DNA of 64,000 nt from an uncultured Alphaproteobacteria bacterium (GTDB lineage: Bacteria > Pseudomonadota > Alphaproteobacteria > HIMB59 > GCA-002718135): positions 8,083 to 72,082 of the forward strand of contig CACDMT010000002.1 of assembly GCA_902553945.1 (NCBI GenBank), in the 5' to 3' direction. Shown piece by piece: positions 1 through 64,000 of the stretch. Below the pieces are notes generated by a model. That model worked only from the letters and a program-made list of their open reading frames with translations, did no database searches and was not told the DNA's origin. Position numbers and translations under genes: made by a program. How positions within the stretch are numbered: the first letter of the stretch is position 1; the number at the start of each line of letters is the position of its first letter.

Positions 1-301
1 CAATAAATTCAAGTAATTTTGTTGCATATTTTTGTCTTCTATTATTTTTTGATATATAAATAATATAAATTTCTAATGATGTTTGTTCATCAAAATTTAT
101 TTTTTCACCCATTAAAAAACCAATTAAAGACTTATTTTTATATATTCCAACTGAGAAACTATTTTTTTTCTCTAATTGAATTCTTATTTGTTTTTCTGCC
201 CATCCTAATTTTTTAAAATAATTAAAATCATTATTCTCTAACTGAATAAAATTAGATATATTTTTGTAATCTGATAATTTTAATAATCTTATATTTATCA
301 A
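1..301 (-). CDS. rimI: GNAT-family N-acetyltransferase, RimI-like (partial; C-terminus runs off the window start)
   Basis: Not in the supplied ORF track. The reverse-strand frame is open from a TTG at 301..299 (overlapping the tsaB stop) down to position 1. The translation ...GIYKNKSLIGFLMGEKINFDEQTSLEIYIIYISKNNRRQKYATKLLEFI resembles the GNAT acetyl-CoA-binding region. tsaB-rimI adjacency is a common bacterial arrangement. Confidence 0.5.
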   Translation of the reverse strand, partial: MINIRLLKLSDYKNISNFIQLENNDFNYFKKLGWAEKQIRIQLEKKNSFSVGIYKNKSLIGFLMGEKINFDEQTSLEIYIIYISKNNRRQKYATKLLEFI

Positions 302-909
302 TTTAAAATTTTGTTGTTGGAAACATATATAGGTTCAATAATTTTTTTATCATCAAAGTTTAGATTATTATAATTTTTTAAGATCAATTCCTGTATACTA
401 AATTTATATTGCTTCAATTTAATATCATTATTATTTATTTTATTTTCATTATAAAAAATACAATCAATAAATTGTGGTATTTTAAAATTTAAATCAATTT
501 TTTTATAAATGAAATTTTTTTCTTTTTCATAATAACAAAAAAATTCTTGATTACTTGCTGACTGAATAAAAATTCCTGGATTTATATTTTTAGATTTTTT
601 GGATAAAATTTTATACATATCAAAACATGAAAAATCTGAAATTTTAATTTTATTTGAAAGTTGTAGTCCTGAAATAAAAGCACTGCCTATCCTTAAATTT
701 GTATATGAACCTGGACCATTAGTAATTACAATTTTGTTAATTTTTTCTAATAAATTTAATTTATTATTTATATTGTTAAATATTGGGAAGAGATTTTCAC
801 TAAGTTTATTGCTTTTTGAGGAATATATTTTTTTACTAAATACTACTTTATTATCATCAATTACCGTAAATTCTGATATTGATGATATAACATCTAATAT
901 AAGCAACAT
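298..909 (-). CDS. tsaB: tRNA threonylcarbamoyladenosine biosynthesis protein TsaB (YeaZ family)
   Basis: 203-aa ORF. The MLLILDV start and the NGPGSYTNLRIGSAF motif are typical of TsaB/YeaZ. Confidence 0.8.
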   Translation of the reverse strand: MLLILDVISSISEFTVIDDNKVVFSKKIYSSKSNKLSENLFPIFNNINNKLNLLEKINKIVITNGPGSYTNLRIGSAFISGLQLSNKIKISDFSCFDMYKILSKKSKNINPGIFIQSASNQEFFCYYEKEKNFIYKKIDLNFKIPQFIDCIFYNENKINNNDIKLKQYKFSIQELILKNYNNLNFDDKKIIEPIYVSNNKILN

Positions 910-1941
910 ATGAACAACATAAAATATATCCTTTTAAATTTTACGAAAGTAGTTTTTTTTATATTTTTGTATATTTCATGTTTGCAAGCTTCAAATATTA
1001 AAAATTCAGCAACTGTTTTTATGTATCATAAATTTGGTGTTGAAAAATATCCAACTACAAGTGTAACTATAGAACAACTAAATAATCACATAGAAGAACT
1101 AACTAAAAATAAATATAATATAATGCCTCTCGATTTCATTGTTGATACTATAATAAATGATGGAGTGCTTCCAAATAATACAATTGGAATAAGTATTGAT
1201 GATGCTGATAAATCATTTATTGAAGTTGCTTGGCCATTATTTAAAGAAAATAACATACCTGTTACTCTTTTTGTTACTACTAAGACTATTGTAAAAAACA
1301 GTAAGAACTATATTGACTGGGATCAAATTAGACAACTAGAAAAAGAAGGTGTAACAATAGGTGCACACTCTCATACACATGCACACTTACCTGATTTAAG
1401 TATTAAAGAAGTTATAGAAGAAATCGAATTATCTAATAAAATATTTTTAAAAGAATTAGGTAAAACTCCAAATTTATTTGCATATCCTTATGGAGAAACA
1501 AGTGAAGAAATTTTTCAAATAATGAAAGATTACAATTATAAAGTAGCTTTTGGTCAACATTCAGGAGTTATAAATGAAACTTCTAATATGTATTATTTAC
1601 CTCGGTTTTCACTAAATGAAAAATATGGAGAAATAGATAGAGTAAAATTTGCAGCTAATGCAAAAGGTTTAGGTGTCTATGATTTTATACCAATGAGTCC
1701 CCATATTAGCAAAAATCCTCCCTTTATAGGTTTTTCACTTTTAGATGAAAAACTATCAATGTCACTTGATTGCTTTATATTTGATAGTTCAGGTCAAGTA
1801 GAAAAAGAAATTTATAAATTTAATGAAAGAATTGAAATCAGATTGTCTAGAGAATTATCAAAAGGTAGATCAAGAATAAACTGTACGGCAAAAGATGATG
1901 AAGGAAATTGGAGATGGTTTGGCCATCAACTTTATAATTAA
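910..1941 (+). CDS. exported polysaccharide deacetylase (NodB-homology domain) protein
   Basis: 343 aa with an N-terminal hydrophobic signal segment. NodB-type motifs are SIDDADKS (TFDDG-like) and HSHTHAHL (H-S/T-x-x-H). Confidence 0.7.
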   Translation: MNNIKYILLNFTKVVFFIFLYISCLQASNIKNSATVFMYHKFGVEKYPTTSVTIEQLNNHIEELTKNKYNIMPLDFIVDTIINDGVLPNNTIGISIDDADKSFIEVAWPLFKENNIPVTLFVTTKTIVKNSKNYIDWDQIRQLEKEGVTIGAHSHTHAHLPDLSIKEVIEEIELSNKIFLKELGKTPNLFAYPYGETSEEIFQIMKDYNYKVAFGQHSGVINETSNMYYLPRFSLNEKYGEIDRVKFAANAKGLGVYDFIPMSPHISKNPPFIGFSLLDEKLSMSLDCFIFDSSGQVEKEIYKFNERIEIRLSRELSKGRSRINCTAKDDEGNWRWFGHQLYN

Positions 1942-2940
1942 TTAGTAAGTTATAATTTTTGAGTCAAATTTTTTAAATTTATTTTTATCAATAACGGCTG
2001 TGATAGTATTAATATAGTTACTATCCTCTGCATAGGTATTCAATTGATTTATTAATAAGTGAGTATTAGAAAAATTATTTCTTTGTCTCATTATTTTTCT
2101 AATATTTCTAAATTCTAAATAAGCATAATGACTATTAATGTTATTAAAATAAGACTCAACACTATGATCATAAGAGCTGAATGATTTAATTAGATGTTTT
2201 TCACCATTTTCTCTTTCCAGGGGCTTAACACCATTTTTATTATTGTATGTATACTCTCCAAAAAGTGCATTATGTTGCGTTGCAAATCTTGATGTACCCC
2301 ATCCACTTTCAATAGCAGCTTGGGCAAGTGCTATGGAATTTGGAATAATATCTATATTAATAAGTAAATCATCAATAAGGTCCAACTTGTGCTTATTTTC
2401 ATATGATATACTATGATCTTTTGCCAGATTATTTAATTTATTAATTTCACTGTTAGTTAAAGTTTTATTTTTATTAAGTTTAAACCTAATATCTTTTAGA
2501 TAGTCTCTAATTAAGATTATCTTTTGGTTTTCATTAAGAATAATAGGAAGAACAATTTTTACAAATTGTTTTTTATTATCATTTAAATAATTTAGATCTA
2601 GATCAGTTAGTTGAGAAAGATTATTTTGCTGATAATTTTTATTAATTTCTAACAAAATTTTTGGACTAATAGGTTTACTTCTGACTTTAACAATTATTTT
2701 TGTTTGCAAAACTTCTGAAACAGGTGGATCTTTCAAAGTAATCTCTTTTTCAGAATATAAATTATTTATTTCATCAGAATTAATATTTTTATAAGTGTGT
2801 CTATATTCATCAAAGTAAGAATCTAAAGAAATTTTTGTATCAATATTTTTTACATCAAATGATTTTAAATAATCTGAAAATCCTAATGTACATAGTACTG
2901 CTCCAATGGAGAAAAAAATAATTGATGTAAATTTATACAT
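1942..2940 (-). CDS. membrane-anchored glucosaminidase-domain protein (Bax/FlgJ-like)
   Basis: 332 aa with an N-terminal TM helix. The C-terminal AQAAIESGWGTSRFATQHNALFG matches the mannosyl-glycoprotein endo-beta-N-acetylglucosaminidase region. Confidence 0.65.
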   Translation of the reverse strand: MYKFTSIIFFSIGAVLCTLGFSDYLKSFDVKNIDTKISLDSYFDEYRHTYKNINSDEINNLYSEKEITLKDPPVSEVLQTKIIVKVRSKPISPKILLEINKNYQQNNLSQLTDLDLNYLNDNKKQFVKIVLPIILNENQKIILIRDYLKDIRFKLNKNKTLTNSEINKLNNLAKDHSISYENKHKLDLIDDLLINIDIIPNSIALAQAAIESGWGTSRFATQHNALFGEYTYNNKNGVKPLERENGEKHLIKSFSSYDHSVESYFNNINSHYAYLEFRNIRKIMRQRNNFSNTHLLINQLNTYAEDSNYINTITAVIDKNKFKKFDSKIITY

Positions 2941-2941
2941 A

Positions 2942-3502
2942 TTATTCTGCTATTGGTCTTACTTCTTGTACTTCAGGAATATAATGCTTTAACATATTTT
3001 CAATGCCCATTTTAAGTGTAGCAGTTGAGCTAGGGCAGCCTGAACATGCGCCTTGCATTTGAAGATAAACTATTCCATCTTTATAACTATCGTAAATTAT
3101 ATCACCTCCATCCATTGCGACTGCAGGTCTTACTCTTGTATCTAAAAGTTCTTTAATTTGTTTTACTAATTCTGAGTCGTTTTCATTTATTTCTGTGGAA
3201 TTATCTTTTATCACTTTTTTTGTTATAGTTGCGTCACCAGAATTAAAATGATCCATTATTGAGCCTAAAACAGAAGGTTTTAATATTTGCCATTCAGACT
3301 CATCTTTTTTTGTTATTGTGATAAAATCACTTCCAAAAAAAACTCCTACTACTCCATCTATATCAAATAATTTTTGCGCTAAAGGAGAGTCTGCTGCTTC
3401 TGATATATTTTGGTAGAATGCAGTACCCTCATCCATAACTACCTTTCCAGGTAGAAACTTTAAAGTTTGTGGATTCGGTGTTTGTTCAGTTTGTATAAAC
3501 AT
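2942..3502 (-). CDS. Nfu/NifU-type Fe-S cluster carrier protein
   Basis: 186 aa. It has an Nfu_N-type start (MFIQTEQTPNPQTLKF) and the C-terminal NifU CxxC motif GACSGCPSS. Confidence 0.85.
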   Translation of the reverse strand: MFIQTEQTPNPQTLKFLPGKVVMDEGTAFYQNISEAADSPLAQKLFDIDGVVGVFFGSDFITITKKDESEWQILKPSVLGSIMDHFNSGDATITKKVIKDNSTEINENDSELVKQIKELLDTRVRPAVAMDGGDIIYDSYKDGIVYLQMQGACSGCPSSTATLKMGIENMLKHYIPEVQEVRPIAE

Positions 3503-3575
3503 ATACTCTATATATAGTTATTAATATGTCTTTCGTATGAATTTTATTAAAAAAAAATAATTATTTGGGGAGTTC

Positions 3576-4583
3576 TTAGGACAAAAAACCTATAATTTCT
3601 TTGGTTTTTCTTAGAACTGGTTCAGCTACAGCTATAGCATTATTTTTTCCTGACTGTAAAACATCATCAATAAATGGAGTATCATTCATCAATTTATTCA
3701 TCTCAGATGTAATCGGTTCTAACTTAGACACTGCTAAATCAGCTAAATCTTTTTTAAAACTAGAGAATTCTTTTGCTCCATAGTTTTGTAAAACTTTATC
3801 TATTGAAATACTCTCCAAAGCAGAAAAAATGGTAATCAAATTTAGAGCTTCTGGTCTTAATTTAAGATCATTAATGTTGTCTGGCAAAGGATAAGGATCT
3901 GTTTTTGCCTTCTTAATTTTTTGTATGATATTTTCTGCTGAGTCAGTAAGCATTATCCTAGAATAATCTGAAGGATCAGATTTACTCATTTTCTTTGAAC
4001 CATCACGAAGACTCATGACTCTTTTTGCATCACCTAAAATTAAAGGTTCAGGAATAGGAAATAAATCCGTTTCAAAATCATTATTAAATTTTTGGGCTAT
4101 ATCTCTAGTAAGTTCTAAATGTTGTTTTTGATCCTCTCCAACTGGAACATGAGTTGCTAAATAAATTAGAATATCAGCAGCCATAAGAGTGGGATAAGAA
4201 AATAATCCGACTGAAACATTTTCACTATTTTTTCCTGCTTTGTCTTTAAATTGAGTCATTCTATTTAACCATCCCATTCTAGCGATACAATTAAATAACC
4301 ATGCAAGTTGTGCGTGTTGAGGAATTTGAGATTGAACAAAAATATTATTTTTTTTTGGATCAATTCCCGAAGCAATAAAAGCTGCAGTTACCTCTCTTGT
4401 TTTATTAGCTAAAACTTTTGGATCTTGCCAAACTGTTATAGCATGTAAATCTACTACACAAAAAAAACATTCATATTCTTTTTGTAATGATACAAAATTT
4501 TTAATAGCGCCAAGATAATTACCTAAATGCAAATCACCTGATGGTTGAACTCCTGATAATATTCTTTTCGTTGGTTTTTCCAT
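3576..4583 (-). CDS. trpS: tryptophan--tRNA ligase
   Basis: 335 aa. It has a class I HIGH-region ([11 protein letters not shown]), the KMSKS motif, and overall TrpS-like sequence. Confidence 0.95.
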
Positions 4584-4584
4584 T

Positions 4585-6132
4585 TTATTTTTTCAAATAT
4601 TCTCTTAGTTGATTAATGGTTACAACTTTTAACATAATTACTAAAACAAAATAAATAATTATAACTAAAAAAATGATTAGAAGTAAAAATAAAGAATTTA
4701 GAAGAATTGAATTATTAACAAAATCCTCAAAGATGAGTGTTTTTAAGCCGTAAATTCCAAAAAAAAGCACTACAGAACTTATTAAAATCTTTAAAGAATT
4801 ATTAATTAATAGACTGTCAACTTTGATATTATTTCTTATAGAAAGCGTAACATACAACAATAAAACATTGATCCAGGCGCTTATTGCAGTAGCTAGAGCT
4901 ATACCCATTTCACGCATTGACTCAATCAATAATAAGGAGAGCAAAATATTACTAATGACACTTACAATGGAAATATAAAGTGGTGTTTTCGTATCCTCTC
5001 TTGCAAAAAAACAAGAAACAAGAACTTTAATAATTATATAAGCTGGTAAACCTAAAGCAAAGTATCCAAGAACTCTAGCGGTATAAAAAGTATCCTCTTG
5101 TAAAAATGCACCGCGCTCAAATAAAATATAAATTATAGGTTCAGCTAAAATAAATAATCCAATTGCTGATGGAAGCGAAATTAATAAAGAAAATTCTATA
5201 GATCTATTTTGAATATTATGAGTAGTTTCTTGATCAGATTGTTTAATAGCTTTTGATAAATTGGGTAATAAAACTATTCCAAGTGCTATTCCAAAAATGG
5301 CAAGTGGTAGTTGGTTAAGTCGATCAGCATAATAAATATGACTGATAGCACCAACAGGTAAGAAAGAAGCAATGATTGTTCCAATAACGATATTTAATTG
5401 GATAACACCTGATCCAACAATACCTGGTAAAAATAATTTAAAAAACTTTTTAAGCTTTTCATTTAAAACAGGAATACGAAGACGCGGACGATAAAAATTT
5501 AGAACAGATCGATATAAATATAAAAATTGTAAAACACCCCCAATAAGAACTCCGTACGATAATGCGTGTCCTGCGCTTGGTAAAAGTGGAGTTAAGATAA
5601 ATAAGGAAAGTATAAAGCTAATGTTAAGTATTGCTGGAGCAAAGGCACCAGCTGCAAAACGTTCATGAACATTATTAATAGAAGCAAAGTGAGCAGCAAG
5701 AGAAATAAAGATAAGATAGGGGAATATAATTTTTCCAAAATGGACGGCTAATTCATACGCTTCTTTATTATCGGTAAAACCAGGGGCTAATACTTGAATG
5801 ATATACGGCATGCCAAAGAAAAAAAGGATAGTCAAAACCACCGTAGCAAATAGTAGCATTGAGGTTGTGTTCTCGACAAAGTCTGATGCTTCGCGGTCAT
5901 CTTTTGGATTAAGAACAACACCTGAGAAAACAGGGATTAATGCAGCACTGTATGCTCCTTCTGCGAGGACACGGCGAAAAAAATTAGGAATACGAAATGC
6001 TACGAAGAAAGCATCAGCCATTACTGTTGATCCCAGATATCTTGCTATTAATATGTCTCGGATAAAACCTAATACTCGACTTAAAAATGTATAAAAGCTG
6101 ACAGTAAAGAATGATCTAAAAAGACTCTTCAT
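4585..6132 (-). CDS. murJ: lipid II flippase MurJ (MviN)
   Basis: 515 aa, polytopic. The N-terminus [37 protein letters not shown] is the MurJ signature. murJ-trpS adjacency is typical of alphaproteobacteria. Confidence 0.9.
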
Positions 6133-6186
6133 ATGGTGGTTTTATAGTTTGGTAAGTGATTTGTATAAGTGAAATTTATGGCTTAA

Positions 6187-6870
6187 TTACGAGCCAAAAC
6201 AATATCCTGCTGATCTCACTGTTCTTATAAAATCTTCTTTTTCGTCATTATTTATGGCCTTTCGCAGTCTTCTTATATGAACATCAACTGTTCGAGGTTC
6301 TACATGGGCCTCATTTTTCCAAACATGATTAAGTAATTGTTCGCGGCTAAAGACACGACCAATATTTTCCATGAAGAAAGCTAATAAATTAAATTCTGTT
6401 GGACCAAGATGAAGAGTTTCTCCATCTCGTGATGCCGAGTGAGATACAAGATCAATTACTATTCCTTTATAAGTTAAAACTTCATCTACAAACATTGGTC
6501 TAATTCGTCGAAGAACAGCTTTTACTCTTGCCACTAATTCGTTAACCGAAAAGGGTTTTGTTATGTAATCATCTGCTCCAGTTTCTAAGCCGCGAAGTTT
6601 ATCTTCTTCTTCACCTTTTGCTGTTAACATTATGATAGGAATATTCTTATGTTCTTTATTTTTTCTAATTCTTCTACAAAGTTCAATTCCTGATAGTTTA
6701 GGTAACATCCAATCAAGAATAATTATGTCAGGTGGTTTATATAATATTTTTTCTAAAGCAGTTTCACCGTCCGTTGCAGTATCTATTTTATATCCTTCTT
6801 TATTAAAATTAAATTTAAGAAGATCAAGTAATGCTTCTTCATCTTCGACGATAAGCATTTTTAGTTTCAT
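6187..6870 (-). CDS. phoB: phosphate regulon response regulator PhoB (OmpR family)
   Basis: 227 aa with a receiver domain (VEDEE...ILDWMLP...TAKG) plus a winged-helix C-terminus (RTVDVHIRRLRKA). It is the last gene of the pstSCAB-phoU-phoB string. Confidence 0.85.
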   Translation of the reverse strand: MKLKMLIVEDEEALLDLLKFNFNKEGYKIDTATDGETALEKILYKPPDIIILDWMLPKLSGIELCRRIRKNKEHKNIPIIMLTAKGEEEDKLRGLETGADDYITKPFSVNELVARVKAVLRRIRPMFVDEVLTYKGIVIDLVSHSASRDGETLHLGPTEFNLLAFFMENIGRVFSREQLLNHVWKNEAHVEPRTVDVHIRRLRKAINNDEKEDFIRTVRSAGYCFGS

Positions 6871-6911
6871 GAATCTCTACTATTAAATTTTTGTTACAAT
6901 TCTATTACAAT

Positions 6912-7622
6912 TTATTTTTTCTTTGGAAGAATTGCTTCCCAGGTTGGGTCTGGATTACCATCAAATAGGGGCTCACCAGAAACTGCATAATAAATATCTT
7001 CAGCTATATTTTGTACATAATCACCAATTCGCTCTAGGTCTTTAACCATATATAAAAGACTTGTACATGCTGTGATTCTTTTTGGTTCTTCCATCATGTA
7101 GGTTAATAGTTGTCTTAATATTCCAAGATATTCTTCATCAATTTGTCTATCCATTAACCAAACTTTTTTTGCGGCTTGATCTGAAAATTCTAAAAAAGCT
7201 TTTATTACTTCACTAATCATTATATTTACTTGTGCACCCATATTAATAATATCTCTCGAAGGTTTTTCTGGCAAAACTATTTCTGCTACTGCTACTCTTT
7301 TGGCAATATTTGTTGCATGATCTCCTATTCTTTCTAGATCTTTATTGATTTTAATTGCTGAAAAAATTGTTCGTAAGTCTGCAGCCATCGGTTGTCTTTT
7401 GCCAAGTATTTCAACTAAGCTTTGATCAAGAGTATTATATGCTTTATCAATTACATTATCGTTTTCTATAATTTTTTCGGCAAATTCTGTATCTTTATCC
7501 TTTAAACATTGAAGTGAGTCTTTTAGTTGATTTTCAACTAAACTGCCCATATCAACAATATTATTTTTAATGTCTCTAATTTCTTCATCATATGATTTTA
7601 CAATGTGTCCTTCTTGTTTCAT
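6912..7622 (-). CDS. phoU: phosphate signalling complex protein PhoU
   Basis: 236 aa with two PhoU repeats (DLERIGDHATNIA and DLERIGDYVQNIA). It lies immediately downstream of pstB. Confidence 0.9.
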   Translation of the reverse strand: MKQEGHIVKSYDEEIRDIKNNIVDMGSLVENQLKDSLQCLKDKDTEFAEKIIENDNVIDKAYNTLDQSLVEILGKRQPMAADLRTIFSAIKINKDLERIGDHATNIAKRVAVAEIVLPEKPSRDIINMGAQVNIMISEVIKAFLEFSDQAAKKVWLMDRQIDEEYLGILRQLLTYMMEEPKRITACTSLLYMVKDLERIGDYVQNIAEDIYYAVSGEPLFDGNPDPTWEAILPKKK

Positions 7623-8383
7623 TATCCAAATCTCCCTGTAATGTAATCCTGTGTTTTTGTATTATCAGGATTTGTAAAAATTTTGTTTGTCTCACCCGTT
7701 TCTATTAATTCTCCTAAATGGAAGAAACATGTTTTCTGCGAAACCCTGGCTGCCTGTTGCATAGAATGAGTTACTATAATAATTGTATAGTTTAATCTTA
7801 ACTCATCAATTAATTCTTCTATAATAGCAGTTGCTATTGGATCTAAAGCAGAGCAAGGTTCGTCCATTAGGATTATTTCAGGATTAACAGCAATTGCTCT
7901 TGCAATACATAATCGTTGTTGTTGACCGCCTGATAAACTTGTTCCAGGTTCATTTAATCGATCTTTTACTTCATCAAATAGACCTGCCTTTTTTAATGAT
8001 GAATGTACAATTTCTTCTAATTCATTTTTTGAGTCAACTAAACCATGTATAGTTGGGCCATAAGCAACATTATCAAAAATAGATTTAGGAAAAGGATTTG
8101 GTTTTTGAAATACCATTCCAATTTTAGATCTTAGACTTACAACATCGGTTTTTTCACTAATAATTTCTTCGTTATCTACTTTTATTGATCCCGATACTTT
8201 ACATATTTCAATTAAATCATTCATTCTGTTTATACATCTTAAGAAAGTTGATTTACCACATCCTGAAGGACCGATTAATGCCGTAACTTCTTTCTCCTTG
8301 ATATCCATTGAGATTCCAAAAAGGGCTTGTTTGGATCCATAATATACATCTACACCATTTGCCAATATTTTAGAGTTACTCAT
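7622..8383 (-). CDS. pstB: phosphate ABC transporter ATP-binding protein PstB
   Basis: 253 aa with Walker [10 protein letters not shown], signature LSGGQQQRL and Walker B ILMDEP. The PstB-type C-terminus is [10 protein letters not shown]. Confidence 0.95.
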
Positions 8384-8386
8384 GTT

Positions 8387-9667
8387 TTACCACTTCCTTT
8401 CAAATCTATTTCTTAAGAACACTGCAATGGCATTCATCATAAACAAAAATATTAAAATTACCATTATGGCTGCAGCTGATTTTTCTTGAAAACCTCTTTC
8501 TGCACTTTCCACCCAAAGATATATTTGAACAGGTAGTGCTGCTGAAGGTTCTGTTAAACCAGTTGGAATATTAGGAATAAATGCAATCATGCCAATCATT
8601 ATTAGTGGTGCTGTTTCTCCTAATGCTTGTGCTAATCCAATAATAGTCCCTGTTAAAGTCCCTGGTAGTGCAAGGGGTACGACATGATGAAATACCGCTT
8701 GTGTTTTTGTTGCTCCAACTGCAAGTGCTCCTTCTTTAATTGAAGGAGGAACAGCTTTCAATGAAGCTCGGCAGGCAATGATAATGGTTGGTAACGTCAT
8801 TAAGGCTAATACGGACCCTCCAACTAACGGTGTACTCCTTGGAAGACCAAAAACATTAAGCAATACCCCCAACCCAAGTAGTCCAAAAACTATTGATGGG
8901 ACTGCTGCTAGATTTGAAATATTTACTTCTATTAATTCAGTTATTCTATTTTTTGGAGCAAATTCCTCAAGATAAACAGACGCTCCTATAGCAATTGGAA
9001 AAGATAAAATAAAAACAGTAAAAAGAGTAAATAATGATCCCATAAATGAACCAGCTACACCAGCAATTTCAGGATGCCTTGAATCTGCTTTAGTAAAAAA
9101 GAAATTATTAAAAACTTGTTTAACTCTATTTTCTTCAACTAATTGATCAACATAACTTAATTGAATATCATTTAATTTTCTTCTATCTTCTGGCACATCC
9201 CTTCTTGAATTACCTTTTAATAGTTGATCCACATCACTATGGGCAGTTACCCAAATTTGTTGCTTAGTATTAATAACTTCAGGATTATCTAAGAAGTAGT
9301 CTTTAATTTCCTTATCTACATTTATAGAAAATAATTTTTTTACTAATTTAATATCTGATTTTGAGAGATCAGGGAAAAAATTTTCAATAGCCTGTTTTTT
9401 AACTCTAAAAAATTTTCCTTTTTCCATATCTTCATCTGAAGAGTCAGGTGTTAGTTTTAAAACCTCTTGATTATAATCAACTTCTAGGAGAACAATTGTT
9501 TTTTGAAAAGCAGTGTATCCTTTAGAAAATATTGTATACAAAAGAAAAACTAAAACTGCTAAAGATAAACACATAGCTGTGAAGCCGTAATACTTAAATC
9601 GCATATCTTCTAAACTTCTCTTTTTTCTCAAAGAAATAATTTTTTCTTTAGCAATAGAATTATTCAT
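8387..9667 (-). CDS. pstA: phosphate ABC transporter permease PstA
   Basis: 426 aa with an N-terminal TM helix, a long loop, and a C-terminal BPD-type permease core (EGALAVGATKTQ EAA loop). Its position is between pstC and pstB. Confidence 0.85.
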   Translation of the reverse strand: MNNSIAKEKIISLRKKRSLEDMRFKYYGFTAMCLSLAVLVFLLYTIFSKGYTAFQKTIVLLEVDYNQEVLKLTPDSSDEDMEKGKFFRVKKQAIENFFPDLSKSDIKLVKKLFSINVDKEIKDYFLDNPEVINTKQQIWVTAHSDVDQLLKGNSRRDVPEDRRKLNDIQLSYVDQLVEENRVKQVFNNFFFTKADSRHPEIAGVAGSFMGSLFTLFTVFILSFPIAIGASVYLEEFAPKNRITELIEVNISNLAAVPSIVFGLLGLGVLLNVFGLPRSTPLVGGSVLALMTLPTIIIACRASLKAVPPSIKEGALAVGATKTQAVFHHVVPLALPGTLTGTIIGLAQALGETAPLIMIGMIAFIPNIPTGLTEPSAALPVQIYLWVESAERGFQEKSAAAIMVILIFLFMMNAIAVFLRNRFERKW

Positions 9668-11033
9668 AACGCTCCCTGTATCTCTTTACTATTTGTAGAG
9701 CTATAATGTTAAGAAATAATGTAATAACAAATAAAACTAATCCTAAAGCAAATGCTGATAATGTTCTTGGGTTATCAAATTCTTGATCACCTATTAAGGC
9801 CACAACAATTTGAACTGTAACTGTTGTTACATTTTCAAAAGGATTGCCCGTAAGATTGGGGGCTGTGCCTGCTGCAACTACAACAATCATAGTCTCCCCT
9901 ATCGCTCTGGATATTGCTAATAAAAATGCTCCAACAATTCCAGGTAAAGCTGCTGGTAAAATTACTTTTTTAATAGTTTCTGCTTTATTAGCGCCAATAC
10001 CAAGAGATGCTTCCCTTAGACTTTGTGGGACAGAGTTTATTACATCATCAGATAAAGAAGAAATAAAAGGAATAATCATAACCCCCATTACCATGCCGGC
10101 TGCAAGGGCGCTTGTTGGTGAAGCATCAATTCCAATTGATTGTCCAAATGCTTTAACGAAAGGTGCAACACTAACAAAAGCAAAGAACCCGTAGACTATT
10201 GTTGGTATTCCTGCCAAAATTTCGAGAAGAGGTTTAACTATTTTTCTAACTCTTTGACTTGCGTATTCTGCTAAATAAATTGCTGTTAATAATCCAAGAG
10301 GTACCGCAACACACATGGCTACTACCATTACTAAAAATGTTCCAGCAAATATTGGTACTGCACCAAAGGATCCCTCTGCAGCTGTTTGACCTTCTCTAAT
10401 TGGAATAAAAGGATACCACTCAGTACTAAATAAAAATTCAAATATTGATACTTCTGCAAAAAAGCGAAGGCTTTCAAATATTAGTGAAAAAACTATTCCT
10501 ATTGTAGTGAAAATAGCAACAGATGAACAAAATATAAGTATATATTGAATATATTTTTCAATTGTATGTTGAGCATGAAATTCTGGTTTTAATTTTTGTG
10601 AAGCGTATAAGGCTCCAAGTAACATTATAATGATTATTGAGGTATAAAAAGATATTTGACTTATTTGTCTTAAGGAAGAATAATGAGATGCAGCATTAAT
10701 TATTTCTATAGATTTACCATCAGCAAAAGAAGGGTTATTAGCAACATTTCTAATCTCTGCTAACAATAATCCTTCGTTGTAAACTGCGCCCTCAATAAAT
10801 TCAAAGTTACTAATAACTATGTTTTGAATAATCTGTTCTTGAAAAATAGCCCATGAAAAATAAACAATTAGTGCAGGAAACAAACACCACATTAAAACGT
10901 ATTGTGCGTAATAATTGGGAAGAGATTTGCTTTTCGTACCTTGTTTTTTAGAATTTAATTTAATTCTTGATCTTCCGTATATAAAGGAAGAGAAAATTCC
11001 GACTGCAATTAAAACTAAAGACCAAAAAAACAT
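9660..11033 (-). CDS. pstC: phosphate ABC transporter permease PstC
   Basis: 457 aa polytopic permease with the EAA loop REASLGIGANKAETI. It overlaps pstA by 8 nt. Confidence 0.85.
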   Translation of the reverse strand: MFFWSLVLIAVGIFSSFIYGRSRIKLNSKKQGTKSKSLPNYYAQYVLMWCLFPALIVYFSWAIFQEQIIQNIVISNFEFIEGAVYNEGLLLAEIRNVANNPSFADGKSIEIINAASHYSSLRQISQISFYTSIIIIMLLGALYASQKLKPEFHAQHTIEKYIQYILIFCSSVAIFTTIGIVFSLIFESLRFFAEVSIFEFLFSTEWYPFIPIREGQTAAEGSFGAVPIFAGTFLVMVVAMCVAVPLGLLTAIYLAEYASQRVRKIVKPLLEILAGIPTIVYGFFAFVSVAPFVKAFGQSIGIDASPTSALAAGMVMGVMIIPFISSLSDDVINSVPQSLREASLGIGANKAETIKKVILPAALPGIVGAFLLAISRAIGETMIVVVAAGTAPNLTGNPFENVTTVTVQIVVALIGDQEFDNPRTLSAFALGLVLFVITLFLNIIALQIVKRYRERYE

Positions 11034-11048
11034 TTATAACTTAGTATT

Positions 11049-11074
11049 AAAAAAAAGGGGGCTTGTATGCCCCC
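11049..11074 (-). terminator. rho-independent terminator/attenuator between pstS and pstC
   Basis: On the minus strand, GGGGGC-ATACAA-GCCCCC (11074..11057) is followed directly by T8 (11056..11049). It starts 23 nt after the pstS stop and is the only GC-rich element in this gap. Confidence 0.8.
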
Positions 11075-11096
11075 ATTTTATAAAAATTTAAGATTT

Positions 11097-12104
11097 TTAT
11101 TTATAATTTGTTTGATTAGAAATAGCATCAAGAACAGTTGCTCTATCCTCAGGACTTAGTTGAACAAGTCCAGCATCTAGTAAGTAACCTTCTGTTGCTT
11201 CTTCACTTACAAACTCATTAACATAATCCATTAAACCAGGAATAACACCAATGTGTGCTTTTTTAATGTAGAAGAATAAAGGTCTTGCTATTGGATATGA
11301 ATAATCTTGGATACCTTCCATAGAGATTTCAACACCGTTAATCATTGACGCTTTAACTTTATCAGAATTATTAGATACAAAACTATAACCAAAGATACCG
11401 AATGCACCTTGTTCTTTAGTTATATGCTCAACATACAGTTCATCATTTTCACCACCTTCAATAACATGGCCATCTTCACGATACGCTTGACAATCACCGT
11501 CAGCAACTAACATATCTTTAACACAACCCTTTTTCATTACAAGTGAGTCAAATGCATCTCTTGTTCCAGAAGTTGGAGGAGGTGCCATGATAGAAATTTC
11601 AACTTTTGGTAATCTTTTATCTATTTCATACCAAGTTGTTGGAGCATTTACATTATCTCTAGCCATTGCCTGCCAGATTTCTTCTTTAGTTAAATCAATG
11701 CCACCTTTCATTGTAGCACCGTTAGTATATTTCCATTCATAATCTGCAGCGTATGCAAAAGCTATACCATCATTACCAACTCTAACTTCGATGATATCAG
11801 TTACACCGCCATCTTGGCAAAGTTTGAATTCTTTATCTTTTTGTGCTCTTGAAGAGTTAGTGATATCTGGATGTTCAACTCCAACACCTGCACAAAATAA
11901 TTTGTGTCCTCCACCAGAACCAGTTGATTCAATTACGGGTGCTTTCATTCCTTCTGATGCCATTTTTTCAGCAACTAAAGTAGCGAAAGGATAAACTGTA
12001 GAAGATCCTACAATTGAAATATAGTCTCTTGCTGAAACTGAAGTAGTTCCAAATAAAGCAAGGACAGCAATTAATTTGATTACATTTTTCATATTAAGCC
12101 TCAT
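11097..12104 (-). CDS. pstS: phosphate ABC transporter substrate-binding protein PstS
   Basis: 335 aa with a signal peptide. Phosphate-binding-protein motifs are IVGSSTVYPF and TGSGGG. The likely true start is the second Met at 12092, where a GAGG lies 7 nt upstream. Confidence 0.85.
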   Translation of the reverse strand: MRLNMKNVIKLIAVLALFGTTSVSARDYISIVGSSTVYPFATLVAEKMASEGMKAPVIESTGSGGGHKLFCAGVGVEHPDITNSSRAQKDKEFKLCQDGGVTDIIEVRVGNDGIAFAYAADYEWKYTNGATMKGGIDLTKEEIWQAMARDNVNAPTTWYEIDKRLPKVEISIMAPPPTSGTRDAFDSLVMKKGCVKDMLVADGDCQAYREDGHVIEGGENDELYVEHITKEQGAFGIFGYSFVSNNSDKVKASMINGVEISMEGIQDYSYPIARPLFFYIKKAHIGVIPGLMDYVNEFVSEEATEGYLLDAGLVQLSPEDRATVLDAISNQTNYK

Positions 12105-12135
12105 TTAAAATAAGGTTGTCCTTACAGAATATATA

Positions 12136-13188
12136 TTAAGTATTTATTACAGTTTGCTGAAATACTGGTAAAGAAATAGTAAATGTTGAACCCTTATCTA
12201 CCTTGCTTTTTATCGATAATTTACCATTATGCCTATTAGTTATATGTTTAACAATAGATAAACCCAAACCCGTACCACCTTGATTTCGAGATCTATTTTT
12301 ATCTACTCTATAAAATCTTTCAGTAAGTCTAGTTAAATGCTCTTTCGATATGCCTTCTCCCTTATCTATAAAACTTATTTGGCAAAAGGTGGTATTGTCA
12401 TCAATTACACTCTCAAGCTCAATTTCAATAGTAGAATTTTCTCTGCTATATTTAATTGCATTATCAGTTAGATTTAAAAAAACTTGGATCAAAGCATCTT
12501 TGTTTGCTGATATTGTAGACTTATCAAAATCATCCTTGATTTGAACTTCAATTTTTTTGGCCATTAACTTGTTTTGTAAATTATCTACTACGCCTTCAAT
12601 TAATTGCCTTATATTCGCTTCTTGAAATTCTATAGGTTTATCTTCAGTCTCATATTTACTTAGTAATAATAAATCTTCGACTAGTCTAGTCATACGCCAA
12701 GCCTGATCTTCCATTGTGTCTAAAAATTTACCAACCGTTTTGTCATTGGTCTTATCTTCATTGAGTGAATTTTTAATTGTTTCAACATAGCCTAGAATTG
12801 AGGAAAGAGGAGTTCTCAATTCATGGCTTACATTAGCCACAAAATCTGTTCGCATTTGTTCGTAGTTTTTAAGAAGACTTTGATCATTTAGTGATATTAA
12901 TAATTCTTCATAATCTTTTTCAACAAATATTAAGTCAGCAATAAAATACATATCACTAAAATTAGATGGGGTGAATTCAAACTTAAAATCTTTTTTCTCC
13001 CTAAAGGCTTTATCAATAAAAGTATTTAACTCTGTTGATCTAATAATATTATTGAGATCTCTTCCTTCATCGATAAATAAAAATTTTTGTTTAGCTGCAT
13101 TATTGTAAAAAATTATTTCCTTATTTGTATCAATTGCAATAATAATCGAAGGTATCTTACTTAGACTTAGTCTTAGTTTTTTTTTCAT
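12136..13188 (-). CDS. phoR: phosphate regulon sensor histidine kinase PhoR (short form, no N-terminal TM segments visible)
   Basis: 350 aa. A PAS-like N-terminus (IIAIDTNKEIIFYNNAAKQKF) is followed by H-box SHELRTPLSSILGY, N-box LTDNAIKYS and G-box GGTGLGLSIV. It sits directly upstream of pstS. Confidence 0.8.
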   Translation of the reverse strand: MKKKLRLSLSKIPSIIIAIDTNKEIIFYNNAAKQKFLFIDEGRDLNNIIRSTELNTFIDKAFREKKDFKFEFTPSNFSDMYFIADLIFVEKDYEELLISLNDQSLLKNYEQMRTDFVANVSHELRTPLSSILGYVETIKNSLNEDKTNDKTVGKFLDTMEDQAWRMTRLVEDLLLLSKYETEDKPIEFQEANIRQLIEGVVDNLQNKLMAKKIEVQIKDDFDKSTISANKDALIQVFLNLTDNAIKYSRENSTIEIELESVIDDNTTFCQISFIDKGEGISKEHLTRLTERFYRVDKNRSRNQGGTGLGLSIVKHITNRHNGKLSIKSKVDKGSTFTISLPVFQQTVINT

Positions 13189-13657
13189 ATTTTTTTAGTT
13201 TAGGCCAATCATTATCACTTAAAATATAACCAACACAATTTCTAGAACCACACTTACAAATGTGATCCACAAAATCTGTATCAAAAGGATAACCATAGTT
13301 ATAAAAAAGTTCGGCACCTTTTTTTATTCGTTTAATGGAAGAAATCCAAATTTCATTATCTATGATGTCTACTTCACAATTAGGATTACATGAGTGATTA
13401 ATAAATTTTGCAAAATTATAATCAACATCACCGTCAATGTCGTATCGCTTGTTTAGTTCAAAAACATAGACCATGCCATTATTTTTATCTTTTTTTGCTT
13501 TACGGATTTGTTTATCTGCTCTTTTGTCACCCTCTCTTTTAGTAACTTTATCACCAATATATTGAATTACTTTCTGACCTTTTTTAATATTAGTTTTTGC
13601 AAATAATCCGGAGCCGTGAAGGGGTGATTTTTTTTTAAACCAAATTTTCTGCGTCAT
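13157..13657 (-). CDS. SET-domain protein (putative protein-lysine methyltransferase)
   Basis: SET motifs are GSGLFAKTNIKKGQKV, FINHSCNPNC and ELFYNYGY, plus a post-SET Cys cluster HICKCGSRNC. I place the start at MTQKIW (13657), not the 25-codon upstream extension in the ORF track. The 3' end overlaps phoR by 32 nt. Confidence 0.75.
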   Translation of the reverse strand: MTQKIWFKKKSPLHGSGLFAKTNIKKGQKVIQYIGDKVTKREGDKRADKQIRKAKKDKNNGMVYVFELNKRYDIDGDVDYNFAKFINHSCNPNCEVDIIDNEIWISSIKRIKKGAELFYNYGYPFDTDFVDHICKCGSRNCVGYILSDNDWPKLKKYEKKTKTKSK

Positions 13658-13658
13658 A

Positions 13659-13689
13659 CTGTTATTTTTATACAATACACACATATAAT
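13659..13689 (+). promoter_or_regulatory. candidate Pho-box-like element plus -10 for plcP
   Basis: CTGTTAT-TTTT-ATACAAT (13659..13676, 7-4-7 architecture). The first half matches the E. coli CTGTCAT in 6 of 7 positions. A perfect TATAAT (13684..13689) follows after 7 nt. The ATG is at 13744. Confidence 0.3.
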
Positions 13690-13707
13690 AATAAATTGTA
13701 TTATAAA

Positions 13708-13725
13708 ATGATACTTTTATGTATA
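13708..13725 (-). promoter_or_regulatory. candidate Pho-box-like element for the SET-phoR-pst operon
   Basis: The minus strand reads TATACAT-AAAA-GTATCAT, two 7-mers in 11-bp phase. It ends 50 nt upstream of the SET start. Confidence 0.2.
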
Positions 13726-13743
13726 AGGGCAATTATTTAATTA

Positions 13744-14556
13744 ATGAAATTTGAAAATAATAAAAAATTTTACCGCACAATTTGGATTTCAGATACCCAT
13801 CTAGGAACCAGTGGTTGTAAAAGCAACATGCTTTTAGAATTCTTAGAAGAAACAGATTCAGAATATTTATTTTTAGTAGGCGACATTGTTGATGGATGGC
13901 GCATGCGTAAGAAAATGTATTGGCCTCAAGAACATAATGATGTGGTTCAAAAAGTTTTAAAGAAAGCGAAAAATGGAACTAAGGTTGTACTTATTCCAGG
14001 AAATCATGATGAGGTATTAAAAGATTTTACGAATTTTTCTTTTGGAGAAATTTCAATCAAAAATGAAGATACACATCAATTAGCTGATGGAAGGAAAGTA
14101 CTGATTACACACGGAGATGAATTTGATGCCGTTATCATTAATGCGAGGTGGTTAGCCAAAGTGGGATCAGCGCTTTATGAATATTTACTAAAGTTAAATA
14201 ATGTATTTAATTTTATTCGAAGAAAGATGGGTTTGTCTTACTGGTCACTGTCTCAATATTTAAAAAAGAAAACAAAACATGCAACGAACTTTATTAGTAA
14301 TTTTGAGTTTGCTGTATCTGACAGGGCAAGAAGAGAAAATGCTGATGTTGTTGTATGTGGTCATATACATAGACCTGAAATAAAAGAATTAAATGGTGTT
14401 CTCTATTGTAATGACGGCGATTGGATTGAAAGTTGTACAGCACTCGTTGAAGATGAAATTGGAAATTTATCTATTCTTAATTGGCCCGAAGAAAGAGAAA
14501 AATTAAAATTAATTTCTTTTGAAGAAAGACGAAAAATAAAAGAGGATGCAGCCTAA
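13744..14556 (+). CDS. plcP: LpxH-like metallophosphoesterase, PlcP-type phospholipase C (phosphate-stress lipid remodelling)
   Basis: 270 aa with calcineurin-like motifs ISDTHLG, GDIVDGW, GNHDE, THGDEFD and GHIHRP. It forms an 11-nt overlapping pair with a GT4 glycosyltransferase. This matches the plcP-agt arrangement described for S. meliloti and SAR11. Confidence 0.75.
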   Translation: MKFENNKKFYRTIWISDTHLGTSGCKSNMLLEFLEETDSEYLFLVGDIVDGWRMRKKMYWPQEHNDVVQKVLKKAKNGTKVVLIPGNHDEVLKDFTNFSFGEISIKNEDTHQLADGRKVLITHGDEFDAVIINARWLAKVGSALYEYLLKLNNVFNFIRRKMGLSYWSLSQYLKKKTKHATNFISNFEFAVSDRARRENADVVVCGHIHRPEIKELNGVLYCNDGDWIESCTALVEDEIGNLSILNWPEEREKLKLISFEERRKIKEDAA

Positions 14557-15547
14557 AAAAATCGCGCTAATAAGTGATGCGTGGGTTCCTCAGGTAAATG
14601 GCGTAGTTACGACATTTCAAAGCGTTATACCTATTTTAGAAAAAAAAGGTTTTGAAATTAAAATATTACATCCTGCGATGTTTAATAATTTTAGTTATCC
14701 TTGGTACAAAGAAATAAAAATTTCTTACAATACTAAAAAAGTTACTGAAAAATTTTTTAAAGAATTTAATCCAGATATTGTTCATATAATGACTGAAGGT
14801 CCAGTAGGTTTTGCTGGTCGTAAGTACTGTCTTAAAAATAAACTACAATACACTTCTTCCTTTCACACCCGTTTTCCTGACTACATTAAGCAAAGAGCTT
14901 TTATCCCAAAGAGATTTACATACTCCATATTAAGAAGACTACATAGTGATTCAGAAAGAGTTCTTGTTCCATCAGTTTCAATGCTAAATGAGTTAAAAAA
15001 ATATAATTTTAAAAATTTAGTAGTTTGGAATAGAGGTGTTGATACAGAATTATTTAATCCAAATAAAAGAGATACAAACAGTAAAGATAGACAACTGACT
15101 TATGTTGGTAGAGTAGCAATTGAAAAAAATATTGAAGAATTTTTAAAACTTAAAGGAAATTATAATAAAACTGTTGTGGGTGATGGTCCCGAATTACAAA
15201 AATATATTAATAAATATCCTGAAATAAATTTTGTCGGTGTAAAAACTGGAGATGAACTAGCGAAATATTATGCAAACGCAGATGTGTTTGTCTTTCCTTC
15301 TAAAACAGACACTTTAGGAAATGTAATACTTGAAGCATTGGCTAGTGGAACACCAATTGCTGCATATCCAGTAACCGGGCCCATAGATGTGTTAACAGAT
15401 GAAAAGATTAACACTTTAGATAATGACTTGTTACAATCAGTTAAGAAGGCGCTTAAAGTAAAAAGGGTTGATTGTAGAAATTTTACTGTTAATTTAACTT
15501 GGGACAAATGTGTGAATGAATTTTTAGAATTCATGGTAAAAGTTTAG
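14546..15547 (+). CDS. agt: GT4-family glycosyltransferase (glycosyl/glucuronosyl-diacylglycerol synthase candidate)
   Basis: 333 aa with a GT-B fold pattern. The C-terminal motif is DVFVFPSKTDTLGNVILEALASGTPIAA (E-x7-E type). It is translationally coupled to plcP. Confidence 0.7.
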   Translation: MQPKKIALISDAWVPQVNGVVTTFQSVIPILEKKGFEIKILHPAMFNNFSYPWYKEIKISYNTKKVTEKFFKEFNPDIVHIMTEGPVGFAGRKYCLKNKLQYTSSFHTRFPDYIKQRAFIPKRFTYSILRRLHSDSERVLVPSVSMLNELKKYNFKNLVVWNRGVDTELFNPNKRDTNSKDRQLTYVGRVAIEKNIEEFLKLKGNYNKTVVGDGPELQKYINKYPEINFVGVKTGDELAKYYANADVFVFPSKTDTLGNVILEALASGTPIAAYPVTGPIDVLTDEKINTLDNDLLQSVKKALKVKRVDCRNFTVNLTWDKCVNEFLEFMVKV

Positions 15548-15567
15548 TTATTTAGGGTAATTTTATA

Positions 15568-16224
15568 GTGACATTTTCTTTAAGACAAAAAATACTAGCA
15601 GAATTTATTGGGACATATTTTCTTGTACTAACAGTTGTAGGTAGTGGAATTATGGGAGAGTTAATGTCAAATGACCTTGGTATAATATTACTAGGAAACA
15701 CTATCGCAACAGGTGCCATTTTATATGTAATTATTTCTATGTTTTTTAATATATCAGGAGCTTACTTTAACCCTTCTGTTGTATTAAGTGATATTATCCA
15801 AAAGAATATTCCTATTAATTACGGAATAATTTTAATCATTACTCAGATTATTGCTGCTATATTTGGTTGTTTAACTGCAAATTGGTATTTTGAATATCCC
15901 ATAATTGAATGGTCACTCAATGAAAGAGTTGGCGTATTTAAATTCTTTTCAGAAATAATTGCAACTGTTGGATTATTATTAACTATTTTTATATTAAAAG
16001 AAGTAAACAAGGAAAGAATAGCTATTGGTGTCGCTTTATTTATTACCGCAGGATATTGGTTTACTTCATCAACAAGTTTTGCAAATCCAGCAGTTACTAT
16101 AGGAAGAATGTTTACAGATAGTTTTAGTGGAATAAGTCCATCAAGTGTTTTAGGTTTTATTTTAGCTCAGATTATTGGTGCTCTTATTGCTACAATTATT
16201 GTTAGATTGTTTTTTAAAAATTAG
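15568..16224 (+). CDS. MIP-family channel (aquaporin/aquaglyceroporin-like)
   Basis: 218 aa with a GTG start and six TM segments. The first NPA box is NPS (YFNPSVV) and the second is canonical NPAVTIGR. Confidence 0.8.
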   Translation: MTFSLRQKILAEFIGTYFLVLTVVGSGIMGELMSNDLGIILLGNTIATGAILYVIISMFFNISGAYFNPSVVLSDIIQKNIPINYGIILIITQIIAAIFGCLTANWYFEYPIIEWSLNERVGVFKFFSEIIATVGLLLTIFILKEVNKERIAIGVALFITAGYWFTSSTSFANPAVTIGRMFTDSFSGISPSSVLGFILAQIIGALIATIIVRLFFKN

Positions 16225-17126
16225 TTCAACATATCGTACAAGTAGCCTTCACGGATTCCATATCTTACAAAAATAATATTTTTAATGTTATAAAATGAAG
16301 CAAGGCTAAATAAAATATATGTAGATAATTTTAATTTATCTAATCGATTTGGTTGGACAACATTCAATTTTTGAATTTGTTTTTTTTCCATAGAGTATAA
16401 TTTGTGATAAAATATTTCTAACTCTGAAAATGATATCATGTACCCATGTAATTTATTTTTCTTGATTCCATTTAGGTGCAAATGAAGTTTTGCAAGATTG
16501 CGCCACATGCCTCCAATAACATAAATATTTCCTACGTTTTTAGAAAATTTAAGAGATTGGTTTTTAAATTTAGAAAATAAAAAATTATCAAATTTTAATT
16601 TAGTAGTTTTGTACATATCAGTTTCACTTCTTAAGATGCCAATTTTTAAACTTTTAGTTTCAAGTATGTTTTCATTTTTTATAGTACTAAGTTCTAAACT
16701 TCCACCTCCCAAGTCAGCAACTAAACCGATTGGATTTTTTATTGAACTAATTACACCTAGGGATCCGCATTTAGCCTCATTTTTTGGTGAGAGCACTTTT
16801 ACTCTAACTGACTTTCTTTTCTTGAAGGGTTCAATAATTTCTTTTCCATTTATTGTTTCACGAATTGCGGCCGTTGCAATTATATGAATATCTAAGGACT
16901 CATAATCTTTTGCAATCTTAATATATTCTTCTAAGCATTTTATAGCTTCTTTTATTTTTATCGATGGGAGTTTACCTATTTTAATACTTTCACCTAATTT
17001 TAAGAATTCTCTTTTTTGATAAAGTATTGGAAAAGGATGAATAGCTTGCGCATATATAACTAGTCTAAATGTATTAGAGCCTAGATCAATCACTGTTATG
17101 GGATTTTTATTTTTCTTTTTAGCCAT
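16221..17126 (-). CDS. ppx: Ppx/GppA-family exopolyphosphatase (short form, N-terminal ASKHA domains only)
   Basis: 301 aa. VIDLGSNTFRLVIY and DLGGGSLEL are the Ppx/GppA phosphate-binding motifs. It is divergent from sixA-ppk. Confidence 0.8.
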   Translation of the reverse strand: MAKKKNKNPITVIDLGSNTFRLVIYAQAIHPFPILYQKREFLKLGESIKIGKLPSIKIKEAIKCLEEYIKIAKDYESLDIHIIATAAIRETINGKEIIEPFKKRKSVRVKVLSPKNEAKCGSLGVISSIKNPIGLVADLGGGSLELSTIKNENILETKSLKIGILRSETDMYKTTKLKFDNFLFSKFKNQSLKFSKNVGNIYVIGGMWRNLAKLHLHLNGIKKNKLHGYMISFSELEIFYHKLYSMEKKQIQKLNVVQPNRLDKLKLSTYILFSLASFYNIKNIIFVRYGIREGYLYDMLN

Positions 17127-17158
17127 GTAAATGTATACATCTAAAGTATTAAACTCGA

Positions 17159-17617
17159 ATGCTACAAGTCTATTTATTACGTCACGCCAAATCTAGTTGG
17201 GATAATTTAGAACTTGATGACATTGATAGGCCGCTAAATAAAAGAGGTATGAGAAACGCAAAACAATTTTCTAAAATATTAGATAAAAGAAAATTTCATA
17301 TTGGTCAGATAATATGTTCTCCTTCTAAAAGAACAACTAGCACATATAATATAATTTCTAATTCATTTGATCGCTCAGTAAAATTTACAATTGATAACGA
17401 TATTTACGAATGCCCACCAAATATACTTGTAAGCAAAATTAAAAAATTAAAAAAAAATACTCTTATCATTGGACACAACCCTAGTTTGATAGAGTCAATT
17501 AATATTTTATGTAATTCAAATATTGAACATTTTCCAACCTGTGCTTTTGCTATAATATCCTTTAAAAATAGCTGGACTATTGATAAAATTTTAAAACCAA
17601 AAAATAAAAATTATTAA
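17159..17617 (+). CDS. sixA: SixA-like phosphohistidine phosphatase (histidine phosphatase superfamily)
   Basis: 152 aa with the LLRHAKS (RHG-type) catalytic motif and a second His in IIGHNPSL. Confidence 0.7.
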   Translation: MLQVYLLRHAKSSWDNLELDDIDRPLNKRGMRNAKQFSKILDKRKFHIGQIICSPSKRTTSTYNIISNSFDRSVKFTIDNDIYECPPNILVSKIKKLKKNTLIIGHNPSLIESINILCNSNIEHFPTCAFAIISFKNSWTIDKILKPKNKNY

Positions 17618-17677
17618 AGAAATATGAATTTTTTATGAACATGTTTTTTTTATACCTAAAAAATATAAAAAAAAATT

Positions 17678-19777
17678 ATGTTAAAAAAAAATACCGCTTA
17701 TAACTATGCAAACAGGGAATTGTCTTGGCTAAAATTCAATGAAAGAGTCTTAAGTCAGACATCTGATAGTAAAATTCCACTTTTAGAAAGGGTTAGATTT
17801 TTATCAATAGCATTCTCTAATTTAGATGAATTTTTTATGGTTAGAGTAGCAGGATTGAATGTTCAAAAATTTTCACGAAATAAAAGTTTTGATGGATTAA
17901 CACCACAACAACAACTCAAGCTGATAGATAAAGAAACATCGAAGATGATTTCAAATATAAAATCAATATGGATAGATTTACTAAGAGAGCTTTCAGAAAA
18001 CAAAATCCATATAGATGTAGAAAAAACACTGAAAACAAAAGATAAAACATTTATTAAAAATTATTTAGAAGAAAATAATTGGGGGGTTTTAACGCCAATT
18101 ATTATTGATCCATCTCACCCATTTCCTTTTATACCAAATAAAGAAACAACCTTAGTATGTCGTTTAATGAATAATAAAAAAACTTTTTATGGAATACTAA
18201 GAGTGCCAGAGGGATTAGAAAAATTTATTAAATTACCTGATAAAAAAACACGTTTTGTATCTATGGAGACAGCCCTACTTATTTCTTTAAAAGAAATTTT
18301 CCAGTGTGATAGGGTTTTGGATAAAGGTGTTTTTAGACCAATTAGGAATAGTGAATTAGAATTAGGGGGTGAAGGAGAAGATTTATTTTTAGTATTTCAA
18401 AAAGCTATTTTTGAGAGAAGAAGACAAGAGGTAATAAGAATTGATTTTGATGAAAGTATATCTAGTCACTTAATTAAATTCATAAATAAAAAACTTAACT
18501 ATAAGGATGTAAATACATATAAACTGCCAATACCCGTTAATCTTTCGAGTATAGAGTCAATTTTTTTGAAAGATTTTAAAAAATTATTTTTTCCAAAATT
18601 TAAGGTACGATTTCCTGAAAGAATTAAAGATTTTAAAAATGATTATTTTAAAGCTATAGCAAATAAAGATATTGTTATTCATCACCCTTTTGAATCTTTT
18701 GAAGTAGTGACGCAGTTTATTGATCAAGCTGCAGATGATCCAAAAGTCTTATCAATAAAACATACTTTATATCGAACTACTGATGACTCACCAATAGAAG
18801 CAAGTTTAGTTAGAGCAGCACAAAAAGGAAAATTAGTAACTGTCATTATAGAGTTGCAAGCACGTTTTGATGAAGAGCGTAACTTAAAATGGGCAAAAGA
18901 ATTAGAATTAGCTGGAGCGCAAGTTGTTTTTGGCAATATTGATATGAAAACTCATGCAAAAATTACACTTGTAACAAGGAAGCAAATGAATTCTGTTGTA
19001 AATTACGCACATTATGGAACAGGTAATTATCACCCGAGAAATGCAAGAGTTTATATGGATTTATCTTACTTCACCTGTGACAAAACATTAACAAATGATG
19101 CTGCAAAAATGTTTAATTATTTAACTAGTTATTCTGAACCAACAACAATAAAAAAAATAGTATATTCTCCAATAACTGCAAGAAACAAATTAAATGAACT
19201 AATTAGAAATGAAATTACAAATGCTGGAAAAAATAAACCATCTGGAATAGTATGTAAGTGTAATGCTCTTGTTGATAAACAAATTATTGATGAATTTTAT
19301 AAAGCATCTCAAAAAAATGTAAAAATTGAATTGTTGATAAGAGGAATTTGCTCTCTAATACCTGGTAAAGAAAATCTATCAGAAAATATAGTTGTTAAAA
19401 GCATAATTGGTCGTTTTTTAGAACATACGAGAATATATTGTTTTTATAATGGTCATAAATTCCCTCATAGAAAAAATATCTTGTTTATTTCTTCTGCCGA
19501 TTTAATGCAAAGAAATCTAGATAGGCGGGTTGAAACATTTATTCCTATTGAAAATGAAACTGTACATGAACAAATATTAAATCAGATCTTAATTGCCAGT
19601 ATGACAGATAATACAAATTCTTGGCAAATGTTAAGTAATGGCAATTATCAGAAAAAAGAAATATCAAGCAAAGAGAAAAAATTTTCCTCTCACAATTTTT
19701 TTATCAAAAATCCAAGCTTGTCTGGGAGGGGTTCAGCAAAACTCAAATCTAGAGCTAAGTCTAATTTAAAAATTTGA
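17678..19777 (+). CDS. ppk: polyphosphate kinase 1
   Basis: 699 aa. It has a PPK1 N-terminus (YANRELSWLKFNERVL), two PLD-like HKD-type segments (KTHAKITLV; RFLEHTRIY), and the conserved FFMVRVAGL. Confidence 0.95.
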   Translation: MLKKNTAYNYANRELSWLKFNERVLSQTSDSKIPLLERVRFLSIAFSNLDEFFMVRVAGLNVQKFSRNKSFDGLTPQQQLKLIDKETSKMISNIKSIWIDLLRELSENKIHIDVEKTLKTKDKTFIKNYLEENNWGVLTPIIIDPSHPFPFIPNKETTLVCRLMNNKKTFYGILRVPEGLEKFIKLPDKKTRFVSMETALLISLKEIFQCDRVLDKGVFRPIRNSELELGGEGEDLFLVFQKAIFERRRQEVIRIDFDESISSHLIKFINKKLNYKDVNTYKLPIPVNLSSIESIFLKDFKKLFFPKFKVRFPERIKDFKNDYFKAIANKDIVIHHPFESFEVVTQFIDQAADDPKVLSIKHTLYRTTDDSPIEASLVRAAQKGKLVTVIIELQARFDEERNLKWAKELELAGAQVVFGNIDMKTHAKITLVTRKQMNSVVNYAHYGTGNYHPRNARVYMDLSYFTCDKTLTNDAAKMFNYLTSYSEPTTIKKIVYSPITARNKLNELIRNEITNAGKNKPSGIVCKCNALVDKQIIDEFYKASQKNVKIELLIRGICSLIPGKENLSENIVVKSIIGRFLEHTRIYCFYNGHKFPHRKNILFISSADLMQRNLDRRVETFIPIENETVHEQILNQILIASMTDNTNSWQMLSNGNYQKKEISSKEKKFSSHNFFIKNPSLSGRGSAKLKSRAKSNLKI

Positions 19778-19792
19778 AAATAGAATTTAATC

Positions 19793-19840
19793 CCACTCAC
19801 AACAATTGGACATAGCAGGAAGAAATAATATTGTGAGTGG
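19793..19840. repeat. 10-bp perfect inverted repeat between convergent ppk and arsC
   Basis: CCACTCACAA (19793..19802) and TTGTGAGTGG (19831..19840) are separated by 28 nt. No U-run follows immediately on either strand. Confidence 0.5.
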
Positions 19841-19922
19841 TAAAGAGTAATTAAATTTTATTTTTTACAGACGTGTTAATAGAATATTAAGTTTTTATAA
19901 ATTTAATTAATTTTTAACTTCA

Positions 19923-20342
19923 TTAATTCTCAAATAAATTTTTAAGTTCTTTCAATTTATCAAAAATTGAATCTCTTACTTCTCTAAACTTATCTAATTG
20001 GTTTGAACTAAAACGATCTGATGCAGGATCATCAAATGGAATTGAAAGTATCTGAGCTTTAGAATTTAAAACTGGACATACCTCTTCCTTACAAAGCGTA
20101 AAAACGGTATTTAGTTCATCTCTGAATTTGCTGTCTAAACTTTCAAAATCTTTTGAATAATGTTTTGATATGTCAATATCGATTTCACCCATAACCAGTA
20201 TAGCATTGGGATTAACCTCTTTGGGCACTGATCCTGCACTTTGAATAATACAATTAGGATATAATTTTTTTGCAATTCCTTCAGCCATTTGACTTCTTGC
20301 TGAATTAGCAACACACATAAAAAGAATATTTTTATTTTTCAT
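19923..20342 (-). CDS. arsC: arsenate reductase, LMW-PTP/thioredoxin-coupled type
   Basis: It has the CX5R loop LFMCVANSARSQMAEG and a downstream Cys pair (LCKEEVCP). I place the start at MKNKNILF (20342), which forms an ATGA overlap with the upstream 75-aa ORF. The longer ORF-track version is an N-terminal extension. Confidence 0.8.
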   Translation of the reverse strand: MKNKNILFMCVANSARSQMAEGIAKKLYPNCIIQSAGSVPKEVNPNAILVMGEIDIDISKHYSKDFESLDSKFRDELNTVFTLCKEEVCPVLNSKAQILSIPFDDPASDRFSSNQLDKFREVRDSIFDKLKELKNLFEN

Positions 20343-20566
20343 GAAAGCAAATAAATATAACCAAAAATAAATAGTGGAAGCTGTAAACCAAAGTTTGTAA
20401 GAAGAGCTCGATCTTTTGTCATATAACCAACAATTGACCAACCAACAGCCCCTGTGCCGTGAATAATTATATTAATCGGATAGGCATTTAAATTGGTTAA
20501 TAATATTCCTGATAATATTAACGCGGTGCTAAACCACTTAATTCTATTAATTGATAAATCTGTCAT
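20339..20566 (-). CDS. small hydrophobic membrane protein (75 aa, 2-3 predicted TM helices), function unknown
   Basis: The ORF reads MTDLSINRIKWFSTALILSGILLTNLNAYPINIIIHGTGAVGWSIVGYMTKDRALLTNFGLQLPLFIFGYIYLLS. Its stop overlaps the arsC start (ATGA). Confidence 0.5.
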   Translation of the reverse strand: MTDLSINRIKWFSTALILSGILLTNLNAYPINIIIHGTGAVGWSIVGYMTKDRALLTNFGLQLPLFIFGYIYLLS

Positions 20567-20596
20567 ATCTTCTCCTAAATTCTATAGATTGCGAAT

Positions 20597-20614
20597 ATTA
20601 CACTTTACTTAAAG
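20597..20614 (-). promoter_or_regulatory. candidate Pho-box-like element (arsC operon side)
   Basis: The minus strand reads CTTTAAG-TAAA-GTGTAAT. The GTGTAAT half-site is identical to the one upstream of the 29555..30808 SBP gene. Confidence 0.2.
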
Positions 20615-20632
20615 ATAAAGATATTAATCAAA

Positions 20633-20650
20633 TTGTAACAAAAATTTAAC
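20633..20650 (+). promoter_or_regulatory. candidate Pho-box-like element (DUF47-PiT side)
   Basis: TTGTAAC-AAAA-ATTTAAC, a 7-4-7 direct repeat. It ends 40 nt upstream of the ATG at 20690. Confidence 0.25.
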
Positions 20651-20689
20651 ATTTCTTTCTTTTTTTTTGAAAAGTTCTATAAGCACTCC

Positions 20690-21352
20690 ATGTTTGGATT
20701 AAAAAGTGCATCATTATTTGGTGATACCAAAAAGCTTGAAAGAGAAATTGATGAGTTTGTTGATATTGTCTCTGAAGTTGGTTTGGTATTTAAATCTATC
20801 GTTCCCACTTATCTTAATCATTCGGCAAATGGAAAATTTGAAGAGATGGTTGAGAAAGTAAAAGAAATGGAAAGTAAGGCAGATAAAATTACCAAAGATG
20901 TTGAGCACACATTATATGAGGAAACATTAATTCCTGATGCTAGAAGTGATGTATTGCGCGTTTTAGAACATCTTGATGAATTAATTGGAATGTATCAGGG
21001 TAATTGTTATCACTTCTCTATTCAAAAACCAAATTTTCCAAAAGAGTTTCACGAGGACTTAGTTGATTTAACTGAAACTGTTGTGAATTGTGTTGAGTCA
21101 TTATGTTTAACTGTTCGTTCATTTTTTCGTGATATTAAATCAGTTAGAGATAATGCACACAAAGTTACTTTTTATGAAAAAGAATCAGATATTAAATTTA
21201 GCTCTCTTGCGAGAAAAATATTTGACTCAGAGCTAAATTTAGATCAAAAAATGCATCTTCGATATTTTGTTGAAAAAATTGATCGTATTTGTGATCAAGC
21301 AGAAGATATTGCTGATGAGGTACAAATCTACGCTATTAAACGTTCAGTTTAA
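20690..21352 (+). CDS. DUF47/PhoU-like phosphate transport accessory protein (YkaA/TIGR00153-type)
   Basis: 220 aa, all-helical. It lies immediately upstream of a PiT transporter, which is the conserved pairing. The C-terminal DRICDQAEDIADEV resembles the PhoU repeat. Confidence 0.7.
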   Translation: MFGLKSASLFGDTKKLEREIDEFVDIVSEVGLVFKSIVPTYLNHSANGKFEEMVEKVKEMESKADKITKDVEHTLYEETLIPDARSDVLRVLEHLDELIGMYQGNCYHFSIQKPNFPKEFHEDLVDLTETVVNCVESLCLTVRSFFRDIKSVRDNAHKVTFYEKESDIKFSSLARKIFDSELNLDQKMHLRYFVEKIDRICDQAEDIADEVQIYAIKRSV

Positions 21353-21358
21353 TTTTAA

Positions 21359-22411
21359 ATGGAAATTACAATATTAATTTTTTTATTTGGTGGTTTATTT
21401 TTAGGCTGGTCTCTTGGAGCAAATGATGCTGCTAATGTGTTTGGTACTGCGGTTGGAACACGAATGGTAAGTTTCACAAGTGCTGCCATAGTGTGTAGTA
21501 TATTTGTAATACTTGGAGCAATCATAAGTGGTGCTGGAACAACAGAAACACTTGGGAAGCTTGGAGCAATAAATGCATTACCGGGTGCTTTTGCTGCCTG
21601 CGTTGCAGCAGGGATTTCTGTTTACTTAATGACCAAAGTTGGACTGCCAGTTTCTACAACGCAAGCTATTGTAGGAGCTATAGTTGGTTGGAATTTATAT
21701 ACAGGATCATCAACAAACATTCAGGTTCTAATGACGATTTTAGCAACATGGATAATTTGCCCAATCATTGCGGGTATAATCGCAATGGGTTTATTTACGT
21801 TTACAAAAAGAGTTATTCTAAATAGAAAATTACATATTTTACGACTTGATGCATATACAAGAACAGCCTTACTACTTGCTGGTGCATTTGGAGCATATAG
21901 TTTGGGTGCAAATAACATTGCCAATGTTATGGGTGTCTTTGTTCCTATTTCCCCATTTACTGATATTAATATTTCCAACGTATTTATTTTTTCCTCAAAA
22001 GAACAATTGTTTTTACTTGGAGGTTTAGCCATAGCAGTAGGTGTATTCACTTACTCTAAGAGAGTCATGTATACTGTTGGAAATGATTTATTAAAGATGT
22101 CTCCTGTAGCAGCTTTTATTGTTGTTATTTCTCATTCGATCGTTTTATTTTTATTTGCCTCTCAGGGTATTAGTGCTTTTCTTCAATCTATTAACCTTCC
22201 TTCTATTCCGCTTGTTCCTGTTTCCAGTTCGCAAGCTGTTGTTGGAGGTGTTATTGGAATTGGGCTCCTAAAAGGAGGAAAAGAAGTGCAATGGTCCATT
22301 GCGGGAAGAATATCGATGGGATGGGTTACGCTGCCAATAATTGCAGCTCTAATATCTTTGATTATTTTATTTGTTTTAGAAAATATTTTTAATTTAACTG
22401 TTTCGTTTTAA
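21359..22411 (+). CDS. pitA: PiT-family inorganic phosphate transporter
   Basis: 350 aa, polytopic. The PHO4 signatures GANDAANVFGTAVG and GANNIANVMG are present as a duplicated motif. Confidence 0.9.
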   Translation: MEITILIFLFGGLFLGWSLGANDAANVFGTAVGTRMVSFTSAAIVCSIFVILGAIISGAGTTETLGKLGAINALPGAFAACVAAGISVYLMTKVGLPVSTTQAIVGAIVGWNLYTGSSTNIQVLMTILATWIICPIIAGIIAMGLFTFTKRVILNRKLHILRLDAYTRTALLLAGAFGAYSLGANNIANVMGVFVPISPFTDINISNVFIFSSKEQLFLLGGLAIAVGVFTYSKRVMYTVGNDLLKMSPVAAFIVVISHSIVLFLFASQGISAFLQSINLPSIPLVPVSSSQAVVGGVIGIGLLKGGKEVQWSIAGRISMGWVTLPIIAALISLIILFVLENIFNLTVSF

Positions 22412-22932
22412 CTTACTGCTCGGTAAGCAAAAATAAAGTCTTCTTGTATCTTTGACTCAATAGCTCCTTTTCGCCTTGATCGAACTAAATCAATTGCTTC
22501 TTGTTTAGGATAATTAAATTCTACAAGTAAAATGGCAGCTATTGTTCCTGCTCGTCCTTTACCACCACGACAATGTAAAACAATATTTTTTCCATCTATT
22601 AATTCATTTTTAAGAAGTACCTTTGTTGTTTCCCATTTGTATTTAAAATCTTTATCAGGCGCTCCCATGTCGTAAATTGGTAGATGATACCAATGCAACT
22701 TGTGGTCATAAATATTTTTTACAAATAAAGTTTTATCACATAATTTTTCAAATTCACCATCTTCAACAAACGATGTGATAGAGCTGCAGTTATTATTTTT
22801 AAAAAGATTAAGTTCATTATTAAAATGACTTACTTCAAATATTCCGTTTTCATTTAATCCTGGAAATGAAGTTAAGATTATTTTTCCAGCAAAAGATTTC
22901 GAGTCTATAAAATCGTATTCACTAAATTGCAT
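22408..22932 (-). CDS. cysteine (CX5R) phosphatase, dual-specificity/PTP-like
   Basis: 174 aa with the active-site loop VLHCRGGKGRAGT (HCxxGxxR-A/S/T). No signal peptide is visible. The start abuts the stop of the upstream HD gene. Confidence 0.7.
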   Translation of the reverse strand: MQFSEYDFIDSKSFAGKIILTSFPGLNENGIFEVSHFNNELNLFKNNNCSSITSFVEDGEFEKLCDKTLFVKNIYDHKLHWYHLPIYDMGAPDKDFKYKWETTKVLLKNELIDGKNIVLHCRGGKGRAGTIAAILLVEFNYPKQEAIDLVRSRRKGAIESKIQEDFIFAYRAVS

Positions 22933-23502
22933 TTAGGACTTGTTACCGAGAAAGGATTTTCTTGCATCTTCTAAATAAGGTCGAAAATGCTCAACATCTG
23001 GTGTTTTTTTATCAAGAATTTTAGCCATATCATCAAATCTTCTCAGTTCCACAGCTTCATCCATAAATGGTTTGTTTATAAATTCTTCTGCTTCTTCTTT
23101 GGTAAATGGTCCACCTTGAACTTTAAGTGATATTTTAGATGCCTCAGATAAACTGTCATAATACCCATCTTCAACACTTGATAGATATCTTTTTGAAGCA
23201 ACGTGTGCTCTAATAGGTAATATAACTTCTTCTCCAAAATATTTTTTTAAAAAATCAGCACCTAAGTTTTCATGATGACCATCCTTACCTTCATGAATAG
23301 GATCGCCGTCTTCATATACAAGATGTCCCACATCGTGAAGTAAGGCCGCTGCAATTGTTGGGCCAGGCAATTTATGTTGTTCAGCTAATTCAGCACATTG
23401 AAGAGCGTGTTCTAATTGAGTGACATCTTCATTGCCATATTGAATATCCGCTCCTTTAGTCTTCAAAAGATCCAGCAAATAATCTACAATATTTTCTTCC
23501 AT
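22933..23502 (-). CDS. HD-domain protein of the phosphonate-associated PhnZ-like family (mixed-valent di-iron oxygenase candidate)
   Basis: 189 aa. Motifs are QLEHALQCAELA, AALLHDVGH, HENLGADFL, HVASKRYL and LKVQGGP. As I recall the PhnZ sequence, this is its family pattern. It is divergent from phnW. Confidence 0.65.
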   Translation of the reverse strand: MEENIVDYLLDLLKTKGADIQYGNEDVTQLEHALQCAELAEQHKLPGPTIAAALLHDVGHLVYEDGDPIHEGKDGHHENLGADFLKKYFGEEVILPIRAHVASKRYLSSVEDGYYDSLSEASKISLKVQGGPFTKEEAEEFINKPFMDEAVELRRFDDMAKILDKKTPDVEHFRPYLEDARKSFLGNKS

Positions 23503-23540
23503 TCTTAGATAATAATTAACTTATTAGAAAATAATTTCAA

Positions 23541-23574
23541 TTCTAAGTTTTATACGATTGATCAATTTTATAAT
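23541..23574 (+). promoter_or_regulatory. candidate promoter for phnW with a plcP-like upstream element
   Basis: TTCTAAG-TTTT-ATACGAT (23541..23558) is followed after 10 nt by TATAAT (23569..23574). The TTTTATACRAT core is shared with the plcP upstream region (13666..13676). Confidence 0.25.
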
Positions 23575-23599
23575 AATATTTAAGAGGATAATAAGTTTA

Positions 23600-24697
23600 A
23601 TGGATAAAAAATTATTAACCCCAGGTCCTCTTACGACCTCAATGTCCACAAAAGAAGCTATGTTACATGATTGGGGATCAAGAGATAAAAAATTTATTGA
23701 TCTCAATTCATCTATAAGAGAGTCATTAGTTAAATTGATTGAGGGTGAAGATAATTATCAATGTGTTCCAATGCAAGGAAGTGGAACTTTTGCTGTTGAA
23801 TCTATGGTTAGTTCACTTACATCAAAAGACTCAAAGATACTGATTTTAATAAATGGTGCATACGGACAACGTATGAAAAAAATGTGCGCGTACTTAAATA
23901 GAGATTTTATAGAGTATGAAGTTGCAGAACATGAAGTACATGATTTAACTAAAATTGAAGAGCTAATTGATAATAATGAATTAACACATGTTTTCACTGT
24001 CTATTGTGAAACAACATCTGGTATTTTAAATCCTATTGAAGAAATTGCAAAATTAGTTGAATCAAAAAAACTATCTTTATTTATCGATGCCATGAGTGCC
24101 TTTGGGGCGCTACCTCTTAGTGCAAAAAAAATTAGTTTTGATGCGGTAGCTGCATCATCTAATAAATGCTTAGAAGGTGTTCCAGGTGTAGGTTTTATTT
24201 TAGTAAAAAATAATGTTATTCAAAATGCAAAAGGAAATAGTCATTCACTCAGTTTAGATTTGCATGATCAGTGGCAAGCGATGGAAAAAAATAAACAATG
24301 GCGTTTTACACCTCCGACACATGTATTAGCAGCTTTCAATCAAGCTATTAAAGAACATGAAAATGAAGGCGGAGTTCAGGGAAGACATCAAAGATATAAA
24401 AATAATTGTGCAATAATATGTTCCGGTATGAAAGAATTAGGTTTTGAACAATTACTTCCTGATAATTTACAAGCGCCAATTATTATAACTTTTAAACAAC
24501 CTAATGACTCAAGTTTTAATTTTGAAAAATTCTATAATGCACTTAGTGAAAAAAATTTCTTAATTTATCCTGGCAAACTAACTGTTGCTGAAACATTTCG
24601 TATAGGTTGTATTGGTAATTTAAATGAAAATGATATGCACGATACAATAAAAGCTGTTCAAGAAGTAATTCAAGAACTAGGTTTAAAAATTAATTAA
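23600..24697 (+). CDS. phnW: 2-aminoethylphosphonate--pyruvate transaminase
   Basis: The MDKKLLTPGPLTTS start follows an AAGAGGA RBS at 23582..23588. It is a class V aminotransferase with SSNKCLEGVPG (PLP-Lys region), and its length and N-terminus are typical of PhnW. The 14 upstream codons in the ORF track are judged spurious. Confidence 0.8.
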   Translation: MDKKLLTPGPLTTSMSTKEAMLHDWGSRDKKFIDLNSSIRESLVKLIEGEDNYQCVPMQGSGTFAVESMVSSLTSKDSKILILINGAYGQRMKKMCAYLNRDFIEYEVAEHEVHDLTKIEELIDNNELTHVFTVYCETTSGILNPIEEIAKLVESKKLSLFIDAMSAFGALPLSAKKISFDAVAASSNKCLEGVPGVGFILVKNNVIQNAKGNSHSLSLDLHDQWQAMEKNKQWRFTPPTHVLAAFNQAIKEHENEGGVQGRHQRYKNNCAIICSGMKELGFEQLLPDNLQAPIIITFKQPNDSSFNFEKFYNALSEKNFLIYPGKLTVAETFRIGCIGNLNENDMHDTIKAVQEVIQELGLKIN

Positions 24698-24703
24698 TTA
24701 TAA

Positions 24704-25336
24704 ATGACACAAGAAATTGAAATTCCACTAATTCAAGCTACTGATGAAAATCTTAAGGGATACGGTTACTTAATTGATACGTATGAAAAAAGTGAAATTG
24801 AAATTGTTACTTGGCCAAAACAAGGTTGGAGAGATATAGAAGAAGGAACAGGAAATGAAGGAGGAACAACAGAAGGCTCCTTTGATACTTGGTGGCAAGG
24901 TGATACTCTTTATGGACAAAATAATGCTGTTCAACATAAGAGTGATTACGAAGTTGATGGAAAATATATTCTTGGATATTCAACTAATCCTGATAATGAT
25001 TTACAAAAAGAAAATTATCAAACTCCAGATAAAATTTATTTATGGCATGCTAATTATCATCCAGATGGGGGACAACTTTTTTATCCTGAAGAAAAAAAAC
25101 CTTTCATTTGTCCGTTAGCATTACCAACAGATGATATAGAACCAGAACACTTTAAAGCGTTTTATTGTGATGGCTCTAAAGGTCTCTATATTCATCCCAA
25201 TATATGGCATGAGGGCGTCTTCCCTGTATCTGAAAAGCAATCTTTTCAAGGAAAACAGGGAAAAGTTCATGCCCGAGTTAGTATTGATTTAAAAGAAGAG
25301 TTTAATAAATATATTTATTTTAAAACTGAAATTTAA
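24704..25336 (+). CDS. cupin-like protein resembling the ureidoglycolate lyase (AllA) family; function unknown in this context
   Basis: 210 aa. It has the AllA-like patterns YHPDGGQLFYP and LYIHPNIWHEG. Residues H119-x-D121 and H164/H169 (my count) could form a metal site. It starts 7 nt after phnW. Confidence 0.45.
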   Translation: MTQEIEIPLIQATDENLKGYGYLIDTYEKSEIEIVTWPKQGWRDIEEGTGNEGGTTEGSFDTWWQGDTLYGQNNAVQHKSDYEVDGKYILGYSTNPDNDLQKENYQTPDKIYLWHANYHPDGGQLFYPEEKKPFICPLALPTDDIEPEHFKAFYCDGSKGLYIHPNIWHEGVFPVSEKQSFQGKQGKVHARVSIDLKEEFNKYIYFKTEI

Positions 25337-25359
25337 TTAAAATTAACTTAATTTAAATT

Positions 25360-26154
25360 ATGAAAATTATTCATTTATCTGATCCACATATTTATACAGA
25401 TAAAATTCATGGCATTGATCCAGTAAGTAGGTTTAAAAAAGCATTAGATCACATTTTAAAAAATCATAGTGATGCTGATCTATTTGTCATAACAGGTGAT
25501 ATCACAGATCTAGGAGATAAAGAGTCATATCAATTATTTATAAAAATAATTCAAGACGCAAATTTACCTGAACAATTATATCCAAAACTTATAATTGGAA
25601 ATCATGATAACCGTGAAGAATTTAAAAAAAACTTTCCTTCAATACAAGAAGATGAAAATGGTTTTGTTCAATATTTTAAAGATTTAGAAAATAAACGTTT
25701 TATTTTTATAGATACAAATTTAGATGATGAAGATAAAGGTTATTATTGTGAGGATAGACAGGCTTGGCTCAACAAAACTTTAAATCAAACATCTTATGAT
25801 AAGGATATTTATATTTTTATGCATCACAATCCTCTAGCTTTGGTGAAAGAAGAAACTGATGAGATTGGTCTTCAACAAAAAGAAGAATTTAAAAAAATTT
25901 TATTAAGTAGTAAAAAAAATATTAAACATATTTTTTTTGGACATCAGCATATAACAAGCTCCGGTTCGTATTGTAATATAACTTTTTCATCTCCAAGAAG
26001 TACGTGGTTTCCATTGATATCAAATTTTTCAAATCAATACAGACTGGGAACAGCAAATACAGATACAAATTATAATATTGCAATTATTCGATCAGATGGA
26101 ATTATTATTCATACTGAAGATTTTTTAAAAACTGAAGTAAATTGGATTGAATAA
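25360..26154 (+). CDS. calcineurin-like metallophosphoesterase (CpdA/GpdQ-type phosphodiesterase candidate)
   Basis: 264 aa with the complete motif set LSDPHIY, TGDITDLGD, GNHDNRE, MHHNP and GHQH. No signal peptide is visible. Confidence 0.7.
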   Translation: MKIIHLSDPHIYTDKIHGIDPVSRFKKALDHILKNHSDADLFVITGDITDLGDKESYQLFIKIIQDANLPEQLYPKLIIGNHDNREEFKKNFPSIQEDENGFVQYFKDLENKRFIFIDTNLDDEDKGYYCEDRQAWLNKTLNQTSYDKDIYIFMHHNPLALVKEETDEIGLQQKEEFKKILLSSKKNIKHIFFGHQHITSSGSYCNITFSSPRSTWFPLISNFSNQYRLGTANTDTNYNIAIIRSDGIIIHTEDFLKTEVNWIE

Positions 26155-26163
26155 TAAATAAAA

Positions 26164-27270
26164 TTATTTCTTTTCTATAACAAAAATTTCATTATTAAAA
26201 TAAAGACCTTTGTTTTTTGCAACTATATTTTGAACGATCTTTTCATAATTTTTTGTTTTTTCAACTTTCATTACTTTATCATCATCTATTTGATTTACAT
26301 ATATTGATGCATTCCATGCTGAAAAAACTATAGAGGTTGCTATACTTCCACTAATTTCATTTGGTAATGCTCTTAGCTTACATTTAATATTTCTTTTCTC
26401 ACCAAAATATAATTTATTAAGTGTTTCTTTATCCAAATTTTTCTTAAGATATGAAATAATGCTATTGCCAAGAGAAGGAAACGGGTTTTCTTTAGGCCAT
26501 ACTTTTTTAATAATATCATTTGCTGGATCTTTACCAGCAGCATGTATTGTTAATAATTTTCCCTTAGGTTTGAGCGCTCTAATCATTGGCTCAATTACAT
26601 ATTTTACTTTTTTTTCTGCGGATATTCTTGATCTGTATGGTTGAGAAGCTATAATGAGATCAAACTTATTATCAGAATTATTTTTTGTTGGAATTAATTC
26701 ATTTACATTAAATTCTTGGTCTTCTCTATAAATCACCATTACGGAAGGCTCTTTATATGTTGGATTACCTGTTTTTTTATTAACTTCTATATTCCATTTT
26801 TTCTCTAAGAAATCATTTTGACTTCTTAATTGTTGAGCAAATTCAAGTGAGGTATTTCCTTTTAGTTTTATAACATTCCAATTTATTTTTTTCTGTTTAT
26901 TTTCATTTTTAGATTTTAAATTGGCAGCTTCCGCATAATGTAAATTTGAGATTACAAAAACAGTATTCTTGTGTTCCACAAATCTATCAGGTAATTTTTC
27001 TAAACCCAATCTTACATCTTCAATACTAATTTCTTTTGTTGCAACTAACAAAGGAATGGTCGGATTTGCAGAATGGCATTGTCTCATTACATTCATCAAT
27101 AATGATCCATCACCCATGCCTGCATCAAATATTTTTATTCCAGGTTTTACTGGTTTGATTTTATTTACATGAGGACGAATTGCATCAGCAATTTGATTCT
27201 TTTCATTTGTAGTAGTTACGAATAATAAATATTTTTGTCTATTATCGTAAAATCTAAAATTTTTTTTCAT
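26164..27270 (-). CDS. putative class I SAM-dependent methyltransferase with a large insertion
   Basis: 368 aa. It has a motif-I-like IFDAGMGDGSLL, an acidic post-I VATKEIS, a later DLIIASQPY and LKPKGKLL. The assignment is weak. Confidence 0.4.
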   Translation of the reverse strand: MKKNFRFYDNRQKYLLFVTTTNEKNQIADAIRPHVNKIKPVKPGIKIFDAGMGDGSLLMNVMRQCHSANPTIPLLVATKEISIEDVRLGLEKLPDRFVEHKNTVFVISNLHYAEAANLKSKNENKQKKINWNVIKLKGNTSLEFAQQLRSQNDFLEKKWNIEVNKKTGNPTYKEPSVMVIYREDQEFNVNELIPTKNNSDNKFDLIIASQPYRSRISAEKKVKYVIEPMIRALKPKGKLLTIHAAGKDPANDIIKKVWPKENPFPSLGNSIISYLKKNLDKETLNKLYFGEKRNIKCKLRALPNEISGSIATSIVFSAWNASIYVNQIDDDKVMKVEKTKNYEKIVQNIVAKNKGLYFNNEIFVIEKK

Positions 27271-27272
27271 GT

Positions 27273-28385
27273 TTAGTATAAACCCATTAGTTGAGCAGAC
27301 TTGGTAAAAGATTCTTTATTGCCAATAAAGTTTTTCCCCCGTTCTCCTAAAAACGCATCATCTACTATATTATTCCATTCTTGAACAGGAACTTTTATTT
27401 CATTTAAATTTAAAGGCACATTTAATGAGCGCATGAAATCACTCAATTTGGATGAGCCAACTTCAAGATTACTGTTAAAAATTGATTGTAATCTCTCCTC
27501 AGCAACTGGATCGATGCCAATCATACTCCTTGTAACAATAGGAAGAGTAAAAGAACAAGCAATACCATGCTGAACTCCATAATTAAGAGTAATAGGATAA
27601 GAAAGGTTGTGCGAAATAGCTGTTTTAGTATTTGAAAATGCCAAACCAGCATGAACACATGCACGAGCAATGTTTGAACGTAATTCAACACTTTTAAGAT
27701 CTTTTGATAAAAGTGGTAAATTCTCTAAAACCAATTTCGAAGCTTGAATTGCATGTGATGCTGAAACTGGATTAGCATTAATATTCCATATGCTCTCCAT
27801 GGAATGAGATAATGCATCTAGACCAGTTGATATTGTAAGGCCAAGAGGTTTATCAACCATAATTGATGGATCAATAATTGCTTTTTCTGCATAGAGTGTT
27901 TTATGAGCCAAAGAGAGTTTATTATTTTTTTCTTTATCCCAAATTGTAGCCCAACAAGTAAGCTCACTTGATGTTCCAGAAGTTGTTGGTACGGCAATAA
28001 TTTTTATAGGATTTTCAACCTTTGGACTTTTTTTATTTCTGACAAAATCTGTTAGATATTCTTGATTTTCTTTAAATGCCGCAATAGCTTTTGCTGTATC
28101 AGTCACAGATCCACCACCAATTGCTAAAATATAATCAACATTTTTTTTAATAGAAGAAAATTTTTTTTGAAGTTCCAAAATATCTTTGTAATCAGGGTTG
28201 GGTTGAACTTCTGTCATAATAGCTAAAGGGGGATTTGATGATGTGTTTAATTCATCACTATATTTTTTAAAAATTTCTTCTGGATGCGTGATAATTATAT
28301 AACTTTTATCTTTAAGTGCATTATGTACTTCCTGAAATCTATTTTTACCAAAGATGATTTCTACGGGATTAAAGTAATTCCACAT
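27273..28385 (-). CDS. iron-containing (group III) alcohol dehydrogenase
   Basis: 370 aa with the GGGSVTDTAKAIA nucleotide-binding motif and metal ligand regions (DALSHSMES, HNLSYP, HGIACS). Confidence 0.85.
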   Translation of the reverse strand: MWNYFNPVEIIFGKNRFQEVHNALKDKSYIIITHPEEIFKKYSDELNTSSNPPLAIMTEVQPNPDYKDILELQKKFSSIKKNVDYILAIGGGSVTDTAKAIAAFKENQEYLTDFVRNKKSPKVENPIKIIAVPTTSGTSSELTCWATIWDKEKNNKLSLAHKTLYAEKAIIDPSIMVDKPLGLTISTGLDALSHSMESIWNINANPVSASHAIQASKLVLENLPLLSKDLKSVELRSNIARACVHAGLAFSNTKTAISHNLSYPITLNYGVQHGIACSFTLPIVTRSMIGIDPVAEERLQSIFNSNLEVGSSKLSDFMRSLNVPLNLNEIKVPVQEWNNIVDDAFLGERGKNFIGNKESFTKSAQLMGLY

Positions 28386-28389
28386 TATT

Positions 28390-29469
28390 TTAAATTGATT
28401 TTGCTGCTTTTGATAAAATTGTCATTTTTTCAATTGCCTGTTCTCTTGTAAAAAAACCTAAACCACAATCTGGAGCAGCAATCAAACGATGCTCATCAAT
28501 ATGCTCTAAAGAATCTTTCATTCTAGTTCTAACTTCTTCTACAGATTCCATTCTACTTTTAGCAATATCAATAAATCCAAAAATAACTTTTGTTTTTTTA
28601 AATTTTTCTAAAAGATTTAAATCATTATGTCGGTGAGAATCTTCCAGAGATACAGCATCAATAGTAGAGTCATCAACTAATGTAGCAATTCTATCGTATG
28701 CGTCTAAGTCTGCTTTTTTATATCCTGTTGAGTCAAGAGAGTTCGGATAACCACAACAAATATGACATTCCCTTTGTACATCTTTAGGAATTCCATGCAT
28801 CATTCTTTCTAGGTTTTCCATGCCGTATATATTTGCTTCTTCTGGTTTTCTTGCAAAAACTGGTTCATCAATTTGAATATATTTACATCCAGCATCAACT
28901 AATGCTTTTATTTCTTTATTTAGAGCTAACGCTAAATCAAAACCAAGTTTTTTAAGATCGTCATAGTAGTTATTTGCAATAGAGTCAGTTATTGTCATCG
29001 GACCGGGTAATGTAATCTTAACTGGATTTTTGGTGAATTGTTGAGCGCTTTTCCAATCAAATGGCATGCGTATTTCTTTACTTGATACTGGACCGATTAT
29101 TGTTGGAACATTCGCTTCAAAAGCTCCTTGTCTCACTGATTTGTGAGTTACTTCTTCAAAACTTATATTATTTAAAAAACGACATTGGTGGAAAACATAA
29201 CTTTCTCTTCGTACTTCACCATCCGTTGGAACATCAATACCAGCACTTACTTGATCAAGTATAACTTCTTTAATTGCTTCTAAAAATAAATTTTCTACAT
29301 TATCACCAGCATCCTTTAGTGCTTTTTCGTAAGCACCTGGTGACCAATTTGCTAATAGTCCTTTAGATGCTTTTTTTTCCTCTTCTGATTTTGTACCTAA
29401 GAACCAATCATTGATTGGTGTATTTTTAGGTTTTGGATAAGCACCTATTGTGGTTGTTATAAGTGGCAT
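28390..29469 (-). CDS. MetE C-terminal-domain-like Zn-dependent alkyl/methyltransferase family protein
   Basis: Zn ligands fit the MetE/epoxyalkane-CoM-transferase family (HICCGYP His-x-Cys, and APDCGL Cys). The N-terminus ITTTIGAYPKP is MetE-like. I place the start at MPLITT (29469) because GGAGG sits 5 nt upstream; the ORF-track start at 29496 lacks one. Confidence 0.7.
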   Translation of the reverse strand: MPLITTTIGAYPKPKNTPINDWFLGTKSEEEKKASKGLLANWSPGAYEKALKDAGDNVENLFLEAIKEVILDQVSAGIDVPTDGEVRRESYVFHQCRFLNNISFEEVTHKSVRQGAFEANVPTIIGPVSSKEIRMPFDWKSAQQFTKNPVKITLPGPMTITDSIANNYYDDLKKLGFDLALALNKEIKALVDAGCKYIQIDEPVFARKPEEANIYGMENLERMMHGIPKDVQRECHICCGYPNSLDSTGYKKADLDAYDRIATLVDDSTIDAVSLEDSHRHNDLNLLEKFKKTKVIFGFIDIAKSRMESVEEVRTRMKDSLEHIDEHRLIAAPDCGLGFFTREQAIEKMTILSKAAKSI

Positions 29470-29498
29470 TGTTCCTCCATTAATATTTTTAAACAAGA

Positions 29499-29523
29499 AC
29501 AGCGGCTTTTATAAAGCCGCTGT
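29499..29523 (-). terminator. rho-independent terminator after the SBP gene
   Basis: 11-bp perfect stem ACAGCGGCTTT / AAAGCCGCTGT with a 3-nt loop. On the minus strand it is followed by TCTTGTTT. It lies 31 nt downstream of the SBP stop at 29555. Confidence 0.75.
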
Positions 29524-29554
29524 CATAAAAAGTTAATAATAAAGTGATCTTAAT

Positions 29555-30808
29555 TTACAGAAGATCGTTTATTTCTTCCATCATCTCTTCTTGAAGATCG
29601 CCCATATCATCAGCGCTACCTGTAGCAATTTCTTCAGTATAATCATAGATTACTTGAGTGATTGCTAATCCGTTTTCACCAGGATATGCGAACCAATCTG
29701 CTAAGAGTGGAAGCTGTTCAACCGCAGTAAGTTTATTTGGATTTGCACTATAGAAATCACCTAATAAATCGTTAGCTGCTTTGTTTGGTGGAACATAACC
29801 AGTTGTCTCAGCAACTAATGCTGCGCCAATACCAGAAGTAATAAACTTCAAGAACGTCCACGCCGCATCAACTCTTGCTGGATCATCAGAAGTAGAAGTT
29901 AACATTGCTGCATTTCCACCTGCTGGTAATCTTGCTGGAGTTCCATTATTTACACCTGCCATTCCAGGGAATGGAGCTGTCTTAAGTACGAAATCTGCTT
30001 TTGCAGCATTTACTGAACCTAAGCTTGAAGTTGACCAGAACATCATACCAATAGTACCTGCATTAAATGCAGCTTGACCATCAGCAATTGAATAGTTAGG
30101 CATATTACAACCGCTCATAATGTCATGCATTTGTTGTAAAGTTTTTAAACCAGCGTCTCCGCCTAAGTTAACTTTTCCATCTTCAACAATTTTAACATTT
30201 TGTGTGTGCATTAAAGCTTGGTGGAACCAGTTACCTGTAATATTCCAACCAAAATATAAAGTGCCACTTCCAGCTGCTTCTAATTTTCCACAAGCATCAA
30301 TAACTTCATCCCAGTTAGTTGGAATGCTGTCTATACCCGCTGCAGCTAATAAATCCATGTTATAGTATCCAACAGGAGTTGATACAGAGAATGGTAAACC
30401 ATAAACTTCTCCTCCAAATGTTGAAAGACTTAACATTGCAGAATGATAACCATCTTTTTCAAAATCAGCTTCTTTTGCAATGAATGGTTCTAAAGATTTT
30501 GCAATACCTTTATCTACTAGAGGAGCTTGTCTGTTAAGACCTTGCATTGTAACATCTGGTAGATTCCCAGAAGTTGCTTCTCTTAAAACTGTAGCAGTTG
30601 CATCTTCATAGTTTTCATAAGTTGCTCTAAATTTTACTTGAATATCTGGATGTGCTTTTTCAAACTCTGGCATAATAGCTTGATAAGTTACATCAAATAA
30701 ACCTGAGTAAGGATAAGCTACTTCTATTTCAATAGACTTCGCTGAATTAACAGAACCATAGAAACCAAAAGCTAATACGGCTGCTAATCCTGTAATTAAT
30801 TTTCTCAT
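29555..30808 (-). CDS. ABC transporter substrate-binding protein, family 1 (UgpB/sugar CUT1-type)
   Basis: 417 aa with a signal peptide (LAAVLAFGFYGSVNSA) and overall SBP_bac_1 architecture. Its composition is richer in Ala/Gly than its neighbours, suggesting high expression. Terminator hairpins flank it on both sides. Confidence 0.8.
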   Translation of the reverse strand: MRKLITGLAAVLAFGFYGSVNSAKSIEIEVAYPYSGLFDVTYQAIMPEFEKAHPDIQVKFRATYENYEDATATVLREATSGNLPDVTMQGLNRQAPLVDKGIAKSLEPFIAKEADFEKDGYHSAMLSLSTFGGEVYGLPFSVSTPVGYYNMDLLAAAGIDSIPTNWDEVIDACGKLEAAGSGTLYFGWNITGNWFHQALMHTQNVKIVEDGKVNLGGDAGLKTLQQMHDIMSGCNMPNYSIADGQAAFNAGTIGMMFWSTSSLGSVNAAKADFVLKTAPFPGMAGVNNGTPARLPAGGNAAMLTSTSDDPARVDAAWTFLKFITSGIGAALVAETTGYVPPNKAANDLLGDFYSANPNKLTAVEQLPLLADWFAYPGENGLAITQVIYDYTEEIATGSADDMGDLQEEMMEEINDLL

Positions 30809-30866
30809 TTAATCCTCCCGATTATGAATATAAATTATAGTTTAATCTAACATGTAGAATAAAATC

Positions 30867-30884
30867 GTTACAAATTTATTACAC
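30867..30884 (-). promoter_or_regulatory. candidate Pho box upstream of the SBP gene
   Basis: The minus strand reads GTGTAAT-AAAT-TTGTAAC. Compared with the E. coli consensus CTGTCAT-AAAA-CTGTCAC, 10 of 14 half-site positions match and the 7-4-7 spacing is correct. It ends 58 nt upstream of the ATG. Confidence 0.3.
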
Positions 30885-30888
30885 AAAT

Positions 30889-30907
30889 ATTACTAAAAAT
30901 TAGTAAT
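30889..30907. promoter_or_regulatory. 7-5-7 palindrome ATTACTA-AAAAT-TAGTAAT
   Basis: Perfect inverted repeat located just distal to the Pho-box-like element in the SBP promoter region. Confidence 0.25.
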
Positions 30908-30936
30908 TTTTTTCCACAGAATTTTTAAAAGTTTCC

Positions 30937-30961
30937 AAAAAACCTTGGTTTTTACCAAGGT
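30937..30961 (-). terminator. rho-independent terminator of the phnA-phnY operon (stem includes the phnY stop codon)
   Basis: The minus strand reads ACCTTGGT-AAAA-ACCAAGGT followed by a T5-6 run (30941..30937). Confidence 0.65.
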
Positions 30962-32391
30962 AAAGAAAAGGTTTTAACATTAGTAAAGCTCTTCATCGCT
31001 TCAATGACACCCTCTTTGTATCCCAGTCCCGAGTCTTTAATTCCCCCAAAAGGTGACATTTCAATTCTGTAACCAGGCACTTCCCAAATATTGACAGTTC
31101 CAACATTTAAGTTTTGGATATATTTTTTTGCTCTCATAAAATTATTGGTGCACACACCTGAAGATAATCCAAAAGCAGTTGAATTTGAGATCTTTATGAC
31201 AGATTCATCATCATTGGGAACGCGTATAATTGGAATGACAGGCCCAAAAGTTTCTTCCAATACTAATTCACTTTTAGGATCAACATTATCAATTACTATA
31301 GGAGGCAATAACGCACCTTTTCTTCCAGGATGATATAAAATTTTAGCACCTTCTGCTTCTGCCATTGAAACTCTCTTATCAAATAGTTCAGCTGCTTGAG
31401 CATTAACAACGGTACCTAAATCAGTTTCCATGCTCATTGGATCTCCGAACTTAATTTTTTTAGCTCTTTCCAAAACCATTTCAACAAACTGATCAGCAAT
31501 TTTTTCTTGCACAAGTATTCTTTTAACTGCAGTACAGCGTTGTCCTGAATTTTTTGTTGCACCAGTTACGGCTAATTCAACAGCTTTCTTTAAATCATCT
31601 GAATCTAAATCATTTAAAACAATTAAAGGGTCATTTCCGCCAAGTTCAAGAACGGTTCTTTTGTATCCTGCTTGTTCAGCAATTAGTTTTCCAACACCAA
31701 CACTTCCAGTAAAAGTAATAAGGTCAATATTTGGATTCTTTATCATTTCTGAACCAATATCTTGTGGCCAACCTGTAACAACAGAAAACATTTCAGGGGG
31801 TAGACCAGCTTCATATAAAACATCAGCAAGAACCATTGCTGTTAAGGGAGTTAACTCAGTCTGTTTACAAACAGTACAATTATTCGTTGCAATGGAAGGA
31901 GCAATTTTATGAGCCACCATGTTTAATGGATGATTAAAAGGGGTAATTGCAGAAATTGCTGTTAATGGTTCTCTTATTGTAAATATTTTTCTCGCTTTTC
32001 CATGAGGAGTTAAATCACAAGAAAAAATTTCTCCGTCATCATGAATACAAAGTTGGGCAGTTAAAGAAAAAACATCAAATGCCCTACCGACTTCATATAA
32101 CGAGTCTTGTTTTGAAATCCCAAGCTCTAAAGTAATTATATCAGAAATTTCTTCTTTTCTTTTTACAAGAACCTCAGCAGCTGTTTGAAGAATTTTTTGT
32201 CTTTCATATCGTGTAAGCTTTGGTTGATAGTTTGCAGCAATTTCAAGAGCTTGTCTTGCATGTTCAGCATTTCCTGCAGGAACCGTACCAATGACTTCGC
32301 CTGTAAAAGGATACTCAACATCTATTGTTTTTTCAAAAGTTACTTTTTTGCCAGCAATTCGCATAGCTTCATTAATCATTTTCTTTTCCAT
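30952..32391 (-). CDS. phnY: phosphonoacetaldehyde dehydrogenase (NAD-dependent aldehyde dehydrogenase family)
   Basis: 479 aa ALDH with ELGGNDP and the catalytic Cys in SGQRCTAV. It overlaps the phosphonoacetate hydrolase gene by 1 nt. phnW is in the same neighbourhood (PhnWAY pathway). Confidence 0.7.
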
Positions 32392-33632
32392 TACAGGGCT
32401 CCATTAATTGCATAGTAGAATGCATCATAATTATATAACTGTTTTTCATTATTGTAATTTTGTATTTTTAGATTTGATATAAAAGGCACTTCTCGCTCAT
32501 GCAAACCACCATGAGAACGTAAAGGTTCATTTAATCCAGAAAGATTATGTTTATCTTCCGATGATCCAATGGTCATAAATTCTGAGGACATACATATTAT
32601 ATCACCCATCCGATCAGGAGGAAGATTGTATGTATTGCAACCTTCATCTTTTGTTAACACTACCTCTATATCCTTAATTTCTTTAATTGATTCTATAACG
32701 TCATTAACTTTAGTTTTATCTTCAAGATAAATTGTTGCAAATGAACCTAATGATCCGTGATGAACAACATAAGGATCGGTTATTGGTAAAATAACTTTTG
32801 CTACATTTGGTTCAAATTTTTTATCAAGATAATCTTGTAAAAAAATTGCATTAGGTGAACCATCATCTTTTGATTTTGGTTTCATACCGTGATCAGCTGT
32901 AATAATTATTGATACATCGCCCTTATTTAAAAGACCGATATATTTATCAAACATAGCGTAAAATTTATTAGCCACTTCATTTCCTGGTGCATACTTATGT
33001 TGAATATAATCTGTTGTAGATAAGTACATTATATTTGGTTTAAATTCCTCAAGTAGTTTAACTCCAGCTGCCATAACAAATTCGGAAAGACCCTGAGAGT
33101 ATACTTCCGGTACGGGCATTCCTAACCAGTCATTAACATTATCAATGCCATTATGTTCTTTTGTTGCCTGATCAGATTTTTCGGCTGAAAAACATATTGC
33201 TCGATTATCATCAAATCCTAAACCGTTGCCCAAAAGAGTTCTGAGTTTATCTTTCGCCGTAACAAGAGCAATCTTTGATCCAGAATTATAAAATTTTTCA
33301 AATATTGTTGGTGCACGCATATATTTTGGATCATTCATCATTACTTCTTCCCCTGTTTCAGGAGTGTAAAAAAAATTACCACATATTCCGTGAACAGAAC
33401 TAGGTTGCCCTGTTACTATTGATATATTATTTGGATTTGTAAAACTTGGGATAGCACTATGAACAAGTAAACTCTCTCCATTAGAAATTAATGCATCAAT
33501 ATTGGGTGTAAGATTTAGTTTTGATGCCTCTTCGAGATACTCTTTTTGACTTCCATCCAGACAAATGACTATGGCTGTCTTTGCAAATTTACTTGGGTAT
33601 TCTCTTTTGTTAATTTCTAGGTTTTCGGTCAC
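32391..33632 (-). CDS. phnA: phosphonoacetate hydrolase (alkaline-phosphatase superfamily)
   Basis: 413 aa with a GTG start. Motifs are [21 protein letters not shown] and ITADHGM, typical of the PhnA/nucleotide pyrophosphatase fold. Confidence 0.75.
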
Positions 33633-33709
33633 AATTTTTAATTAATATATAAATAAAAAAACAAATTTATAGTTATATGTTGTCTAAACTCAATAATAAT
33701 TTGAAAATA

Positions 33710-33753
33710 TGTTCATAAAATTGAAATAAAAGTGCAATATTTAGATTTAAAAT
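33710..33753 (+). promoter_or_regulatory. three phased Pho-box-like half-sites plus possible -10 upstream of the ABC operon
   Basis: TGTTCAT-AAAA-TTGAAAT-AAAA-GTGCAAT (33710..33738) has strict 11-bp phasing. TAAAAT at 33748..33753 begins 9 nt after the last half-site. The GTG start is at 33810. Confidence 0.3.
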
Positions 33754-33809
33754 AATCTTAAATATTATAATATTTTAAAAAAAAATTAAAAATAAAGGGG
33801 AGGAATCTG

Positions 33810-34943
33810 GTGGGAACTATATCACTTAAAAACATTTCAAAATCTTTTGGATCAACTCAGGTATTAAAAAATCTTAATGTAGATATAAAAGATGGAGAAT
33901 TTTTGACTTTAGTTGGTCCTTCTGGTTGTGGTAAATCTACTTTACTTAGAATTATAGCTGGGCTTGAACAACAAACTTCTGGTGATGTTTTAATTGATGA
34001 TAAAGTTGTAAATAAAATTAGGGCAAGTGAACGAGACTTGGCAATGGTTTTCCAATCGTATGCTCTCTATCCTCATCTGACAGTAAGAAGAAATTTAGAA
34101 ACGCCATTAAGACTTCGAGATTATAATTCATTTGAAAGACTACCGTTGATTGGAAATTTTTCTCCAAATAAAAAAAATAAAACTGAATCTATAAATCAAT
34201 TAGTAAACAAAACTTCGGAAACACTTAAAATCTCTGAACTACTAGATAGAAAACCAGGTCAGTTATCTGGAGGTCAGAGACAAAGAGTAGCTCTTGGTCG
34301 TGCAATGGTGCGGGAACCTGTTGCTTTTTTGATGGATGAACCTCTGTCTAATTTGGATGCAGCGTTAAGAGTTCATATGCGCTCCGAATTATCAGAGCTT
34401 CATAATTCACTTAAAACCACTTTTGTATACGTTACTCATGATCAAGCAGAGGCGTTAACGATGTCTTCTCGAATGGCAGTCATGATTGATGGAAATTTAT
34501 TACAATTAGATACTCCGCAGGAAGTATACGATAATCCTTTATCCTTAAGTGTTGCCCAATTCGTTGGAAGTCCTAAAATTAATATTTTTAGTGGTTCATC
34601 AGACTCAAGTGGAATTGTAAATTTTTTAAATCTTAACTTAAAAAGAAAATGTTCAGAAAAAAATCTAGAATTAAGTATTGGTATTAGACCTGAACATTTA
34701 GAAATTACCAATCAAAGCGATGAAAATACTTTTAGTGCAACAGTTGTGTATAGAGAAAATTTAGGATCAGATATTTTCTTTCATGTAAATACAGAAGATG
34801 GAATGAATAGAATCATTGTAAGAGGTATACCACAATTTACAAATGAAATTTCTAATGGCTCAAAAGTAAATATTAAAAGAGTTTCTGATAAAGCTTTATT
34901 ATTCAATAGTGAAGGAAAGAGGATTCAATTTAATAATGCATAA
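33810..34943 (+). CDS. ABC transporter ATP-binding protein, MalK/UgpC-type (CUT1)
   Basis: 377 aa with a GTG start after an AAGGGGAGG RBS. It has Walker [10 protein letters not shown], signature LSGGQRQRV and a C-terminal regulatory/TOBE-like domain. An extra segment of about 18 aa (SFERLPLIGNFSPNKKNK) is present relative to my recollection of MalK. Confidence 0.85.
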   Translation: MGTISLKNISKSFGSTQVLKNLNVDIKDGEFLTLVGPSGCGKSTLLRIIAGLEQQTSGDVLIDDKVVNKIRASERDLAMVFQSYALYPHLTVRRNLETPLRLRDYNSFERLPLIGNFSPNKKNKTESINQLVNKTSETLKISELLDRKPGQLSGGQRQRVALGRAMVREPVAFLMDEPLSNLDAALRVHMRSELSELHNSLKTTFVYVTHDQAEALTMSSRMAVMIDGNLLQLDTPQEVYDNPLSLSVAQFVGSPKINIFSGSSDSSGIVNFLNLNLKRKCSEKNLELSIGIRPEHLEITNQSDENTFSATVVYRENLGSDIFFHVNTEDGMNRIIVRGIPQFTNEISNGSKVNIKRVSDKALLFNSEGKRIQFNNA

Positions 34944-35892
34944 TTCTAAAGCTCATATTTGGTTTATTGCTCCTGCAATAATACTAATGATTGTTATATT
35001 AATTTTTCCATTGTTTCTCGCAGGGGGAATTTCTTTTACCGATTATAATTTAGGGAATAAGTCTATTGGATGGGTCGGATTAGAAAACTATGACAAAATG
35101 TTCAATAGAAAAACTTATGTAAAAATGATTTGGGCTACAGCAACCTATGTAATCGTGGTGGTTCCTATTTCAGTCGTACTTGGTTTGTGTGCTGCAATGC
35201 TCCTAAATTCTCTTAGGTTTGGAGCTGATATTTATAAAACAATTTTCTTTCTTCCTGTTATGGCGACTCTTCTTGCTATGGCTATTGCATGGGAATTCAC
35301 TCTGCATCCAACACTAGGTATAGTTAATAGTTTTTTAGCCAACGGTTGTGGAGGAATTAGAGAATTTATTTTAGGTTTGCATTGGTTACCATGGGTAGAC
35401 TCACAGCAAAGCTGGTATCATGTGGCTTGTGCAAATAATATGGATTTTCCATATTGGCTAAAGCAAAAAAATACAGCGATTTGGACAATTTGTTTTATAG
35501 GAATTTGGCAAGCATTTGGTTTTAATATGGTTTTATATTTAGCAGGCCTAACAGGTATACCTAGGGAATTATATCAAGCAGCCGAAATGGATGGTGCTAA
35601 ATCAACATGGGAGCAATTTAAACTTGTAACCTGGCCAATGCTTGGACCTACAACTTTATTTGTAGTAACAATTACAACAATTAGAACATTTCAAGTTTTT
35701 GATACAATTGAAATACTTACCAAAGGTGGCCCATCTAAAACTACGTACGTTATGATGTATGCAATATTTGAAAAAGCTATTCAACAAAACTTAACGAGTA
35801 TTGGAGCAGCAATTACAGTTGTATTTATAGCTTTCATATTAATTTTAACTTTCTTCCAGAGATATGTGATTGAAAGGAGAGTACATTATTAA
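34936..35892 (+). CDS. ABC transporter permease (UgpA/MalF-type)
   Basis: EAA loop QAAEMDGAKSTWEQFKLVTWPML. I prefer the start at MHNSKAHIW (34936), an 8-nt overlap with the ATPase gene. The ORF-track start is at 34909. Confidence 0.8.
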   Translation: MHNSKAHIWFIAPAIILMIVILIFPLFLAGGISFTDYNLGNKSIGWVGLENYDKMFNRKTYVKMIWATATYVIVVVPISVVLGLCAAMLLNSLRFGADIYKTIFFLPVMATLLAMAIAWEFTLHPTLGIVNSFLANGCGGIREFILGLHWLPWVDSQQSWYHVACANNMDFPYWLKQKNTAIWTICFIGIWQAFGFNMVLYLAGLTGIPRELYQAAEMDGAKSTWEQFKLVTWPMLGPTTLFVVTITTIRTFQVFDTIEILTKGGPSKTTYVMMYAIFEKAIQQNLTSIGAAITVVFIAFILILTFFQRYVIERRVHY

Positions 35893-36785
35893 TGCAAGCT
35901 AAAGAATACATTGGTGAAAGCTGGAAACATGGCATTTTAATAGTTGGTGCAATCCTTGTTCTACTTCCATTTTATATGATGGTTTCAATGTCGCTTAAAT
36001 CTCAGCAAGAAATTCAATCAATTTCTGGAGGTTTAATAGGAGCGCAAGAAGTTCAAACATTTCCAGTCTGTGTAAAAACTGGTTATTCTGAAGAAACATG
36101 CACAACAAAGCCATATATTTACAATTACTGGTTTGCTTTTGAAAAAGCTCCAATTCCAAGATACTTAATGAATGGAGTAATAGTAACTTTATCAATTTTT
36201 ATTATTCAAGTTCTTGTTGCTCTACCTTGTGCCTATGCTCTTGCCAAACTTCGGTTTTATGGACGGGAATTTGTATTTTCAATGGTATTATTTTGTTTAC
36301 TAATTCCTGTGCACGGGATTGCACTTCCTCTTTATGTAATGCTTGCCCAAGCCGGATTGGTTGATACCTATTCCGCCTTGATACTCCCCTGGACAATATC
36401 TGTATTTGGAATTTTTCTCATGCGGCAATTCTTTATGACAGTTCCAGATGAATTAATTGACGCCGCCAGGATGGATGGCATGGGAGAATATTCTATAGTA
36501 TGGAAAGTGATGCTCCCAACAGCAATACCCGCATTATTGGCATTTGCAATATTCTCAGTTGTTGCACACTGGAATGATTACTTCTGGCCGCGAATGGTTA
36601 TTACAGGGAATAGAGATCTATTTACTCCACCACTTGGTATTAGAGAATTTAGGGGAGGTATAGATAGTGATGAATTTGGACCAATGATGGCATCAATTGT
36701 AACTGTTACAGTTCCTTTAATTGTAGCTTTCATAATTGCACAAAAAAGATTTATTGAAGGAATTACTCTGACAGGGATGAAATAA
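35892..36785 (+). CDS. ABC transporter permease (UgpE/MalG-type)
   Basis: 297 aa with EAA loop DAARMDGMGEYSIVWKVMLP. It overlaps the preceding permease by 1 nt. Confidence 0.8.
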   Translation: MQAKEYIGESWKHGILIVGAILVLLPFYMMVSMSLKSQQEIQSISGGLIGAQEVQTFPVCVKTGYSEETCTTKPYIYNYWFAFEKAPIPRYLMNGVIVTLSIFIIQVLVALPCAYALAKLRFYGREFVFSMVLFCLLIPVHGIALPLYVMLAQAGLVDTYSALILPWTISVFGIFLMRQFFMTVPDELIDAARMDGMGEYSIVWKVMLPTAIPALLAFAIFSVVAHWNDYFWPRMVITGNRDLFTPPLGIREFRGGIDSDEFGPMMASIVTVTVPLIVAFIIAQKRFIEGITLTGMK

Positions 36786-36806
36786 AACTATAATTAGTTT
36801 TTTCTG

Positions 36807-37649
36807 ATGCCTGACTATTTTTTATTTTTGCTTATATTAATTGCTGCTCTTTCACACGCAGTCTGTCATAGCATTCTAAAGAACAATAAAAACCCTCTGG
36901 GAATATTAGGAGTAACATCTATTTTTGAAATAATAATTTTTACTCCACTTGTATTAAGTGTTCCTTTTCCAACAACTTATATTTGGATTTTAATTATTCT
37001 TTCTGCTTTCCTACATGGTTTGTATAGATTGTTTGTTGTTTACTCATATCAATATGGTGATTTATCATTCATATATCCAATAGCGAGAGGATCCTCATCT
37101 TTATTGCTAGCATTAATAAGTGTAATTTATTTATCAGATAAAATTTCTTTAATTGGTTTTGTTGCAATACTAATCGTTTGCTTCGGACTGTTTTTAATAT
37201 CATATTCAGATAAATTGAAGTTTAATTATACTGCTTTTGGATTGGGTTTTTTAACAGCTATTATGATAACAACATATACTCTAGTAGATGGCATTGGTGT
37301 TAGAAATTCTCCAAACCCATATACCTTTTTATATTGGATGCTTTTATTAAATGGAACTCCAGCATTAGTTGTTTCATTTTTATTTAGAAACAATGGAATA
37401 AGAGTGATTAATAAAAATCTTATTTTTACAGGCGTTTTATTCGGAATATTAGCTCCGTTAGCATATGGAATAGTAGTTTGGTGTATGCAATATTTACCAA
37501 TAGCGTATGTTTCATCTTTACGTGAGAGTAGTATAATATTTGCAACCTTAATTGGTATGATAATTCTTAAAGAGAATACAGCCTCAAAAAGATTGGTACC
37601 TTCAGTATTTGTTGTTCTTGGAATATCACTGTTATATTTTCAATTATAA
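36807..37649 (+). CDS. EamA/DMT-family transporter
   Basis: 280 aa with 10 TM-like segments in a duplicated EamA pattern. It starts 21 nt after the ABC permease. Confidence 0.65.
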   Translation: MPDYFLFLLILIAALSHAVCHSILKNNKNPLGILGVTSIFEIIIFTPLVLSVPFPTTYIWILIILSAFLHGLYRLFVVYSYQYGDLSFIYPIARGSSSLLLALISVIYLSDKISLIGFVAILIVCFGLFLISYSDKLKFNYTAFGLGFLTAIMITTYTLVDGIGVRNSPNPYTFLYWMLLLNGTPALVVSFLFRNNGIRVINKNLIFTGVLFGILAPLAYGIVVWCMQYLPIAYVSSLRESSIIFATLIGMIILKENTASKRLVPSVFVVLGISLLYFQL

Positions 37650-37707
37650 AGATAGACCTAAAATATTATTGGACATCAAATCTTAAATTTTCTATAGGTC
37701 CATTAAT

Positions 37708-37866
37708 ATGCCTGATATTGAACATGTAGAAGCAAATATTGAAACTATTTGTTGCGATGGTGGTGAAGATGGTTTAGGACATCCAGCAGTTTATTATACC
37801 TTCAATAATGAGGACAAAATTATTTGTGGTTATTGTGGTAAAATTTTTATAAGAAAAGAAGAGTAA
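37708..37866 (+). CDS. small zinc-finger protein (zf-CHCC / NDUFS6-like, 52 aa)
   Basis: Below the ORF-track size cut-off. The sequence is MPDIEHVEANIETICCDGGEDGLGHPAVYYTFNNEDKIICGYCGKIFIRKEE. The pattern C-x-GG-x4-GHP-x-V-Y...C-x-YC-x-x-x-F is the conserved alphaproteobacterial/mitochondrial zinc-finger family. Confidence 0.7.
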   Translation: MPDIEHVEANIETICCDGGEDGLGHPAVYYTFNNEDKIICGYCGKIFIRKEE

Positions 37867-37867
37867 A

Positions 37868-38230
37868 ATGTATAAAGAATCTTGGGGTTTAAAAAGGATC
37901 TGTCCAATGTGTAGTAAACAATACTATGATCTTGGAAGAACTGAATTAGAGTGTCCTGAGTGTGGTAAATTAATTGAAGTTACTACGATGACAAGACCAA
38001 GACGAGGAAGAAAACCAGGTAGTACAAATGCCGCTCCACTTACTAATCCTATACCGGCTAAACCTAAAGAAAAAGATGATGAACTTGATATTGAGAGCTT
38101 AGACTCAGATTTAGATAACAATGAAGATAATTTAGAGGATGATACTGTATTATTAGAAGATGAAACAGATATTGATCCTGCCGTTGATGCTGGTATTAAA
38201 CCAAAAGAAGACGGCGAAGAAGAATATTAA
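37868..38230 (+). CDS. zinc-ribbon protein with acidic tail (TIGR02300 / FYDLN_acid family)
   Basis: 120 aa. The sequence RICPMCSKQYYDLGRTELECPECG is followed by a basic stretch and a D/E-rich C-terminus. Confidence 0.7.
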   Translation: MYKESWGLKRICPMCSKQYYDLGRTELECPECGKLIEVTTMTRPRRGRKPGSTNAAPLTNPIPAKPKEKDDELDIESLDSDLDNNEDNLEDDTVLLEDETDIDPAVDAGIKPKEDGEEEY

Positions 38231-38253
38231 TAATTTACCAACAAAAATAAAGA

Positions 38254-39492
38254 ATGTTTACGATACTACAAAAGACTTGGGCGCTTTTTTTCGGCTTTGC
38301 TCTAATTAGCCTTGCTCATGGTTTGCAAGGAACATTAATTGGTGTTCGCTCTGTCATAGAAGAGTTTACATTTATATCAGCAGGGTTAATTATTGCTGGT
38401 TATTACATAGGTTATCTAAGTGGTGCATTAACGATCCCAATTTTTTTGCAAAGAGTTGGTCATATTAGAGTTTTTGCTGCTTTAGCTTCTTTAGCATCAA
38501 TTGCGATTTTATTACATTCAGTTTTTTTACATCCTTATTCATGGTTCTTCATTAGAATTATAACTGGGGTGAGTTTGTCAGGAATTTATGTGATTATGGA
38601 AAGTTGGTTAAATAATAAAGCAACTAATGAAACTAGAGGAAAATTACTGTCTATATATATGATTATCACTTTTGTTTTTGTGGGTTTGGGACAATTTTTA
38701 TTAAATTTAAGTGACCCTGCTAAAGTTGATTTATTTATTTTAGTTTCAATTTTACTTTCATTTTCACTACTACCAATATTATTATCAAATACTGAGCAGC
38801 CAACTATAAGTGATACAAAATATTTTACTTTAAAAGAATTTTATATTTTATCTCCTTTAGGTTTTATAAGTGCTTTAATGATAGGTCTTGCACATAGTGC
38901 TTTATTTGGCTTTGGAGCAGTATATGTTTCTTCAAAAGGGTTTACTCTTTTTGAAATTTCAATTTTTATGGTAAGTATTTCTTCCTTCGGTGCATTGGCT
39001 CAGTGGCCAATAGGATATATTTCAGACAAAATTGATAGACGGATTATATTAATAGCAATAACTTTTATAGCGGCTGGATTAAGTATTTTTATTGTGATAT
39101 CCTCGTATTTATCTTTTATTTTATTTATAATTCTCTCTGGAATATTTTCTGCAATGTCTCTTCCAATGTTTTCTGTGGCTGTTGCTCATGTAAATGATTT
39201 TTTGGAGTCTAATGAAATTATTTCGGCATCTTCTACCTTTAATATTTTAATAGGTGTTGGCTCAATTATTGGTCCTATTTTAGTATCTAGTTCAATGACA
39301 TTAGTTGGCCCTAATGGCTTTTTTATATATTTATTTATCGTCCATGGAACTTTGGGTTTATTTGGATTGTATCGTATGGCAAGAAGAGTTAAACCGCGTG
39401 ATTTAGAATCTCAATATATACCTTTACCACGTAATATAAGTGCTGCTGGTATGGAGATGAATCCTGTTATCGAACCAACTCAAGAGGATTAA
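38254..39492 (+). CDS. MFS transporter
   Basis: 412 aa with about 12 TM segments and an MFS loop motif (ISDKIDRRIILI). Confidence 0.7.
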   Translation: MFTILQKTWALFFGFALISLAHGLQGTLIGVRSVIEEFTFISAGLIIAGYYIGYLSGALTIPIFLQRVGHIRVFAALASLASIAILLHSVFLHPYSWFFIRIITGVSLSGIYVIMESWLNNKATNETRGKLLSIYMIITFVFVGLGQFLLNLSDPAKVDLFILVSILLSFSLLPILLSNTEQPTISDTKYFTLKEFYILSPLGFISALMIGLAHSALFGFGAVYVSSKGFTLFEISIFMVSISSFGALAQWPIGYISDKIDRRIILIAITFIAAGLSIFIVISSYLSFILFIILSGIFSAMSLPMFSVAVAHVNDFLESNEIISASSTFNILIGVGSIIGPILVSSSMTLVGPNGFFIYLFIVHGTLGLFGLYRMARRVKPRDLESQYIPLPRNISAAGMEMNPVIEPTQED

Positions 39493-40075
39493 GTTTTTTG
39501 GCTATTCTTTGTAGGAGCAATAAAACAATTATACCCATATAAATCATTGGTTCAGTTTTATCTGCGCGAACCAACATATAAAAATGAAAACTTGATAATA
39601 TAACTGCTGGATAAATTAAATAATGAATTTTTTTCCATACTTTAAAGCCTAATCTTTTTACCATTTGATTTGTTGAAGTTAACGCCAATGGAATAAGACA
39701 AAGGAAACTAATAAAACCAAAAGTAATAAATGGCCTTTTAATTATATCTTTAAATATAAAATTTATATCAAGAAAATGATCTAGAAATATGTAAGTTGAA
39801 AAATGAAGAGTAACATAATAGAACGCAAATAATCCTATCATCCGTCTAAATAAAACAATAGATTTTAATTTTTTAATATTTGCTAATGTAGTAATCGTTA
39901 AAGTTAATATGATTAGTCTTAAAGCCATCAAGCCAAACTCATCCATTATTCTTTCGATTGGATTGACACCTAAATTTCCTGTTATAAACTGCAATATCCA
40001 GAGAAGACTGGGAAATAAAAGTAAAAGGAAAATATAAGGTTTGCTTCGATTAAAATTTTTTGTTGAAAACATCAA
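39467..40075 (-). CDS. msrQ: protein-methionine-sulfoxide reductase heme-binding subunit MsrQ (YedZ)
   Basis: 202 aa. It has GNLGVNPIERI, conserved His-containing TM helices and FRRMIGLFAFYYVTLHF. It is downstream of msrP. Confidence 0.8.
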   Translation of the reverse strand: MMFSTKNFNRSKPYIFLLLLFPSLLWILQFITGNLGVNPIERIMDEFGLMALRLIILTLTITTLANIKKLKSIVLFRRMIGLFAFYYVTLHFSTYIFLDHFLDINFIFKDIIKRPFITFGFISFLCLIPLALTSTNQMVKRLGFKVWKKIHYLIYPAVILSSFHFYMLVRADKTEPMIYMGIIVLLLLQRIAKKLNPLELVR

Positions 40076-40993
40076 CTAGTAAAATTTTGTCATATCTAAA
40101 TCTTTGTAAAGATGTGCGACTTCTTCTTCATAGCCGTTAAACATAAGAGTCTCTCTTCTTTTAAATTCACCTATTCGTCTTTCAGTTGATTGACTCCAAC
40201 GAGGATGATCAACGCTTGGGTTAACATTTGCATAAAAACCATACTCCCAAGGAGCAAGAGTTTCCCAAGAAGTTTCTGGTTGTTCATTTAAGAATCGTAT
40301 CGCTACAATTGATTTAATTGATTTAAAACCATATTTCCAAGGAACAACAAGTCTGATAGGTGCTCCATTTTGATTTGGCATTTTGTGTCCATATAATCCT
40401 GTTGCAAGAATAGTTAAGGAGTTCATAGCTTCATCCATTCTTAAACCTTCTCTGTAAGGCCAAATAATTGTTCTCTTTTGTTGGCCAGGCATTTCTTCTG
40501 GTCTTAAAACTGTAACGAATTGGATGTACTTTGCTGAACTTAAAGGATCGGCAATTTTAATTAATTCAGATAATTGAAAACCTTGCCAAGGAATAACCAT
40601 AGACCAAGCTTCCACACATCTAAGCCTATAAACTCTATCCTCTACAGTAACTTTAGATAATAATTTTTCTAGATCGATAGTTTGAGGATTGTTAATTAAT
40701 CCCTCTAACTTTATTGACCATGGATTTGGATTAAAATTTCCAGAATTTAAAGATGGATGTTTTTTATGAGTCCCAAATTCATAAAAATTATTATAGGTCG
40801 TTATTTCTTCATAGGAGTTTATTGTATCATTTTCTCCTAAAAATTTATTATAAATATCAGGACTAGCCTGATGGTTAGCAAATACATTTGAGGAGATAGT
40901 CGTTGCTAGTGCCGTTGCAAATGTACCTTTAATAAATTTGCGTCTATTTAAATAGGTTGAGTATGGGGTAATCTCTGATCCTAATATTTTCAT
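40076..40993 (-). CDS. msrP: protein-methionine-sulfoxide reductase catalytic subunit MsrP (YedY, molybdopterin)
   Basis: 305 aa with the Tat signal NRRKFIKGTFA. It has the sulfite-oxidase-family core (YRLRCVEAWSMVIPW; APIRLVVPWKYGFKSIK). Confidence 0.85.
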   Translation of the reverse strand: MKILGSEITPYSTYLNRRKFIKGTFATALATTISSNVFANHQASPDIYNKFLGENDTINSYEEITTYNNFYEFGTHKKHPSLNSGNFNPNPWSIKLEGLINNPQTIDLEKLLSKVTVEDRVYRLRCVEAWSMVIPWQGFQLSELIKIADPLSSAKYIQFVTVLRPEEMPGQQKRTIIWPYREGLRMDEAMNSLTILATGLYGHKMPNQNGAPIRLVVPWKYGFKSIKSIVAIRFLNEQPETSWETLAPWEYGFYANVNPSVDHPRWSQSTERRIGEFKRRETLMFNGYEEEVAHLYKDLDMTKFY

Positions 40994-41079
40994 AATTCTA
41001 ATATATAGTAATATTTATAAATTTGAAGATTGATGAAGAACAGCTTTATCAAATCCAAATAAATTGTTAGGATATAAAA

Positions 41080-42870
41080 ATGAAAAGAATGCTTTTCAAT
41101 ATAGCGGCTTTATTTGTTTTATTATCTTTTCAAAATTATAGTCACGCTAATAAAGTACATGGTATTGCCATGCATGGTGAGCCAAAATATGAAAGCAGTT
41201 TTAGACATTTAGATTATGTCAATCCTAATGCGCCAAAAGGTGGTGAAGTTAAATTTGGATCTTATGGTTCATTTGATAATTTAAATAGAGTAGCCTTCAA
41301 AGGGTCTAAGGCAGCTGGTTTAGGTTATATCAATGATACATTAATGAGACGTGTCTGGGATGAAGCTTTTTCCTTGTACGGTTTAATAGCTGAATTCGTT
41401 GAAATGCCAGATGATAGATCCTCAATTACATTTTATTTAAATCCAAATGCAACTTTTCACGATGGTTCACAAATTACTCGGGAAGACGTTTTATTTAGCC
41501 TTGAAACATTTCAAACCAAAGGAACACCTAATCAGAAAAAAACTTACGGAAAAGTAATTACAACAGAATTAATTGGTAACAATGGTATTAAAATGAATTT
41601 TATTAATAATGAAGATAAAGAACTCCCATTAATAGTAGCTGGATTTTTACCAATCATTCCAAAAAAATTTTATGAAAACTTAGATGTTACCAAAACGTTC
41701 TTGGATATCCCCCTTGGCAGTGGGCCTTATACTATTGATAGCCTCGATCCAGGACGTCAAATTAAATACAAACGAGTTGAAGATTATTGGGCTAAAGATT
41801 TGCCTGTTAATAAAGGGCTTTATAATTTTGATACAATTATTTATGATTATTATAAGGACTCTAATGTTTTAGTGGAAGCTTTTAAAGTTGGTGAATACGA
41901 CTTTAGAAGAGAATATAATGTAAAACGTTGGCTTACAGAATATGGTTTCAATGCTGTTGATACTGGCGAGGTAGTATTAAAAGAAATGAACAACGATAGA
42001 CCTGTAGGAATGAATGGTCTGGTTTTAAATACACGACGTGACTTATTTAAAAATAGAAATGTTCGTCTTGCTCTCAGTTATGCTTATGATCATGAATGGA
42101 TAAATAAAACAATATATCAGAATGCTTACGTTAGAACTGATAGCTATTTTGATAACTCACCTTTAGCTTCATCTGGCTTGCCTTCTGATAAAGAATTAGA
42201 ATTATTAAACCCTTGGAAAAATCAATTGCCAGCTGAAGTATTTTCAGAAACATTTTCACCACCTAAAACAGATGGAAGTGGAAATGATAGAAAAAATCTT
42301 TTGATGGCAAAAGAAATTTTAGAAAAAGAAGGATGGTTTATTGAAAACGGTAAACTAATAAAAAATGGGGAAGAATTTAAGTTTGAATTTTTAATTGTTA
42401 GTCCATCAGATGAAAAAATAGCATTAGCATTTCAGAGTAACTTGAAAAAACTTGGCATAACTATGGATGTTAGAACTGTTGATTCATCACAATATCAAGC
42501 ACGCTTACTTAATTACGATTTTGATATGATAAAGCGCTATTGGGGAGTTAGTCTTAGCCCTGGTAATGAACAACAATTTTATTGGGGATCTGAAGTTGGA
42601 AAAAAAGACGGTAGTAGAAATTATTCTGGAATTAATAGTCCAGTTATTGATGCTTTAATCGAAAAACTTATCAGTGCTAATGATCGAATTGAATTATTAA
42701 CAGCCATTCATGCTCTTGATAGAGTTCTGTTATGGGGTCATTATGTAATTCCATTATATCATAGCAATAAAGATAGAATTGCGTATTGGGATTTTTTTGA
42801 ATACCCAGATAAAATACCACTTTATGGAATTGTAATTGAATCTTGGTGGATTAATAAAGACAAAAAATAA
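41080..42870 (+). CDS. ABC transporter substrate-binding protein, family 5 (YejA/oligopeptide-like), orphan
   Basis: 596 aa with a signal peptide and SBP_bac_5 architecture. No cognate permease or ATPase gene is adjacent. Confidence 0.7.
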   Translation: MKRMLFNIAALFVLLSFQNYSHANKVHGIAMHGEPKYESSFRHLDYVNPNAPKGGEVKFGSYGSFDNLNRVAFKGSKAAGLGYINDTLMRRVWDEAFSLYGLIAEFVEMPDDRSSITFYLNPNATFHDGSQITREDVLFSLETFQTKGTPNQKKTYGKVITTELIGNNGIKMNFINNEDKELPLIVAGFLPIIPKKFYENLDVTKTFLDIPLGSGPYTIDSLDPGRQIKYKRVEDYWAKDLPVNKGLYNFDTIIYDYYKDSNVLVEAFKVGEYDFRREYNVKRWLTEYGFNAVDTGEVVLKEMNNDRPVGMNGLVLNTRRDLFKNRNVRLALSYAYDHEWINKTIYQNAYVRTDSYFDNSPLASSGLPSDKELELLNPWKNQLPAEVFSETFSPPKTDGSGNDRKNLLMAKEILEKEGWFIENGKLIKNGEEFKFEFLIVSPSDEKIALAFQSNLKKLGITMDVRTVDSSQYQARLLNYDFDMIKRYWGVSLSPGNEQQFYWGSEVGKKDGSRNYSGINSPVIDALIEKLISANDRIELLTAIHALDRVLLWGHYVIPLYHSNKDRIAYWDFFEYPDKIPLYGIVIESWWINKDKK

Positions 42871-42888
42871 AAAATTTACTTATTCATA

Positions 42889-43773
42889 ATGAGCCATACT
42901 AGAGCAAATATTCTCATGCTAATTGCATCCTTAATTTGGGGAACAGCATTTGTTAGTCAAACAACAGGCATGGGTGCTATTGGACCTTTTACCTTTAGCT
43001 TTGGAAGATTCTTTTTTGCTTTTCTTACAGTCATTCCCTTTGCGCTTTATTTAGAAAGGGGAAATGTTTCTAAAATATTAAACGATAGAAAAAAAATTTA
43101 TTTATGTATTGCTACAGGGTTTTTTCTATTTGGTGGTATGGGATTACAACAATATGCTTTACAAAAATCACTAATATCTAATGCTGCTTTCTTGAGCACA
43201 CTTTATGTTCCTTTTGTTGGAATTATTTCAAGGTTTATAATTAAAAAACAGGTTCACTGGATAATTTGGGTTGCTATATTGCTTTGCTTATACGGATCCT
43301 ATTTATTATCATCTAATCAATCGATTGAAATTCAACAATCAGATTCACTTTTATTTATTGCAGCTTTATTTTTTGCATTACACATTATTTGTATTGATAT
43401 TTTTATAAAGGAATTGAACAGTCCGTTCCTTTTTGGAAGTATTCAATATTTTATAGTTTTTCTCCTCTCAATAATATTAGCTTTTACTTGGGAAGATCCA
43501 AAATTGTCAAATATGCAAATCGAATGGTTTGAAATTTTATATACAGGAATCTTTTCAGCAGGAATTGGATATACGCTGCAAATTATTGCTCAGCATAAAG
43601 CCAATCCTGCGCCAGCTGCTATTATTTTATCAATGGAATCAGTTTTTGCTGCCATTGCTGGATGGATATTATTGAATCAGGTTTTAGACACACAAAAGAT
43701 ACTTGGATGTCTTGCAATATTTGTTGGAGTCATTATAGTGCAATTAGTACCAATAATAATTAAACAAAAATGA
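42889..43773 (+). CDS. EamA/DMT-family transporter
   Basis: 294 aa with 10 TM segments and two EamA repeats. Confidence 0.7.
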   Translation: MSHTRANILMLIASLIWGTAFVSQTTGMGAIGPFTFSFGRFFFAFLTVIPFALYLERGNVSKILNDRKKIYLCIATGFFLFGGMGLQQYALQKSLISNAAFLSTLYVPFVGIISRFIIKKQVHWIIWVAILLCLYGSYLLSSNQSIEIQQSDSLLFIAALFFALHIICIDIFIKELNSPFLFGSIQYFIVFLLSIILAFTWEDPKLSNMQIEWFEILYTGIFSAGIGYTLQIIAQHKANPAPAAIILSMESVFAAIAGWILLNQVLDTQKILGCLAIFVGVIIVQLVPIIIKQK

Positions 43774-44744
43774 GTGAAAAATTAGATGTTGTAGGAATAG
43801 GAAATGCGATGGTTGACGCTATCATTCCATCTAATCAAAGTGAAATCGAAAAGCATGACATTAATAGAGATTCTATGAATCTTATTGATGAAAGTTTAAA
43901 AAATAATCTGCATGAAAGTTATTCGATAAAAGAAATGGCAGGTGGTGGATCCTTAGGAAATTCTATGTTTGGTATTACTTCTTTTGGTGGAAATGGGAGT
44001 TTTATTGGTAAAATTAAAAATGATGAAATAGGCGTTTATCTTCAAAAAGATATGATGAGAGAAGGATTGAAATTTCCTTTAGGTTTCACATCTCCTGATA
44101 TCTCTACAGGTTGTTGCACTATCTTTGTAGAAGAAGATGGAACTCGAACAATGTGTACTTTTTTAGGTGCTGGAACATTGATTGGACCAGAAGATATTAA
44201 AGAGGATGATATTAAAAATCATAAGATTGCATATTTAGAAGGATATTTATGGGACAACGAAAATGCAAAAAAAGCTATGAAAAAAATGGTTGATATTTGT
44301 AAAGCAGATAATCAAAAAATTGCTTTCACACTCTCAGATTTATTTTGTGTCGATCGTCATCGCGATTCTTTTCAAGAATTAATAAATAATGATGTTGATA
44401 TTCTTTTTGCCAACGAAGATGAAATTAAATCTATGGCTCAAACTTCAAGCTTTGAAGAGGGTTTAGAATATGCAAAGTCATTAAATATTACAGCAGCTAT
44501 AACTAAAGGAAGTAGTGGATCTGTAGTTGTATCAAATGGTGTTGTTACAGAAATTAGCGCGCAAAAAGTTGAAAAAGTTGTTGATACTACTGGTGCAGGT
44601 GATTTATTTGCAGCTGGTTTTCTATATGGATATTCAAAAAATAAAAGTATGGAAGAATGTGGTAATTATGCATCAATCGCTGCTGCTGAAATTATATCCC
44701 ATTATGGTGCTAGACCTTTAGTAAAATTATCTAGTCTAATTTAG
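43770..44744 (+). CDS. PfkB-family kinase, adenosine kinase-like
   Basis: 324 aa with a GG motif (MAGGGSLGNS) and the C-terminal anion-hole DTTGAGDLFAAGFLYG. Confidence 0.65.
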   Translation: MSEKLDVVGIGNAMVDAIIPSNQSEIEKHDINRDSMNLIDESLKNNLHESYSIKEMAGGGSLGNSMFGITSFGGNGSFIGKIKNDEIGVYLQKDMMREGLKFPLGFTSPDISTGCCTIFVEEDGTRTMCTFLGAGTLIGPEDIKEDDIKNHKIAYLEGYLWDNENAKKAMKKMVDICKADNQKIAFTLSDLFCVDRHRDSFQELINNDVDILFANEDEIKSMAQTSSFEEGLEYAKSLNITAAITKGSSGSVVVSNGVVTEISAQKVEKVVDTTGAGDLFAAGFLYGYSKNKSMEECGNYASIAAAEIISHYGARPLVKLSSLI

Positions 44745-45711
44745 ATAACAATTTACTCTTATTTTCTTCATCACAAAAAGAATATTTAATTGCATTATGA
44801 GTAAGTGAGGTAAGTTCTTTTTCATTAAGACCAAGATCTTCCATAACTTTATATTCTCCTTGAATAGTTGCATTAAAAAAAGGTGGGTCATCAGAATTGA
44901 CTGTCACCTTCACACCCTGATTGAATAAAGTTTTAACAGGGTGACTTTCATAATCCTCATAGATTTTTGTTGCAATGTTACTTGTTGGACATGTTTCTAA
45001 AATAATATCTTTATCAATAATTTCTTTTACTAATTCAGGATCTTCAATTGATCGAACACCATGACCTAATCTGGTTGGATGAAGTAAATTAATTGCATTA
45101 CGAATATTTTCTGGCCCATCCCATTCACCAGCATGAACAGTAATAGGAAAGTTTGCTTCTTTTAACATATCAAATGTTTTAACAAATAAATTTGGAGGAA
45201 AATGAAGTTCATCACCAGCCAAACCAAAACCGACTAAACAAGGATGTGGATTTTTTAGAACTTCCTCTGCAGTATTTTGTACTGACTCTGGTCCTAAATG
45301 TCTAATACCATTCATAATGTAACGAGCTACTATCCCAAAATCTTCTTCAGCTTTCTTTGACGCTTCATAAACACCTTCAATAAATGAATGATAAGTCATG
45401 CCTTTGTTCTTAGCATGTGTTGAGGAAATCATTGCTTCCATATAAATAACATTATTAGAAGCGCATTCTTTTAAGTATTCATAAGTTAATTCATAATAAT
45501 CTTCAGGTGTATGAATCACCGACGTCACCATGTCGTATTTTTTTAAAAAATCGTAAAAATCATCCCATTCATAAGCATACTTAGAACCAAAAAAATCATC
45601 GGGTATTTCATGATTATTTCTATCGGCAAATTTTTTACAAATTGATGGTGTTATTGTTGCTTCAAGATGAACATGAATTTCTGCTTTTTTTACATTGTTA
45701 AAAATATTCAT
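44731..45711 (-). CDS. add: adenosine (or adenine) deaminase
   Basis: 326 aa amidohydrolase with EIHVHLE, TVHAGE and VNSDDPPFF motifs. Confidence 0.8.
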   Translation of the reverse strand: MNIFNNVKKAEIHVHLEATITPSICKKFADRNNHEIPDDFFGSKYAYEWDDFYDFLKKYDMVTSVIHTPEDYYELTYEYLKECASNNVIYMEAMISSTHAKNKGMTYHSFIEGVYEASKKAEEDFGIVARYIMNGIRHLGPESVQNTAEEVLKNPHPCLVGFGLAGDELHFPPNLFVKTFDMLKEANFPITVHAGEWDGPENIRNAINLLHPTRLGHGVRSIEDPELVKEIIDKDIILETCPTSNIATKIYEDYESHPVKTLFNQGVKVTVNSDDPPFFNATIQGEYKVMEDLGLNEKELTSLTHNAIKYSFCDEENKSKLLSKLD

Positions 45712-45740
45712 ATAATTTTAAATTACTATATAATAATTAT

Positions 45741-46658
45741 ATGCAAACAAGAGTAAACAGAAGAAAGTTTATTGTATCAGCCACTTGCTCAATATGTGGC
45801 TCTGTAATTTTACCTTCTTGCGCGCAAGTTCCATTAACAAATAGAAATCAACTAAATTTATATGATAGTAATTTACCTATAGTTATTTTTCAAGGAAGTG
45901 TTGCTGGAATTCCTATTCCAAAAGTTTACGCAAATGAAAAGTCTCTTAATCAAGAAATTGATAAAGTTTATAATAAATTTATTTCTCAAGCAAAAAATGA
46001 CAAGATTTTAGTTGATAATACTGCTGAGTCTAAAAAAATAAAAGAAATAGGAACAGAAATATATTCCTCAATTAATAAATATTACCAAAATAATAATCAA
46101 AAAAATCCAATTGAAGATTTTAAATGGCAATTTGCCCTAATAGAATCTGAACAAAAAAATGCATGGTGTATGCCTGGTGGCAAAATTGCTTTTTACACTG
46201 GAATACTTCCTATTTGTAAAAATGATGACGGAATAGCTGCTGTTATGGGTCATGAAATAGCACACGCATTTGCAAGACATACAGTTGAAAAACTTACACA
46301 ATCATCAATGATTCAAATGGCTACAATAGGAATATCAAATAGTCGTTACTCACAATTACTTAATAGATCTTTTCGTATTGGTAATGTTGGAGGTAATGTT
46401 TATAACTCAGTTGTAAAATATGGAATCTTTCTTCCATTTAGTAGGAATATGGAAAGTGAGGCGGACTATCTTGGAATGGCCTTTATGAATTTAAGTGGTT
46501 TTGATATTAATGAACCTTCAAAACTTTGGGGTAGAATGATGCTTGAACAAAAAAAAAGTGTTCCAGAGTTTATGAGCTCACATCCAAATCCAGAGAACAG
46601 GTCAAATAAATTCTTGGAATGGGAAAATGAAATCAAAGATAAATTTCCCCGTGTATAA
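45741..46658 (+). CDS. M48-family Zn metallopeptidase (exported/lipoprotein)
   Basis: 305 aa with an N-terminal signal/lipobox-like ILPSC, the HExxH motif GHEIAHAFARH, and a downstream E in ESEADYLG. Confidence 0.75.
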   Translation: MQTRVNRRKFIVSATCSICGSVILPSCAQVPLTNRNQLNLYDSNLPIVIFQGSVAGIPIPKVYANEKSLNQEIDKVYNKFISQAKNDKILVDNTAESKKIKEIGTEIYSSINKYYQNNNQKNPIEDFKWQFALIESEQKNAWCMPGGKIAFYTGILPICKNDDGIAAVMGHEIAHAFARHTVEKLTQSSMIQMATIGISNSRYSQLLNRSFRIGNVGGNVYNSVVKYGIFLPFSRNMESEADYLGMAFMNLSGFDINEPSKLWGRMMLEQKKSVPEFMSSHPNPENRSNKFLEWENEIKDKFPRV

Positions 46659-46680
46659 TATTTAGTATATTAGGGATTGT

Positions 46681-47727
46681 ATGTTAGCTGTTGAAGTTCA
46701 AGATTTAAACTATTCAATTAATAATAAAAAAATTTTAAATAATATTAATTTTAATCTCAATAAAGATAGTATCTCTTGTATTTTGGGACCGTCAGGTAGT
46801 GGGAAAACTACTTTATTAAAGCTCATAGCAGGTCTTGAAAAAGTACAGTCAGGTAAAATTATTATTAATGGTGAAGAAGTAAGTAGTACTGCAAAACACT
46901 TACCTACAGAAAAAAGAAAAATTGGTTTTTTATTTCAAGATTACGCTTTATTCCCGCATTTGACAGTAAAAGAAAATTTGAGATTTCCAACTAATGCAAA
47001 AAATTCAACTAATAATGTTGATGAAATTATTGAATTAATTAAATTACCAAATTCACTAGATAAATACCCACACGAGTTAAGTGGTGGTGAACAACAGAGA
47101 GTTGCTCTTGCAAGATCTATAATTTCACAACCCGATTTACTTTTATTAGATGAGCCTTTCTCAAGTTTGGATTTAAGCCTTCGAGAAGAGGTGAGAGATG
47201 ATACGCTGCATCTTTTACAAAAATCAAATGTGTCTGTAATTATAGTCACTCATGATCCTTTCGAAGCAATGTTTATCTCAAATCATATAAATATTTTTGA
47301 TAAATCAGGTTCGATTGTACAGTCAGGAACTCCAAATGATCTCTATAACAATCCAAAAAATTCATATGTTACAGGTTTTTTTGGTGAAACAAATAAATTT
47401 GAAGGTGTTGTTAAAGAATCTCACATTTACACACCGGTTGGGAAAATTAAAACACCTGGAAATTTAGAAGGTGAAAAAGTTCTAGTACACATAAGACCTC
47501 AAGGTATAAAACTCAACAAACAACCAACACCAGTTAATGGAATTAAGGGAACCGTTGTGGCATCAAAATTAATGGGGTCATTTAGTTTTATCCATTTATC
47601 TGTGTTAGATAATAATAATGAAGTTGTTCATGTTCATAGCCACATGCCTGCTGACTTTAATCCAAAACAATCGTCTGCAGTGGAGATAGAAATTGATAAT
47701 GATCAGGCTTACATATTTAAGAATTAA
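46681..47727 (+). CDS. fbpC: ABC transporter ATP-binding protein, FbpC/PotA type (Fe3+-type importer)
   Basis: 348 aa with Walker A GPSGSGKTT, signature LSGGEQQRV and a C-terminal TOBE-like domain. It is convergent with the cognate permease and SBP genes. Confidence 0.75.
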   Translation: MLAVEVQDLNYSINNKKILNNINFNLNKDSISCILGPSGSGKTTLLKLIAGLEKVQSGKIIINGEEVSSTAKHLPTEKRKIGFLFQDYALFPHLTVKENLRFPTNAKNSTNNVDEIIELIKLPNSLDKYPHELSGGEQQRVALARSIISQPDLLLLDEPFSSLDLSLREEVRDDTLHLLQKSNVSVIIVTHDPFEAMFISNHINIFDKSGSIVQSGTPNDLYNNPKNSYVTGFFGETNKFEGVVKESHIYTPVGKIKTPGNLEGEKVLVHIRPQGIKLNKQPTPVNGIKGTVVASKLMGSFSFIHLSVLDNNNEVVHVHSHMPADFNPKQSSAVEIEIDNDQAYIFKN

Positions 47728-47730
47728 GTT

Positions 47731-49326
47731 TTAGTTTTTTATTGATTTAGTAATTGTTCTGTTAAGAAAAATTACCGGTCCTAATCCAGCAATAACGATA
47801 ATTAGAGCTGCAAATGCTGACTCCTCCAACATTTCATCAGAAGCATATTGATAAACATAGGTTGCTAGTGTCTCAAAATTAAATGGTCTTAATAAAAGAG
47901 TTATTGGAAGTTCTTTTAAGATGTCTACAAAAACTAATATTCCTCCAACTAATAAATTTGTATACAGCAAGGGTAATATAATTTTTATTATACTTTTGAA
48001 AAAACTAACACCCATTGTTCTTGATGCATCTAATAAATTTGGATGAATTCTTGAAATACCTGATGTAATGGCTCCATTACCAACAGCTAAAAATCTTATA
48101 CTATACGCAAATAATAAAATTATAAATCCACCAACAGCATAACTCATACGAAAATAAATTAAATCATTAAGCCAACCAACAAATACCACTATTCCAACAG
48201 CAAGAATTGTTCCTGGAAAAGCATAACCAGAAGAAGCAAAAAATATTAAAATTTTTTGGAAATTATTTGATTTATATACTCCAACTATAATCATTAATAA
48301 GGAGAGCAACATAATGAATGATGAAGAAATAAATGCTAAGGATATGCTTGATAGTGTTATTTGAAAAATTTCAATAAAATTTATTATAGAATAACCTTTA
48401 ATTACAAAATTCAATAAAATTGAAACAGGTATTATAAAACCAAGACTTAAAGGTATTAGGCAAATTAAAAACAATAAAGAATTTTTAACACCAGAAACTG
48501 TTTGGGTTGGTGTATAAGATGCACCACTGTACTTTTCATGAAATCTTCTGCTACGCCTACCCAAATACTCTAAAGTTAAAAGTACTATAACAATCATAAA
48601 TAAAATACTAGAAATCTGTGATGCACCAGATAGACTATTCATTCCTAGCCAAACATTAAATACACCTAAGGTTAATGTTTCAATTGCAAAATAATCAACT
48701 GTCCCAAAATCAGAAATTGTTTCCATTAGTACTAAGGCCAAACCAGCAATTATACCTGGACGACCAAATGGAATAGCGACATTGAAGAAGGAATTCCTTC
48801 CATAAATAGAACTGGTTTGAAAAAAAGATATAGGTGTCGTTATAAATGATGCTCTAGTCATTAAATATACGTATGGATACAATACAGAAGACATTACCAA
48901 AATTGCACCTCCCATTGATCTCACATTTGGAAACCAGTAATCTTTCGAGCTCGTCCAACCAAATATATCTCTTAACAATGATTGAAGAGGACCAGCATAT
49001 TCAAAAAAGTCGGTATAAGTATAGGCAATAATATAAGCTGGAACAGCAGCTGGTAATAATAACATCCATTCAAAAAATTTTTTCCCAAAAAAATTATATC
49101 TTGTCACTATCCAAGCAGTAGTCAAACCAAAGACTAAACTTAATCCTCCAACACCAAACATTAGAATTATTGTATTGGAGAAATATCTGGGCAAAACAGT
49201 AGAAAATAGATGTGGCCATAGTGATGTATCGCCTAAGATCGCGTAATAAAATATTGAAAAAATAGGGGCGATAATTACTAAAGCAATTATCGCCACAGAA
49301 TTAGACCATAAATTAAAATTTATCAA
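47731..49326 (-). CDS. fbpB: Fe3+-type ABC transporter permease (fused two-domain, FbpB-like)
   Basis: 531 aa with two BPD-type permease halves (about 12 TM). It is adjacent to an FbpA-like SBP. Confidence 0.75.
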   Translation of the reverse strand: MINFNLWSNSVAIIALVIIAPIFSIFYYAILGDTSLWPHLFSTVLPRYFSNTIILMFGVGGLSLVFGLTTAWIVTRYNFFGKKFFEWMLLLPAAVPAYIIAYTYTDFFEYAGPLQSLLRDIFGWTSSKDYWFPNVRSMGGAILVMSSVLYPYVYLMTRASFITTPISFFQTSSIYGRNSFFNVAIPFGRPGIIAGLALVLMETISDFGTVDYFAIETLTLGVFNVWLGMNSLSGASQISSILFMIVIVLLTLEYLGRRSRRFHEKYSGASYTPTQTVSGVKNSLLFLICLIPLSLGFIIPVSILLNFVIKGYSIINFIEIFQITLSSISLAFISSSFIMLLSLLMIIVGVYKSNNFQKILIFFASSGYAFPGTILAVGIVVFVGWLNDLIYFRMSYAVGGFIILLFAYSIRFLAVGNGAITSGISRIHPNLLDASRTMGVSFFKSIIKIILPLLYTNLLVGGILVFVDILKELPITLLLRPFNFETLATYVYQYASDEMLEESAFAALIIVIAGLGPVIFLNRTITKSIKN

Positions 49327-49343
49327 AACAGTTAACCTATAGT

Positions 49344-50357
49344 TTACCAGCCTACTCTATCAATGATTTTCTGAGCTACGGGAGCAAGTTCTGCAAGTTT
49401 TTCAACAGGCAGTTTATCTTCTTTAAACTCGCCCCATGATTTTAACTCATCAGTTAATTGCATATCTGGATTAACCGGATATTCATAGTTTATAGAACTG
49501 TAAAGGACTTGTGCTTTTGGCTGAGTCAAAAATTCAAGTAGTGCAATCGCATTGTCTTTATTTTTAGAGTACTTAATTACACCTCCACCAGCAACATTAA
49601 TATGATTCCCTCTGTCTTCTTGATTAGTAAAAACTAACTCTATTGAGTTAGCCCAATCTTTTTGTTCTGGATTCTTTTCATTAAATTTCATTTTTCCAAA
49701 ATAATAGGTATTCATTACAGCAATATCACAAACACCTTCATAAATTGCTTTTGCTTGAGCTCTATCATTACCTTCAGGTTTTCGTGCTAAATTTGCAACG
49801 ATACCTGCTGCCCATTCTTCAGCTATAGCTTCTCCATTTGCAGCAATTATTGAAGCTAAGAGAGATCTATTGTAGTCATGGCTACCAGGTCTTGTGCAAA
49901 TTTTACCTTTCCATTTTATATCAGATAGATCTTCTATTCTTTTAATTGAGTTTTTTTTCACTCTTTCTTTTGAGATTGCAACAATTCTAGCTCTCTTTGA
50001 AAGCGCAAACCATTTATTATTACTATCTCTTAGGTGATTTGGGATATTCATTTGTAAAATATCTGAGTTAATTGGTTGTAATATATCCTTTTCAACAAAT
50101 TGGTTTAATCTTGCTATATCAACTGTTAAAACCAAATCAGCTGGTGTATCTTCACCTTCAGCTAAAACTCTTTCTAGTAATCCTTTTTTTGCATGTAAAA
50201 CATTTACCTTTATGCCAGTCGATTTTGTAAATTCCTCAAAGAAAGGATCTATTAAAATCGGCTGCCTGTAAGAATAAACATTAACCTCTTTGGCAAACAA
50301 GTTTAGTGAAATGGTAGATGCAATTAGTATCAATAGTAATCTAAAAATAATTTTCAT
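49344..50357 (-). CDS. fbpA: Fe3+-type ABC transporter substrate-binding protein (FbpA/SfuA-like)
   Basis: I place the start at MKIIFRLLLIL (signal peptide; GAAAGG lies upstream) rather than the 24-codon extension in the ORF track. The family pattern is VNVYSYRQP...RVLAEG. Confidence 0.75.
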   Translation of the reverse strand: MKIIFRLLLILIASTISLNLFAKEVNVYSYRQPILIDPFFEEFTKSTGIKVNVLHAKKGLLERVLAEGEDTPADLVLTVDIARLNQFVEKDILQPINSDILQMNIPNHLRDSNNKWFALSKRARIVAISKERVKKNSIKRIEDLSDIKWKGKICTRPGSHDYNRSLLASIIAANGEAIAEEWAAGIVANLARKPEGNDRAQAKAIYEGVCDIAVMNTYYFGKMKFNEKNPEQKDWANSIELVFTNQEDRGNHINVAGGGVIKYSKNKDNAIALLEFLTQPKAQVLYSSINYEYPVNPDMQLTDELKSWGEFKEDKLPVEKLAELAPVAQKIIDRVGW

Positions 50358-50371
50358 ATAACCTTTCTTTT

Positions 50372-50394
50372 GTGGAGATAATGAATATCTCCAC
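50372..50394 (-). promoter_or_regulatory. 9-bp-stem hairpin/palindrome in the fbpA leader with a Fur-box-like half
   Basis: GTGGAGATA-ATGAA-TATCTCCAC, 15 nt upstream of the fbpA ATG. The embedded GATAATGA equals the first 8 nt of the classical Fur box (12 of 19 positions match overall). Confidence 0.35.
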
Positions 50395-50515
50395 GTTCTA
50401 TGATTAAGAATCTGATTAATTAATAGCAAATAATGAAATATATTTTTTTTTAAATTATATTTGTTTTCAGTGTTAATGTATTTGATGACTTTAGAATAAT
50501 TCTAAATAAAAAAAT

Positions 50516-51103
50516 TTATATAATTAAATAGAATCCAAATATTGCACATCCAAGGCCAAGTGCTCTCAATATTATATTCAAAAAATTATTTTTAATTAGT
50601 GCTAAGCCTATGCCTACACCAAAAAGGTGGAGAGCTGCTGTACCTGATGAAAACCCCAAAGCAAATAATAATGGGTTTGCAGCCCAAGGCATTTCAATGC
50701 CATGAGCTAGTCCATGGAAAGAGCCAAAAAATGCCACAGCTATCATGATAATATTTGTTGGTAATTTTTTTTCTATTGCAACGGATAGACCTAAAAAAAT
50801 TACTGAAAAAATTATGCCCCATTCAATCATATCAGAGAGTGTAATAGCAAGTATTTCTATAAATAAACCTGCTGCTCCCCCCACAATCATAAATAGAACA
50901 AATAAAGAGGGAACTGTCCAAATGGCTCTACCGCCAATTTGTGAACTAACCACTCCAACACAAACCATTGCTAAAAAATGATCTAATCCTAAAACAGGGT
51001 GTGAAAGACCATCATAAAAACCATTCATTCCAGTAAAGGTATGAGCATAAAGAGGCTTAATAATTAAAAGTATGCTTATGAATAAGAAATATCTTAGCAT
51101 CAT
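50516..51103 (-). CDS. hupE: HupE/UreJ-family metal (Ni/Co) transporter
   Basis: 195 aa. The signal peptide would leave an N-terminal His (LYA|HTFTG). It has the GLSHPVLGLDHFLAMVCVG signature. Confidence 0.8.
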   Translation of the reverse strand: MMLRYFLFISILLIIKPLYAHTFTGMNGFYDGLSHPVLGLDHFLAMVCVGVVSSQIGGRAIWTVPSLFVLFMIVGGAAGLFIEILAITLSDMIEWGIIFSVIFLGLSVAIEKKLPTNIIMIAVAFFGSFHGLAHGIEMPWAANPLLFALGFSSGTAALHLFGVGIGLALIKNNFLNIILRALGLGCAIFGFYLII

Positions 51104-51111
51104 TTTTAATC

Positions 51112-51786
51112 CTATACCCTTCTTCTAAAAAATATTTTTTTTATTAAGAAATAAATAATTGTTATTAAAACTAAAAGAGCAATATGAGGAATGTAGGCGC
51201 GAATATCAAATTTTTGCCAATGTACAATATCCATAAATGGACCAATATAGAGAATGATAGGCGTCCAAGTTAATATTTGTTCCCATAGATTGGATCCAAA
51301 AAATTCTGCCTCACCAACTGCGAGTGAATAATGTCCTGTGTTATCGTCGTTAAATACTTTTATATAATAGGTGCCAGCATCAATTGTAAAACTTGTTTTA
51401 AATTCTTCATTTCTTTCAGTTCCTATTTCAGGACCTTTCCAATACCAATCTCTAGCATAAGGTTCATACCAAGCATTCCACTCAAAATCTTCACCCTCTG
51501 CTTTATAAATAACTTTTTTATTTTCATCTAAAACTTCAAGAGATAACCATTTGTAATTATCATTCACTTTTGGACTTAAGATTCCTGTATAAAATAAAAA
51601 ATCACTATCACTATTTATTTTATAATAATGCGGTTCTCCTTCTAACTTAGAATAATATGCTTTTGAAATTTCTGGGTAAACTACCTCATGTGGATTATCG
51701 AACGATGGTGAATAATTTATTAATTTAGGTTGATGGGCAAAAATTGATAGAGGATAAAAAACTAAAAGAAAAATAAAAATTTTCAT
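51112..51786 (-). CDS. exported protein with C-terminal TM anchor, function unknown
   Basis: 224 aa. The signal peptide would leave an N-terminal His (IFA|HQPKL). The body is beta-rich and Trp/Tyr-rich, with a C-terminal hydrophobic helix followed by RRRV. It lies 8 nt upstream of hupE. Confidence 0.5.
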   Translation of the reverse strand: MKIFIFLLVFYPLSIFAHQPKLINYSPSFDNPHEVVYPEISKAYYSKLEGEPHYYKINSDSDFLFYTGILSPKVNDNYKWLSLEVLDENKKVIYKAEGEDFEWNAWYEPYARDWYWKGPEIGTERNEEFKTSFTIDAGTYYIKVFNDDNTGHYSLAVGEAEFFGSNLWEQILTWTPIILYIGPFMDIVHWQKFDIRAYIPHIALLVLITIIYFLIKKIFFRRRV

Positions 51787-51834
51787 AATGACTTATAAAA
51801 ATTAAATTTAGGTTTTTCAATATTTGTAAAGTTT

Positions 51835-51852
51835 GGGGCCACTTTGGGCCCC
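51835..51852 (-). terminator. GC-only hairpin just downstream of the sHSP gene
   Basis: GGGGCC-N6-GGCCCC, 10 nt after the sHSP stop (51862). The trailing U-run is weak, so it may act as a terminator or as a stabiliser. Confidence 0.45.
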
Positions 51853-51861
51853 TATCCACGA

Positions 51862-52299
51862 CTATTTAATAGAAATAAGTCTAGCTTTTTTTTCTTCTGG
51901 AATAATTCTCTCCAAATCTATTGTTAAAAGTCCATTTTGCAATTCCGCATCTTTTACTTTGATATCTTCTGAAATTGTAAACGATCTTTCAAACTGTCTA
52001 GTTGAGATTCCTTTATGAATAACGCCGTTACCATTCTCATTAACCACTTTTTCTTTTGGTTTATTGCGAACGGTTAAGTTACTTTCTTTTAATTCAATCT
52101 CAATATCATCTTTACTATATCCAGCAAGTGCGACTTCAATTTTGTAATTGTTTTCATCAACTCTATGAATATTGTAAGGTGGATAGTTTGTATTGTATCG
52201 TTCAGTGGACTCTAACATTCTATCAAATTCATCGAAAATCGAGTCAAATCCAACAGAAAAGGGTCTTAGAGAATTCCAAACGGATAGGTTTCTAGTCAT
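51862..52299 (-). CDS. ibpA: small heat-shock protein (Hsp20/IbpA family)
   Basis: It has an alpha-crystallin domain (YNIHRVDENNYKIEVALAGYSKDDIEIEL...NGLLTIDL). I place the start at MTRNLS (52299), 6 nt after AAAGGAG. Confidence 0.85.
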   Translation of the reverse strand: MTRNLSVWNSLRPFSVGFDSIFDEFDRMLESTERYNTNYPPYNIHRVDENNYKIEVALAGYSKDDIEIELKESNLTVRNKPKEKVVNENGNGVIHKGISTRQFERSFTISEDIKVKDAELQNGLLTIDLERIIPEEKKARLISIK

Positions 52300-52359
52300 A
52301 ATAACTCCTTTAATAAGCAAGTTTGTTTGTTAGCACCCACAATGGCATACTAATAGTTA
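52300..52359 (-). promoter_or_regulatory. possible ROSE-like RNA thermometer in the ibpA leader
   Basis: The leader ends ...ACAAACUUGCUUAUUAAAGGAGUUAUUAUG. The UUGCU motif (52320..52316) can pair with the AGGAG SD (52309..52305), leaving a G-G mismatch as in ROSE elements. Confidence 0.3.
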
Positions 52360-52389
52360 TGATGTGGTGATGATTATACTTATTTCAAG
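52360..52389 (-). promoter_or_regulatory. candidate sigma-32 (RpoH) promoter for ibpA
   Basis: The minus strand reads CTTGAA-N16-CCACATCA. The E. coli consensus is CTTGAA-N13-17-CCCCATNT. Confidence 0.4.
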
Positions 52390-52396
52390 TCTTAAA

Positions 52397-53053
52397 TTAT
52401 TTTTTTCTTATAAATGATAAACCATCAGAGAGGGGTAAAAGAGAGAACTCAACCCTATTATCATTTTGAATTTTCAAATTTAAATCACGTATAGTATTTG
52501 TTTGAGAATCATTTTTATTTTCATTAGCTACATCACCATGCCAAAGCATATTATCAATAATGATAATTCCATTTGATGGTATTAAATTAAGAGATAGTTC
52601 ATAGTAATTAGGGTAATTTTTTTTATCAGCATCAATAAAAATTAAATCAAAAGAATGTTGGCGGTCTATCATGCTCTGCATTACTTCAATACCATCACCA
52701 ATAATTGACTCTATTTTTGCACTTACATTATCCATATCCCAATATTTTTTTGCTAAAGATAGAAACTCATCAGAATTATCAATTGAGATAATTTTACCTT
52801 TTTCAGAAAGACCTCTTGCTATAAAAAGTGTACTCATTCCTGTAAACCTTCCAATTTCTAAACAAGAATTTGCGTTAGATATTTTTGTAATAATTTCAAG
52901 AAACTGCCCTTGTTCTTTTGCAATTTGCATTTGTGAAACGCTGCCTAGTTTTGATGTTTCATGTGCCAAATCGTTAATTATTTTATCATCCCGGTATCCA
53001 ACTTTTTGGAGGTATTGAACTATGTTTTTATTAATTTCAGTTTGAGTACTCAT
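52397..53053 (-). CDS. class I SAM-dependent O-methyltransferase (caffeoyl-CoA OMT-like family 3)
   Basis: 218 aa with LEIGRFTGMSTLFIA (motif I) and the metal-binding pattern LIFIDADKKNYPNYYE. Confidence 0.8.
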   Translation of the reverse strand: MSTQTEINKNIVQYLQKVGYRDDKIINDLAHETSKLGSVSQMQIAKEQGQFLEIITKISNANSCLEIGRFTGMSTLFIARGLSEKGKIISIDNSDEFLSLAKKYWDMDNVSAKIESIIGDGIEVMQSMIDRQHSFDLIFIDADKKNYPNYYELSLNLIPSNGIIIIDNMLWHGDVANENKNDSQTNTIRDLNLKIQNDNRVEFSLLPLSDGLSFIRKK

Positions 53054-54366
53054 TAATTAATGTATTCATATATTTCAGGTAATTTTTTTATTTCTTTCTC
53101 TGATATGACAAAGCAATCTTTAATTCTATCTTCTAATTTTTTATCATCTTCCATAATCTGAGAGTAAAGAGTTAGTAAAGGTCTTGATGAATCAATTTTA
53201 TCACCAACAGAACAGACATTATCATAACCTACACCATAATTAATTTTATCAGTAACTTGTTTTCTTCCTCCGCCAAGTTCTATTAAGATAAGTCCTAATT
53301 CTCTTGTATGAATTTTTTCAACCCAACCAAAGTTTTGTGCAAATATATCTTTATGTGATGAGTTATTGTTTAAATCTTGTTCGTAAGAAGAGAGAATATT
53401 TTTTGGTCCTCCAAGAGCTGCAACCATCATTTCAAATTTTTCAGCAGCGGATCCATTTGTTATTACTTGATCAATTTTTTTGTGCGCTTCTTCTTTTGAA
53501 ATTTTATACACCATCATTAAAAGTGAAGAGATTAGTTGATTCGTAATATTTTCTAGTCGAGAATCTTTAGTTTCATTTTTTATATATTTTATGCATTCTA
53601 ATATTTCTAAAGTATGACCAGCGCTTTTACCTAAAACTTGATTCATGTCAGTGATTATAGCTTCACATTGAAGTCCTGAACCTTTTGCTACACTTACTAA
53701 AGAATGGGACAGTTCTCTTGATATCTCAATGGTGCTGTTAAAGGATCCATTTCCAACTTTTACATCAAGAACTAAAGACTGAAGACCAGAGGCAATTTTT
53801 TTTGATAAAATAGAAGAGGTAATTAAAGGTAAAGACTCAACTGTTCCCACTACATCTCTTATTGAATATAGTTTTTTATCAGCTGGCGCTAGATTTGATG
53901 TTTGACCAATAATTGCACATCCAACTTCTTTTACTACTTTTTTAAAAGTATCTATATCCGGTTGGGTATTGTATCCTGGTATTGAATCAAATTTGTCAAG
54001 TGTTCCACCGGTATGACCTAGACCTCTTCCAGAAATCATTGGAACATGTAATCCACATGCTGCTAATATTGGTGCCAATACAATACTGGTTTTATCACCA
54101 ACGCCACCTGTTGAATGTTTATCACACACAAGTTCACTATCTACAATGTCTGACCAATTTATTGTATCCCCAGACTTTGTCATTGCTTCAGTTAAGTGAA
54201 CAGTCTCTTCAGGAATCATTCCATTAGAAAATATTGCCATACTCATCGCAGCAATCTGAGCGTCTGAAAAAGATCCATTGGTTAAGCCGTTTACAAATTC
54301 AATAATTTCTTCTTTTGAAAGAACTTTGCTATCTCTTTTTTTTCTAATTATTTCTTGAGGTATCAT
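53053..54366 (-). CDS. deoA: thymidine/pyrimidine-nucleoside phosphorylase
   Basis: 437 aa with DKHSTGGVGDKTS and SGRGLGHTGGTLDK signatures. Confidence 0.9.
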   Translation of the reverse strand: MIPQEIIRKKRDSKVLSKEEIIEFVNGLTNGSFSDAQIAAMSMAIFSNGMIPEETVHLTEAMTKSGDTINWSDIVDSELVCDKHSTGGVGDKTSIVLAPILAACGLHVPMISGRGLGHTGGTLDKFDSIPGYNTQPDIDTFKKVVKEVGCAIIGQTSNLAPADKKLYSIRDVVGTVESLPLITSSILSKKIASGLQSLVLDVKVGNGSFNSTIEISRELSHSLVSVAKGSGLQCEAIITDMNQVLGKSAGHTLEILECIKYIKNETKDSRLENITNQLISSLLMMVYKISKEEAHKKIDQVITNGSAAEKFEMMVAALGGPKNILSSYEQDLNNNSSHKDIFAQNFGWVEKIHTRELGLILIELGGGRKQVTDKINYGVGYDNVCSVGDKIDSSRPLLTLYSQIMEDDKKLEDRIKDCFVISEKEIKKLPEIYEYIN

Positions 54367-55174
54367 CTAATTGAACTTCGCGTATAAACTGTTTAATTAA
54401 ATTTAGTACATTGTTCTCTGCTAAGCTTGCATTTTCTAAAGTTTCTTGATGACTTAATTTTGTTTTATTCATCCCAGCGGCTAAATTAGTGATGACACTA
54501 ATACCAATAACAGGAAGGCTGCAATGATTTGCTACTAAAACTTCTGGCACAGTTGACATTCCAACAGCATTACCTCCAATAACTTTTAAAGCATTAATTT
54601 CAGCTGGTGTTTCAAAGTTTGGCCCTGAATACATGCAATAAATACCTTCATATATTTTTTGATTATTTTTTTTAGCCACATCAATTAATTGACCGCGGTA
54701 AAATTTATGATAGCCATCACTCATATCATGAAAACGAGGGCCATATTCTTCAGCATTATCTCCAATAAGGGGGTTGAAACCACTCCAATTTATGTGATCC
54801 TTAATTGCCATTAGACTCCCAGCGGGCATTTTTTCATCAAGACTTCCAGCAGCATTAGTAACAATAAGAAGCTTACTGCCAATATCTTTTAAAACTCGAA
54901 TAGGTGCAGCAAGACTTTGCGGATTATGACCTTCATAAATATGTGATCTTCCATACATGCAAACTACTTTCAAATTATCAATTTTCCCTAAAACTAATTT
55001 ACCTGCATGTCCTTTAACAGTTGGTTGAGGAAAATCTTCAAGTTCTTCATAAGAAATTGAATTGATAATATCTTTTTCATCAAAGAAGTTTGTTAAGCCA
55101 CTTCCTAATATAACAGCGACATCAGGAGAGTTATTATTTGTTAATTCTAAAAATTTTTTTGAAGAAGGTAGCAT
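54344..55174 (-). CDS. punA: purine nucleoside phosphorylase (trimeric PNP/PunA type)
   Basis: 276 aa with ILGSGL, GRSHIYEG and MSTVPEV motifs. Confidence 0.85.
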   Translation of the reverse strand: MLPSSKKFLELTNNNSPDVAVILGSGLTNFFDEKDIINSISYEELEDFPQPTVKGHAGKLVLGKIDNLKVVCMYGRSHIYEGHNPQSLAAPIRVLKDIGSKLLIVTNAAGSLDEKMPAGSLMAIKDHINWSGFNPLIGDNAEEYGPRFHDMSDGYHKFYRGQLIDVAKKNNQKIYEGIYCMYSGPNFETPAEINALKVIGGNAVGMSTVPEVLVANHCSLPVIGISVITNLAAGMNKTKLSHQETLENASLAENNVLNLIKQFIREVQLDDTSRNN

Positions 55175-55575
55175 TAAAGATTTTCTGGACCAAAAGAGTC
55201 TGGTAATAAATCTTCGAGTGTCGATGTTTTCATATGGCCATTCTCATTACACATATGAATTTTGGTATCTAGTGAGGCAAACTCTCTTATTCTTTGCCTA
55301 CAGCCACCACAAGGTGAGCATAATAAATCACCAGAACCAATAACAACTATTTCCAAAATTTTTTGACTTCCATTTGATATCATATTTCCAATTGCAGTTG
55401 CTTCAGCACACTGAGATTGCGGATAAGCTGCGTTTTCAACATTACATCCGGTAATAATTTTATTATCTTCAGTTAGAAAAGCAGCACCTACTTTAAAATT
55501 TGAATATGGAACATGTGCGAGTTTCCTTACTGAAGAAGCTGCTTTAAATAAACTATCGAAATTTTTAGATATCAT
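55174..55575 (-). CDS. cdd: cytidine deaminase
   Basis: 133 aa with Zn motifs CAEATAI and PCGGCRQ. Confidence 0.9.
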   Translation of the reverse strand: MISKNFDSLFKAASSVRKLAHVPYSNFKVGAAFLTEDNKIITGCNVENAAYPQSQCAEATAIGNMISNGSQKILEIVVIGSGDLLCSPCGGCRQRIREFASLDTKIHMCNENGHMKTSTLEDLLPDSFGPENL

Positions 55576-55626
55576 AATGAATATTTACTTTTATTTAGAT
55601 TAATATTATTTAACTTAATTAATAGT

Positions 55627-56277
55627 ATGAGTAAAATCAATTTGAAAATTTGTGGAATAACAAATAAAGCTTCTGTTATAAGAGCTCATGAGAATAAAGT
55701 TAAAAGTCTTGGATTTGCAAGTAATAATCTTAATGGGCCTAATACGACCAATGATTCAAATATTAAAAAATTAATTAAGGAATGTAATTATTATAAAATT
55801 GAGTCAGTTCTTCTAACAAAATTTTACTCACTAGATGAGATAATAAAGCAAATTGATTTTACAAAACCAAAAACAATCTCTTGTTCCTACCACTTTTCAA
55901 AAGATGAACTAATCAAAATAAAGAAAGTATTTAAAAGGTTAAGAATAGGTATTTCAATTAATCCTGAAAATTTTAATAAAAAATACATTGAGTCAGTTAA
56001 GGATATTATTGATGTAGTTTATTTTGATATGAATGTTTATAAGATAAAAAAAATAAAGAAATATTCACTAAATAAAAGCTTAAAGCAAATTCAATTCATT
56101 AAAGATAAAAATATTCCTATTTATATTGGTGGAGGAATAGACAAGAAAAATGCTTCAATTATTATTAAACAAATAAAACCCTATGGATTAGATATTTCTA
56201 GAAGCTTAAAAGATAATAAAAATCTAATATCTAAAGAAAAATTAAAAGACTTTTTAAATCAAATTTCTGTAGGATAG
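55627..56277 (+). CDS. phosphoribosylanthranilate isomerase (TrpF)-like TIM-barrel protein
   Basis: 216 aa with a TrpF-type start (LKICGITN) and C-terminal IGGGIDKKNA...PYGLDISRSL. It is extremely Lys/Asn/Ile-rich. Its 3' end overlaps folK by 24 nt in convergent orientation. Confidence 0.55.
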   Translation: MSKINLKICGITNKASVIRAHENKVKSLGFASNNLNGPNTTNDSNIKKLIKECNYYKIESVLLTKFYSLDEIIKQIDFTKPKTISCSYHFSKDELIKIKKVFKRLRIGISINPENFNKKYIESVKDIIDVVYFDMNVYKIKKIKKYSLNKSLKQIQFIKDKNIPIYIGGGIDKKNASIIIKQIKPYGLDISRSLKDNKNLISKEKLKDFLNQISVG

Positions 56278-56754
56278 TTTTTTAATAATATAATTTTTTT
56301 CTAATTTAGCTGATAGAGTTTTAATTGATTTTTTTTCTGTTGGATGTTTAAGAAGTGGGTCAATATCTAAAATCGGAATTAAGACAAAATCTCTGTCAAT
56401 TGCTCTTGGATGTGGAATAATTAAGTTATTAAAAGAATATTTATTTTTCCCATAAAAAATTATATCAATATCAATATTTCTTGGACCATTAATTATTCTT
56501 TTATTTTTTTTTAATTTTTTTTCTATTTTATTAATAATATTTATTAACTCTAGTGGCTGTTTATTGGTTTTTAAAAGAATAGCTGTGTTATAAAAATTAT
56601 CTTGATGTTTATATCCATATGGTTCAGAAATATAAACATCAGCTATTTTTGATACATTTCCAATTTTTCTTAATTCTTTTATTGCACTGCTAAGATTAAA
56701 AATGGAATTGCCTAAGTTTGACCCTAAGGCAATAATGGTATCAGTTTGATACAC
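56254..56754 (-). CDS. folK: 2-amino-4-hydroxy-6-hydroxymethyldihydropteridine diphosphokinase
   Basis: 166 aa with the HPPK pattern IIALGSNLGN, GPRNIDIDIIFY and LIIPHPR. Confidence 0.8.
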   Translation of the reverse strand: MYQTDTIIALGSNLGNSIFNLSSAIKELRKIGNVSKIADVYISEPYGYKHQDNFYNTAILLKTNKQPLELINIINKIEKKLKKNKRIINGPRNIDIDIIFYGKNKYSFNNLIIPHPRAIDRDFVLIPILDIDPLLKHPTEKKSIKTLSAKLEKNYIIKKLSYRNLI

Positions 56755-57085
56755 TTACTGACTCAGCTCCATATCTTTTAGCTACAGCTTTTTTATTAAT
56801 AGTAATTTTAACGTCTTTAATATTAAATTTCTTTTCTAAAGATTTAGATACCTCTATTATTAAATGCTCTAAAGTATGCGAATTTGAGTCTTTAATTAAT
56901 TGTTTTAAATATTTGGTAATAGATGAATAGTTTTTAACATTATTTATATCATTTAAATTAAGATAGTTTTTTATAGAATAATTGAATGATATTGTTACTT
57001 TTAAAAGTTGTTTTTGCTTTCTTTCTTTAGCTGTAATTCCTATATTGGCTTTTATAGATAAATTTTTAATTTCTACCTTAAACAT
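56741..57085 (-). CDS. folB: dihydroneopterin aldolase
   Basis: 114 aa. Its size, its position between folP and folK, and the GITAKERKQKQLLKV pattern fit FolB. Confidence 0.65.
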   Translation of the reverse strand: MFKVEIKNLSIKANIGITAKERKQKQLLKVTISFNYSIKNYLNLNDINNVKNYSSITKYLKQLIKDSNSHTLEHLIIEVSKSLEKKFNIKDVKITINKKAVAKRYGAESVSVSN

Positions 57086-57891
57086 AATTTTTCAAATACT
57101 TTTAAAGATTGTGAAGTTTCTTTTACGTCATGCACTCTAAATATATCAACCCCTTTTTGATAACAATATAATGCTGAAGCTATAGATCCACCAAGTCTTT
57201 CGTTAACATCACTTTTGTCAATTGAATTAATCCAGCTTTTTCTTGATGAGCCTAATAATATACCATAACCTTTAAACTTAAACTGATTCATGTTTTGCAT
57301 TAATTCTATATTCTGTTTAAGATTTTTGCCAAACCCTATTCCTGGATCAAACCAGACTTTTGAAGGTGGTATTTTAGAATGTTCTAATTTTTTTATTGTT
57401 TTTTTAAAAATCTTTTTTATGTCGGAAACAACGTTTTCATAAGAATTTATCATCGATTGCATTGTCTTAGGTGGTGCTGGCGTATGCATCAAAATTAGTC
57501 CTGTTTTGAATTTTTTAGTCAAGTCAAAGAGATCTTGGGAACCGCCAAATATATCATTAATTATATGTGCGCCATTATTTAGTGCATATTCTTGCGTTTC
57601 AATTTTATATGAGTCTATAGAAATCATAAATTTATTTTTTGGTAATTTTTTTAGTATTGGTTCAAGTCTTTTAATTTCTTCTTTATAGCTTAATGGATCA
57701 GATCCTGGTCTTGCACTTTCTGCACCAATATCTATTATTTGAGCTCCATTTTTTAACATTTTATTGATGTTATTTAATGCATCTTTTCTTAAGAAACTTT
57801 TTCCGCCATCACTAAATGAGTCTGGTGTTACATTACATATTCCCATAACTAAAGGTCTGTTTATTTTAAAATTATATTTTCCTAATTTCAT
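57073..57891 (-). CDS. folP: dihydropteroate synthase
   Basis: 272 aa with GICNVTPDSFSDGG, IIDIGAESARPG and DPGIGFGK signatures. Confidence 0.9.
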   Translation of the reverse strand: MKLGKYNFKINRPLVMGICNVTPDSFSDGGKSFLRKDALNNINKMLKNGAQIIDIGAESARPGSDPLSYKEEIKRLEPILKKLPKNKFMISIDSYKIETQEYALNNGAHIINDIFGGSQDLFDLTKKFKTGLILMHTPAPPKTMQSMINSYENVVSDIKKIFKKTIKKLEHSKIPPSKVWFDPGIGFGKNLKQNIELMQNMNQFKFKGYGILLGSSRKSWINSIDKSDVNERLGGSIASALYCYQKGVDIFRVHDVKETSQSLKVFEKLCLR

Positions 57892-58643
57892 TTTATTAAA
57901 AGTTTAGAATATTTTTTTGATAAAAAATTATATATGTTCATAGAAGATCTATACCAATTTAATTGTTTAATGGAAGAAATACTCACGACACCTTTACCTG
58001 AGCCTACCAAAAGTATTTCATTAAATTCATCTAAGTCAGAAAGCTTAATATCTTTTTTTTGAACAATATATGGTAATTTTTCTAACAAATACGAGAGAGT
58101 AATTCCATAATAATATGAATTTTTAGGAATAAATAGTTTATTTTTTTTTATACAAATAATATTTGTAGTTGATCCTTCAAGAATTTTATTTTTTTTATAA
58201 AAAAGAATTTCTTCTTTTTTTAAATTAATTTTTTTTTGTAAAGAAATTATCTTTTTATATTTTAAATTTTTAAAAGCTGGCAAAGATCTTTGGTATCTAT
58301 AAATTTTAGCAGTAAAAAATTTATCTTCTTTATTTCTTTTACGTAAAGATATAGATAAAAATTTTTTTGTAATTGCTATTCTTAGTAAATGATCATAGTT
58401 TTTAATTTTAGAATTTTTATTAATAAGATTTATTAAAAATTTTTTTGATATTATAAACTTTATGCCAAAGTAATGTATATCTCTATTAAGTTTTTTTAAA
58501 TGCTCTTCAATTAAAATAAATTTTGGTTTATTTCCAAATAATCTTATAGTTGTAAATATACCCTTATATCCCCAAAGAGGATTAAACTTGATTATTTTTA
58601 AATCTTTAACGTGAAATGATTTTTTTAATAAGATGTTTTCCAT
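57888..58643 (-). CDS. pabC: aminodeoxychorismate lyase-like (class IV aminotransferase fold)
   Basis: 251 aa with the fold-type IV pattern (ILEGSTTNI). Its position between pabA and folP supports the call. The start is uncertain because it overlaps pabA by 38 nt. Confidence 0.55.
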   Translation of the reverse strand: MENILLKKSFHVKDLKIIKFNPLWGYKGIFTTIRLFGNKPKFILIEEHLKKLNRDIHYFGIKFIISKKFLINLINKNSKIKNYDHLLRIAITKKFLSISLRKRNKEDKFFTAKIYRYQRSLPAFKNLKYKKIISLQKKINLKKEEILFYKKNKILEGSTTNIICIKKNKLFIPKNSYYYGITLSYLLEKLPYIVQKKDIKLSDLDEFNEILLVGSGKGVVSISSIKQLNWYRSSMNIYNFLSKKYSKLLIK

Positions 58644-59163
58644 TTGGAGTTAAGAAAGAATCAGGGTGAAATTGAAATCCATAGATTTGATTAATATCAT
58701 CTTCAACAGCCATTGCTACATTTGTTTTTTTACATCGCATCGTAATAAACATAGATTTAGAAAAAAATGGCTCTGCCATTTTTAGTGAGTGATATCTACC
58801 CCCAAGAAATTCTAAATCTTTTTTAAATATTGATTTATTAGTTACTATTTTTATAAGACTTTGATATCCGTGAAGAATATTCTTTTGTTGAACTATTTTT
58901 GCGCCCTCTGAAAAAACTATTTGTTGGAAACCTAAACATATACCAAGAATTTTTTTCTTGCCCCTATACTGTTGATAAATCTTATTAGTCTGAGGATAAT
59001 CTTTAGGTTCTCCAGGGCCAGGGGATAGAACAATGGTTGATGATTTCTCAAGTTTTTCTTTATTAATTTCATAGTAATTAGATACGAAAGTCGGCTCAAT
59101 ATCATCTAATAAATGCGCAAGATTATAAGTAAATGAATCTTCGTGATCGATGAGATAAATCAT
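58606..59163 (-). CDS. pabA: aminodeoxychorismate/anthranilate synthase glutamine amidotransferase component
   Basis: 185 aa class I GATase with the Cys nucleophile in ILGICLGFQ and His in FQFHPDS. Confidence 0.8.
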   Translation of the reverse strand: MIYLIDHEDSFTYNLAHLLDDIEPTFVSNYYEINKEKLEKSSTIVLSPGPGEPKDYPQTNKIYQQYRGKKKILGICLGFQQIVFSEGAKIVQQKNILHGYQSLIKIVTNKSIFKKDLEFLGGRYHSLKMAEPFFSKSMFITMRCKKTNVAMAVEDDINQIYGFQFHPDSFLTPNGKHLIKKIISR

Positions 59164-60368
59164 TAGTCAAACAACTCTAAAAGAGATTTAGCTTTAATAT
59201 AATTTTCGTTATATTCTTTTTTTGCAGTGCTACCTAAAATAACTCCACTAGCAACAGATAAATCGATTTTATTTTTAAAGTTAAGAAGTGTCCTTATCAT
59301 AATATTAAAACGCATATCTCCATTTGCATGTATTATTCCAAAACTTCCTGTATAAATATTTCGATCAGATTTTTCTTTATGATTCAAAAGTTGAATTGTG
59401 CTAATTTTAGGACAACCTATAACAGAGCCACCTGGCATTAATGAAGAAATTATTTCATGATTAGTTATTTTATTTTTTAATGAACCTTTAATAGTTGTAA
59501 CATAGTGAAATAGATCTCTATATTCTTCTACTTTTTTTAATTTTTCTATTTTTACCGACCCTGTTTTACATATTCTTGAAAGATCATTTCTTTCCATATC
59601 AACAATCATATTATGTTCTTTAGTTTCTTTTTCATTTTCTCTAAAAAAAGTTAAAGCTTTTTTTGAAGTGGTAGATTTTGTTTTTCTAAGTGTTCCAGCA
59701 ATAGGCTTGGTTTTTATTAAATTATTTTTTTTTAAAATAAGTGTTTCGGGTGAGCAGCTAATTATATTAAAATTTTTATCTCTAATTAAAAAACTTTCAG
59801 GTGACTCATTCATTTTCATTAATTTCCAAAAAAGATCTACAGCATTGATTGTGCCTTTTTTAGAATAATTTTGAGCAATTTTTATTTGATATGTTTTTCC
59901 TTGTTTTATATTTTTAGAAAAATTATTAAATAATTTAGAATACTGTTTAAGTGTTAAATTAAGATTAAATTTCTTATTTAATAATGAATATTTTTTTTTG
60001 TTTATTTTTATTTTTCTAAAATTGGGTTTTATACTTTGTACCGAAATTTTTTTTCTAATACTAATTTTAGTTAATGGTTGATAAAAAAGTCCACTATAGA
60101 AATTATTAGTTTTTTGCTTTGGTAATTTAATTCCTATATTTTCACATAATAGCTTGTATCCAAAAAATCCTATGTAACAATTTAAACTTTTTGAATTTGA
60201 CTGTTTTTTCTTCGTTTGTGAGTTTAGAAAATATTTTATATTTTTTTTATTAATTAAAAATCTTTTAAAAAAATCCGTATATACGTCAAAACCCTTATTA
60301 GTTTTGTATATAATTAAGGGTTTATCAGAATGATATAGCCTATTTAAATATTCGTTGTTGTTCAGCAC
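59163..60368 (-). CDS. pabB: aminodeoxychorismate synthase component I (chorismate-binding enzyme)
   Basis: 401 aa with C-terminal chorismate-binding motifs (MPGGSVIGCPKISTIQ; RNIYTGSFGII). It heads the pab-fol operon. Confidence 0.7.
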   Translation of the reverse strand: MLNNNEYLNRLYHSDKPLIIYKTNKGFDVYTDFFKRFLINKKNIKYFLNSQTKKKQSNSKSLNCYIGFFGYKLLCENIGIKLPKQKTNNFYSGLFYQPLTKISIRKKISVQSIKPNFRKIKINKKKYSLLNKKFNLNLTLKQYSKLFNNFSKNIKQGKTYQIKIAQNYSKKGTINAVDLFWKLMKMNESPESFLIRDKNFNIISCSPETLILKKNNLIKTKPIAGTLRKTKSTTSKKALTFFRENEKETKEHNMIVDMERNDLSRICKTGSVKIEKLKKVEEYRDLFHYVTTIKGSLKNKITNHEIISSLMPGGSVIGCPKISTIQLLNHKEKSDRNIYTGSFGIIHANGDMRFNIMIRTLLNFKNKIDLSVASGVILGSTAKKEYNENYIKAKSLLELFD

Positions 60369-60396
60369 TTGATTCTATTATAATTATGATACTTAT

Positions 60397-60819
60397 ATGA
60401 AAAGCATTTTTACTAAAATAACCTTTTTTTGTTTATCCGTCACATGGTCATCCTACCTTTATGGTCATGGAACAATCATTTTCCCAAATGTTGAACACGG
60501 AGATGGCTATATTGATGTTAAAATATATGACTCTAAAGAGAGTTTCCTAGATGAAGAACTAGCAATAGAAAGCGTAAGGAAAAAGGCTCAAAAAGGTGAA
60601 GTTGTTGTTCCTTTGAGCAAAATTCATGAAGGAAAAATTGCAATTGTTGCTTACCATGATGAAGATTCAGATGGAAAGCTTAAAACTGGATTATTCTGGA
60701 GACCAAAAGAAGGTTTTGCTTTTAGCAATAATTATCAACCAAAAGGTCCTCCCTCGTTTAAAAAAGCTGCAATAGATTTAGTTCACGGCGAACCCGTGGT
60801 AATAGAACTAAATTATTAA
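60397..60819 (+). CDS. DUF2141-family exported protein
   Basis: 140 aa with a signal peptide. It has the pattern AIVAYHDEDSDGKLKTGLFWRPKEGFAFSNN...GPPSFKKA. Confidence 0.65.
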   Translation: MKSIFTKITFFCLSVTWSSYLYGHGTIIFPNVEHGDGYIDVKIYDSKESFLDEELAIESVRKKAQKGEVVVPLSKIHEGKIAIVAYHDEDSDGKLKTGLFWRPKEGFAFSNNYQPKGPPSFKKAAIDLVHGEPVVIELNY

Positions 60820-60834
60820 TAAAATATAAGATAA

Positions 60835-62217
60835 ATGAAATTACAAATACAAAACACATTAAGTGGGGAAAAAGAAATTTTTACTCCTATTGATCCTTCA
60901 CATGTAAAAATTTATGCATGTGGTCCAACTGTTTATAATTATGCTCATATTGGTAACGCTCGTATGGCTGTTGTTAATGATTTATTAGTTCGTGTTTTAA
61001 AAACTCAATTTAAAAAAGTTACTTATGTTTCAAATATAACCGATATAGATGATAAAATTATAGAAGCTTCTAAAGAAACAGGTGAGGACATTAATGTCAT
61101 CACTTCCAAATATATTGAAATTTATAATAACGATATGGCAGCGCTTGGAGTAAACCTTCCAGATATTCAACCAAGGGCAACTGATCATATAAAAGAAATG
61201 ATTGAGTTAATCCAAAAATTAATTGTTGAAAATAAAGCTTATGAAAAAGACGGTCATGTATTATTTCATGTGCCAAGTTTTGAACAATATGGTGTTTTAT
61301 CTAAAAGAAATAGAGACGAACAAATAGCTGGGAGCCGGGTTGAAGTAGCTCCTTTTAAAAAAGATCCAGCTGATTTTGTGTTATGGAAACCATCACCATC
61401 GCCACTTCCTGGTTGGAAATCACCTTGGGGGTTTGGCAGACCCGGTTGGCATCTAGAATGTTCTGTAATGTCTGAAAAATCACTTGGTTTACCATTTGAT
61501 ATTCATAGTGGAGGCATTGATTTAGTATTTCCACATCATGAAAATGAAATTGCACAAACTTGTTCTATATCAAAAAATAAAGATACTAAAGATTTTGCTG
61601 CTTACTGGTTTCATAATGGTTTTGTTAATGTTGAGGGTGAAAAAATGTCCAAATCAATTGGTAACATTAAATTAGTTCATGAACTTAATAAAAAATACAA
61701 AGGTGAAGTTTTGCGTTTAACATTACTATCAGCACATTATAAACAACCTCTAAACTGGACAGAAGAAATCATTGAACAGAATAGTAAAATGCTTGATCGT
61801 TTATATAGGGTTCTTTTGGAATTATCTGAAATAAATATAGATCCTGGTTTGCCTTCTAATTCTATTTTGGAGGCCTTTTTAGACGACTTAAATACACCAA
61901 AAGTAATTGCTAAACTTAATGAAGAAGCAAATGGTGTCTCATCAGCTTCTGATAGTAAAAAGATTGAAATTAAAAAAAATCTTTTATCAACTGGAAAAAT
62001 TTTAGGAATATTAGAAAATGACCCAGAAAATTGGCTTGGATATAATCAAAATAGTGCTGAGAATAGCGAAGAAATTGAAAGGTTGATAAATGAGCGTAAT
62101 GGAGCTAGACGCAGTAAAAATTTTAGTTTGGCAGATTCTATAAGAGATACATTGAAAGAAAAAGGTATAGAGATAGAGGATACTGATAAGGGAACAATTT
62201 GGCGGAAATCTAGATGA
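60835..62217 (+). CDS. cysS: cysteine--tRNA ligase
   Basis: 460 aa with the HIGH region (YAHIGNAR), KMSKS, and the Zn-binding pattern WHLECS. Confidence 0.95.
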
Positions 62218-64000
62218 GCGGAAAAATTACAATTACATTTCCTGATGGAAACAAAAAAGAAGTAGATAAGGGAATTAGTGGATTAGACCTAGCTTCACAG
62301 ATTTCTAAATCACTTGCTAAAGAATCAGTTGCTATAAAAATAAACGATGAAATAAAGGATATTAGCTTACCTATTAATAGTGAAGCATCCGTTGCAATTT
62401 TAAAAAAAGATAGTGAAGAAGCTCTTGAACTAATTCGACATGATTGTGCACATGTGATGGCGGAAGCAGTTCAAGAATTGTTTCCTGGTACACAAGTTAC
62501 TATTGGTCCGGCTATTGAAAATGGTTTCTATTATGATTTTGCGAGAAACGAACCATTTACTTTATCTGATCTTCCAAAGATTGAAAAAAAAATGCATGAA
62601 ATTATTCAGCGTAATGAAAGTTTTGTCAGGGAAGTATGGTCTAAGGATGAGGCGATAAAATATTTTAAAGATAAGGGTGAGAACTACAAGGTTGAATTAA
62701 TAAATGATTTATCTGATAATGAGGAAATTAGTATTTACAAACAAGGTGGTTGGTTGGACTTATGCCGAGGCCCTCATATGGTTTCAACAAAGCAGATTGG
62801 TAAAGCATTTAAATTAATGAAAGTTGCTGGTGCGTATTGGAGAGGAGATTCGTCTAATACAATGCTTACGAGAATTTATGGTACGGCATGGGCGACTGAG
62901 AAAGATCTTGAACAACATCTATTGCAAATTGAAGAAGCAGAAAAAAGAGATCACCGCAAACTTGGAAAAGAAATGGATCTATTTCATTTTCAAGAGGAGG
63001 CTCCAGGAGCTGTTTTTTGGCACCCTAAAGGTTGGACGTTGTTCCAATCTTTAATAAATTATATGCGAAACAGACAAGATAAGGCAGGTTATGTAGAAAC
63101 TAATACACCAGATATGATGGATAAGTCTCTATGGGAAACCTCTGGTCATTGGGACAAGTTTAGTGACATGATGTTTAGGACTGAAGCAAAGGATGACAAA
63201 ATTTATGCAATCAAACCAATGAATTGCCCTGGTGCTGTAGAAATTTTTAAACAAGGTTTAAAAAGTTATAGAGACCTTCCATTTCTATTATCTGAATTTG
63301 GAAAAGTACATCGTTATGAACCTTCAGGAGCCCTTCACGGATTAATGCGAGTAAGAGCATTCACACAAGATGATGCGCATATATTTTGTACAGAAGATCA
63401 AATAACTCAAGAGAGTAAAACTGTATGTGACTTGATACTAAGTATTTATAAAGATTTTGGTTTTAATAATGTTAGAATTAAGTTTTCTGACAGACCAGAA
63501 AAACGGGTAGGAGATGATGTTGTTTGGGATAAGGCTGAGGCTGCATTAATGCATGCCATGGAAGCAACAGGTCTTGAATATACACTTAACCCAGGAGAAG
63601 GTGCGTTTTACGGTCCAAAATTAGAGTTTGTTTTAAGGGATGCAATTGGAAGAGATTGGCAATGTGGAACATTACAAGTAGATTTAAACTTACCAGGGAG
63701 ACTAGGCGCAACTTATGTTGGAGAGGATGGTAATAAAAAAACACCAGTTATGCTTCATAGGGCACTCTTTGGGTCTCTAGAAAGATTTACGGGTATACTT
63801 ATTGAACATTATGCTGGTCATCTACCACTGTGGCTTTCACCATTGCAAGTAATGGTAGCAACAATTACTTCTGATACTGATGATTATGCAACTGAGGTTA
63901 AAAATGCATTGATCAAAAATGGTATTAGGGCTGATGTAGATTTAAGAAATGAAAAAATAGGTTATAAAATTCGTGAACATAGCAATAGTAAGGTCCCTAT
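62214..64000 (+). CDS. thrS: threonine--tRNA ligase (partial; continues past the window end)
   Basis: Not in the ORF track. The ATG at 62214 overlaps the cysS stop (ATGA). It has a TGS-domain start ([17 protein letters not shown]), later [30 protein letters not shown], and ends with ...[15 protein letters not shown] at the window edge. Confidence 0.9.

Follow-up and report, generated by a model that had tools for sequence, protein, structure and literature searches.

Gene content of the locus

We analysed a 64,000-nucleotide stretch of alphaproteobacterial DNA (the window), which holds phosphate-regulation genes and a block of phosphonate-related genes. Its features are listed below, with profile scores and model cut-offs in bits.

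6187..6870, minus: PhoB response regulator (TIGR02154 331, cut-off 296)
6912-12104: PstS/C/A/B-PhoU (Pfam), adjoining the PhoR-like kinase
12136..13188, minus: PhoR-like histidine kinase (HisKA and HATPase_c)
20623..20650, plus: candidate Pho box ATTAATCAAATTGTAACAAAAATTTAAC, located 40 bp before PhoU_div/PHO4
20690..22411, plus: PhoU_div (TIGR00153) and PHO4/Pit-type transporter, left island border in every version
22408..22932, minus: small dual-specificity/tyrosine-phosphatase (PTP)-fold protein (PF22784/PF00782; HCX5R loop)
22933..23502, minus: HD-domain oxygenase, PhnZ/TmpB family (TIGR03276 199.6, below cut-off 214.6)
23558..24697, plus: PhnW, 2-aminoethylphosphonate:pyruvate transaminase (NF010006 515, cut-off 296; TIGR02326 468, cut-off 401)
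24704..25336, plus: AllA (ureidoglycolate lyase)-family cupin (PF04115)
25360..26154, plus: GpdQ/SpdA-like binuclear metallophosphodiesterase, cytoplasmic (PF00149; SpdA model 189)
26164..27270, minus: protein with a class I SAM-methyltransferase fold, family undescribed (FDAGMGDG motif), last gene of the minus-strand operon
27273..28385, minus: PhpC-type Fe/Zn alcohol dehydrogenase (PF00465; TIGR03405 365.6, below cut-off 423.7)
28390..29496, minus: single-domain MetE-like (MesD-like) Zn-dependent homocysteine methyltransferase (PF01717)
29555..30808, minus: periplasmic binding protein (SBP) of a CUT1-type ABC importer (SBP_bac_1/8; signal peptide)
30867..30894, minus: candidate Pho box AGTAATATTTGTGTAATAAATTTGTAAC within the 143-bp spacer between PhnY and SBP, some 50 bp before the binding-protein start
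30952..32391, minus: PhnY, phosphonoacetaldehyde dehydrogenase (TIGR03250 796, cut-off 636)
32391..33632, minus: PhnA, phosphonoacetate hydrolase, which splits the C-P bond to give acetate and phosphate (TIGR02335 468, cut-off 408)
33810..36785, plus: further CUT1 importer genes, one for the ABC ATPase (UgpC/MalK-like) and two for permeases (UgpA/E-like)
36807..37649, plus: EamA/DMT membrane protein (PF00892; TIGR03340 "phosphonate utilization associated membrane protein" 113.7, cut-off 288), right island border in every version
46681..50429: second ABC system, ATPase on plus, fused 531-aa permease and SBP_bac_6 protein on minus (best NCBIfam matches PhnS, PhnU2, PhnT2)

PhnW, PhnY and PhnA each exceeded the curated NCBIfam cut-off, and profile scores and motifs bore out the gene positions and identities given in the initial annotation, including its HD oxygenase, HCX5R phosphatase, AllA-like cupin, metallophosphoesterase, MetE-like enzyme, Fe-alcohol dehydrogenase, methyltransferase-fold protein and CUT1 ABC system. 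PhnW and PhnY lie on opposite strands 6.3 kb apart (about 7 kb had been claimed), and the true start of PhnW is probably an ATG 14 codons inside the annotated ORF. Gene gaps within transcription units are 0 to 58 bp, and only the binding protein, among the block proteins, carries a signal peptide. Adjacency in a streamlined genome is no proof of a common pathway.

Enzymes of the block

The Fe-alcohol dehydrogenase is a probable 2-hydroxyethylphosphonate (HEP) dehydrogenase, which would yield phosphonoacetaldehyde. The earlier proposal that it channels HEP to PhnY and PhnA now has experimental backing for the enzyme class, PhpC-type enzymes encoded in phnY-phnA clusters having been characterised as HEP dehydrogenases (PMC13576164). 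The HD protein aligns end to end with its best solved relatives, TmpB (6npa, E 6.6e-35) and PhnZ (4mlm, E 2e-29), and belongs to a family whose role is oxidative C-P cleavage of 1-hydroxy-phosphonates; an ORF scan of the window for TauD/PhyH-type (PhnY*) proteins found no partner hydroxylase. Its gene is co-transcribed, with a 0-bp gap, with that of the PTP-like protein, which has HCRGGKGR at residue 121 and SsoPTP as closest solved structure (E 2e-9), and in which no signal peptide was found.

The cupin shares two motifs with E. coli AllA (1xsr) within the aligned region (profile E 2e-9), and AllA proteins were also the best Foldseek matches of its predicted model, which is of poor quality. 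The metallophosphoesterase contains DPH, GD and GNHD, which we take to be the metal-binding motifs of this enzyme class, and its nearest solved relative is GpdQ (2dxl/3d03, E 3.5e-16). EA 2192 is a phosphonate monoester. GpdQ is a known phosphodiesterase of Enterobacter aerogenes (PMC9371700), and the reference list of that paper includes a 2007 study of EA 2192 hydrolysis by GpdQ.

Pfam and NCBIfam searches gave no match for the methyltransferase-fold protein, whose AlphaFold model (pLDDT 74) found histamine N-methyltransferase as best Foldseek match (E 4e-9); elsewhere its family is tied to MetE-like, MetF, homocysteine-methyltransferase or MetY genes. The MesD-like protein has MesD (3RPD, E 8.7e-45) as best solved relative, and the zinc-ligand positions HxC, E and C as well as the homocysteine-binding E/D are aligned between the two.

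The CUT1 importer and its other contexts

The binding protein scored only 64.5 bits against the UgpB model (cut-off 411), and its orthologues (63-69% identity) occur in roseobacters and other Alphaproteobacteria. In Phaeobacter they sit in five-gene LysR / ABC-SBP-metallophosphoesterase cassettes that lack phn genes, and the ATPase and permeases are 51-64% identical to their cassette counterparts. The importer-metallophosphoesterase association noticed initially recurs there. The window diesterase is only 34% identical to the cassette enzyme and may not be its orthologue; it is not adjacent to the ABC genes and belongs to a different operon. On another alphaproteobacterial contig (L096), the binding-protein orthologue adjoins an orthologous MesD-like gene (61% identity for the latter, 61-64% for the pair), near a Zn-alcohol dehydrogenase that reaches 300 bits on TIGR03366, "phosphonate catabolism associated ADH". 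This enzyme is PbfG-like and of HEP-dehydrogenase type, whereas that of the window is PhpC-type. In locus L004, a different Ugp-like system and a GDPD esterase fill the same island slot, and an unrelated homocysteine S-methyltransferase (PF02574) replaces the MesD-like enzyme.

These contexts indicate that the ABC importer is mobile independently of phn genes. Moreover, its cargo need not contain phosphorus, because the commonest marine roseobacter context combines it with an aminotransferase, a Zn-alcohol dehydrogenase and an isomerase and has no phosphorus enzyme. No glycosidase or sugar-processing enzyme was found in the block, and nothing there indicates a sugar-linked cargo.

A scan of the remaining window ORFs, which took in those from about 185 aa upward and some shorter ones, gave no match to C-P lyase, PhnX, PhnCDE, a PhnY* hydroxylase (TauD/PhyH type) or a regulator of the LysR or GntR kind. 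These reported absences stood, but that of an AEP (2-aminoethylphosphonate)-type importer is insecure, because the second ABC system, 9 kb downstream of the island, best matches PhnT2 (286 bits), PhnU2 (52 bits) and PhnS (49 bits), all far under cut-off; it is possibly a distant PhnS2T2U2-like AEP importer.

Phosphate regulation

While this ORF scan found no LysR or GntR regulator, the window does hold regulators, namely PhoB, the PhoR-like kinase and candidate Pho boxes, together with PlcP-Agt, Ppx, Ppk1 and ArsC genes. Phased TGTAAY repeats lie at 6882-6909, immediately upstream of phoB. With the motif TGTAAY-N5-TGTAAY, derived in this analysis, we found 7 sites against 2.95 expected, a modest excess over chance that 6 of 100 shuffles also reached; the HD/PhnW and PhnA/ATPase spacers contain two-mismatch versions only. 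The box before PhoU_div/PHO4 lies at equal distance in L003, L007, L009-L016, L020-L023 and L089, and that before the binding protein, recovered among zero- and one-mismatch hits, keeps its position in L003, L006-L016, L020 and L043; however, most supporting loci are close relatives, and positional conservation is therefore weak evidence. The upstream repeats suggest PhoB control of phoB and of the Pit-type transporter and binding-protein genes, and PhoB is the probable regulator of the island.

Conservation of the island in SAR11

The comparative check of synteny showed the gene set to be collinear across many SAR11 genomes, about 20 at species level. With the methyltransferase-fold gene as anchor, 80 GTDB loci were compared, of which 20 carried the island: 14-15 in full form, two with the alcohol dehydrogenase but without the MetE-like and ABC genes, and two lacking all of these. 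This last, short form, which keeps the methyltransferase-fold gene, also occurs in L089, and its left half is seen in L092, where the contig then stops. The cupin gene directly follows PhnW, and HD and PTP-like genes stay adjacent, in every SAR11 version seen, even rearranged ones. The seven enzymes initially listed as unassigned do not form one pathway: they fall into modules found apart in other genomes, and the short form does without the alcohol dehydrogenase, MetE-like and ABC genes. Most modules are of known kind, and the block is a mosaic rather than a single odd pathway.

Proposed function and alternatives

We consider it probable that one SAR11 lineage carries a phosphate-starvation island whose phosphonate arm is this block, built as a mosaic of modules. 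Judged by family membership, PhnW would convert AEP, and the PhpC-type dehydrogenase HEP, to phosphonoacetaldehyde, which PhnY would oxidize to phosphonoacetate and PhnA would split into acetate and phosphate. The HD oxygenase would open a second way of C-P cleavage, an oxidative one, for 1-hydroxy-phosphonates imported ready-made or produced by an enzyme encoded elsewhere. The CUT1 importer, alcohol dehydrogenase and MesD-like enzyme would form an accessory insertion, which, with the cytoplasmic GpdQ-like diesterase, most likely serves uptake of an anionic organophosphorus ester or alcohol (HEP, a phosphonate monoester or a phosphodiester), the released moiety feeding the backbone. Cupin, PTP-like phosphatase, MesD-like enzyme and methyltransferase-fold protein would be conserved passengers. 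All four transcription units are probably under PhoB control, and the block would therefore scavenge phosphorus, not carbon or nitrogen.

Another proposal, which we regard as unlikely, is that the importer takes up a sugar- or glycerol-linked phosphonate ester, from which the metallophosphoesterase frees HEP or methylphosphonate for completion by the alcohol dehydrogenase, PhnW, PhnY and PhnA. A CUT1-type importer and an esterase of known phosphodiesterase fold in one block, the largely joint gain and loss of alcohol dehydrogenase and ABC genes in SAR11, the candidate Pho box before the binding protein, the substitute pair in L004 and the HEP esters of marine polysaccharide reported in literature that PMC13576164 cites all agree with it. 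But the block lacks sugar-processing enzymes, no island enzyme would cleave methylphosphonate, esterase and importer are in different operons, binding-protein orthologues of 63-69% identity sit in roseobacter cassettes without phosphonate genes, and the MesD-like, methyltransferase-fold, cupin, PTP and HD proteins are left without a role.

That the neighbourhood is coincidental, with unrelated Pho-regulon and methionine-cycle genes gathered in a variable island of a streamlined genome and a pathway of PhnW, PhnY and PhnA (plus the alcohol dehydrogenase) only, appears quite unlikely. Each accessory module does occur elsewhere without phn genes, presence varies among SAR11 genomes, and the island is nested in a larger Pho island with Pst, PlcP-Agt, Ppk, Ppx and ArsC. 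Against this stand the translational coupling of modules (MesD-like, alcohol dehydrogenase and methyltransferase-fold genes 2-4 bp apart; PhnW, cupin and esterase gaps of 6-23 bp), the constant PhnW-cupin and HD-PTP adjacency, and the recurrence of a HEP-dehydrogenase-type gene of either class near the SBP/MesD-like pair. Methyl-donor salvage is very unlikely in our judgement: a methylated organophosphorus compound (e.g. N-methylated AEP/trimethyl-AEP or a methyl phosph(on)ate ester) would be imported, the MesD-like enzyme would methylate homocysteine to methionine, the demethylated product would enter the PhnW/dehydrogenase branch, and the methyltransferase-fold protein would join the same relay. 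The SBP/MesD-like pair conserved outside SAR11, which could merely supply methionine, the retained zinc and homocysteine ligands, the PF02574 substitute in L004, the methionine-cycle ties of the methyltransferase-fold family and the nearness of the HD protein to TmpB, the oxygenase of the trimethyl-AEP pathway, fit this scheme; TmpA is nevertheless absent, a methylated phosphonate substrate has no direct indication, class I methyltransferases are normally SAM consumers and not methyl harvesters, and the short island form has the methyltransferase-fold gene without the MesD-like gene.

Comparison with known systems

The preferred reading, a mosaic phosphonate arm, leaves the block novel only in part, less so than initially claimed. 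PhnW/PhnY/PhnA, the PhpC-type dehydrogenase and the PhnZ/TmpB-type HD oxygenase are all already described, contrary to the statement that no described pathway accounts for the combination: surveys list phnA/W/Y/Z for Pelagibacterales and place phpC within AEP operons (PMC9381506). The block, conserved in SAR11, joins known phosphonate-degrading enzymes with several uncharacterised modules that are separately mobile, and phosphate starvation apparently switches it on. At its core, alcohol dehydrogenase, PhnY and PhnA equal the published HEP catabolic module, and with PhnW added they correspond to the known hydrolytic AEP/HEP route.

Hydrolytic phosphonate backbone

The phosphonate block (22408-37649) is a PhoB-linked, mosaic, SAR11-specific variant of known phosphonate catabolic clusters. 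The window has a G+C content of about 30%, with close relatives among SAR11 single-cell genomes and contigs from marine metagenomes. By ORF calling together with Pfam/NCBIfam scans, we verified all of the genes named in the initial annotation, whose account of gene identities and layout was essentially right. The three enzymes of the hydrolytic 2-aminoethylphosphonate (AEP) route all exceeded the curated equivalog cut-offs:

23558-24697, + strand: PhnW, 515/468 bits (cut-offs 296/401)
30952-32391, - strand: PhnY, 796 bits (cut-off 636)
32391-33632, - strand: PhnA, 468 bits (cut-off 408)

The longest PhnW ORF begins with TTG (window 23558-23600). PhnW orthologues are called at 365-367 aa and the family-model alignment starts near residue 17; judging from the sequence, translation probably begins at the ATG of codon 15, a start that would enlarge the promoter region between the divergent HD and PhnW genes to about 97 bp.

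The iron-type alcohol dehydrogenase (Fe-ADH, 27273-28385) lies downstream of phnA-phnY on the same strand, with a candidate promoter in the 143-bp spacer between PhnY and the gene of the ABC binding protein (SBP). Its best model is the phosphonate-associated TIGR03405, at 365.6 bits under the cut-off of 423.7, and the next model scores 162 bits. PhpC-type pf00465 dehydrogenases found in degradative clusters with phnY-phnA or phnX convert 2-hydroxyethylphosphonate (HEP) to phosphonoacetaldehyde, as does PbfG, a Zn-ADH unrelated to PhpC, and NAD-dependent HEP oxidation by PhpC has been shown only for the Paraburkholderia fungorum enzyme (Piazza et al. 2026, PMC13576164). That paper, which names neither SAR11 nor Pelagibacter in its main text, seldom found phpC in AEP-dedicated clusters; its presence inside AEP operons is described in PMC9381506. 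According to Lockwood et al. 2022 (PMC9381506), most phnA/W/Y/Z reads in ocean metagenomes map to Alphaproteobacteria, Pelagibacterales among them. From these two sets of findings it follows that the island backbone has already been described, so that the proposal of a wholly undescribed pathway was not borne out. The core chemistry, in which AEP and HEP are converted through phosphonoacetate to phosphate, is already known. According to family membership, PhnW would convert AEP, and the PhpC-type dehydrogenase HEP, to phosphonoacetaldehyde, which PhnY would oxidize to phosphonoacetate and PhnA would cleave to acetate and phosphate.

Layout and mosaic structure of the island

Intergenic gaps divide the block into four transcription units:

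Unit 1, - strand: HD protein-small phosphatase (PTP)
Unit 2, + strand: PhnW-cupin-esterase
Unit 3, - strand: PhnA-PhnY, 143-bp spacer, SBP-MesD-like-ADH-methyltransferase-fold
Unit 4, + strand: ATPase-permease-permease-EamA

The importer adjoining the phn genes is of the CUT1 type, and the last gene encodes an EamA transporter with a relationship to TIGR03340, whose family name refers to phosphonate utilization. Among the block proteins, only the binding protein carries a signal peptide.

Island conservation was assessed in GTDB species-representative genomes anchored on the methyltransferase-fold protein, with all window proteins compared against the loci by tblastn. The island is present in 20 anchored loci, 14-15 of which hold the full form, and thus the linkage and synteny of the gene set were confirmed within SAR11. 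In two loci (L019, L021) the alcohol dehydrogenase is present while the MesD-like and ABC genes are absent, and in two more (L022, L024) the alcohol dehydrogenase is missing as well. Metagenome contig L089 also has the short form, and contig L092 has the left half of it, up to the contig end; the order is PhoU_div-PHO4, PTP-HD, PhnW-cupin-esterase, methyltransferase-fold-PhnY-PhnA and EamA. Comparison of the two forms indicates an accessory insertion in two pieces, made up of the alcohol dehydrogenase and MesD-like genes and the four ABC genes, that of the binding protein included. The PhnW-cupin and HD-PTP adjacencies are kept in every version of the island, including locus L004, where a different Ugp-like ABC system with a GDPD esterase occupies the transporter slot and a PF02574 homocysteine S-methyltransferase stands in place of the MesD-like gene. 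Outside the SAR11 lineage, the modules travel separately.

Phosphate-stress surroundings and candidate Pho boxes

Upstream of the block, the window encodes PhoB, PhoU, PstB, PstA, PstC, PstS, a PhoR-like kinase and the PhoU_div/PHO4 pair, which makes the block the distal segment of an extensive phosphate-stress island. The 6187-20441 stretch also contains a MIP channel, Ppx, a SixA-like protein, Ppk1, an ArsC-like protein, and a PlcP-like esterase with an Agt-like glycosyltransferase, a lipid remodelling pair. This whole stretch is absent between MurJ and PhoU_div in L089 and L092, so the Pho stretch is itself a variable insertion. The remainder of the window is housekeeping, except for a second ABC system:

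46681-50429: ATPase, fused 531-aa permease and SBP_bac_6 binding protein; best, very weak matches to PhnT2/PhnU2/PhnS

This PhnS2T2U2-like system lies 9 kb from the island, and its likeness is distant; it could be an AEP importer or an iron/thiamine-type system. Nucleoside salvage genes are also found downstream (PfkB-family kinase, adenosine deaminase, pyrimidine-nucleoside phosphorylase and purine-nucleoside phosphorylase, in 43770-45711 and 53053-55174), which may be relevant to nucleotide-derived phosphorus.

The block had been described as lacking a regulator. This holds for LysR and GntR, neither of which was found in the window by ORF scans with Pfam/NCBIfam, and fails for PhoB, which is present above its cut-off. 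The E. coli consensus TGTCAT-N5-TGTCAT showed no enrichment (69 sites against 94 expected) and was dropped for a TGTAAY-N5-TGTAAY motif, derived in this analysis itself, which occurs as phased tandem direct repeats with an 11-bp period at three promoters:

6882-6909: candidate Pho box upstream of phoB
20623-20650: candidate Pho box 40 bp upstream of PhoU_div/PHO4
30867-30894: candidate Pho box about 50 bp upstream of the binding-protein gene

With at most one mismatch, 7 sites were counted against 2.95 expected, a modest enrichment. The repeat positions at the binding protein and PhoU_div are kept in orthologous loci, including the more divergent L003 and L089, and in L003 further sites, with one mismatch each, precede phnA and the HD gene. 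The repeats are a candidate SAR11 Pho box, unlike the E. coli TGTCAT consensus, and the pattern is suggestive of PhoB control of the block.

HD protein, small phosphatase and cupin

The HD protein (22933-23502) scored 199.6 bits with TIGR03276 ("phosphonate degradation HD-domain oxygenase"), just under the cut-off of 214.6, and aligned end to end with TmpB (E 6.6e-35) and PhnZ (E 2e-29). The Tyr/Glu pair of PhnZ, presumably its substrate-binding residues, is aligned in the window protein. Family membership would allow a second outlet, in which 1-hydroxy-phosphonates are handled by the HD oxygenase. In metagenome contig L001, whose proteins otherwise share about 97-100% identity with those of the window, the HD gene (3865-4411) is called as two fragments of 55 and 132 aa, which suggests a frameshift or an assembly error. 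The small phosphatase (22408-22932) has the motif HCRGGKGR.

The cupin (24704-25336) has two sequence motifs in common with E. coli ureidoglycolate lyase AllA within the aligned region. We considered whether it might be the missing PhnY*-type hydroxylase, a reading that is not favoured: sequence and, weakly, fold group it with AllA, and JmjC-type oxygenases were matched only at E around 1e-3 with a poor model; the structure model has a low-confidence pLDDT of 60 and lends weak support only. Homologues of the cupin form more than 4,000 clusters in public data. Its only plasmid or chromid homologues are in Paraburkholderia (50% identity), where the neighbours are an OYE reductase, an MFS transporter and a LysR regulator and the context shows no phosphonate link.

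Esterase, importer and possible cargo

The metallophosphoesterase (25360-26154) has the GpdQ diesterase as its best solved relative (E 3.5e-16) and contains DPH, GD and GNHD, which we take to be the metal-binding motifs of metallophosphoesterases; its class is assigned at the family level only. The binding protein (29555-30808) scored 64.5 bits with the UgpB model, under the cut-off of 411, and solved UgpB relatives were matched at only E 1e-12 to 1e-16. Its orthologues, 63-69% identical, are common in roseobacters and other Alphaproteobacteria, where they occur in three contexts. In Phaeobacter (L086-L088, L098), a LysR gene is followed by ATPase-permease-permease-SBP-metallophosphoesterase in one cassette, which has no phn genes and is found on plasmids and chromosomes, with a recombinase gene just downstream on one plasmid. 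On contig L096, a MesD-like gene with 61% identity to that of the window comes after the orthologue, and a Zn-ADH lies 6 kb away (TIGR03366, "phosphonate catabolism associated alcohol dehydrogenase", 300 bits against a cut-off of 328). The model describes a pf00107 Zn-ADH, the Pfam family shared with PbfG; from this common family and the model name, we infer that TIGR03366 would correspond to the PbfG HEP dehydrogenase. Among marine orthologues, the most abundant (in 266 contig-index blocks; L093-L095, L099-L102) lies in a cassette with a LysR gene beside ABC-SBP genes, then a class III aminotransferase, a Zn-ADH and a hydroxypyruvate-isomerase-like protein, near which a conserved protein of roughly 440 aa has a weak URO-D match. 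Some cassettes of this type are on plasmid-like DNA with TraY and HipA.

From these contexts, the accessory importer would take up an anionic organophosphorus alcohol or ester, and the cytoplasmic GpdQ-like esterase and/or the MesD-like enzyme would strip a substituent and deliver the product to the backbone. An HEP-dehydrogenase-type gene recurs near the SBP/MesD-like pair, PhpC-type in SAR11 and PbfG-like in L096; of the hints that HEP or one of its derivatives takes part, this recurrence is the strongest. The roseobacter contexts make clear that the transported compound could be something other than a phosphonate and could even be free of phosphorus. The initial annotation had also proposed glycosylated phosphonates as the cargo, an idea that found no specific support because the block has no sugar-processing genes.

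MesD-like and methyltransferase-fold proteins

The MesD-like protein (28390-29496) is a single catalytic MetE domain (PF01717) with MesD 3RPD as its best solved relative (E 8.7e-45), and the alignment retains the HxC, E and C zinc ligands and the homocysteine-binding E/D. It scored 157 bits against 3RPD, while published MesD thresholds of 390-560 bits refer to ACIAD3523 rather than 3RPD (PMC7857596). MesD is a folate-independent methionine synthase that requires MesX and oxygen (Price et al. 2021, PMC7857596); MesX (DUF1852, PF08908) was not found among the ORFs scanned across the window.

The 368-aa methyltransferase-fold protein (26164-27270) has no family match and contains an FDAGMGDG motif in which the G residues are (nearly) invariant. 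Its AlphaFold model (pLDDT 74) matched class I SAM-dependent methyltransferases in Foldseek: there were 166 matches at E <= 0.001, all 50 matches listed were methyltransferases, and the top match was 1jqe (E 4e-9; TM 0.47-0.60). An arsenite methyltransferase was rejected, since no cysteines are conserved among the invariant columns, and so were BtaA, MetW and MesX, since there is no Pfam match whatsoever. More than 6,000 homologue clusters exist in public data.

In about 22 Pelagibacteraceae genomes (L005, L025-L046), the methyltransferase-fold gene directly follows MetY, of the O-acetylhomoserine sulfhydrylase family, and a 271-aa α/β-hydrolase, far from phn genes and adjoined by homoserine dehydrogenase and aspartate-semialdehyde dehydrogenase; this locus is a methionine-biosynthesis context. 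The MetY-linked copies form a clade apart from the island copies. At about 38 distant loci (Steroidobacteraceae, Woeseiaceae, SAR86, Rhizobiales and others) no phn genes were found. Short MetE-like genes lie within 10 kb in at least 12 of them, several immediately upstream; among L047-L085, one or two such genes precede the family (e.g., L076 7494-11110; L070 10001-12045). Immediately downstream, 16 of the distant loci have MetF, whose profile matches 7xg9 (E 2.5e-88), presumably a Sphingobium SYK-6 enzyme. TonB receptors, a catechol dioxygenase and a CoA-transferase are often nearby in L047-L085. The MetE-like/methyltransferase-fold/MetF arrangement looks like an undescribed methyl-handling operon, and these neighbours link the family with the metabolism of methyl groups, homocysteine and methionine rather than with phosphonates in themselves. 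We regard it as improbable, though worth stating, that the family supplies the missing partner for folate-independent or atypical methionine synthases of a fifth kind or, more narrowly, that the CUT1 importer, the MesD-like protein and the methyltransferase-fold protein constitute a new methyl-salvage system passing the methyl of an imported methylated organophosphorus compound to homocysteine; in the latter case, one substrate would supply SAR11 with methionine and, via the alcohol dehydrogenase/PhnY/PhnA branch, phosphate.

Significance and comparison with known systems

SAR11 is the most abundant heterotroph of the surface ocean, and phosphonates account for a substantial fraction of the dissolved organic phosphorus in the sea. 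The SAR11 packaging is probably a PhoB-controlled scavenging unit, compared with the substrate-induced LysR operons elsewhere in bacteria. The importer is common to SAR11 and roseobacters, and identifying its cargo would define a new entry point to the marine phosphorus cycle, possibly also to the methyl or sulfur cycle. Neither the AllA-like cupin and PTP-fold protein nor the MesD-like/methyltransferase-fold pair and the CUT1 importer with GpdQ-like esterase are mentioned as phosphonate-associated in PMC13576164 and PMC9381506. Four or five conserved, abundant, uncharacterised gene families ride in the island and merit biochemical work.

As in the PhnW-PhnY-PhnA pathway of Sinorhizobium meliloti and Pseudomonas fluorescens, all three enzymes are present and PhnA-PhnY are co-transcribed. 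However, PhnW of the window is in a separate, divergent operon, the block has no adjoining LysR regulator or PhnSTUV/AepXVW importer, its control is probably by PhoB, and six extra gene families are interleaved. The window shares with the HEP clusters of Piazza et al. (PMC13576164) a pf00465 dehydrogenase grouped with phnY-phnA and not with pepM/aepY biosynthetic genes, neither pepM nor aepY being found among the ORFs scanned across the window. It differs in that the Fe-ADH falls under the TIGR03405 cut-off (366 vs 424) and is flanked by the MesD-like and methyltransferase-fold genes, and in that the cluster carries phnW too. Unlike PhnY*/PhnZ and TmpA/TmpB, the HD protein has no hydroxylase partner, as no TauD/PhyH-type Fe(II)/2-oxoglutarate hydroxylase was found among the ORFs scanned across the 64-kb window; it pairs instead with the small PTP-fold phosphatase. 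The Ugp/GpdQ system of Enterobacter aerogenes likewise combines a CUT1 ABC importer with a GpdQ-class binuclear metallophosphoesterase, whereas the binding protein of the window is not UgpB and the esterase sits in another operon. Compared with MesD/MesX (PMC7857596), the window protein is also single-domain and MetE-like with the zinc and homocysteine ligands kept, but it is a more distant relative that lacks MesX and has as its partners a protein with the class I methyltransferase fold and an ABC binding protein.

What the first reader, a model, noticed from the sequence alone, without database searches (positions are those of the whole stretch)
22933..25336. PhnZ-like HD oxygenase with no PhnY* partner; an AllA-like cupin with an H-x-D...H pattern sits next to phnW
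**Seen in the sequence.**
- The HD protein carries the motif series QLEH-LQCA, LLHDVGH, HENLGA, HV-SKRYL and QGGP. As I recall PhnZ, this is its family pattern.
- No 2-oxoglutarate/Fe(II) PhyH-type hydroxylase (PhnY*, TmpA-like) is present anywhere in the 64 kb.
- Directly after the divergent phnW lies a 210-aa cupin-like ORF with YHPDGGQLFYP and LYIHPNIWHEG (H119, D121, H164, H169 by my count).

**Established knowledge.**
- PhnZ-type enzymes cleave 1-hydroxy-phosphonates, which a partner hydroxylase normally supplies.
- HEPD and MpnS are cupin Fe(II) oxygenases acting on 2-hydroxyethylphosphonate.

**Inference: two testable models.**
- Model (a): the cupin is an unrecognised hydroxylase supplying the HD enzyme.
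- Model (b): an all-oxidative route. It would run AEP to PnAA (PhnW), to 2-HEP (Fe-ADH at 27273..28385), to hydroxymethylphosphonate (cupin, HEPD-like), to formate plus Pi (HD enzyme).
- Alternatively, the HD enzyme may use environmentally supplied hydroxy-phosphonates.
Basis: partly seen in the sequence, partly recalled or inferred. Interest (0 to 1): 0.7.

Follow-up and report, generated by a model that had tools for sequence, protein, structure and literature searches.

The report
SAR11 phosphonate island: orphan PhnZ-like oxygenase, AllA-like cupin
This stretch of a SAR11-type marine genome holds a phosphonate-scavenging gene island in which a PhnZ/TmpB-like iron oxygenase has no hydroxylase gene within 64 kb, and in which a conserved ureidoglycolate-lyase-like protein of unknown reaction rides with phnW, the same protein being the unreported third gene of the tmpA-tmpB operon in roseobacters.

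Summary
The 189-aa HD protein (22933-23502, minus strand) has all six di-iron ligands and the YxxE loop of PhnZ/TmpB. No PhyH- or TauD-type oxygenase was found among the ORFs of at least 90 aa that were scanned. The 210-aa ORF after phnW is an AllA-fold cupin with H119, D121, H164 and H169.

The two proposed models are not supported.
- The cupin also sits behind bona fide tmpA-tmpB in roseobacters, with 4-bp gene overlaps, so it is not a simple hydroxylase substitute.
- Some SAR11 islands carry the HD gene with only a PhnS2T2U2 importer: no cupin, no phnW.
- H119 and H169 are shared with AllA lyases. The fold matches AllA, not HEPD/MpnS.
- The Fe-ADH is PhpC-type, a class shown to oxidise 2-hydroxyethylphosphonate to phosphonoacetaldehyde, and it belongs to an optional cassette.

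Best reading: a modular Pho-linked island. The HD enzyme cleaves imported, already hydroxylated phosphonates. PhnW-PhnY-PhnA handle 2-aminoethylphosphonate. The cupin is an uncharacterised accessory enzyme, probably a metal-dependent lyase, recruited to aminophosphonate operons at least four times independently. Its reaction is unresolved. I found no paper describing this link.

The parts
22408..22932 (-). Dual-specificity/PTP-type phosphatase (174 aa, HCRGGKGRAG P-loop), directly downstream of the HD gene with 0-nt spacing
   Evidence: Pfam PTP-SAK 47.9 bits. Found next to the HD gene in 29 of 37 SAR11-type loci and also in the L084 island variant.
22933..23502 (-). PhnZ/TmpB-family HD-domain mixed-valent di-iron oxygenase (189 aa), specificity unassigned, no hydroxylase partner
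   Evidence: TIGR03276 199.6 bits (cut-off 214.6), TmpB model 161.9 and GmPhnZ1 model 155.9 (cut-offs 300). Full-length alignment to 6npa and 4mlm with all ligands. 38-40% id to both.
23503..23600 (.). AT-rich divergent intergenic region between the HD gene and phnW (presumed shared control region)
   Evidence: Sequence read. The promoter scan found no more sites than in shuffled sequence, so regulation is inferred only from the gene layout.
23558..24697 (+). PhnW, 2-aminoethylphosphonate:pyruvate transaminase (likely true start ATG 23601)
   Evidence: NF010006 515 bits (cut-off 296) and TIGR02326 468 bits (cut-off 401). Start codon reasoning.
24704..25336 (+). 210-aa AllA-fold cupin, a distinct clade of the ureidoglycolate-lyase superfamily. 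Invariant among orthologues: H115, N117, H119, D121, Q124, H164, W168, H169, E170, Q185, H189, E199
   Evidence: PF04115 40.7 bits over residues 118-182 only. AllA equivalog models score at most 33 bits against cut-offs of 160-315. AF2 pLDDT 92.3. Foldseek top hits are AllA 2bdr, 1xsq and 1xsr. Conservation. phnW lies immediately upstream in 32 of 32 SAR11 loci.
25360..26154 (+). Calcineurin-like metallophosphoesterase (SpdA/CpdA-like phosphodiesterase), third gene of the phnW-cupin unit
   Evidence: Pfam Metallophos 65.6 bits. NF050112 189 bits, below its cut-off of 400. Present in 26 of 28 SAR11 islands. Hoeflea L080 has a Phosphodiest-family gene in the same position after the cupin.
26164..27270 (-). 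368-aa class I SAM-dependent methyltransferase-like protein (histamine N-methyltransferase-like fold). Not an oxygenase
   Evidence: No Pfam hit above cut-off. AF2 pLDDT 82.6. Foldseek best hits 1jqe and 2aow at E 7e-10, also 4kri. Present in 27 of 28 islands.
27273..28385 (-). PhpC-type Fe/Zn alcohol dehydrogenase, probably 2-hydroxyethylphosphonate dehydrogenase (HEP to PAA)
   Evidence: TIGR03405 365.6 bits (cut-off 423.7). Function of the class from PMC13576164. Present in 23 of 28 islands.
28390..29496 (-). MetE-like protein (Meth_synt_2 catalytic domain only), part of the optional cassette
   Evidence: Pfam 121 bits. Present in 21 of 28 islands.
29555..30808 (-). UgpB-like periplasmic solute-binding protein
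   Evidence: SBP_bac_1 and SBP_bac_8. Weak UgpB hit, 64.5 bits.
30952..32391 (-). PhnY, phosphonoacetaldehyde dehydrogenase
   Evidence: TIGR03250 796 bits (cut-off 636).
32391..33632 (-). PhnA, phosphonoacetate hydrolase (413 aa, alkaline-phosphatase superfamily). Assignment by synteny, not by a family scan
   Evidence: This window ORF was not scanned against any profile library. Its counterpart in syntenic locus L001 (75% id) carries precomputed Pfam PF01663 Phosphodiest. Position directly behind phnY. Homologues follow phnY in 23 of 28 islands.
33810..36785 (+). ABC transporter ATPase plus two permeases (Ugp/Mal type), read by eye
   Evidence: ORF translations show Walker A (GPSGCGKST) and the ABC signature (LSGGQ). 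Not scanned against Pfam. Homologues recur in the related SAR11 loci.

Best explanation
The finding lies in the core of a modular phosphonate-scavenging island of a SAR11-type alphaproteobacterium. The island is embedded among Pho-regulon genes: pstSCAB-phoU-phoBR, ppk, ppx and PhoU_div-PHO4.

(1) The HD protein is a stand-alone PhnZ/TmpB-family mixed-valent di-iron oxygenase. It most likely cleaves 1-hydroxy-phosphonates taken up ready-made from seawater. The most probable substrate is (R)-1-hydroxy-2-aminoethylphosphonate, giving glycine plus phosphate. It therefore needs no PhnY*/TmpA hydroxylase. This would make it an oxidative counterpart of the ancillary lyase PbfA. The substrate is inferred.

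(2) PhnW, PhnY and PhnA degrade 2-aminoethylphosphonate hydrolytically. The optional PhpC-type dehydrogenase feeds 2-hydroxyethylphosphonate into the same route as phosphonoacetaldehyde. The metallophosphoesterase probably frees phosphonates from esters. The family assignments are shown (PhnA by synteny only). The ester role is inferred.

(3) The cupin is neither the missing hydroxylase nor HEPD-like. It belongs to a tightly conserved, uncharacterised clade of the ureidoglycolate-lyase (AllA) superfamily. It keeps the AllA residues at canonical cupin metal positions (H119, Q124, H169) and adds H115, D121, H164 and H189. It has been recruited independently into aminophosphonate operons: behind phnW in SAR11, in a betaproteobacterium and in the organism of L087; behind phnY-DUF72 in Arenicellales; behind tmpA-tmpB in roseobacters.

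I take the cupin to be a metal-dependent, non-oxidative lyase or isomerase using AllA-type chemistry, in which a C-OH is deprotonated and a leaving group expelled. It would act as an accessory step on a two-carbon aminophosphonate derivative or on a by-product of its breakdown. The exact reaction remains unknown.
For: HD family membership:
- Full-length alignments to 6npa and 4mlm, with all ligands and the YxxE loop.
- NCBIfam ranking.

No hydroxylase:
- Pfam scans of the island genes and the other soluble window ORFs and tblastn with a verified TmpA.
- No TmpA-like match in any SAR11 locus. The one precomputed annotation of a syntenic 99-kb contig lists no PhyH or TauD.

HD works without the cupin or PhnW:
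- SAR11 island variant L084-L086 holds the HD gene (72% id) + PhnS2, PhnT2 and PhnU2 + the PTPase (in L084, the one contig that reaches that far). The three transporter proteins score 399, 486 and 756 bits, all above their cut-offs.

Precedent for use of environmental R-HAEP:
- PbfA and PbfF (PMC12366243, PMC10574752).

Cupin and phosphonate genes:
- 32 of 32 SAR11 loci have phnW directly upstream.
- L054 has phnW-cupin with a 4-bp overlap, and L046 has phnY-DUF72-cupin.
- L087 has phnW-cupin next to an HD gene.
- 9 roseobacter-type loci have tmpB-cupin. Of these, 8 also have tmpA. The genes overlap by 4 bp in loci where starts could be called. In the representatives scanned, TmpA scored 585-600 bits (cut-off 400) and TmpB 343-363 bits (cut-off 300).

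AllA relationship:
- Profile against PDB finds only AllA, at E 1.5e-14, sharing HPxGxQ and WH.
- Foldseek top five hits are AllA chains, TM 0.63-0.69.
- AllA enzymes are described as Ni2+-binding lyases. The related DUF4867 protein binds Fe at the canonical cupin positions (PMC11968277).

Fe-ADH role: PMC13576164.

The only unknown core protein is a methyltransferase fold, not an oxygenase.
Against: - No biochemical data exist for the SAR11 HD clade. It scores below the trusted cut-offs of TIGR03276, TmpB and GmPhnZ1, so its substrate is a guess.
- A hydroxylase could be encoded outside the 64 kb.
- The cupin carries an invariant H-x-D...H arrangement plus three more invariant His. That is compatible with an Fe(II) oxygenase site.
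- Three lineages pair an HD gene with the cupin and have no hydroxylase (SAR11, L054, L077). This is what model (a) predicts.
- Orthologues with the same invariant residues sit in unrelated contexts. The substrate may therefore not be a phosphonate at all.
- No metabolite common to PhnW and TmpAB chemistry is evident.
Confidence: 0.55

Rival explanations
1. Model (a): the cupin is an unrecognised O2-dependent hydroxylase that makes the 1-hydroxy-phosphonate for the HD enzyme, replacing PhnY*.
For: - H119-x-D121...H169 is invariant and lies at or near canonical cupin metal positions.
- An HD gene plus the cupin, without any 2OG hydroxylase, occurs in SAR11, in L054 and in L077.
- In SAR11 the cupin is found only inside the phosphonate island.
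Against: - The cupin is retained, translationally coupled, behind verified tmpA-tmpB, where a hydroxylase already exists.
- SAR11 islands exist with the HD gene and PhnS2T2U2 but no cupin.
- The cupin occurs without an HD gene in L046.
- H119 and H169 are AllA-family residues and the fold is AllA.
- Identical active-site residues occur in non-phosphonate contexts.
- No source of reducing equivalents or 2OG-binding signature was identified.
Confidence: 0.08
2. Model (b): an all-oxidative route. AEP to PAA (PhnW), to 2-HEP (Fe-ADH), to hydroxymethylphosphonate (cupin acting like HEPD), to formate plus Pi (HD acting like GmPhnZ1).
For: - All four genes lie within 6 kb.
- The HD protein scores 156 bits on the GmPhnZ1 model.
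Against: - PhpC-type enzymes in degradative clusters oxidise HEP to PAA (PMC13576164).
- The Fe-ADH is absent from 5 of 28 islands that keep the cupin and the HD gene, and absent from the tmpAB-cupin operons.
- PhnY and PhnA already dispose of PAA.
- No HEPD, MpnS or HppE structure is among the 50 fold matches listed.
- The HD protein is far below the GmPhnZ1 cut-off of 300 bits.
Confidence: 0.04
3. The cupin acts on a general, non-phosphonate metabolite, for example a ureidoglycolate-like or glyoxylate/aldehyde hemiaminal adduct. It sits in phosphonate operons only because that metabolite, or a toxic by-product, also arises there.
For: - About 60 residues are invariant across 58 orthologues, with no difference between phn-linked and unlinked copies.
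- The tree mixes linked and unlinked copies.
- The Sneathiella context (M20 peptidase + amidohydrolase + NMT1-type ABC) resembles ureide or hydantoin catabolism.
- One homologue is fused to a Glyoxalase/VOC domain.
- Some homologues have N-terminal extensions that look like organelle transit peptides.
Against: - In streamlined SAR11 genomes the gene was seen only inside the variable phosphonate island, always right after phnW.
- At least four independent captures into phosphonate operons, several with 4-bp overlaps, are hard to explain without a direct role.
- It fails every AllA equivalog model.
Confidence: 0.22
4. The HD enzyme does have a hydroxylase partner, but it is encoded elsewhere in the genome, outside the window.
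For: Only 64 kb of a genome that I assume is over 1 Mb was examined. L087, a related non-SAR11 contig, has an unclassified TauD-family gene 4 kb from the HD gene.
Against: - Known phnY*-phnZ and tmpA-tmpB pairs are adjacent (PMC10574752).
- No such gene appears in about 35 SAR11 loci of up to 20 kb, nor in the Pfam-annotated locus L001, a 20.6-kb stretch of a 99-kb contig.
- The L087 TauD protein matches no NCBIfam model at E 1e-10, including TmpA.
Confidence: 0.08

Closest known systems
PhnZ (HF130_AEPn_1; PDB 4mlm, 4n6w), (R)-1-hydroxy-2-aminoethylphosphonate oxygenase
   Same: Same length and HD fold. Same H...HD...H...H...D di-iron ligands, YxxE loop and H62 equivalent. Alignment over residues 6-179.
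   Different: Only 38% identical. Below the TIGR03276 trusted cut-off. No adjacent PhnY*. Sits divergent to phnW and is followed by a PTP-type phosphatase.
TmpB (Leisingera caerulea; PDB 6npa), (R)-1-hydroxy-2-(trimethylammonio)ethylphosphonate oxygenase
   Same: Best-scoring solved relative (124 bits, 40% id). In roseobacters TmpB is followed by an orthologue of the window's cupin (55-58% id).
   Different: The window protein scores 162 bits against a 300-bit cut-off for the TmpB equivalog. There is no TmpA in the window.
AllA, ureidoglycolate lyase (E. coli 1xsq/1yqc, P. putida 2bdr; PF04115)
   Same: Same cupin fold (Foldseek E 3e-9 to 1e-7). Shared HPxGxQ and WH motifs. Probably the same kind of metal-assisted elimination chemistry (inference; PMC11968277).
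   Different: 210 aa against about 160 aa, with an extra conserved N-terminal half (W37, R43, GTGxEGG). D121 replaces Leu. Additional invariant H115, H164 and H189. Scores at most 33 bits on AllA equivalog models with cut-offs of 160-315. No purine or allantoin genes nearby in SAR11.
PbfA / PbfF / PbfG 'phosphonate breakdown factors' (Peracchi laboratory)
   Same: Accessory genes found recurrently inside phnW-phnX or phnW-phnY-phnA clusters that widen the substrate range. The PhpC-type ADH of this window is the class described together with PbfG (PMC13576164, PMC12366243).
   Different: Different folds (PLP enzyme, NAD-dependent racemase, Zn-ADH). No cupin or PF04115 member is mentioned in those papers.
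DUF4867 (SftX/SqvB, PDB 9gyy)
   Same: An AllA-like cupin that recurs in catabolic clusters where every chemical step is already assigned. It binds metal at canonical cupin positions, and its function is still unknown (PMC11968277).
   Different: Distant match only (Foldseek E 5e-4, 12% id). Sulfosugar rather than phosphonate context. 2His-2Glu site.

Membership tests
PhnZ/TmpB-type HD mixed-valent di-iron oxygenases | H...HD...H...H...D metal-ligand set | tested here: met
   H32, H56-D57, H77, H100 and D157 align with the ligands of 4mlm and 6npa. Ligand pattern from PMC8177086.
PhnZ/TmpB-type HD mixed-valent di-iron oxygenases | YxxE substrate-gating loop | tested here: met
   Y22-G-N-E25 aligns with PhnZ Y24/E27 and TmpB Y30/E33 (PMC8177086).
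PhnZ/TmpB-type HD mixed-valent di-iron oxygenases | Score above the curated cut-off of TIGR03276, TmpB (NF049941) or GmPhnZ1 (NF052439) | tested here: not met
   199.6 against 214.6, 161.9 against 300, and 155.9 against 300. The SAR11 clade is a separate, unassigned branch.
PhnZ/TmpB-type HD mixed-valent di-iron oxygenases | Adjacent 2OG/Fe(II) hydroxylase partner (PhnY* or TmpA) | tested here: not met
   No PhyH, TauD or 2OG-FeII_Oxy hit among the scanned ORFs of the 64 kb. tblastn with TmpA was negative.
PhnZ/TmpB-type HD mixed-valent di-iron oxygenases | O2-dependent C-P cleavage of an (R)-1-hydroxy-phosphonate | not testable with these tools
   Needs an enzyme assay.
AllA ureidoglycolate lyase (PF04115, EC 4.3.2.3) | Pfam PF04115 above the gathering score | tested here: met
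   40.7 bits against 23, but only residues 118-182 match profile positions 75-139.
AllA ureidoglycolate lyase (PF04115, EC 4.3.2.3) | NCBIfam AllA equivalog or subfamily cut-offs | tested here: not met
   Best score 32.6 bits. Cut-offs are 160-315.
AllA ureidoglycolate lyase (PF04115, EC 4.3.2.3) | AllA cupin fold with HPxGxQ and WH motifs | tested here: met
   Foldseek top five hits are AllA chains. Motifs aligned.
AllA ureidoglycolate lyase (PF04115, EC 4.3.2.3) | Purine/allantoin catabolic gene context | tested here: not met
   SAR11, roseobacter, L054 and L046 contexts are phosphonate genes. Only the Sneathiella loci show an M20 + amidohydrolase context.
AllA ureidoglycolate lyase (PF04115, EC 4.3.2.3) | Ureidoglycolate to glyoxylate + urea activity | not testable with these tools
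   Needs an enzyme assay.
PhnY*/TmpA-type 2OG/Fe(II) phosphonate hydroxylases (PhyH or TauD/GBBH families) | PhyH or TauD domain in the cupin | tested here: not met
   The cupin hits only PF04115. No PhyH, TauD or other 2OG-oxygenase structure is among the 50 fold matches listed.
HEPD / MpnS / HppE cupin phosphonate oxygenases | Detectable sequence or fold similarity to HEPD, MpnS or HppE | tested here: not met
   The PDB profile search at E up to 1 finds only AllA. None of these enzymes is among the 50 Foldseek matches listed. The protein is a 210-aa single cupin domain; my recollection is that HEPD and MpnS are about twice that size with two cupin domains.
HEPD / MpnS / HppE cupin phosphonate oxygenases | 2-His-1-Glu/Gln Fe(II) site | tested here: inconclusive
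   H119, D121 or Q124, and H169 are invariant. They are largely shared with AllA lyases. The geometry could not be measured.
PhpC-type phosphonoacetaldehyde reductase / HEP dehydrogenase (the Fe-ADH at 27273-28385) | TIGR03405 match and a place in a degradative phn cluster | tested here: inconclusive
   365.6 bits, below the cut-off of 423.7 but far the best model. It lies in a phnY-phnA cluster, as described in PMC13576164.

The most novel reading that the evidence does not exclude
The AllA-like cupin is a new kind of phosphonate-processing metalloenzyme that works with PhnZ/TmpB-type oxygenases. It could create or rearrange the 1-hydroxy-phosphonate substrate without 2-oxoglutarate, or convert hydroxy-aminophosphonates into phosphonoacetaldehyde without PLP. 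Together with the SAR11 HD clade, it would define a PhnY*-independent oxidative route. That route would account for a large share of the 'phnZ' signal in ocean metagenomes.
Probability: 0.15. Interest if true: 0.85.

Novelty: new variant of a known kind. Interest (0 to 1): 0.6.

Why it matters
Marine surveys disagree on how common phnZ is. Estimates range from under 1% of surface bacteria when only characterised clades are counted (PMC8316502) to about 20%, with Pelagibacterales supplying 45% of marine phnZ sequences (PMC9381506, PMC10574752). The HD protein here is a candidate for that gap, which is my inference: it is a SAR11-type PhnZ-like sequence, very abundant in the databases (clusters of 2,704 and 1,194 member sequences), that fits none of the three characterised clades and has no hydroxylase nearby. 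Knowing its substrate would change how phnZ counts are read in phosphorus-cycle models.

Separately, an accessory gene is co-transcribed with phnW in SAR11 and with tmpA-tmpB in roseobacters, an operon described as two-gene. It is a concrete, testable lead of the kind that produced PbfA, PbfF and PbfG. The orthologue in cultivable Ruegeria and Leisingera makes genetics feasible.

Tried and rejected
- Searching genome contigs with the 36-sequence alignment A1 failed because no stretch was conserved enough. The 11-sequence alignment A2 worked.
- An apparent HD-cupin fusion in L058 (394-aa ORF) was rejected. Pfam sees only the cupin, so the N-terminal extension is a spurious start.
- I tested whether the only unknown core protein (26164-27270) could be a cryptic oxygenase. 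It has a SAM-methyltransferase fold.
- I looked for residues distinguishing phn-linked from unlinked cupins. There are none at conserved positions.
- Genes downstream of the cupin in L054, L072, L074 and L080 were uninformative, apart from a phosphodiesterase in L080.
- The promoter and terminator scan of 22300-26300 was no better than shuffled sequence.
- Literature searches for a cupin or ureidoglycolate-lyase link to phosphonates found nothing.
- A search for 'PbfE' returned only materials-science papers.
- The original TmpA/TmpB paper (PMC6503667) is not held. I could not check whether its authors noticed the third gene.
- Predicted-model coordinates are not exposed to scripts. Metal-site geometry could not be measured.
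- The HD homologue search returned only SAR11-like sequences of at least 70% identity among the 120 listed. It gave no view of more distant orphan HD clades.

Full report
WHAT IS THERE

The window has about 30% G+C. Its closest genome matches are single-cell genomes labelled uncultured Alphaproteobacteria and Pelagibacteraceae, so it is a SAR11-type chromosome.

The finding's coordinates cover three ORFs:
- an HD protein at 22933-23502 (-);
- phnW at 23558-24697 (+), whose likely true start is ATG 23601;
- a 210-aa ORF at 24704-25336 (+).

They belong to a larger island:
- DSP/PTP-type phosphatase, 22408-22932 (-);
- the HD protein;
- PhnW (515 bits on NF010006);
- the cupin;
- a calcineurin-like phosphodiesterase, 25360-26154;
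- a 368-aa unknown protein, 26164-27270 (-);
- an Fe-ADH, 27273-28385 (-);
- a MetE-like protein;
- a UgpB-like binding protein;
- PhnY (796 bits on TIGR03250);
- PhnA, 32391-33632 (-), assigned by synteny with L001 rather than by a family scan;
- an ABC transporter, 33810-36785, read by eye.

Around the island lie PhoB, PhoU, PhoR, PstS, Ppx and PhoU_div by Pfam. PstC, PstA, PstB and Ppk I read by eye, and PHO4 by synteny with L001. The setting is phosphate starvation.

CHECKING THE OBSERVATION

The HD protein aligns over its whole length with solved TmpB (6npa, E 7e-35) and PhnZ (4mlm, E 2e-29). It keeps the six di-iron ligands, the YxxE loop and the extra His of LLHDxGH (roles from PMC8177086). 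It is 38-40% identical to both. It falls below the curated cut-offs of all three relevant NCBIfam models: 199.6 against 214.6 for TIGR03276, 162 against 300 for TmpB, and 156 against 300 for GmPhnZ1.

Pfam scans of the island genes and the other soluble ORFs of at least 90 aa found no PhyH, TauD or other 2OG oxygenase. Transporters, PPK, phnA, cysS and a few other genes were read by eye and not scanned. A verified TmpA used as a tblastn query found nothing in the window.

The only core protein without a family is the 368-aa ORF. Its predicted structure (pLDDT 82.6) is a class I SAM methyltransferase, closest to histamine N-methyltransferase. It is not a hidden oxygenase.

THE CUPIN

Pfam sees PF04115 (ureidoglycolate lyase) over residues 118-182 only. 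All AllA equivalog models score at most 33 bits against cut-offs of 160-315.

An exhaustive search found 713 representative relatives at 50% clustering, 393 of them with E at most 1e-10.

Conservation differs with evolutionary distance:
- In a 36-sequence alignment spanning 29-90% identity, H119, W168 and H169 are invariant. P120, D121, Q124, Q185 and H189 are nearly so. H164 is not conserved.
- Among 58 orthologues of at least 50% identity from many lineages, about 60 residues are invariant. They include H115, N117, H119, D121, Q124, H164, W168, H169, E170, Q185, H189 and E199.

A profile search of the PDB finds only AllA (E 1.5e-14). The alignment shows that HPxGxQ and WH are shared with AllA, whereas D121 replaces a Leu.

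The AlphaFold model is confident (pLDDT 92.3). Its best structural matches are the AllA entries 2bdr, 1xsq, 1xsr and 1yqc. DUF4867 follows. HEPD, MpnS, HppE, PhyH and TauD structures are absent from the 50 matches listed.

According to PMC11968277, AllA enzymes are Ni2+-binding lyases, and DUF4867 binds Fe through residues at the canonical cupin positions. Mapping the cupin motifs by eye places N117, H119, Q124 and H169 at those positions. The 'H-x-D...H' pattern is therefore real and conserved. Two of its three residues belong to a lyase family, so the pattern does not by itself indicate an oxygenase.

GENOMIC ASSOCIATION

A scan of one genome per species found at least 585 genomes with a relative. 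The best 80 loci were analysed.

In 37 SAR11-type loci the layout is constant:
- PTPase and HD on one strand, phnW-cupin-phosphodiesterase on the other, then the methyltransferase-like gene and phnY-phnA.
- phnW is directly upstream of the cupin in 32 of 32 loci with enough sequence.
- An HD gene is present in 30 of 32.
- The Fe-ADH and the MetE-like gene are optional (23 and 21 of 28); the binding-protein gene travels with them in the layouts.

Outside SAR11, links to phosphonate genes recur:
- A betaproteobacterial MAG (L054) has phnS2-ABC-phnW-cupin with a 4-bp overlap, opposite HD-phnY-phnA.
- An Arenicellales MAG (L046) has phnY-DUF72-cupin beside phnW.
- L087, an organism with a chemotaxis receptor, has an HD gene divergent from phnW-cupin.
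- Nine loci have an HD gene immediately upstream of the cupin: Leisingera, Ruegeria, Amylibacter and Hoeflea, plus an unclassified alphaproteobacterial MAG (L082). Where gene starts could be called, the genes overlap by 4 bp.

The Leisingera HD is 94-97% identical to crystallised TmpB. In the representatives scanned, the two upstream genes pass the TmpA and TmpB equivalog cut-offs: 585-600 against 400, and 343-363 against 300. A review calls tmpAB a two-gene operon (PMC10574752). In these genomes it is a three-gene unit. One Amylibacter locus (L077) has tmpB-cupin without tmpA.

About 30 of the 44 non-SAR11 loci show no phosphonate genes within 10 kb. Their contexts include:
- M20 peptidase + amidohydrolase + NMT1-type ABC transporter in Sneathiella;
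- Zn-ADH + MFS transporter;
- SDR + class I fumarase-like protein + aldehyde dehydrogenase;
- a GNAT acetyltransferase, a Fic protein, or an SMP-30 protein.

In a neighbour-joining tree the linked and unlinked copies are interleaved. They do not differ at any conserved position.

WHAT THIS MEANS FOR THE TWO MODELS

Model (a) says the cupin replaces PhnY*. Against it:
- the co-occurrence of the cupin with a bona fide TmpA hydroxylase;
- loci with the cupin and no HD gene nearby (L046; L038 is cut by the contig end);
- the AllA fold and motifs;
- a SAR11 island variant (L084-L086) at the same chromosomal position. It contains only an HD gene (72% id) + PhnS2T2U2 + the PTPase (in L084, the one contig that reaches that far). 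The transporter proteins score 399, 486 and 756 bits, all above cut-off. There is no phnW, no cupin and no hydroxylase.

That variant argues that this HD clade works directly on what the transporter imports.

Model (b) says the cupin is HEPD-like and is fed by the Fe-ADH. Against it:
- PhpC-type dehydrogenases in degradative clusters oxidise HEP to phosphonoacetaldehyde for PhnY-PhnA or PhnX (PMC13576164);
- the Fe-ADH cassette is optional;
- there is no resemblance to HEPD or MpnS.

MOST LIKELY FUNCTION

The island is modular.
- Shown: the family assignments, the conserved layout, and the absence of a nearby hydroxylase among the scanned ORFs.
- Inferred: the HD enzyme cleaves ready-made 1-hydroxy-phosphonates, most plausibly (R)-1-hydroxy-2-aminoethylphosphonate. 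This is a natural compound for which other bacteria carry PbfA and PbfF (PMC12366243, PMC10574752). The products would be glycine and phosphate.
- Inferred: the cupin is a metal-dependent lyase or isomerase of the AllA type that serves as an accessory step in aminophosphonate catabolism.

I could not identify a metabolite common to PhnW/PhnY/PhnA and TmpA/TmpB chemistry. Orthologues with identical conserved residues occur elsewhere. A more general substrate, for example an aldehyde or glyoxylate adduct, therefore remains a serious rival. One homologue is fused to a Glyoxalase/VOC domain.

COMPARISON WITH WHAT IS KNOWN, AND NOVELTY

The HD protein is a new, unassigned branch of a known family. 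Surveys already report that Pelagibacterales contribute 45% of marine phnZ sequences and that phnZ co-occurs with phnA (PMC9381506). They did not address the missing hydroxylase.

The PhnW-PhnY-PhnA route and the PhpC-type dehydrogenase are known.

The link between this AllA-like clade and phosphonate operons, including tmpAB, was not found in any paper searched. The original TmpA/TmpB paper could not be read.

VERDICT

The two mechanistic models are not supported. The fallback idea of environmentally supplied hydroxy-phosphonates is the best supported. The cupin is a real and apparently undescribed accessory gene whose reaction is still unknown.

Noticed in passing
window 26164-27270 (-): A 368-aa protein with no Pfam family is predicted to be a class I SAM methyltransferase, closest to histamine N-methyltransferase and phosphoethanolamine N-methyltransferase. 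It is conserved in 27 of 28 SAR11 islands, between the phosphodiesterase and phnY. A small-molecule N-methyltransferase in a catabolic aminophosphonate island is unexpected.
   Followed up: partly
window 27273-30808 (-): The PhpC-type Fe-ADH, a MetE-like protein (Meth_synt_2 domain only) and a UgpB-like binding protein form an optional cassette. The ADH is present in 23 of 28 SAR11 islands. It is absent from L001, L005, L013, L031, L033 and L034.
   Followed up: partly
L050, L053, L072-L074, L041, L080, L082 (about 8200-10600 in each locus): The roseobacter tmpA-tmpB operon, described in a review as a two-gene operon, carries the AllA-like cupin as a third gene. Where starts could be called, the genes overlap by 4 bp. 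A divergent LysR regulator lies upstream. L077 has tmpB-cupin without tmpA.
   Followed up: yes
L084 1595-6719 (also L085, L086): A SAR11 island variant at the same chromosomal site (flanked by EamA on one side and PHO4, PhoU_div, SET, MurJ and TrpRS on the other). It holds only the HD oxygenase, a PhnS2T2U2 transporter and, in L084, the PTP-type phosphatase.
   Followed up: yes
window 22408-22932 (-): A Cys-based dual-specificity/PTP-type phosphatase directly follows the HD gene with no spacer. It travels with the HD gene in both island variants. Its substrate is unknown.
   Followed up: no
protein P0249 (418 aa, from the representative search): One distant homologue of the cupin is fused to a C-terminal Glyoxalase/VOC domain. 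This is a possible hint at aldehyde or hemi(thio)acetal chemistry. It is a single case and could be a gene-calling artefact.
   Followed up: no
proteins P0126 and P0137 (alignment A1): Some homologues of 45% and 42% identity carry N-terminal extensions of about 50-60 residues that look like organelle transit peptides. The family may also occur in eukaryotic plankton.
   Followed up: no
L080 10641-11477 (+), compared with window 25360-26154 (+): In Hoeflea the cupin is followed by a type I phosphodiesterase/NPP-family gene. In SAR11 it is followed by a calcineurin-like phosphodiesterase. These are two unrelated phosphodiesterase folds in the same operon position.
   Followed up: no
L042 and L050/L053: The cupin lies near what I read, from gene sizes and an Aminotran_5 hit only, as a suf iron-sulfur assembly operon. 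It is on the same strand a few genes downstream in Arenicellales L042, and convergent in Leisingera. This may be coincidence.
   Followed up: no
window 298-22411: The island sits among phosphate-starvation genes. By Pfam: PhoB, PhoU, PstS, PhoR, Ppx and PhoU_div. By eye or by synteny with L001: PstC, PstA, PstB, Ppk and PHO4.
   Followed up: partly
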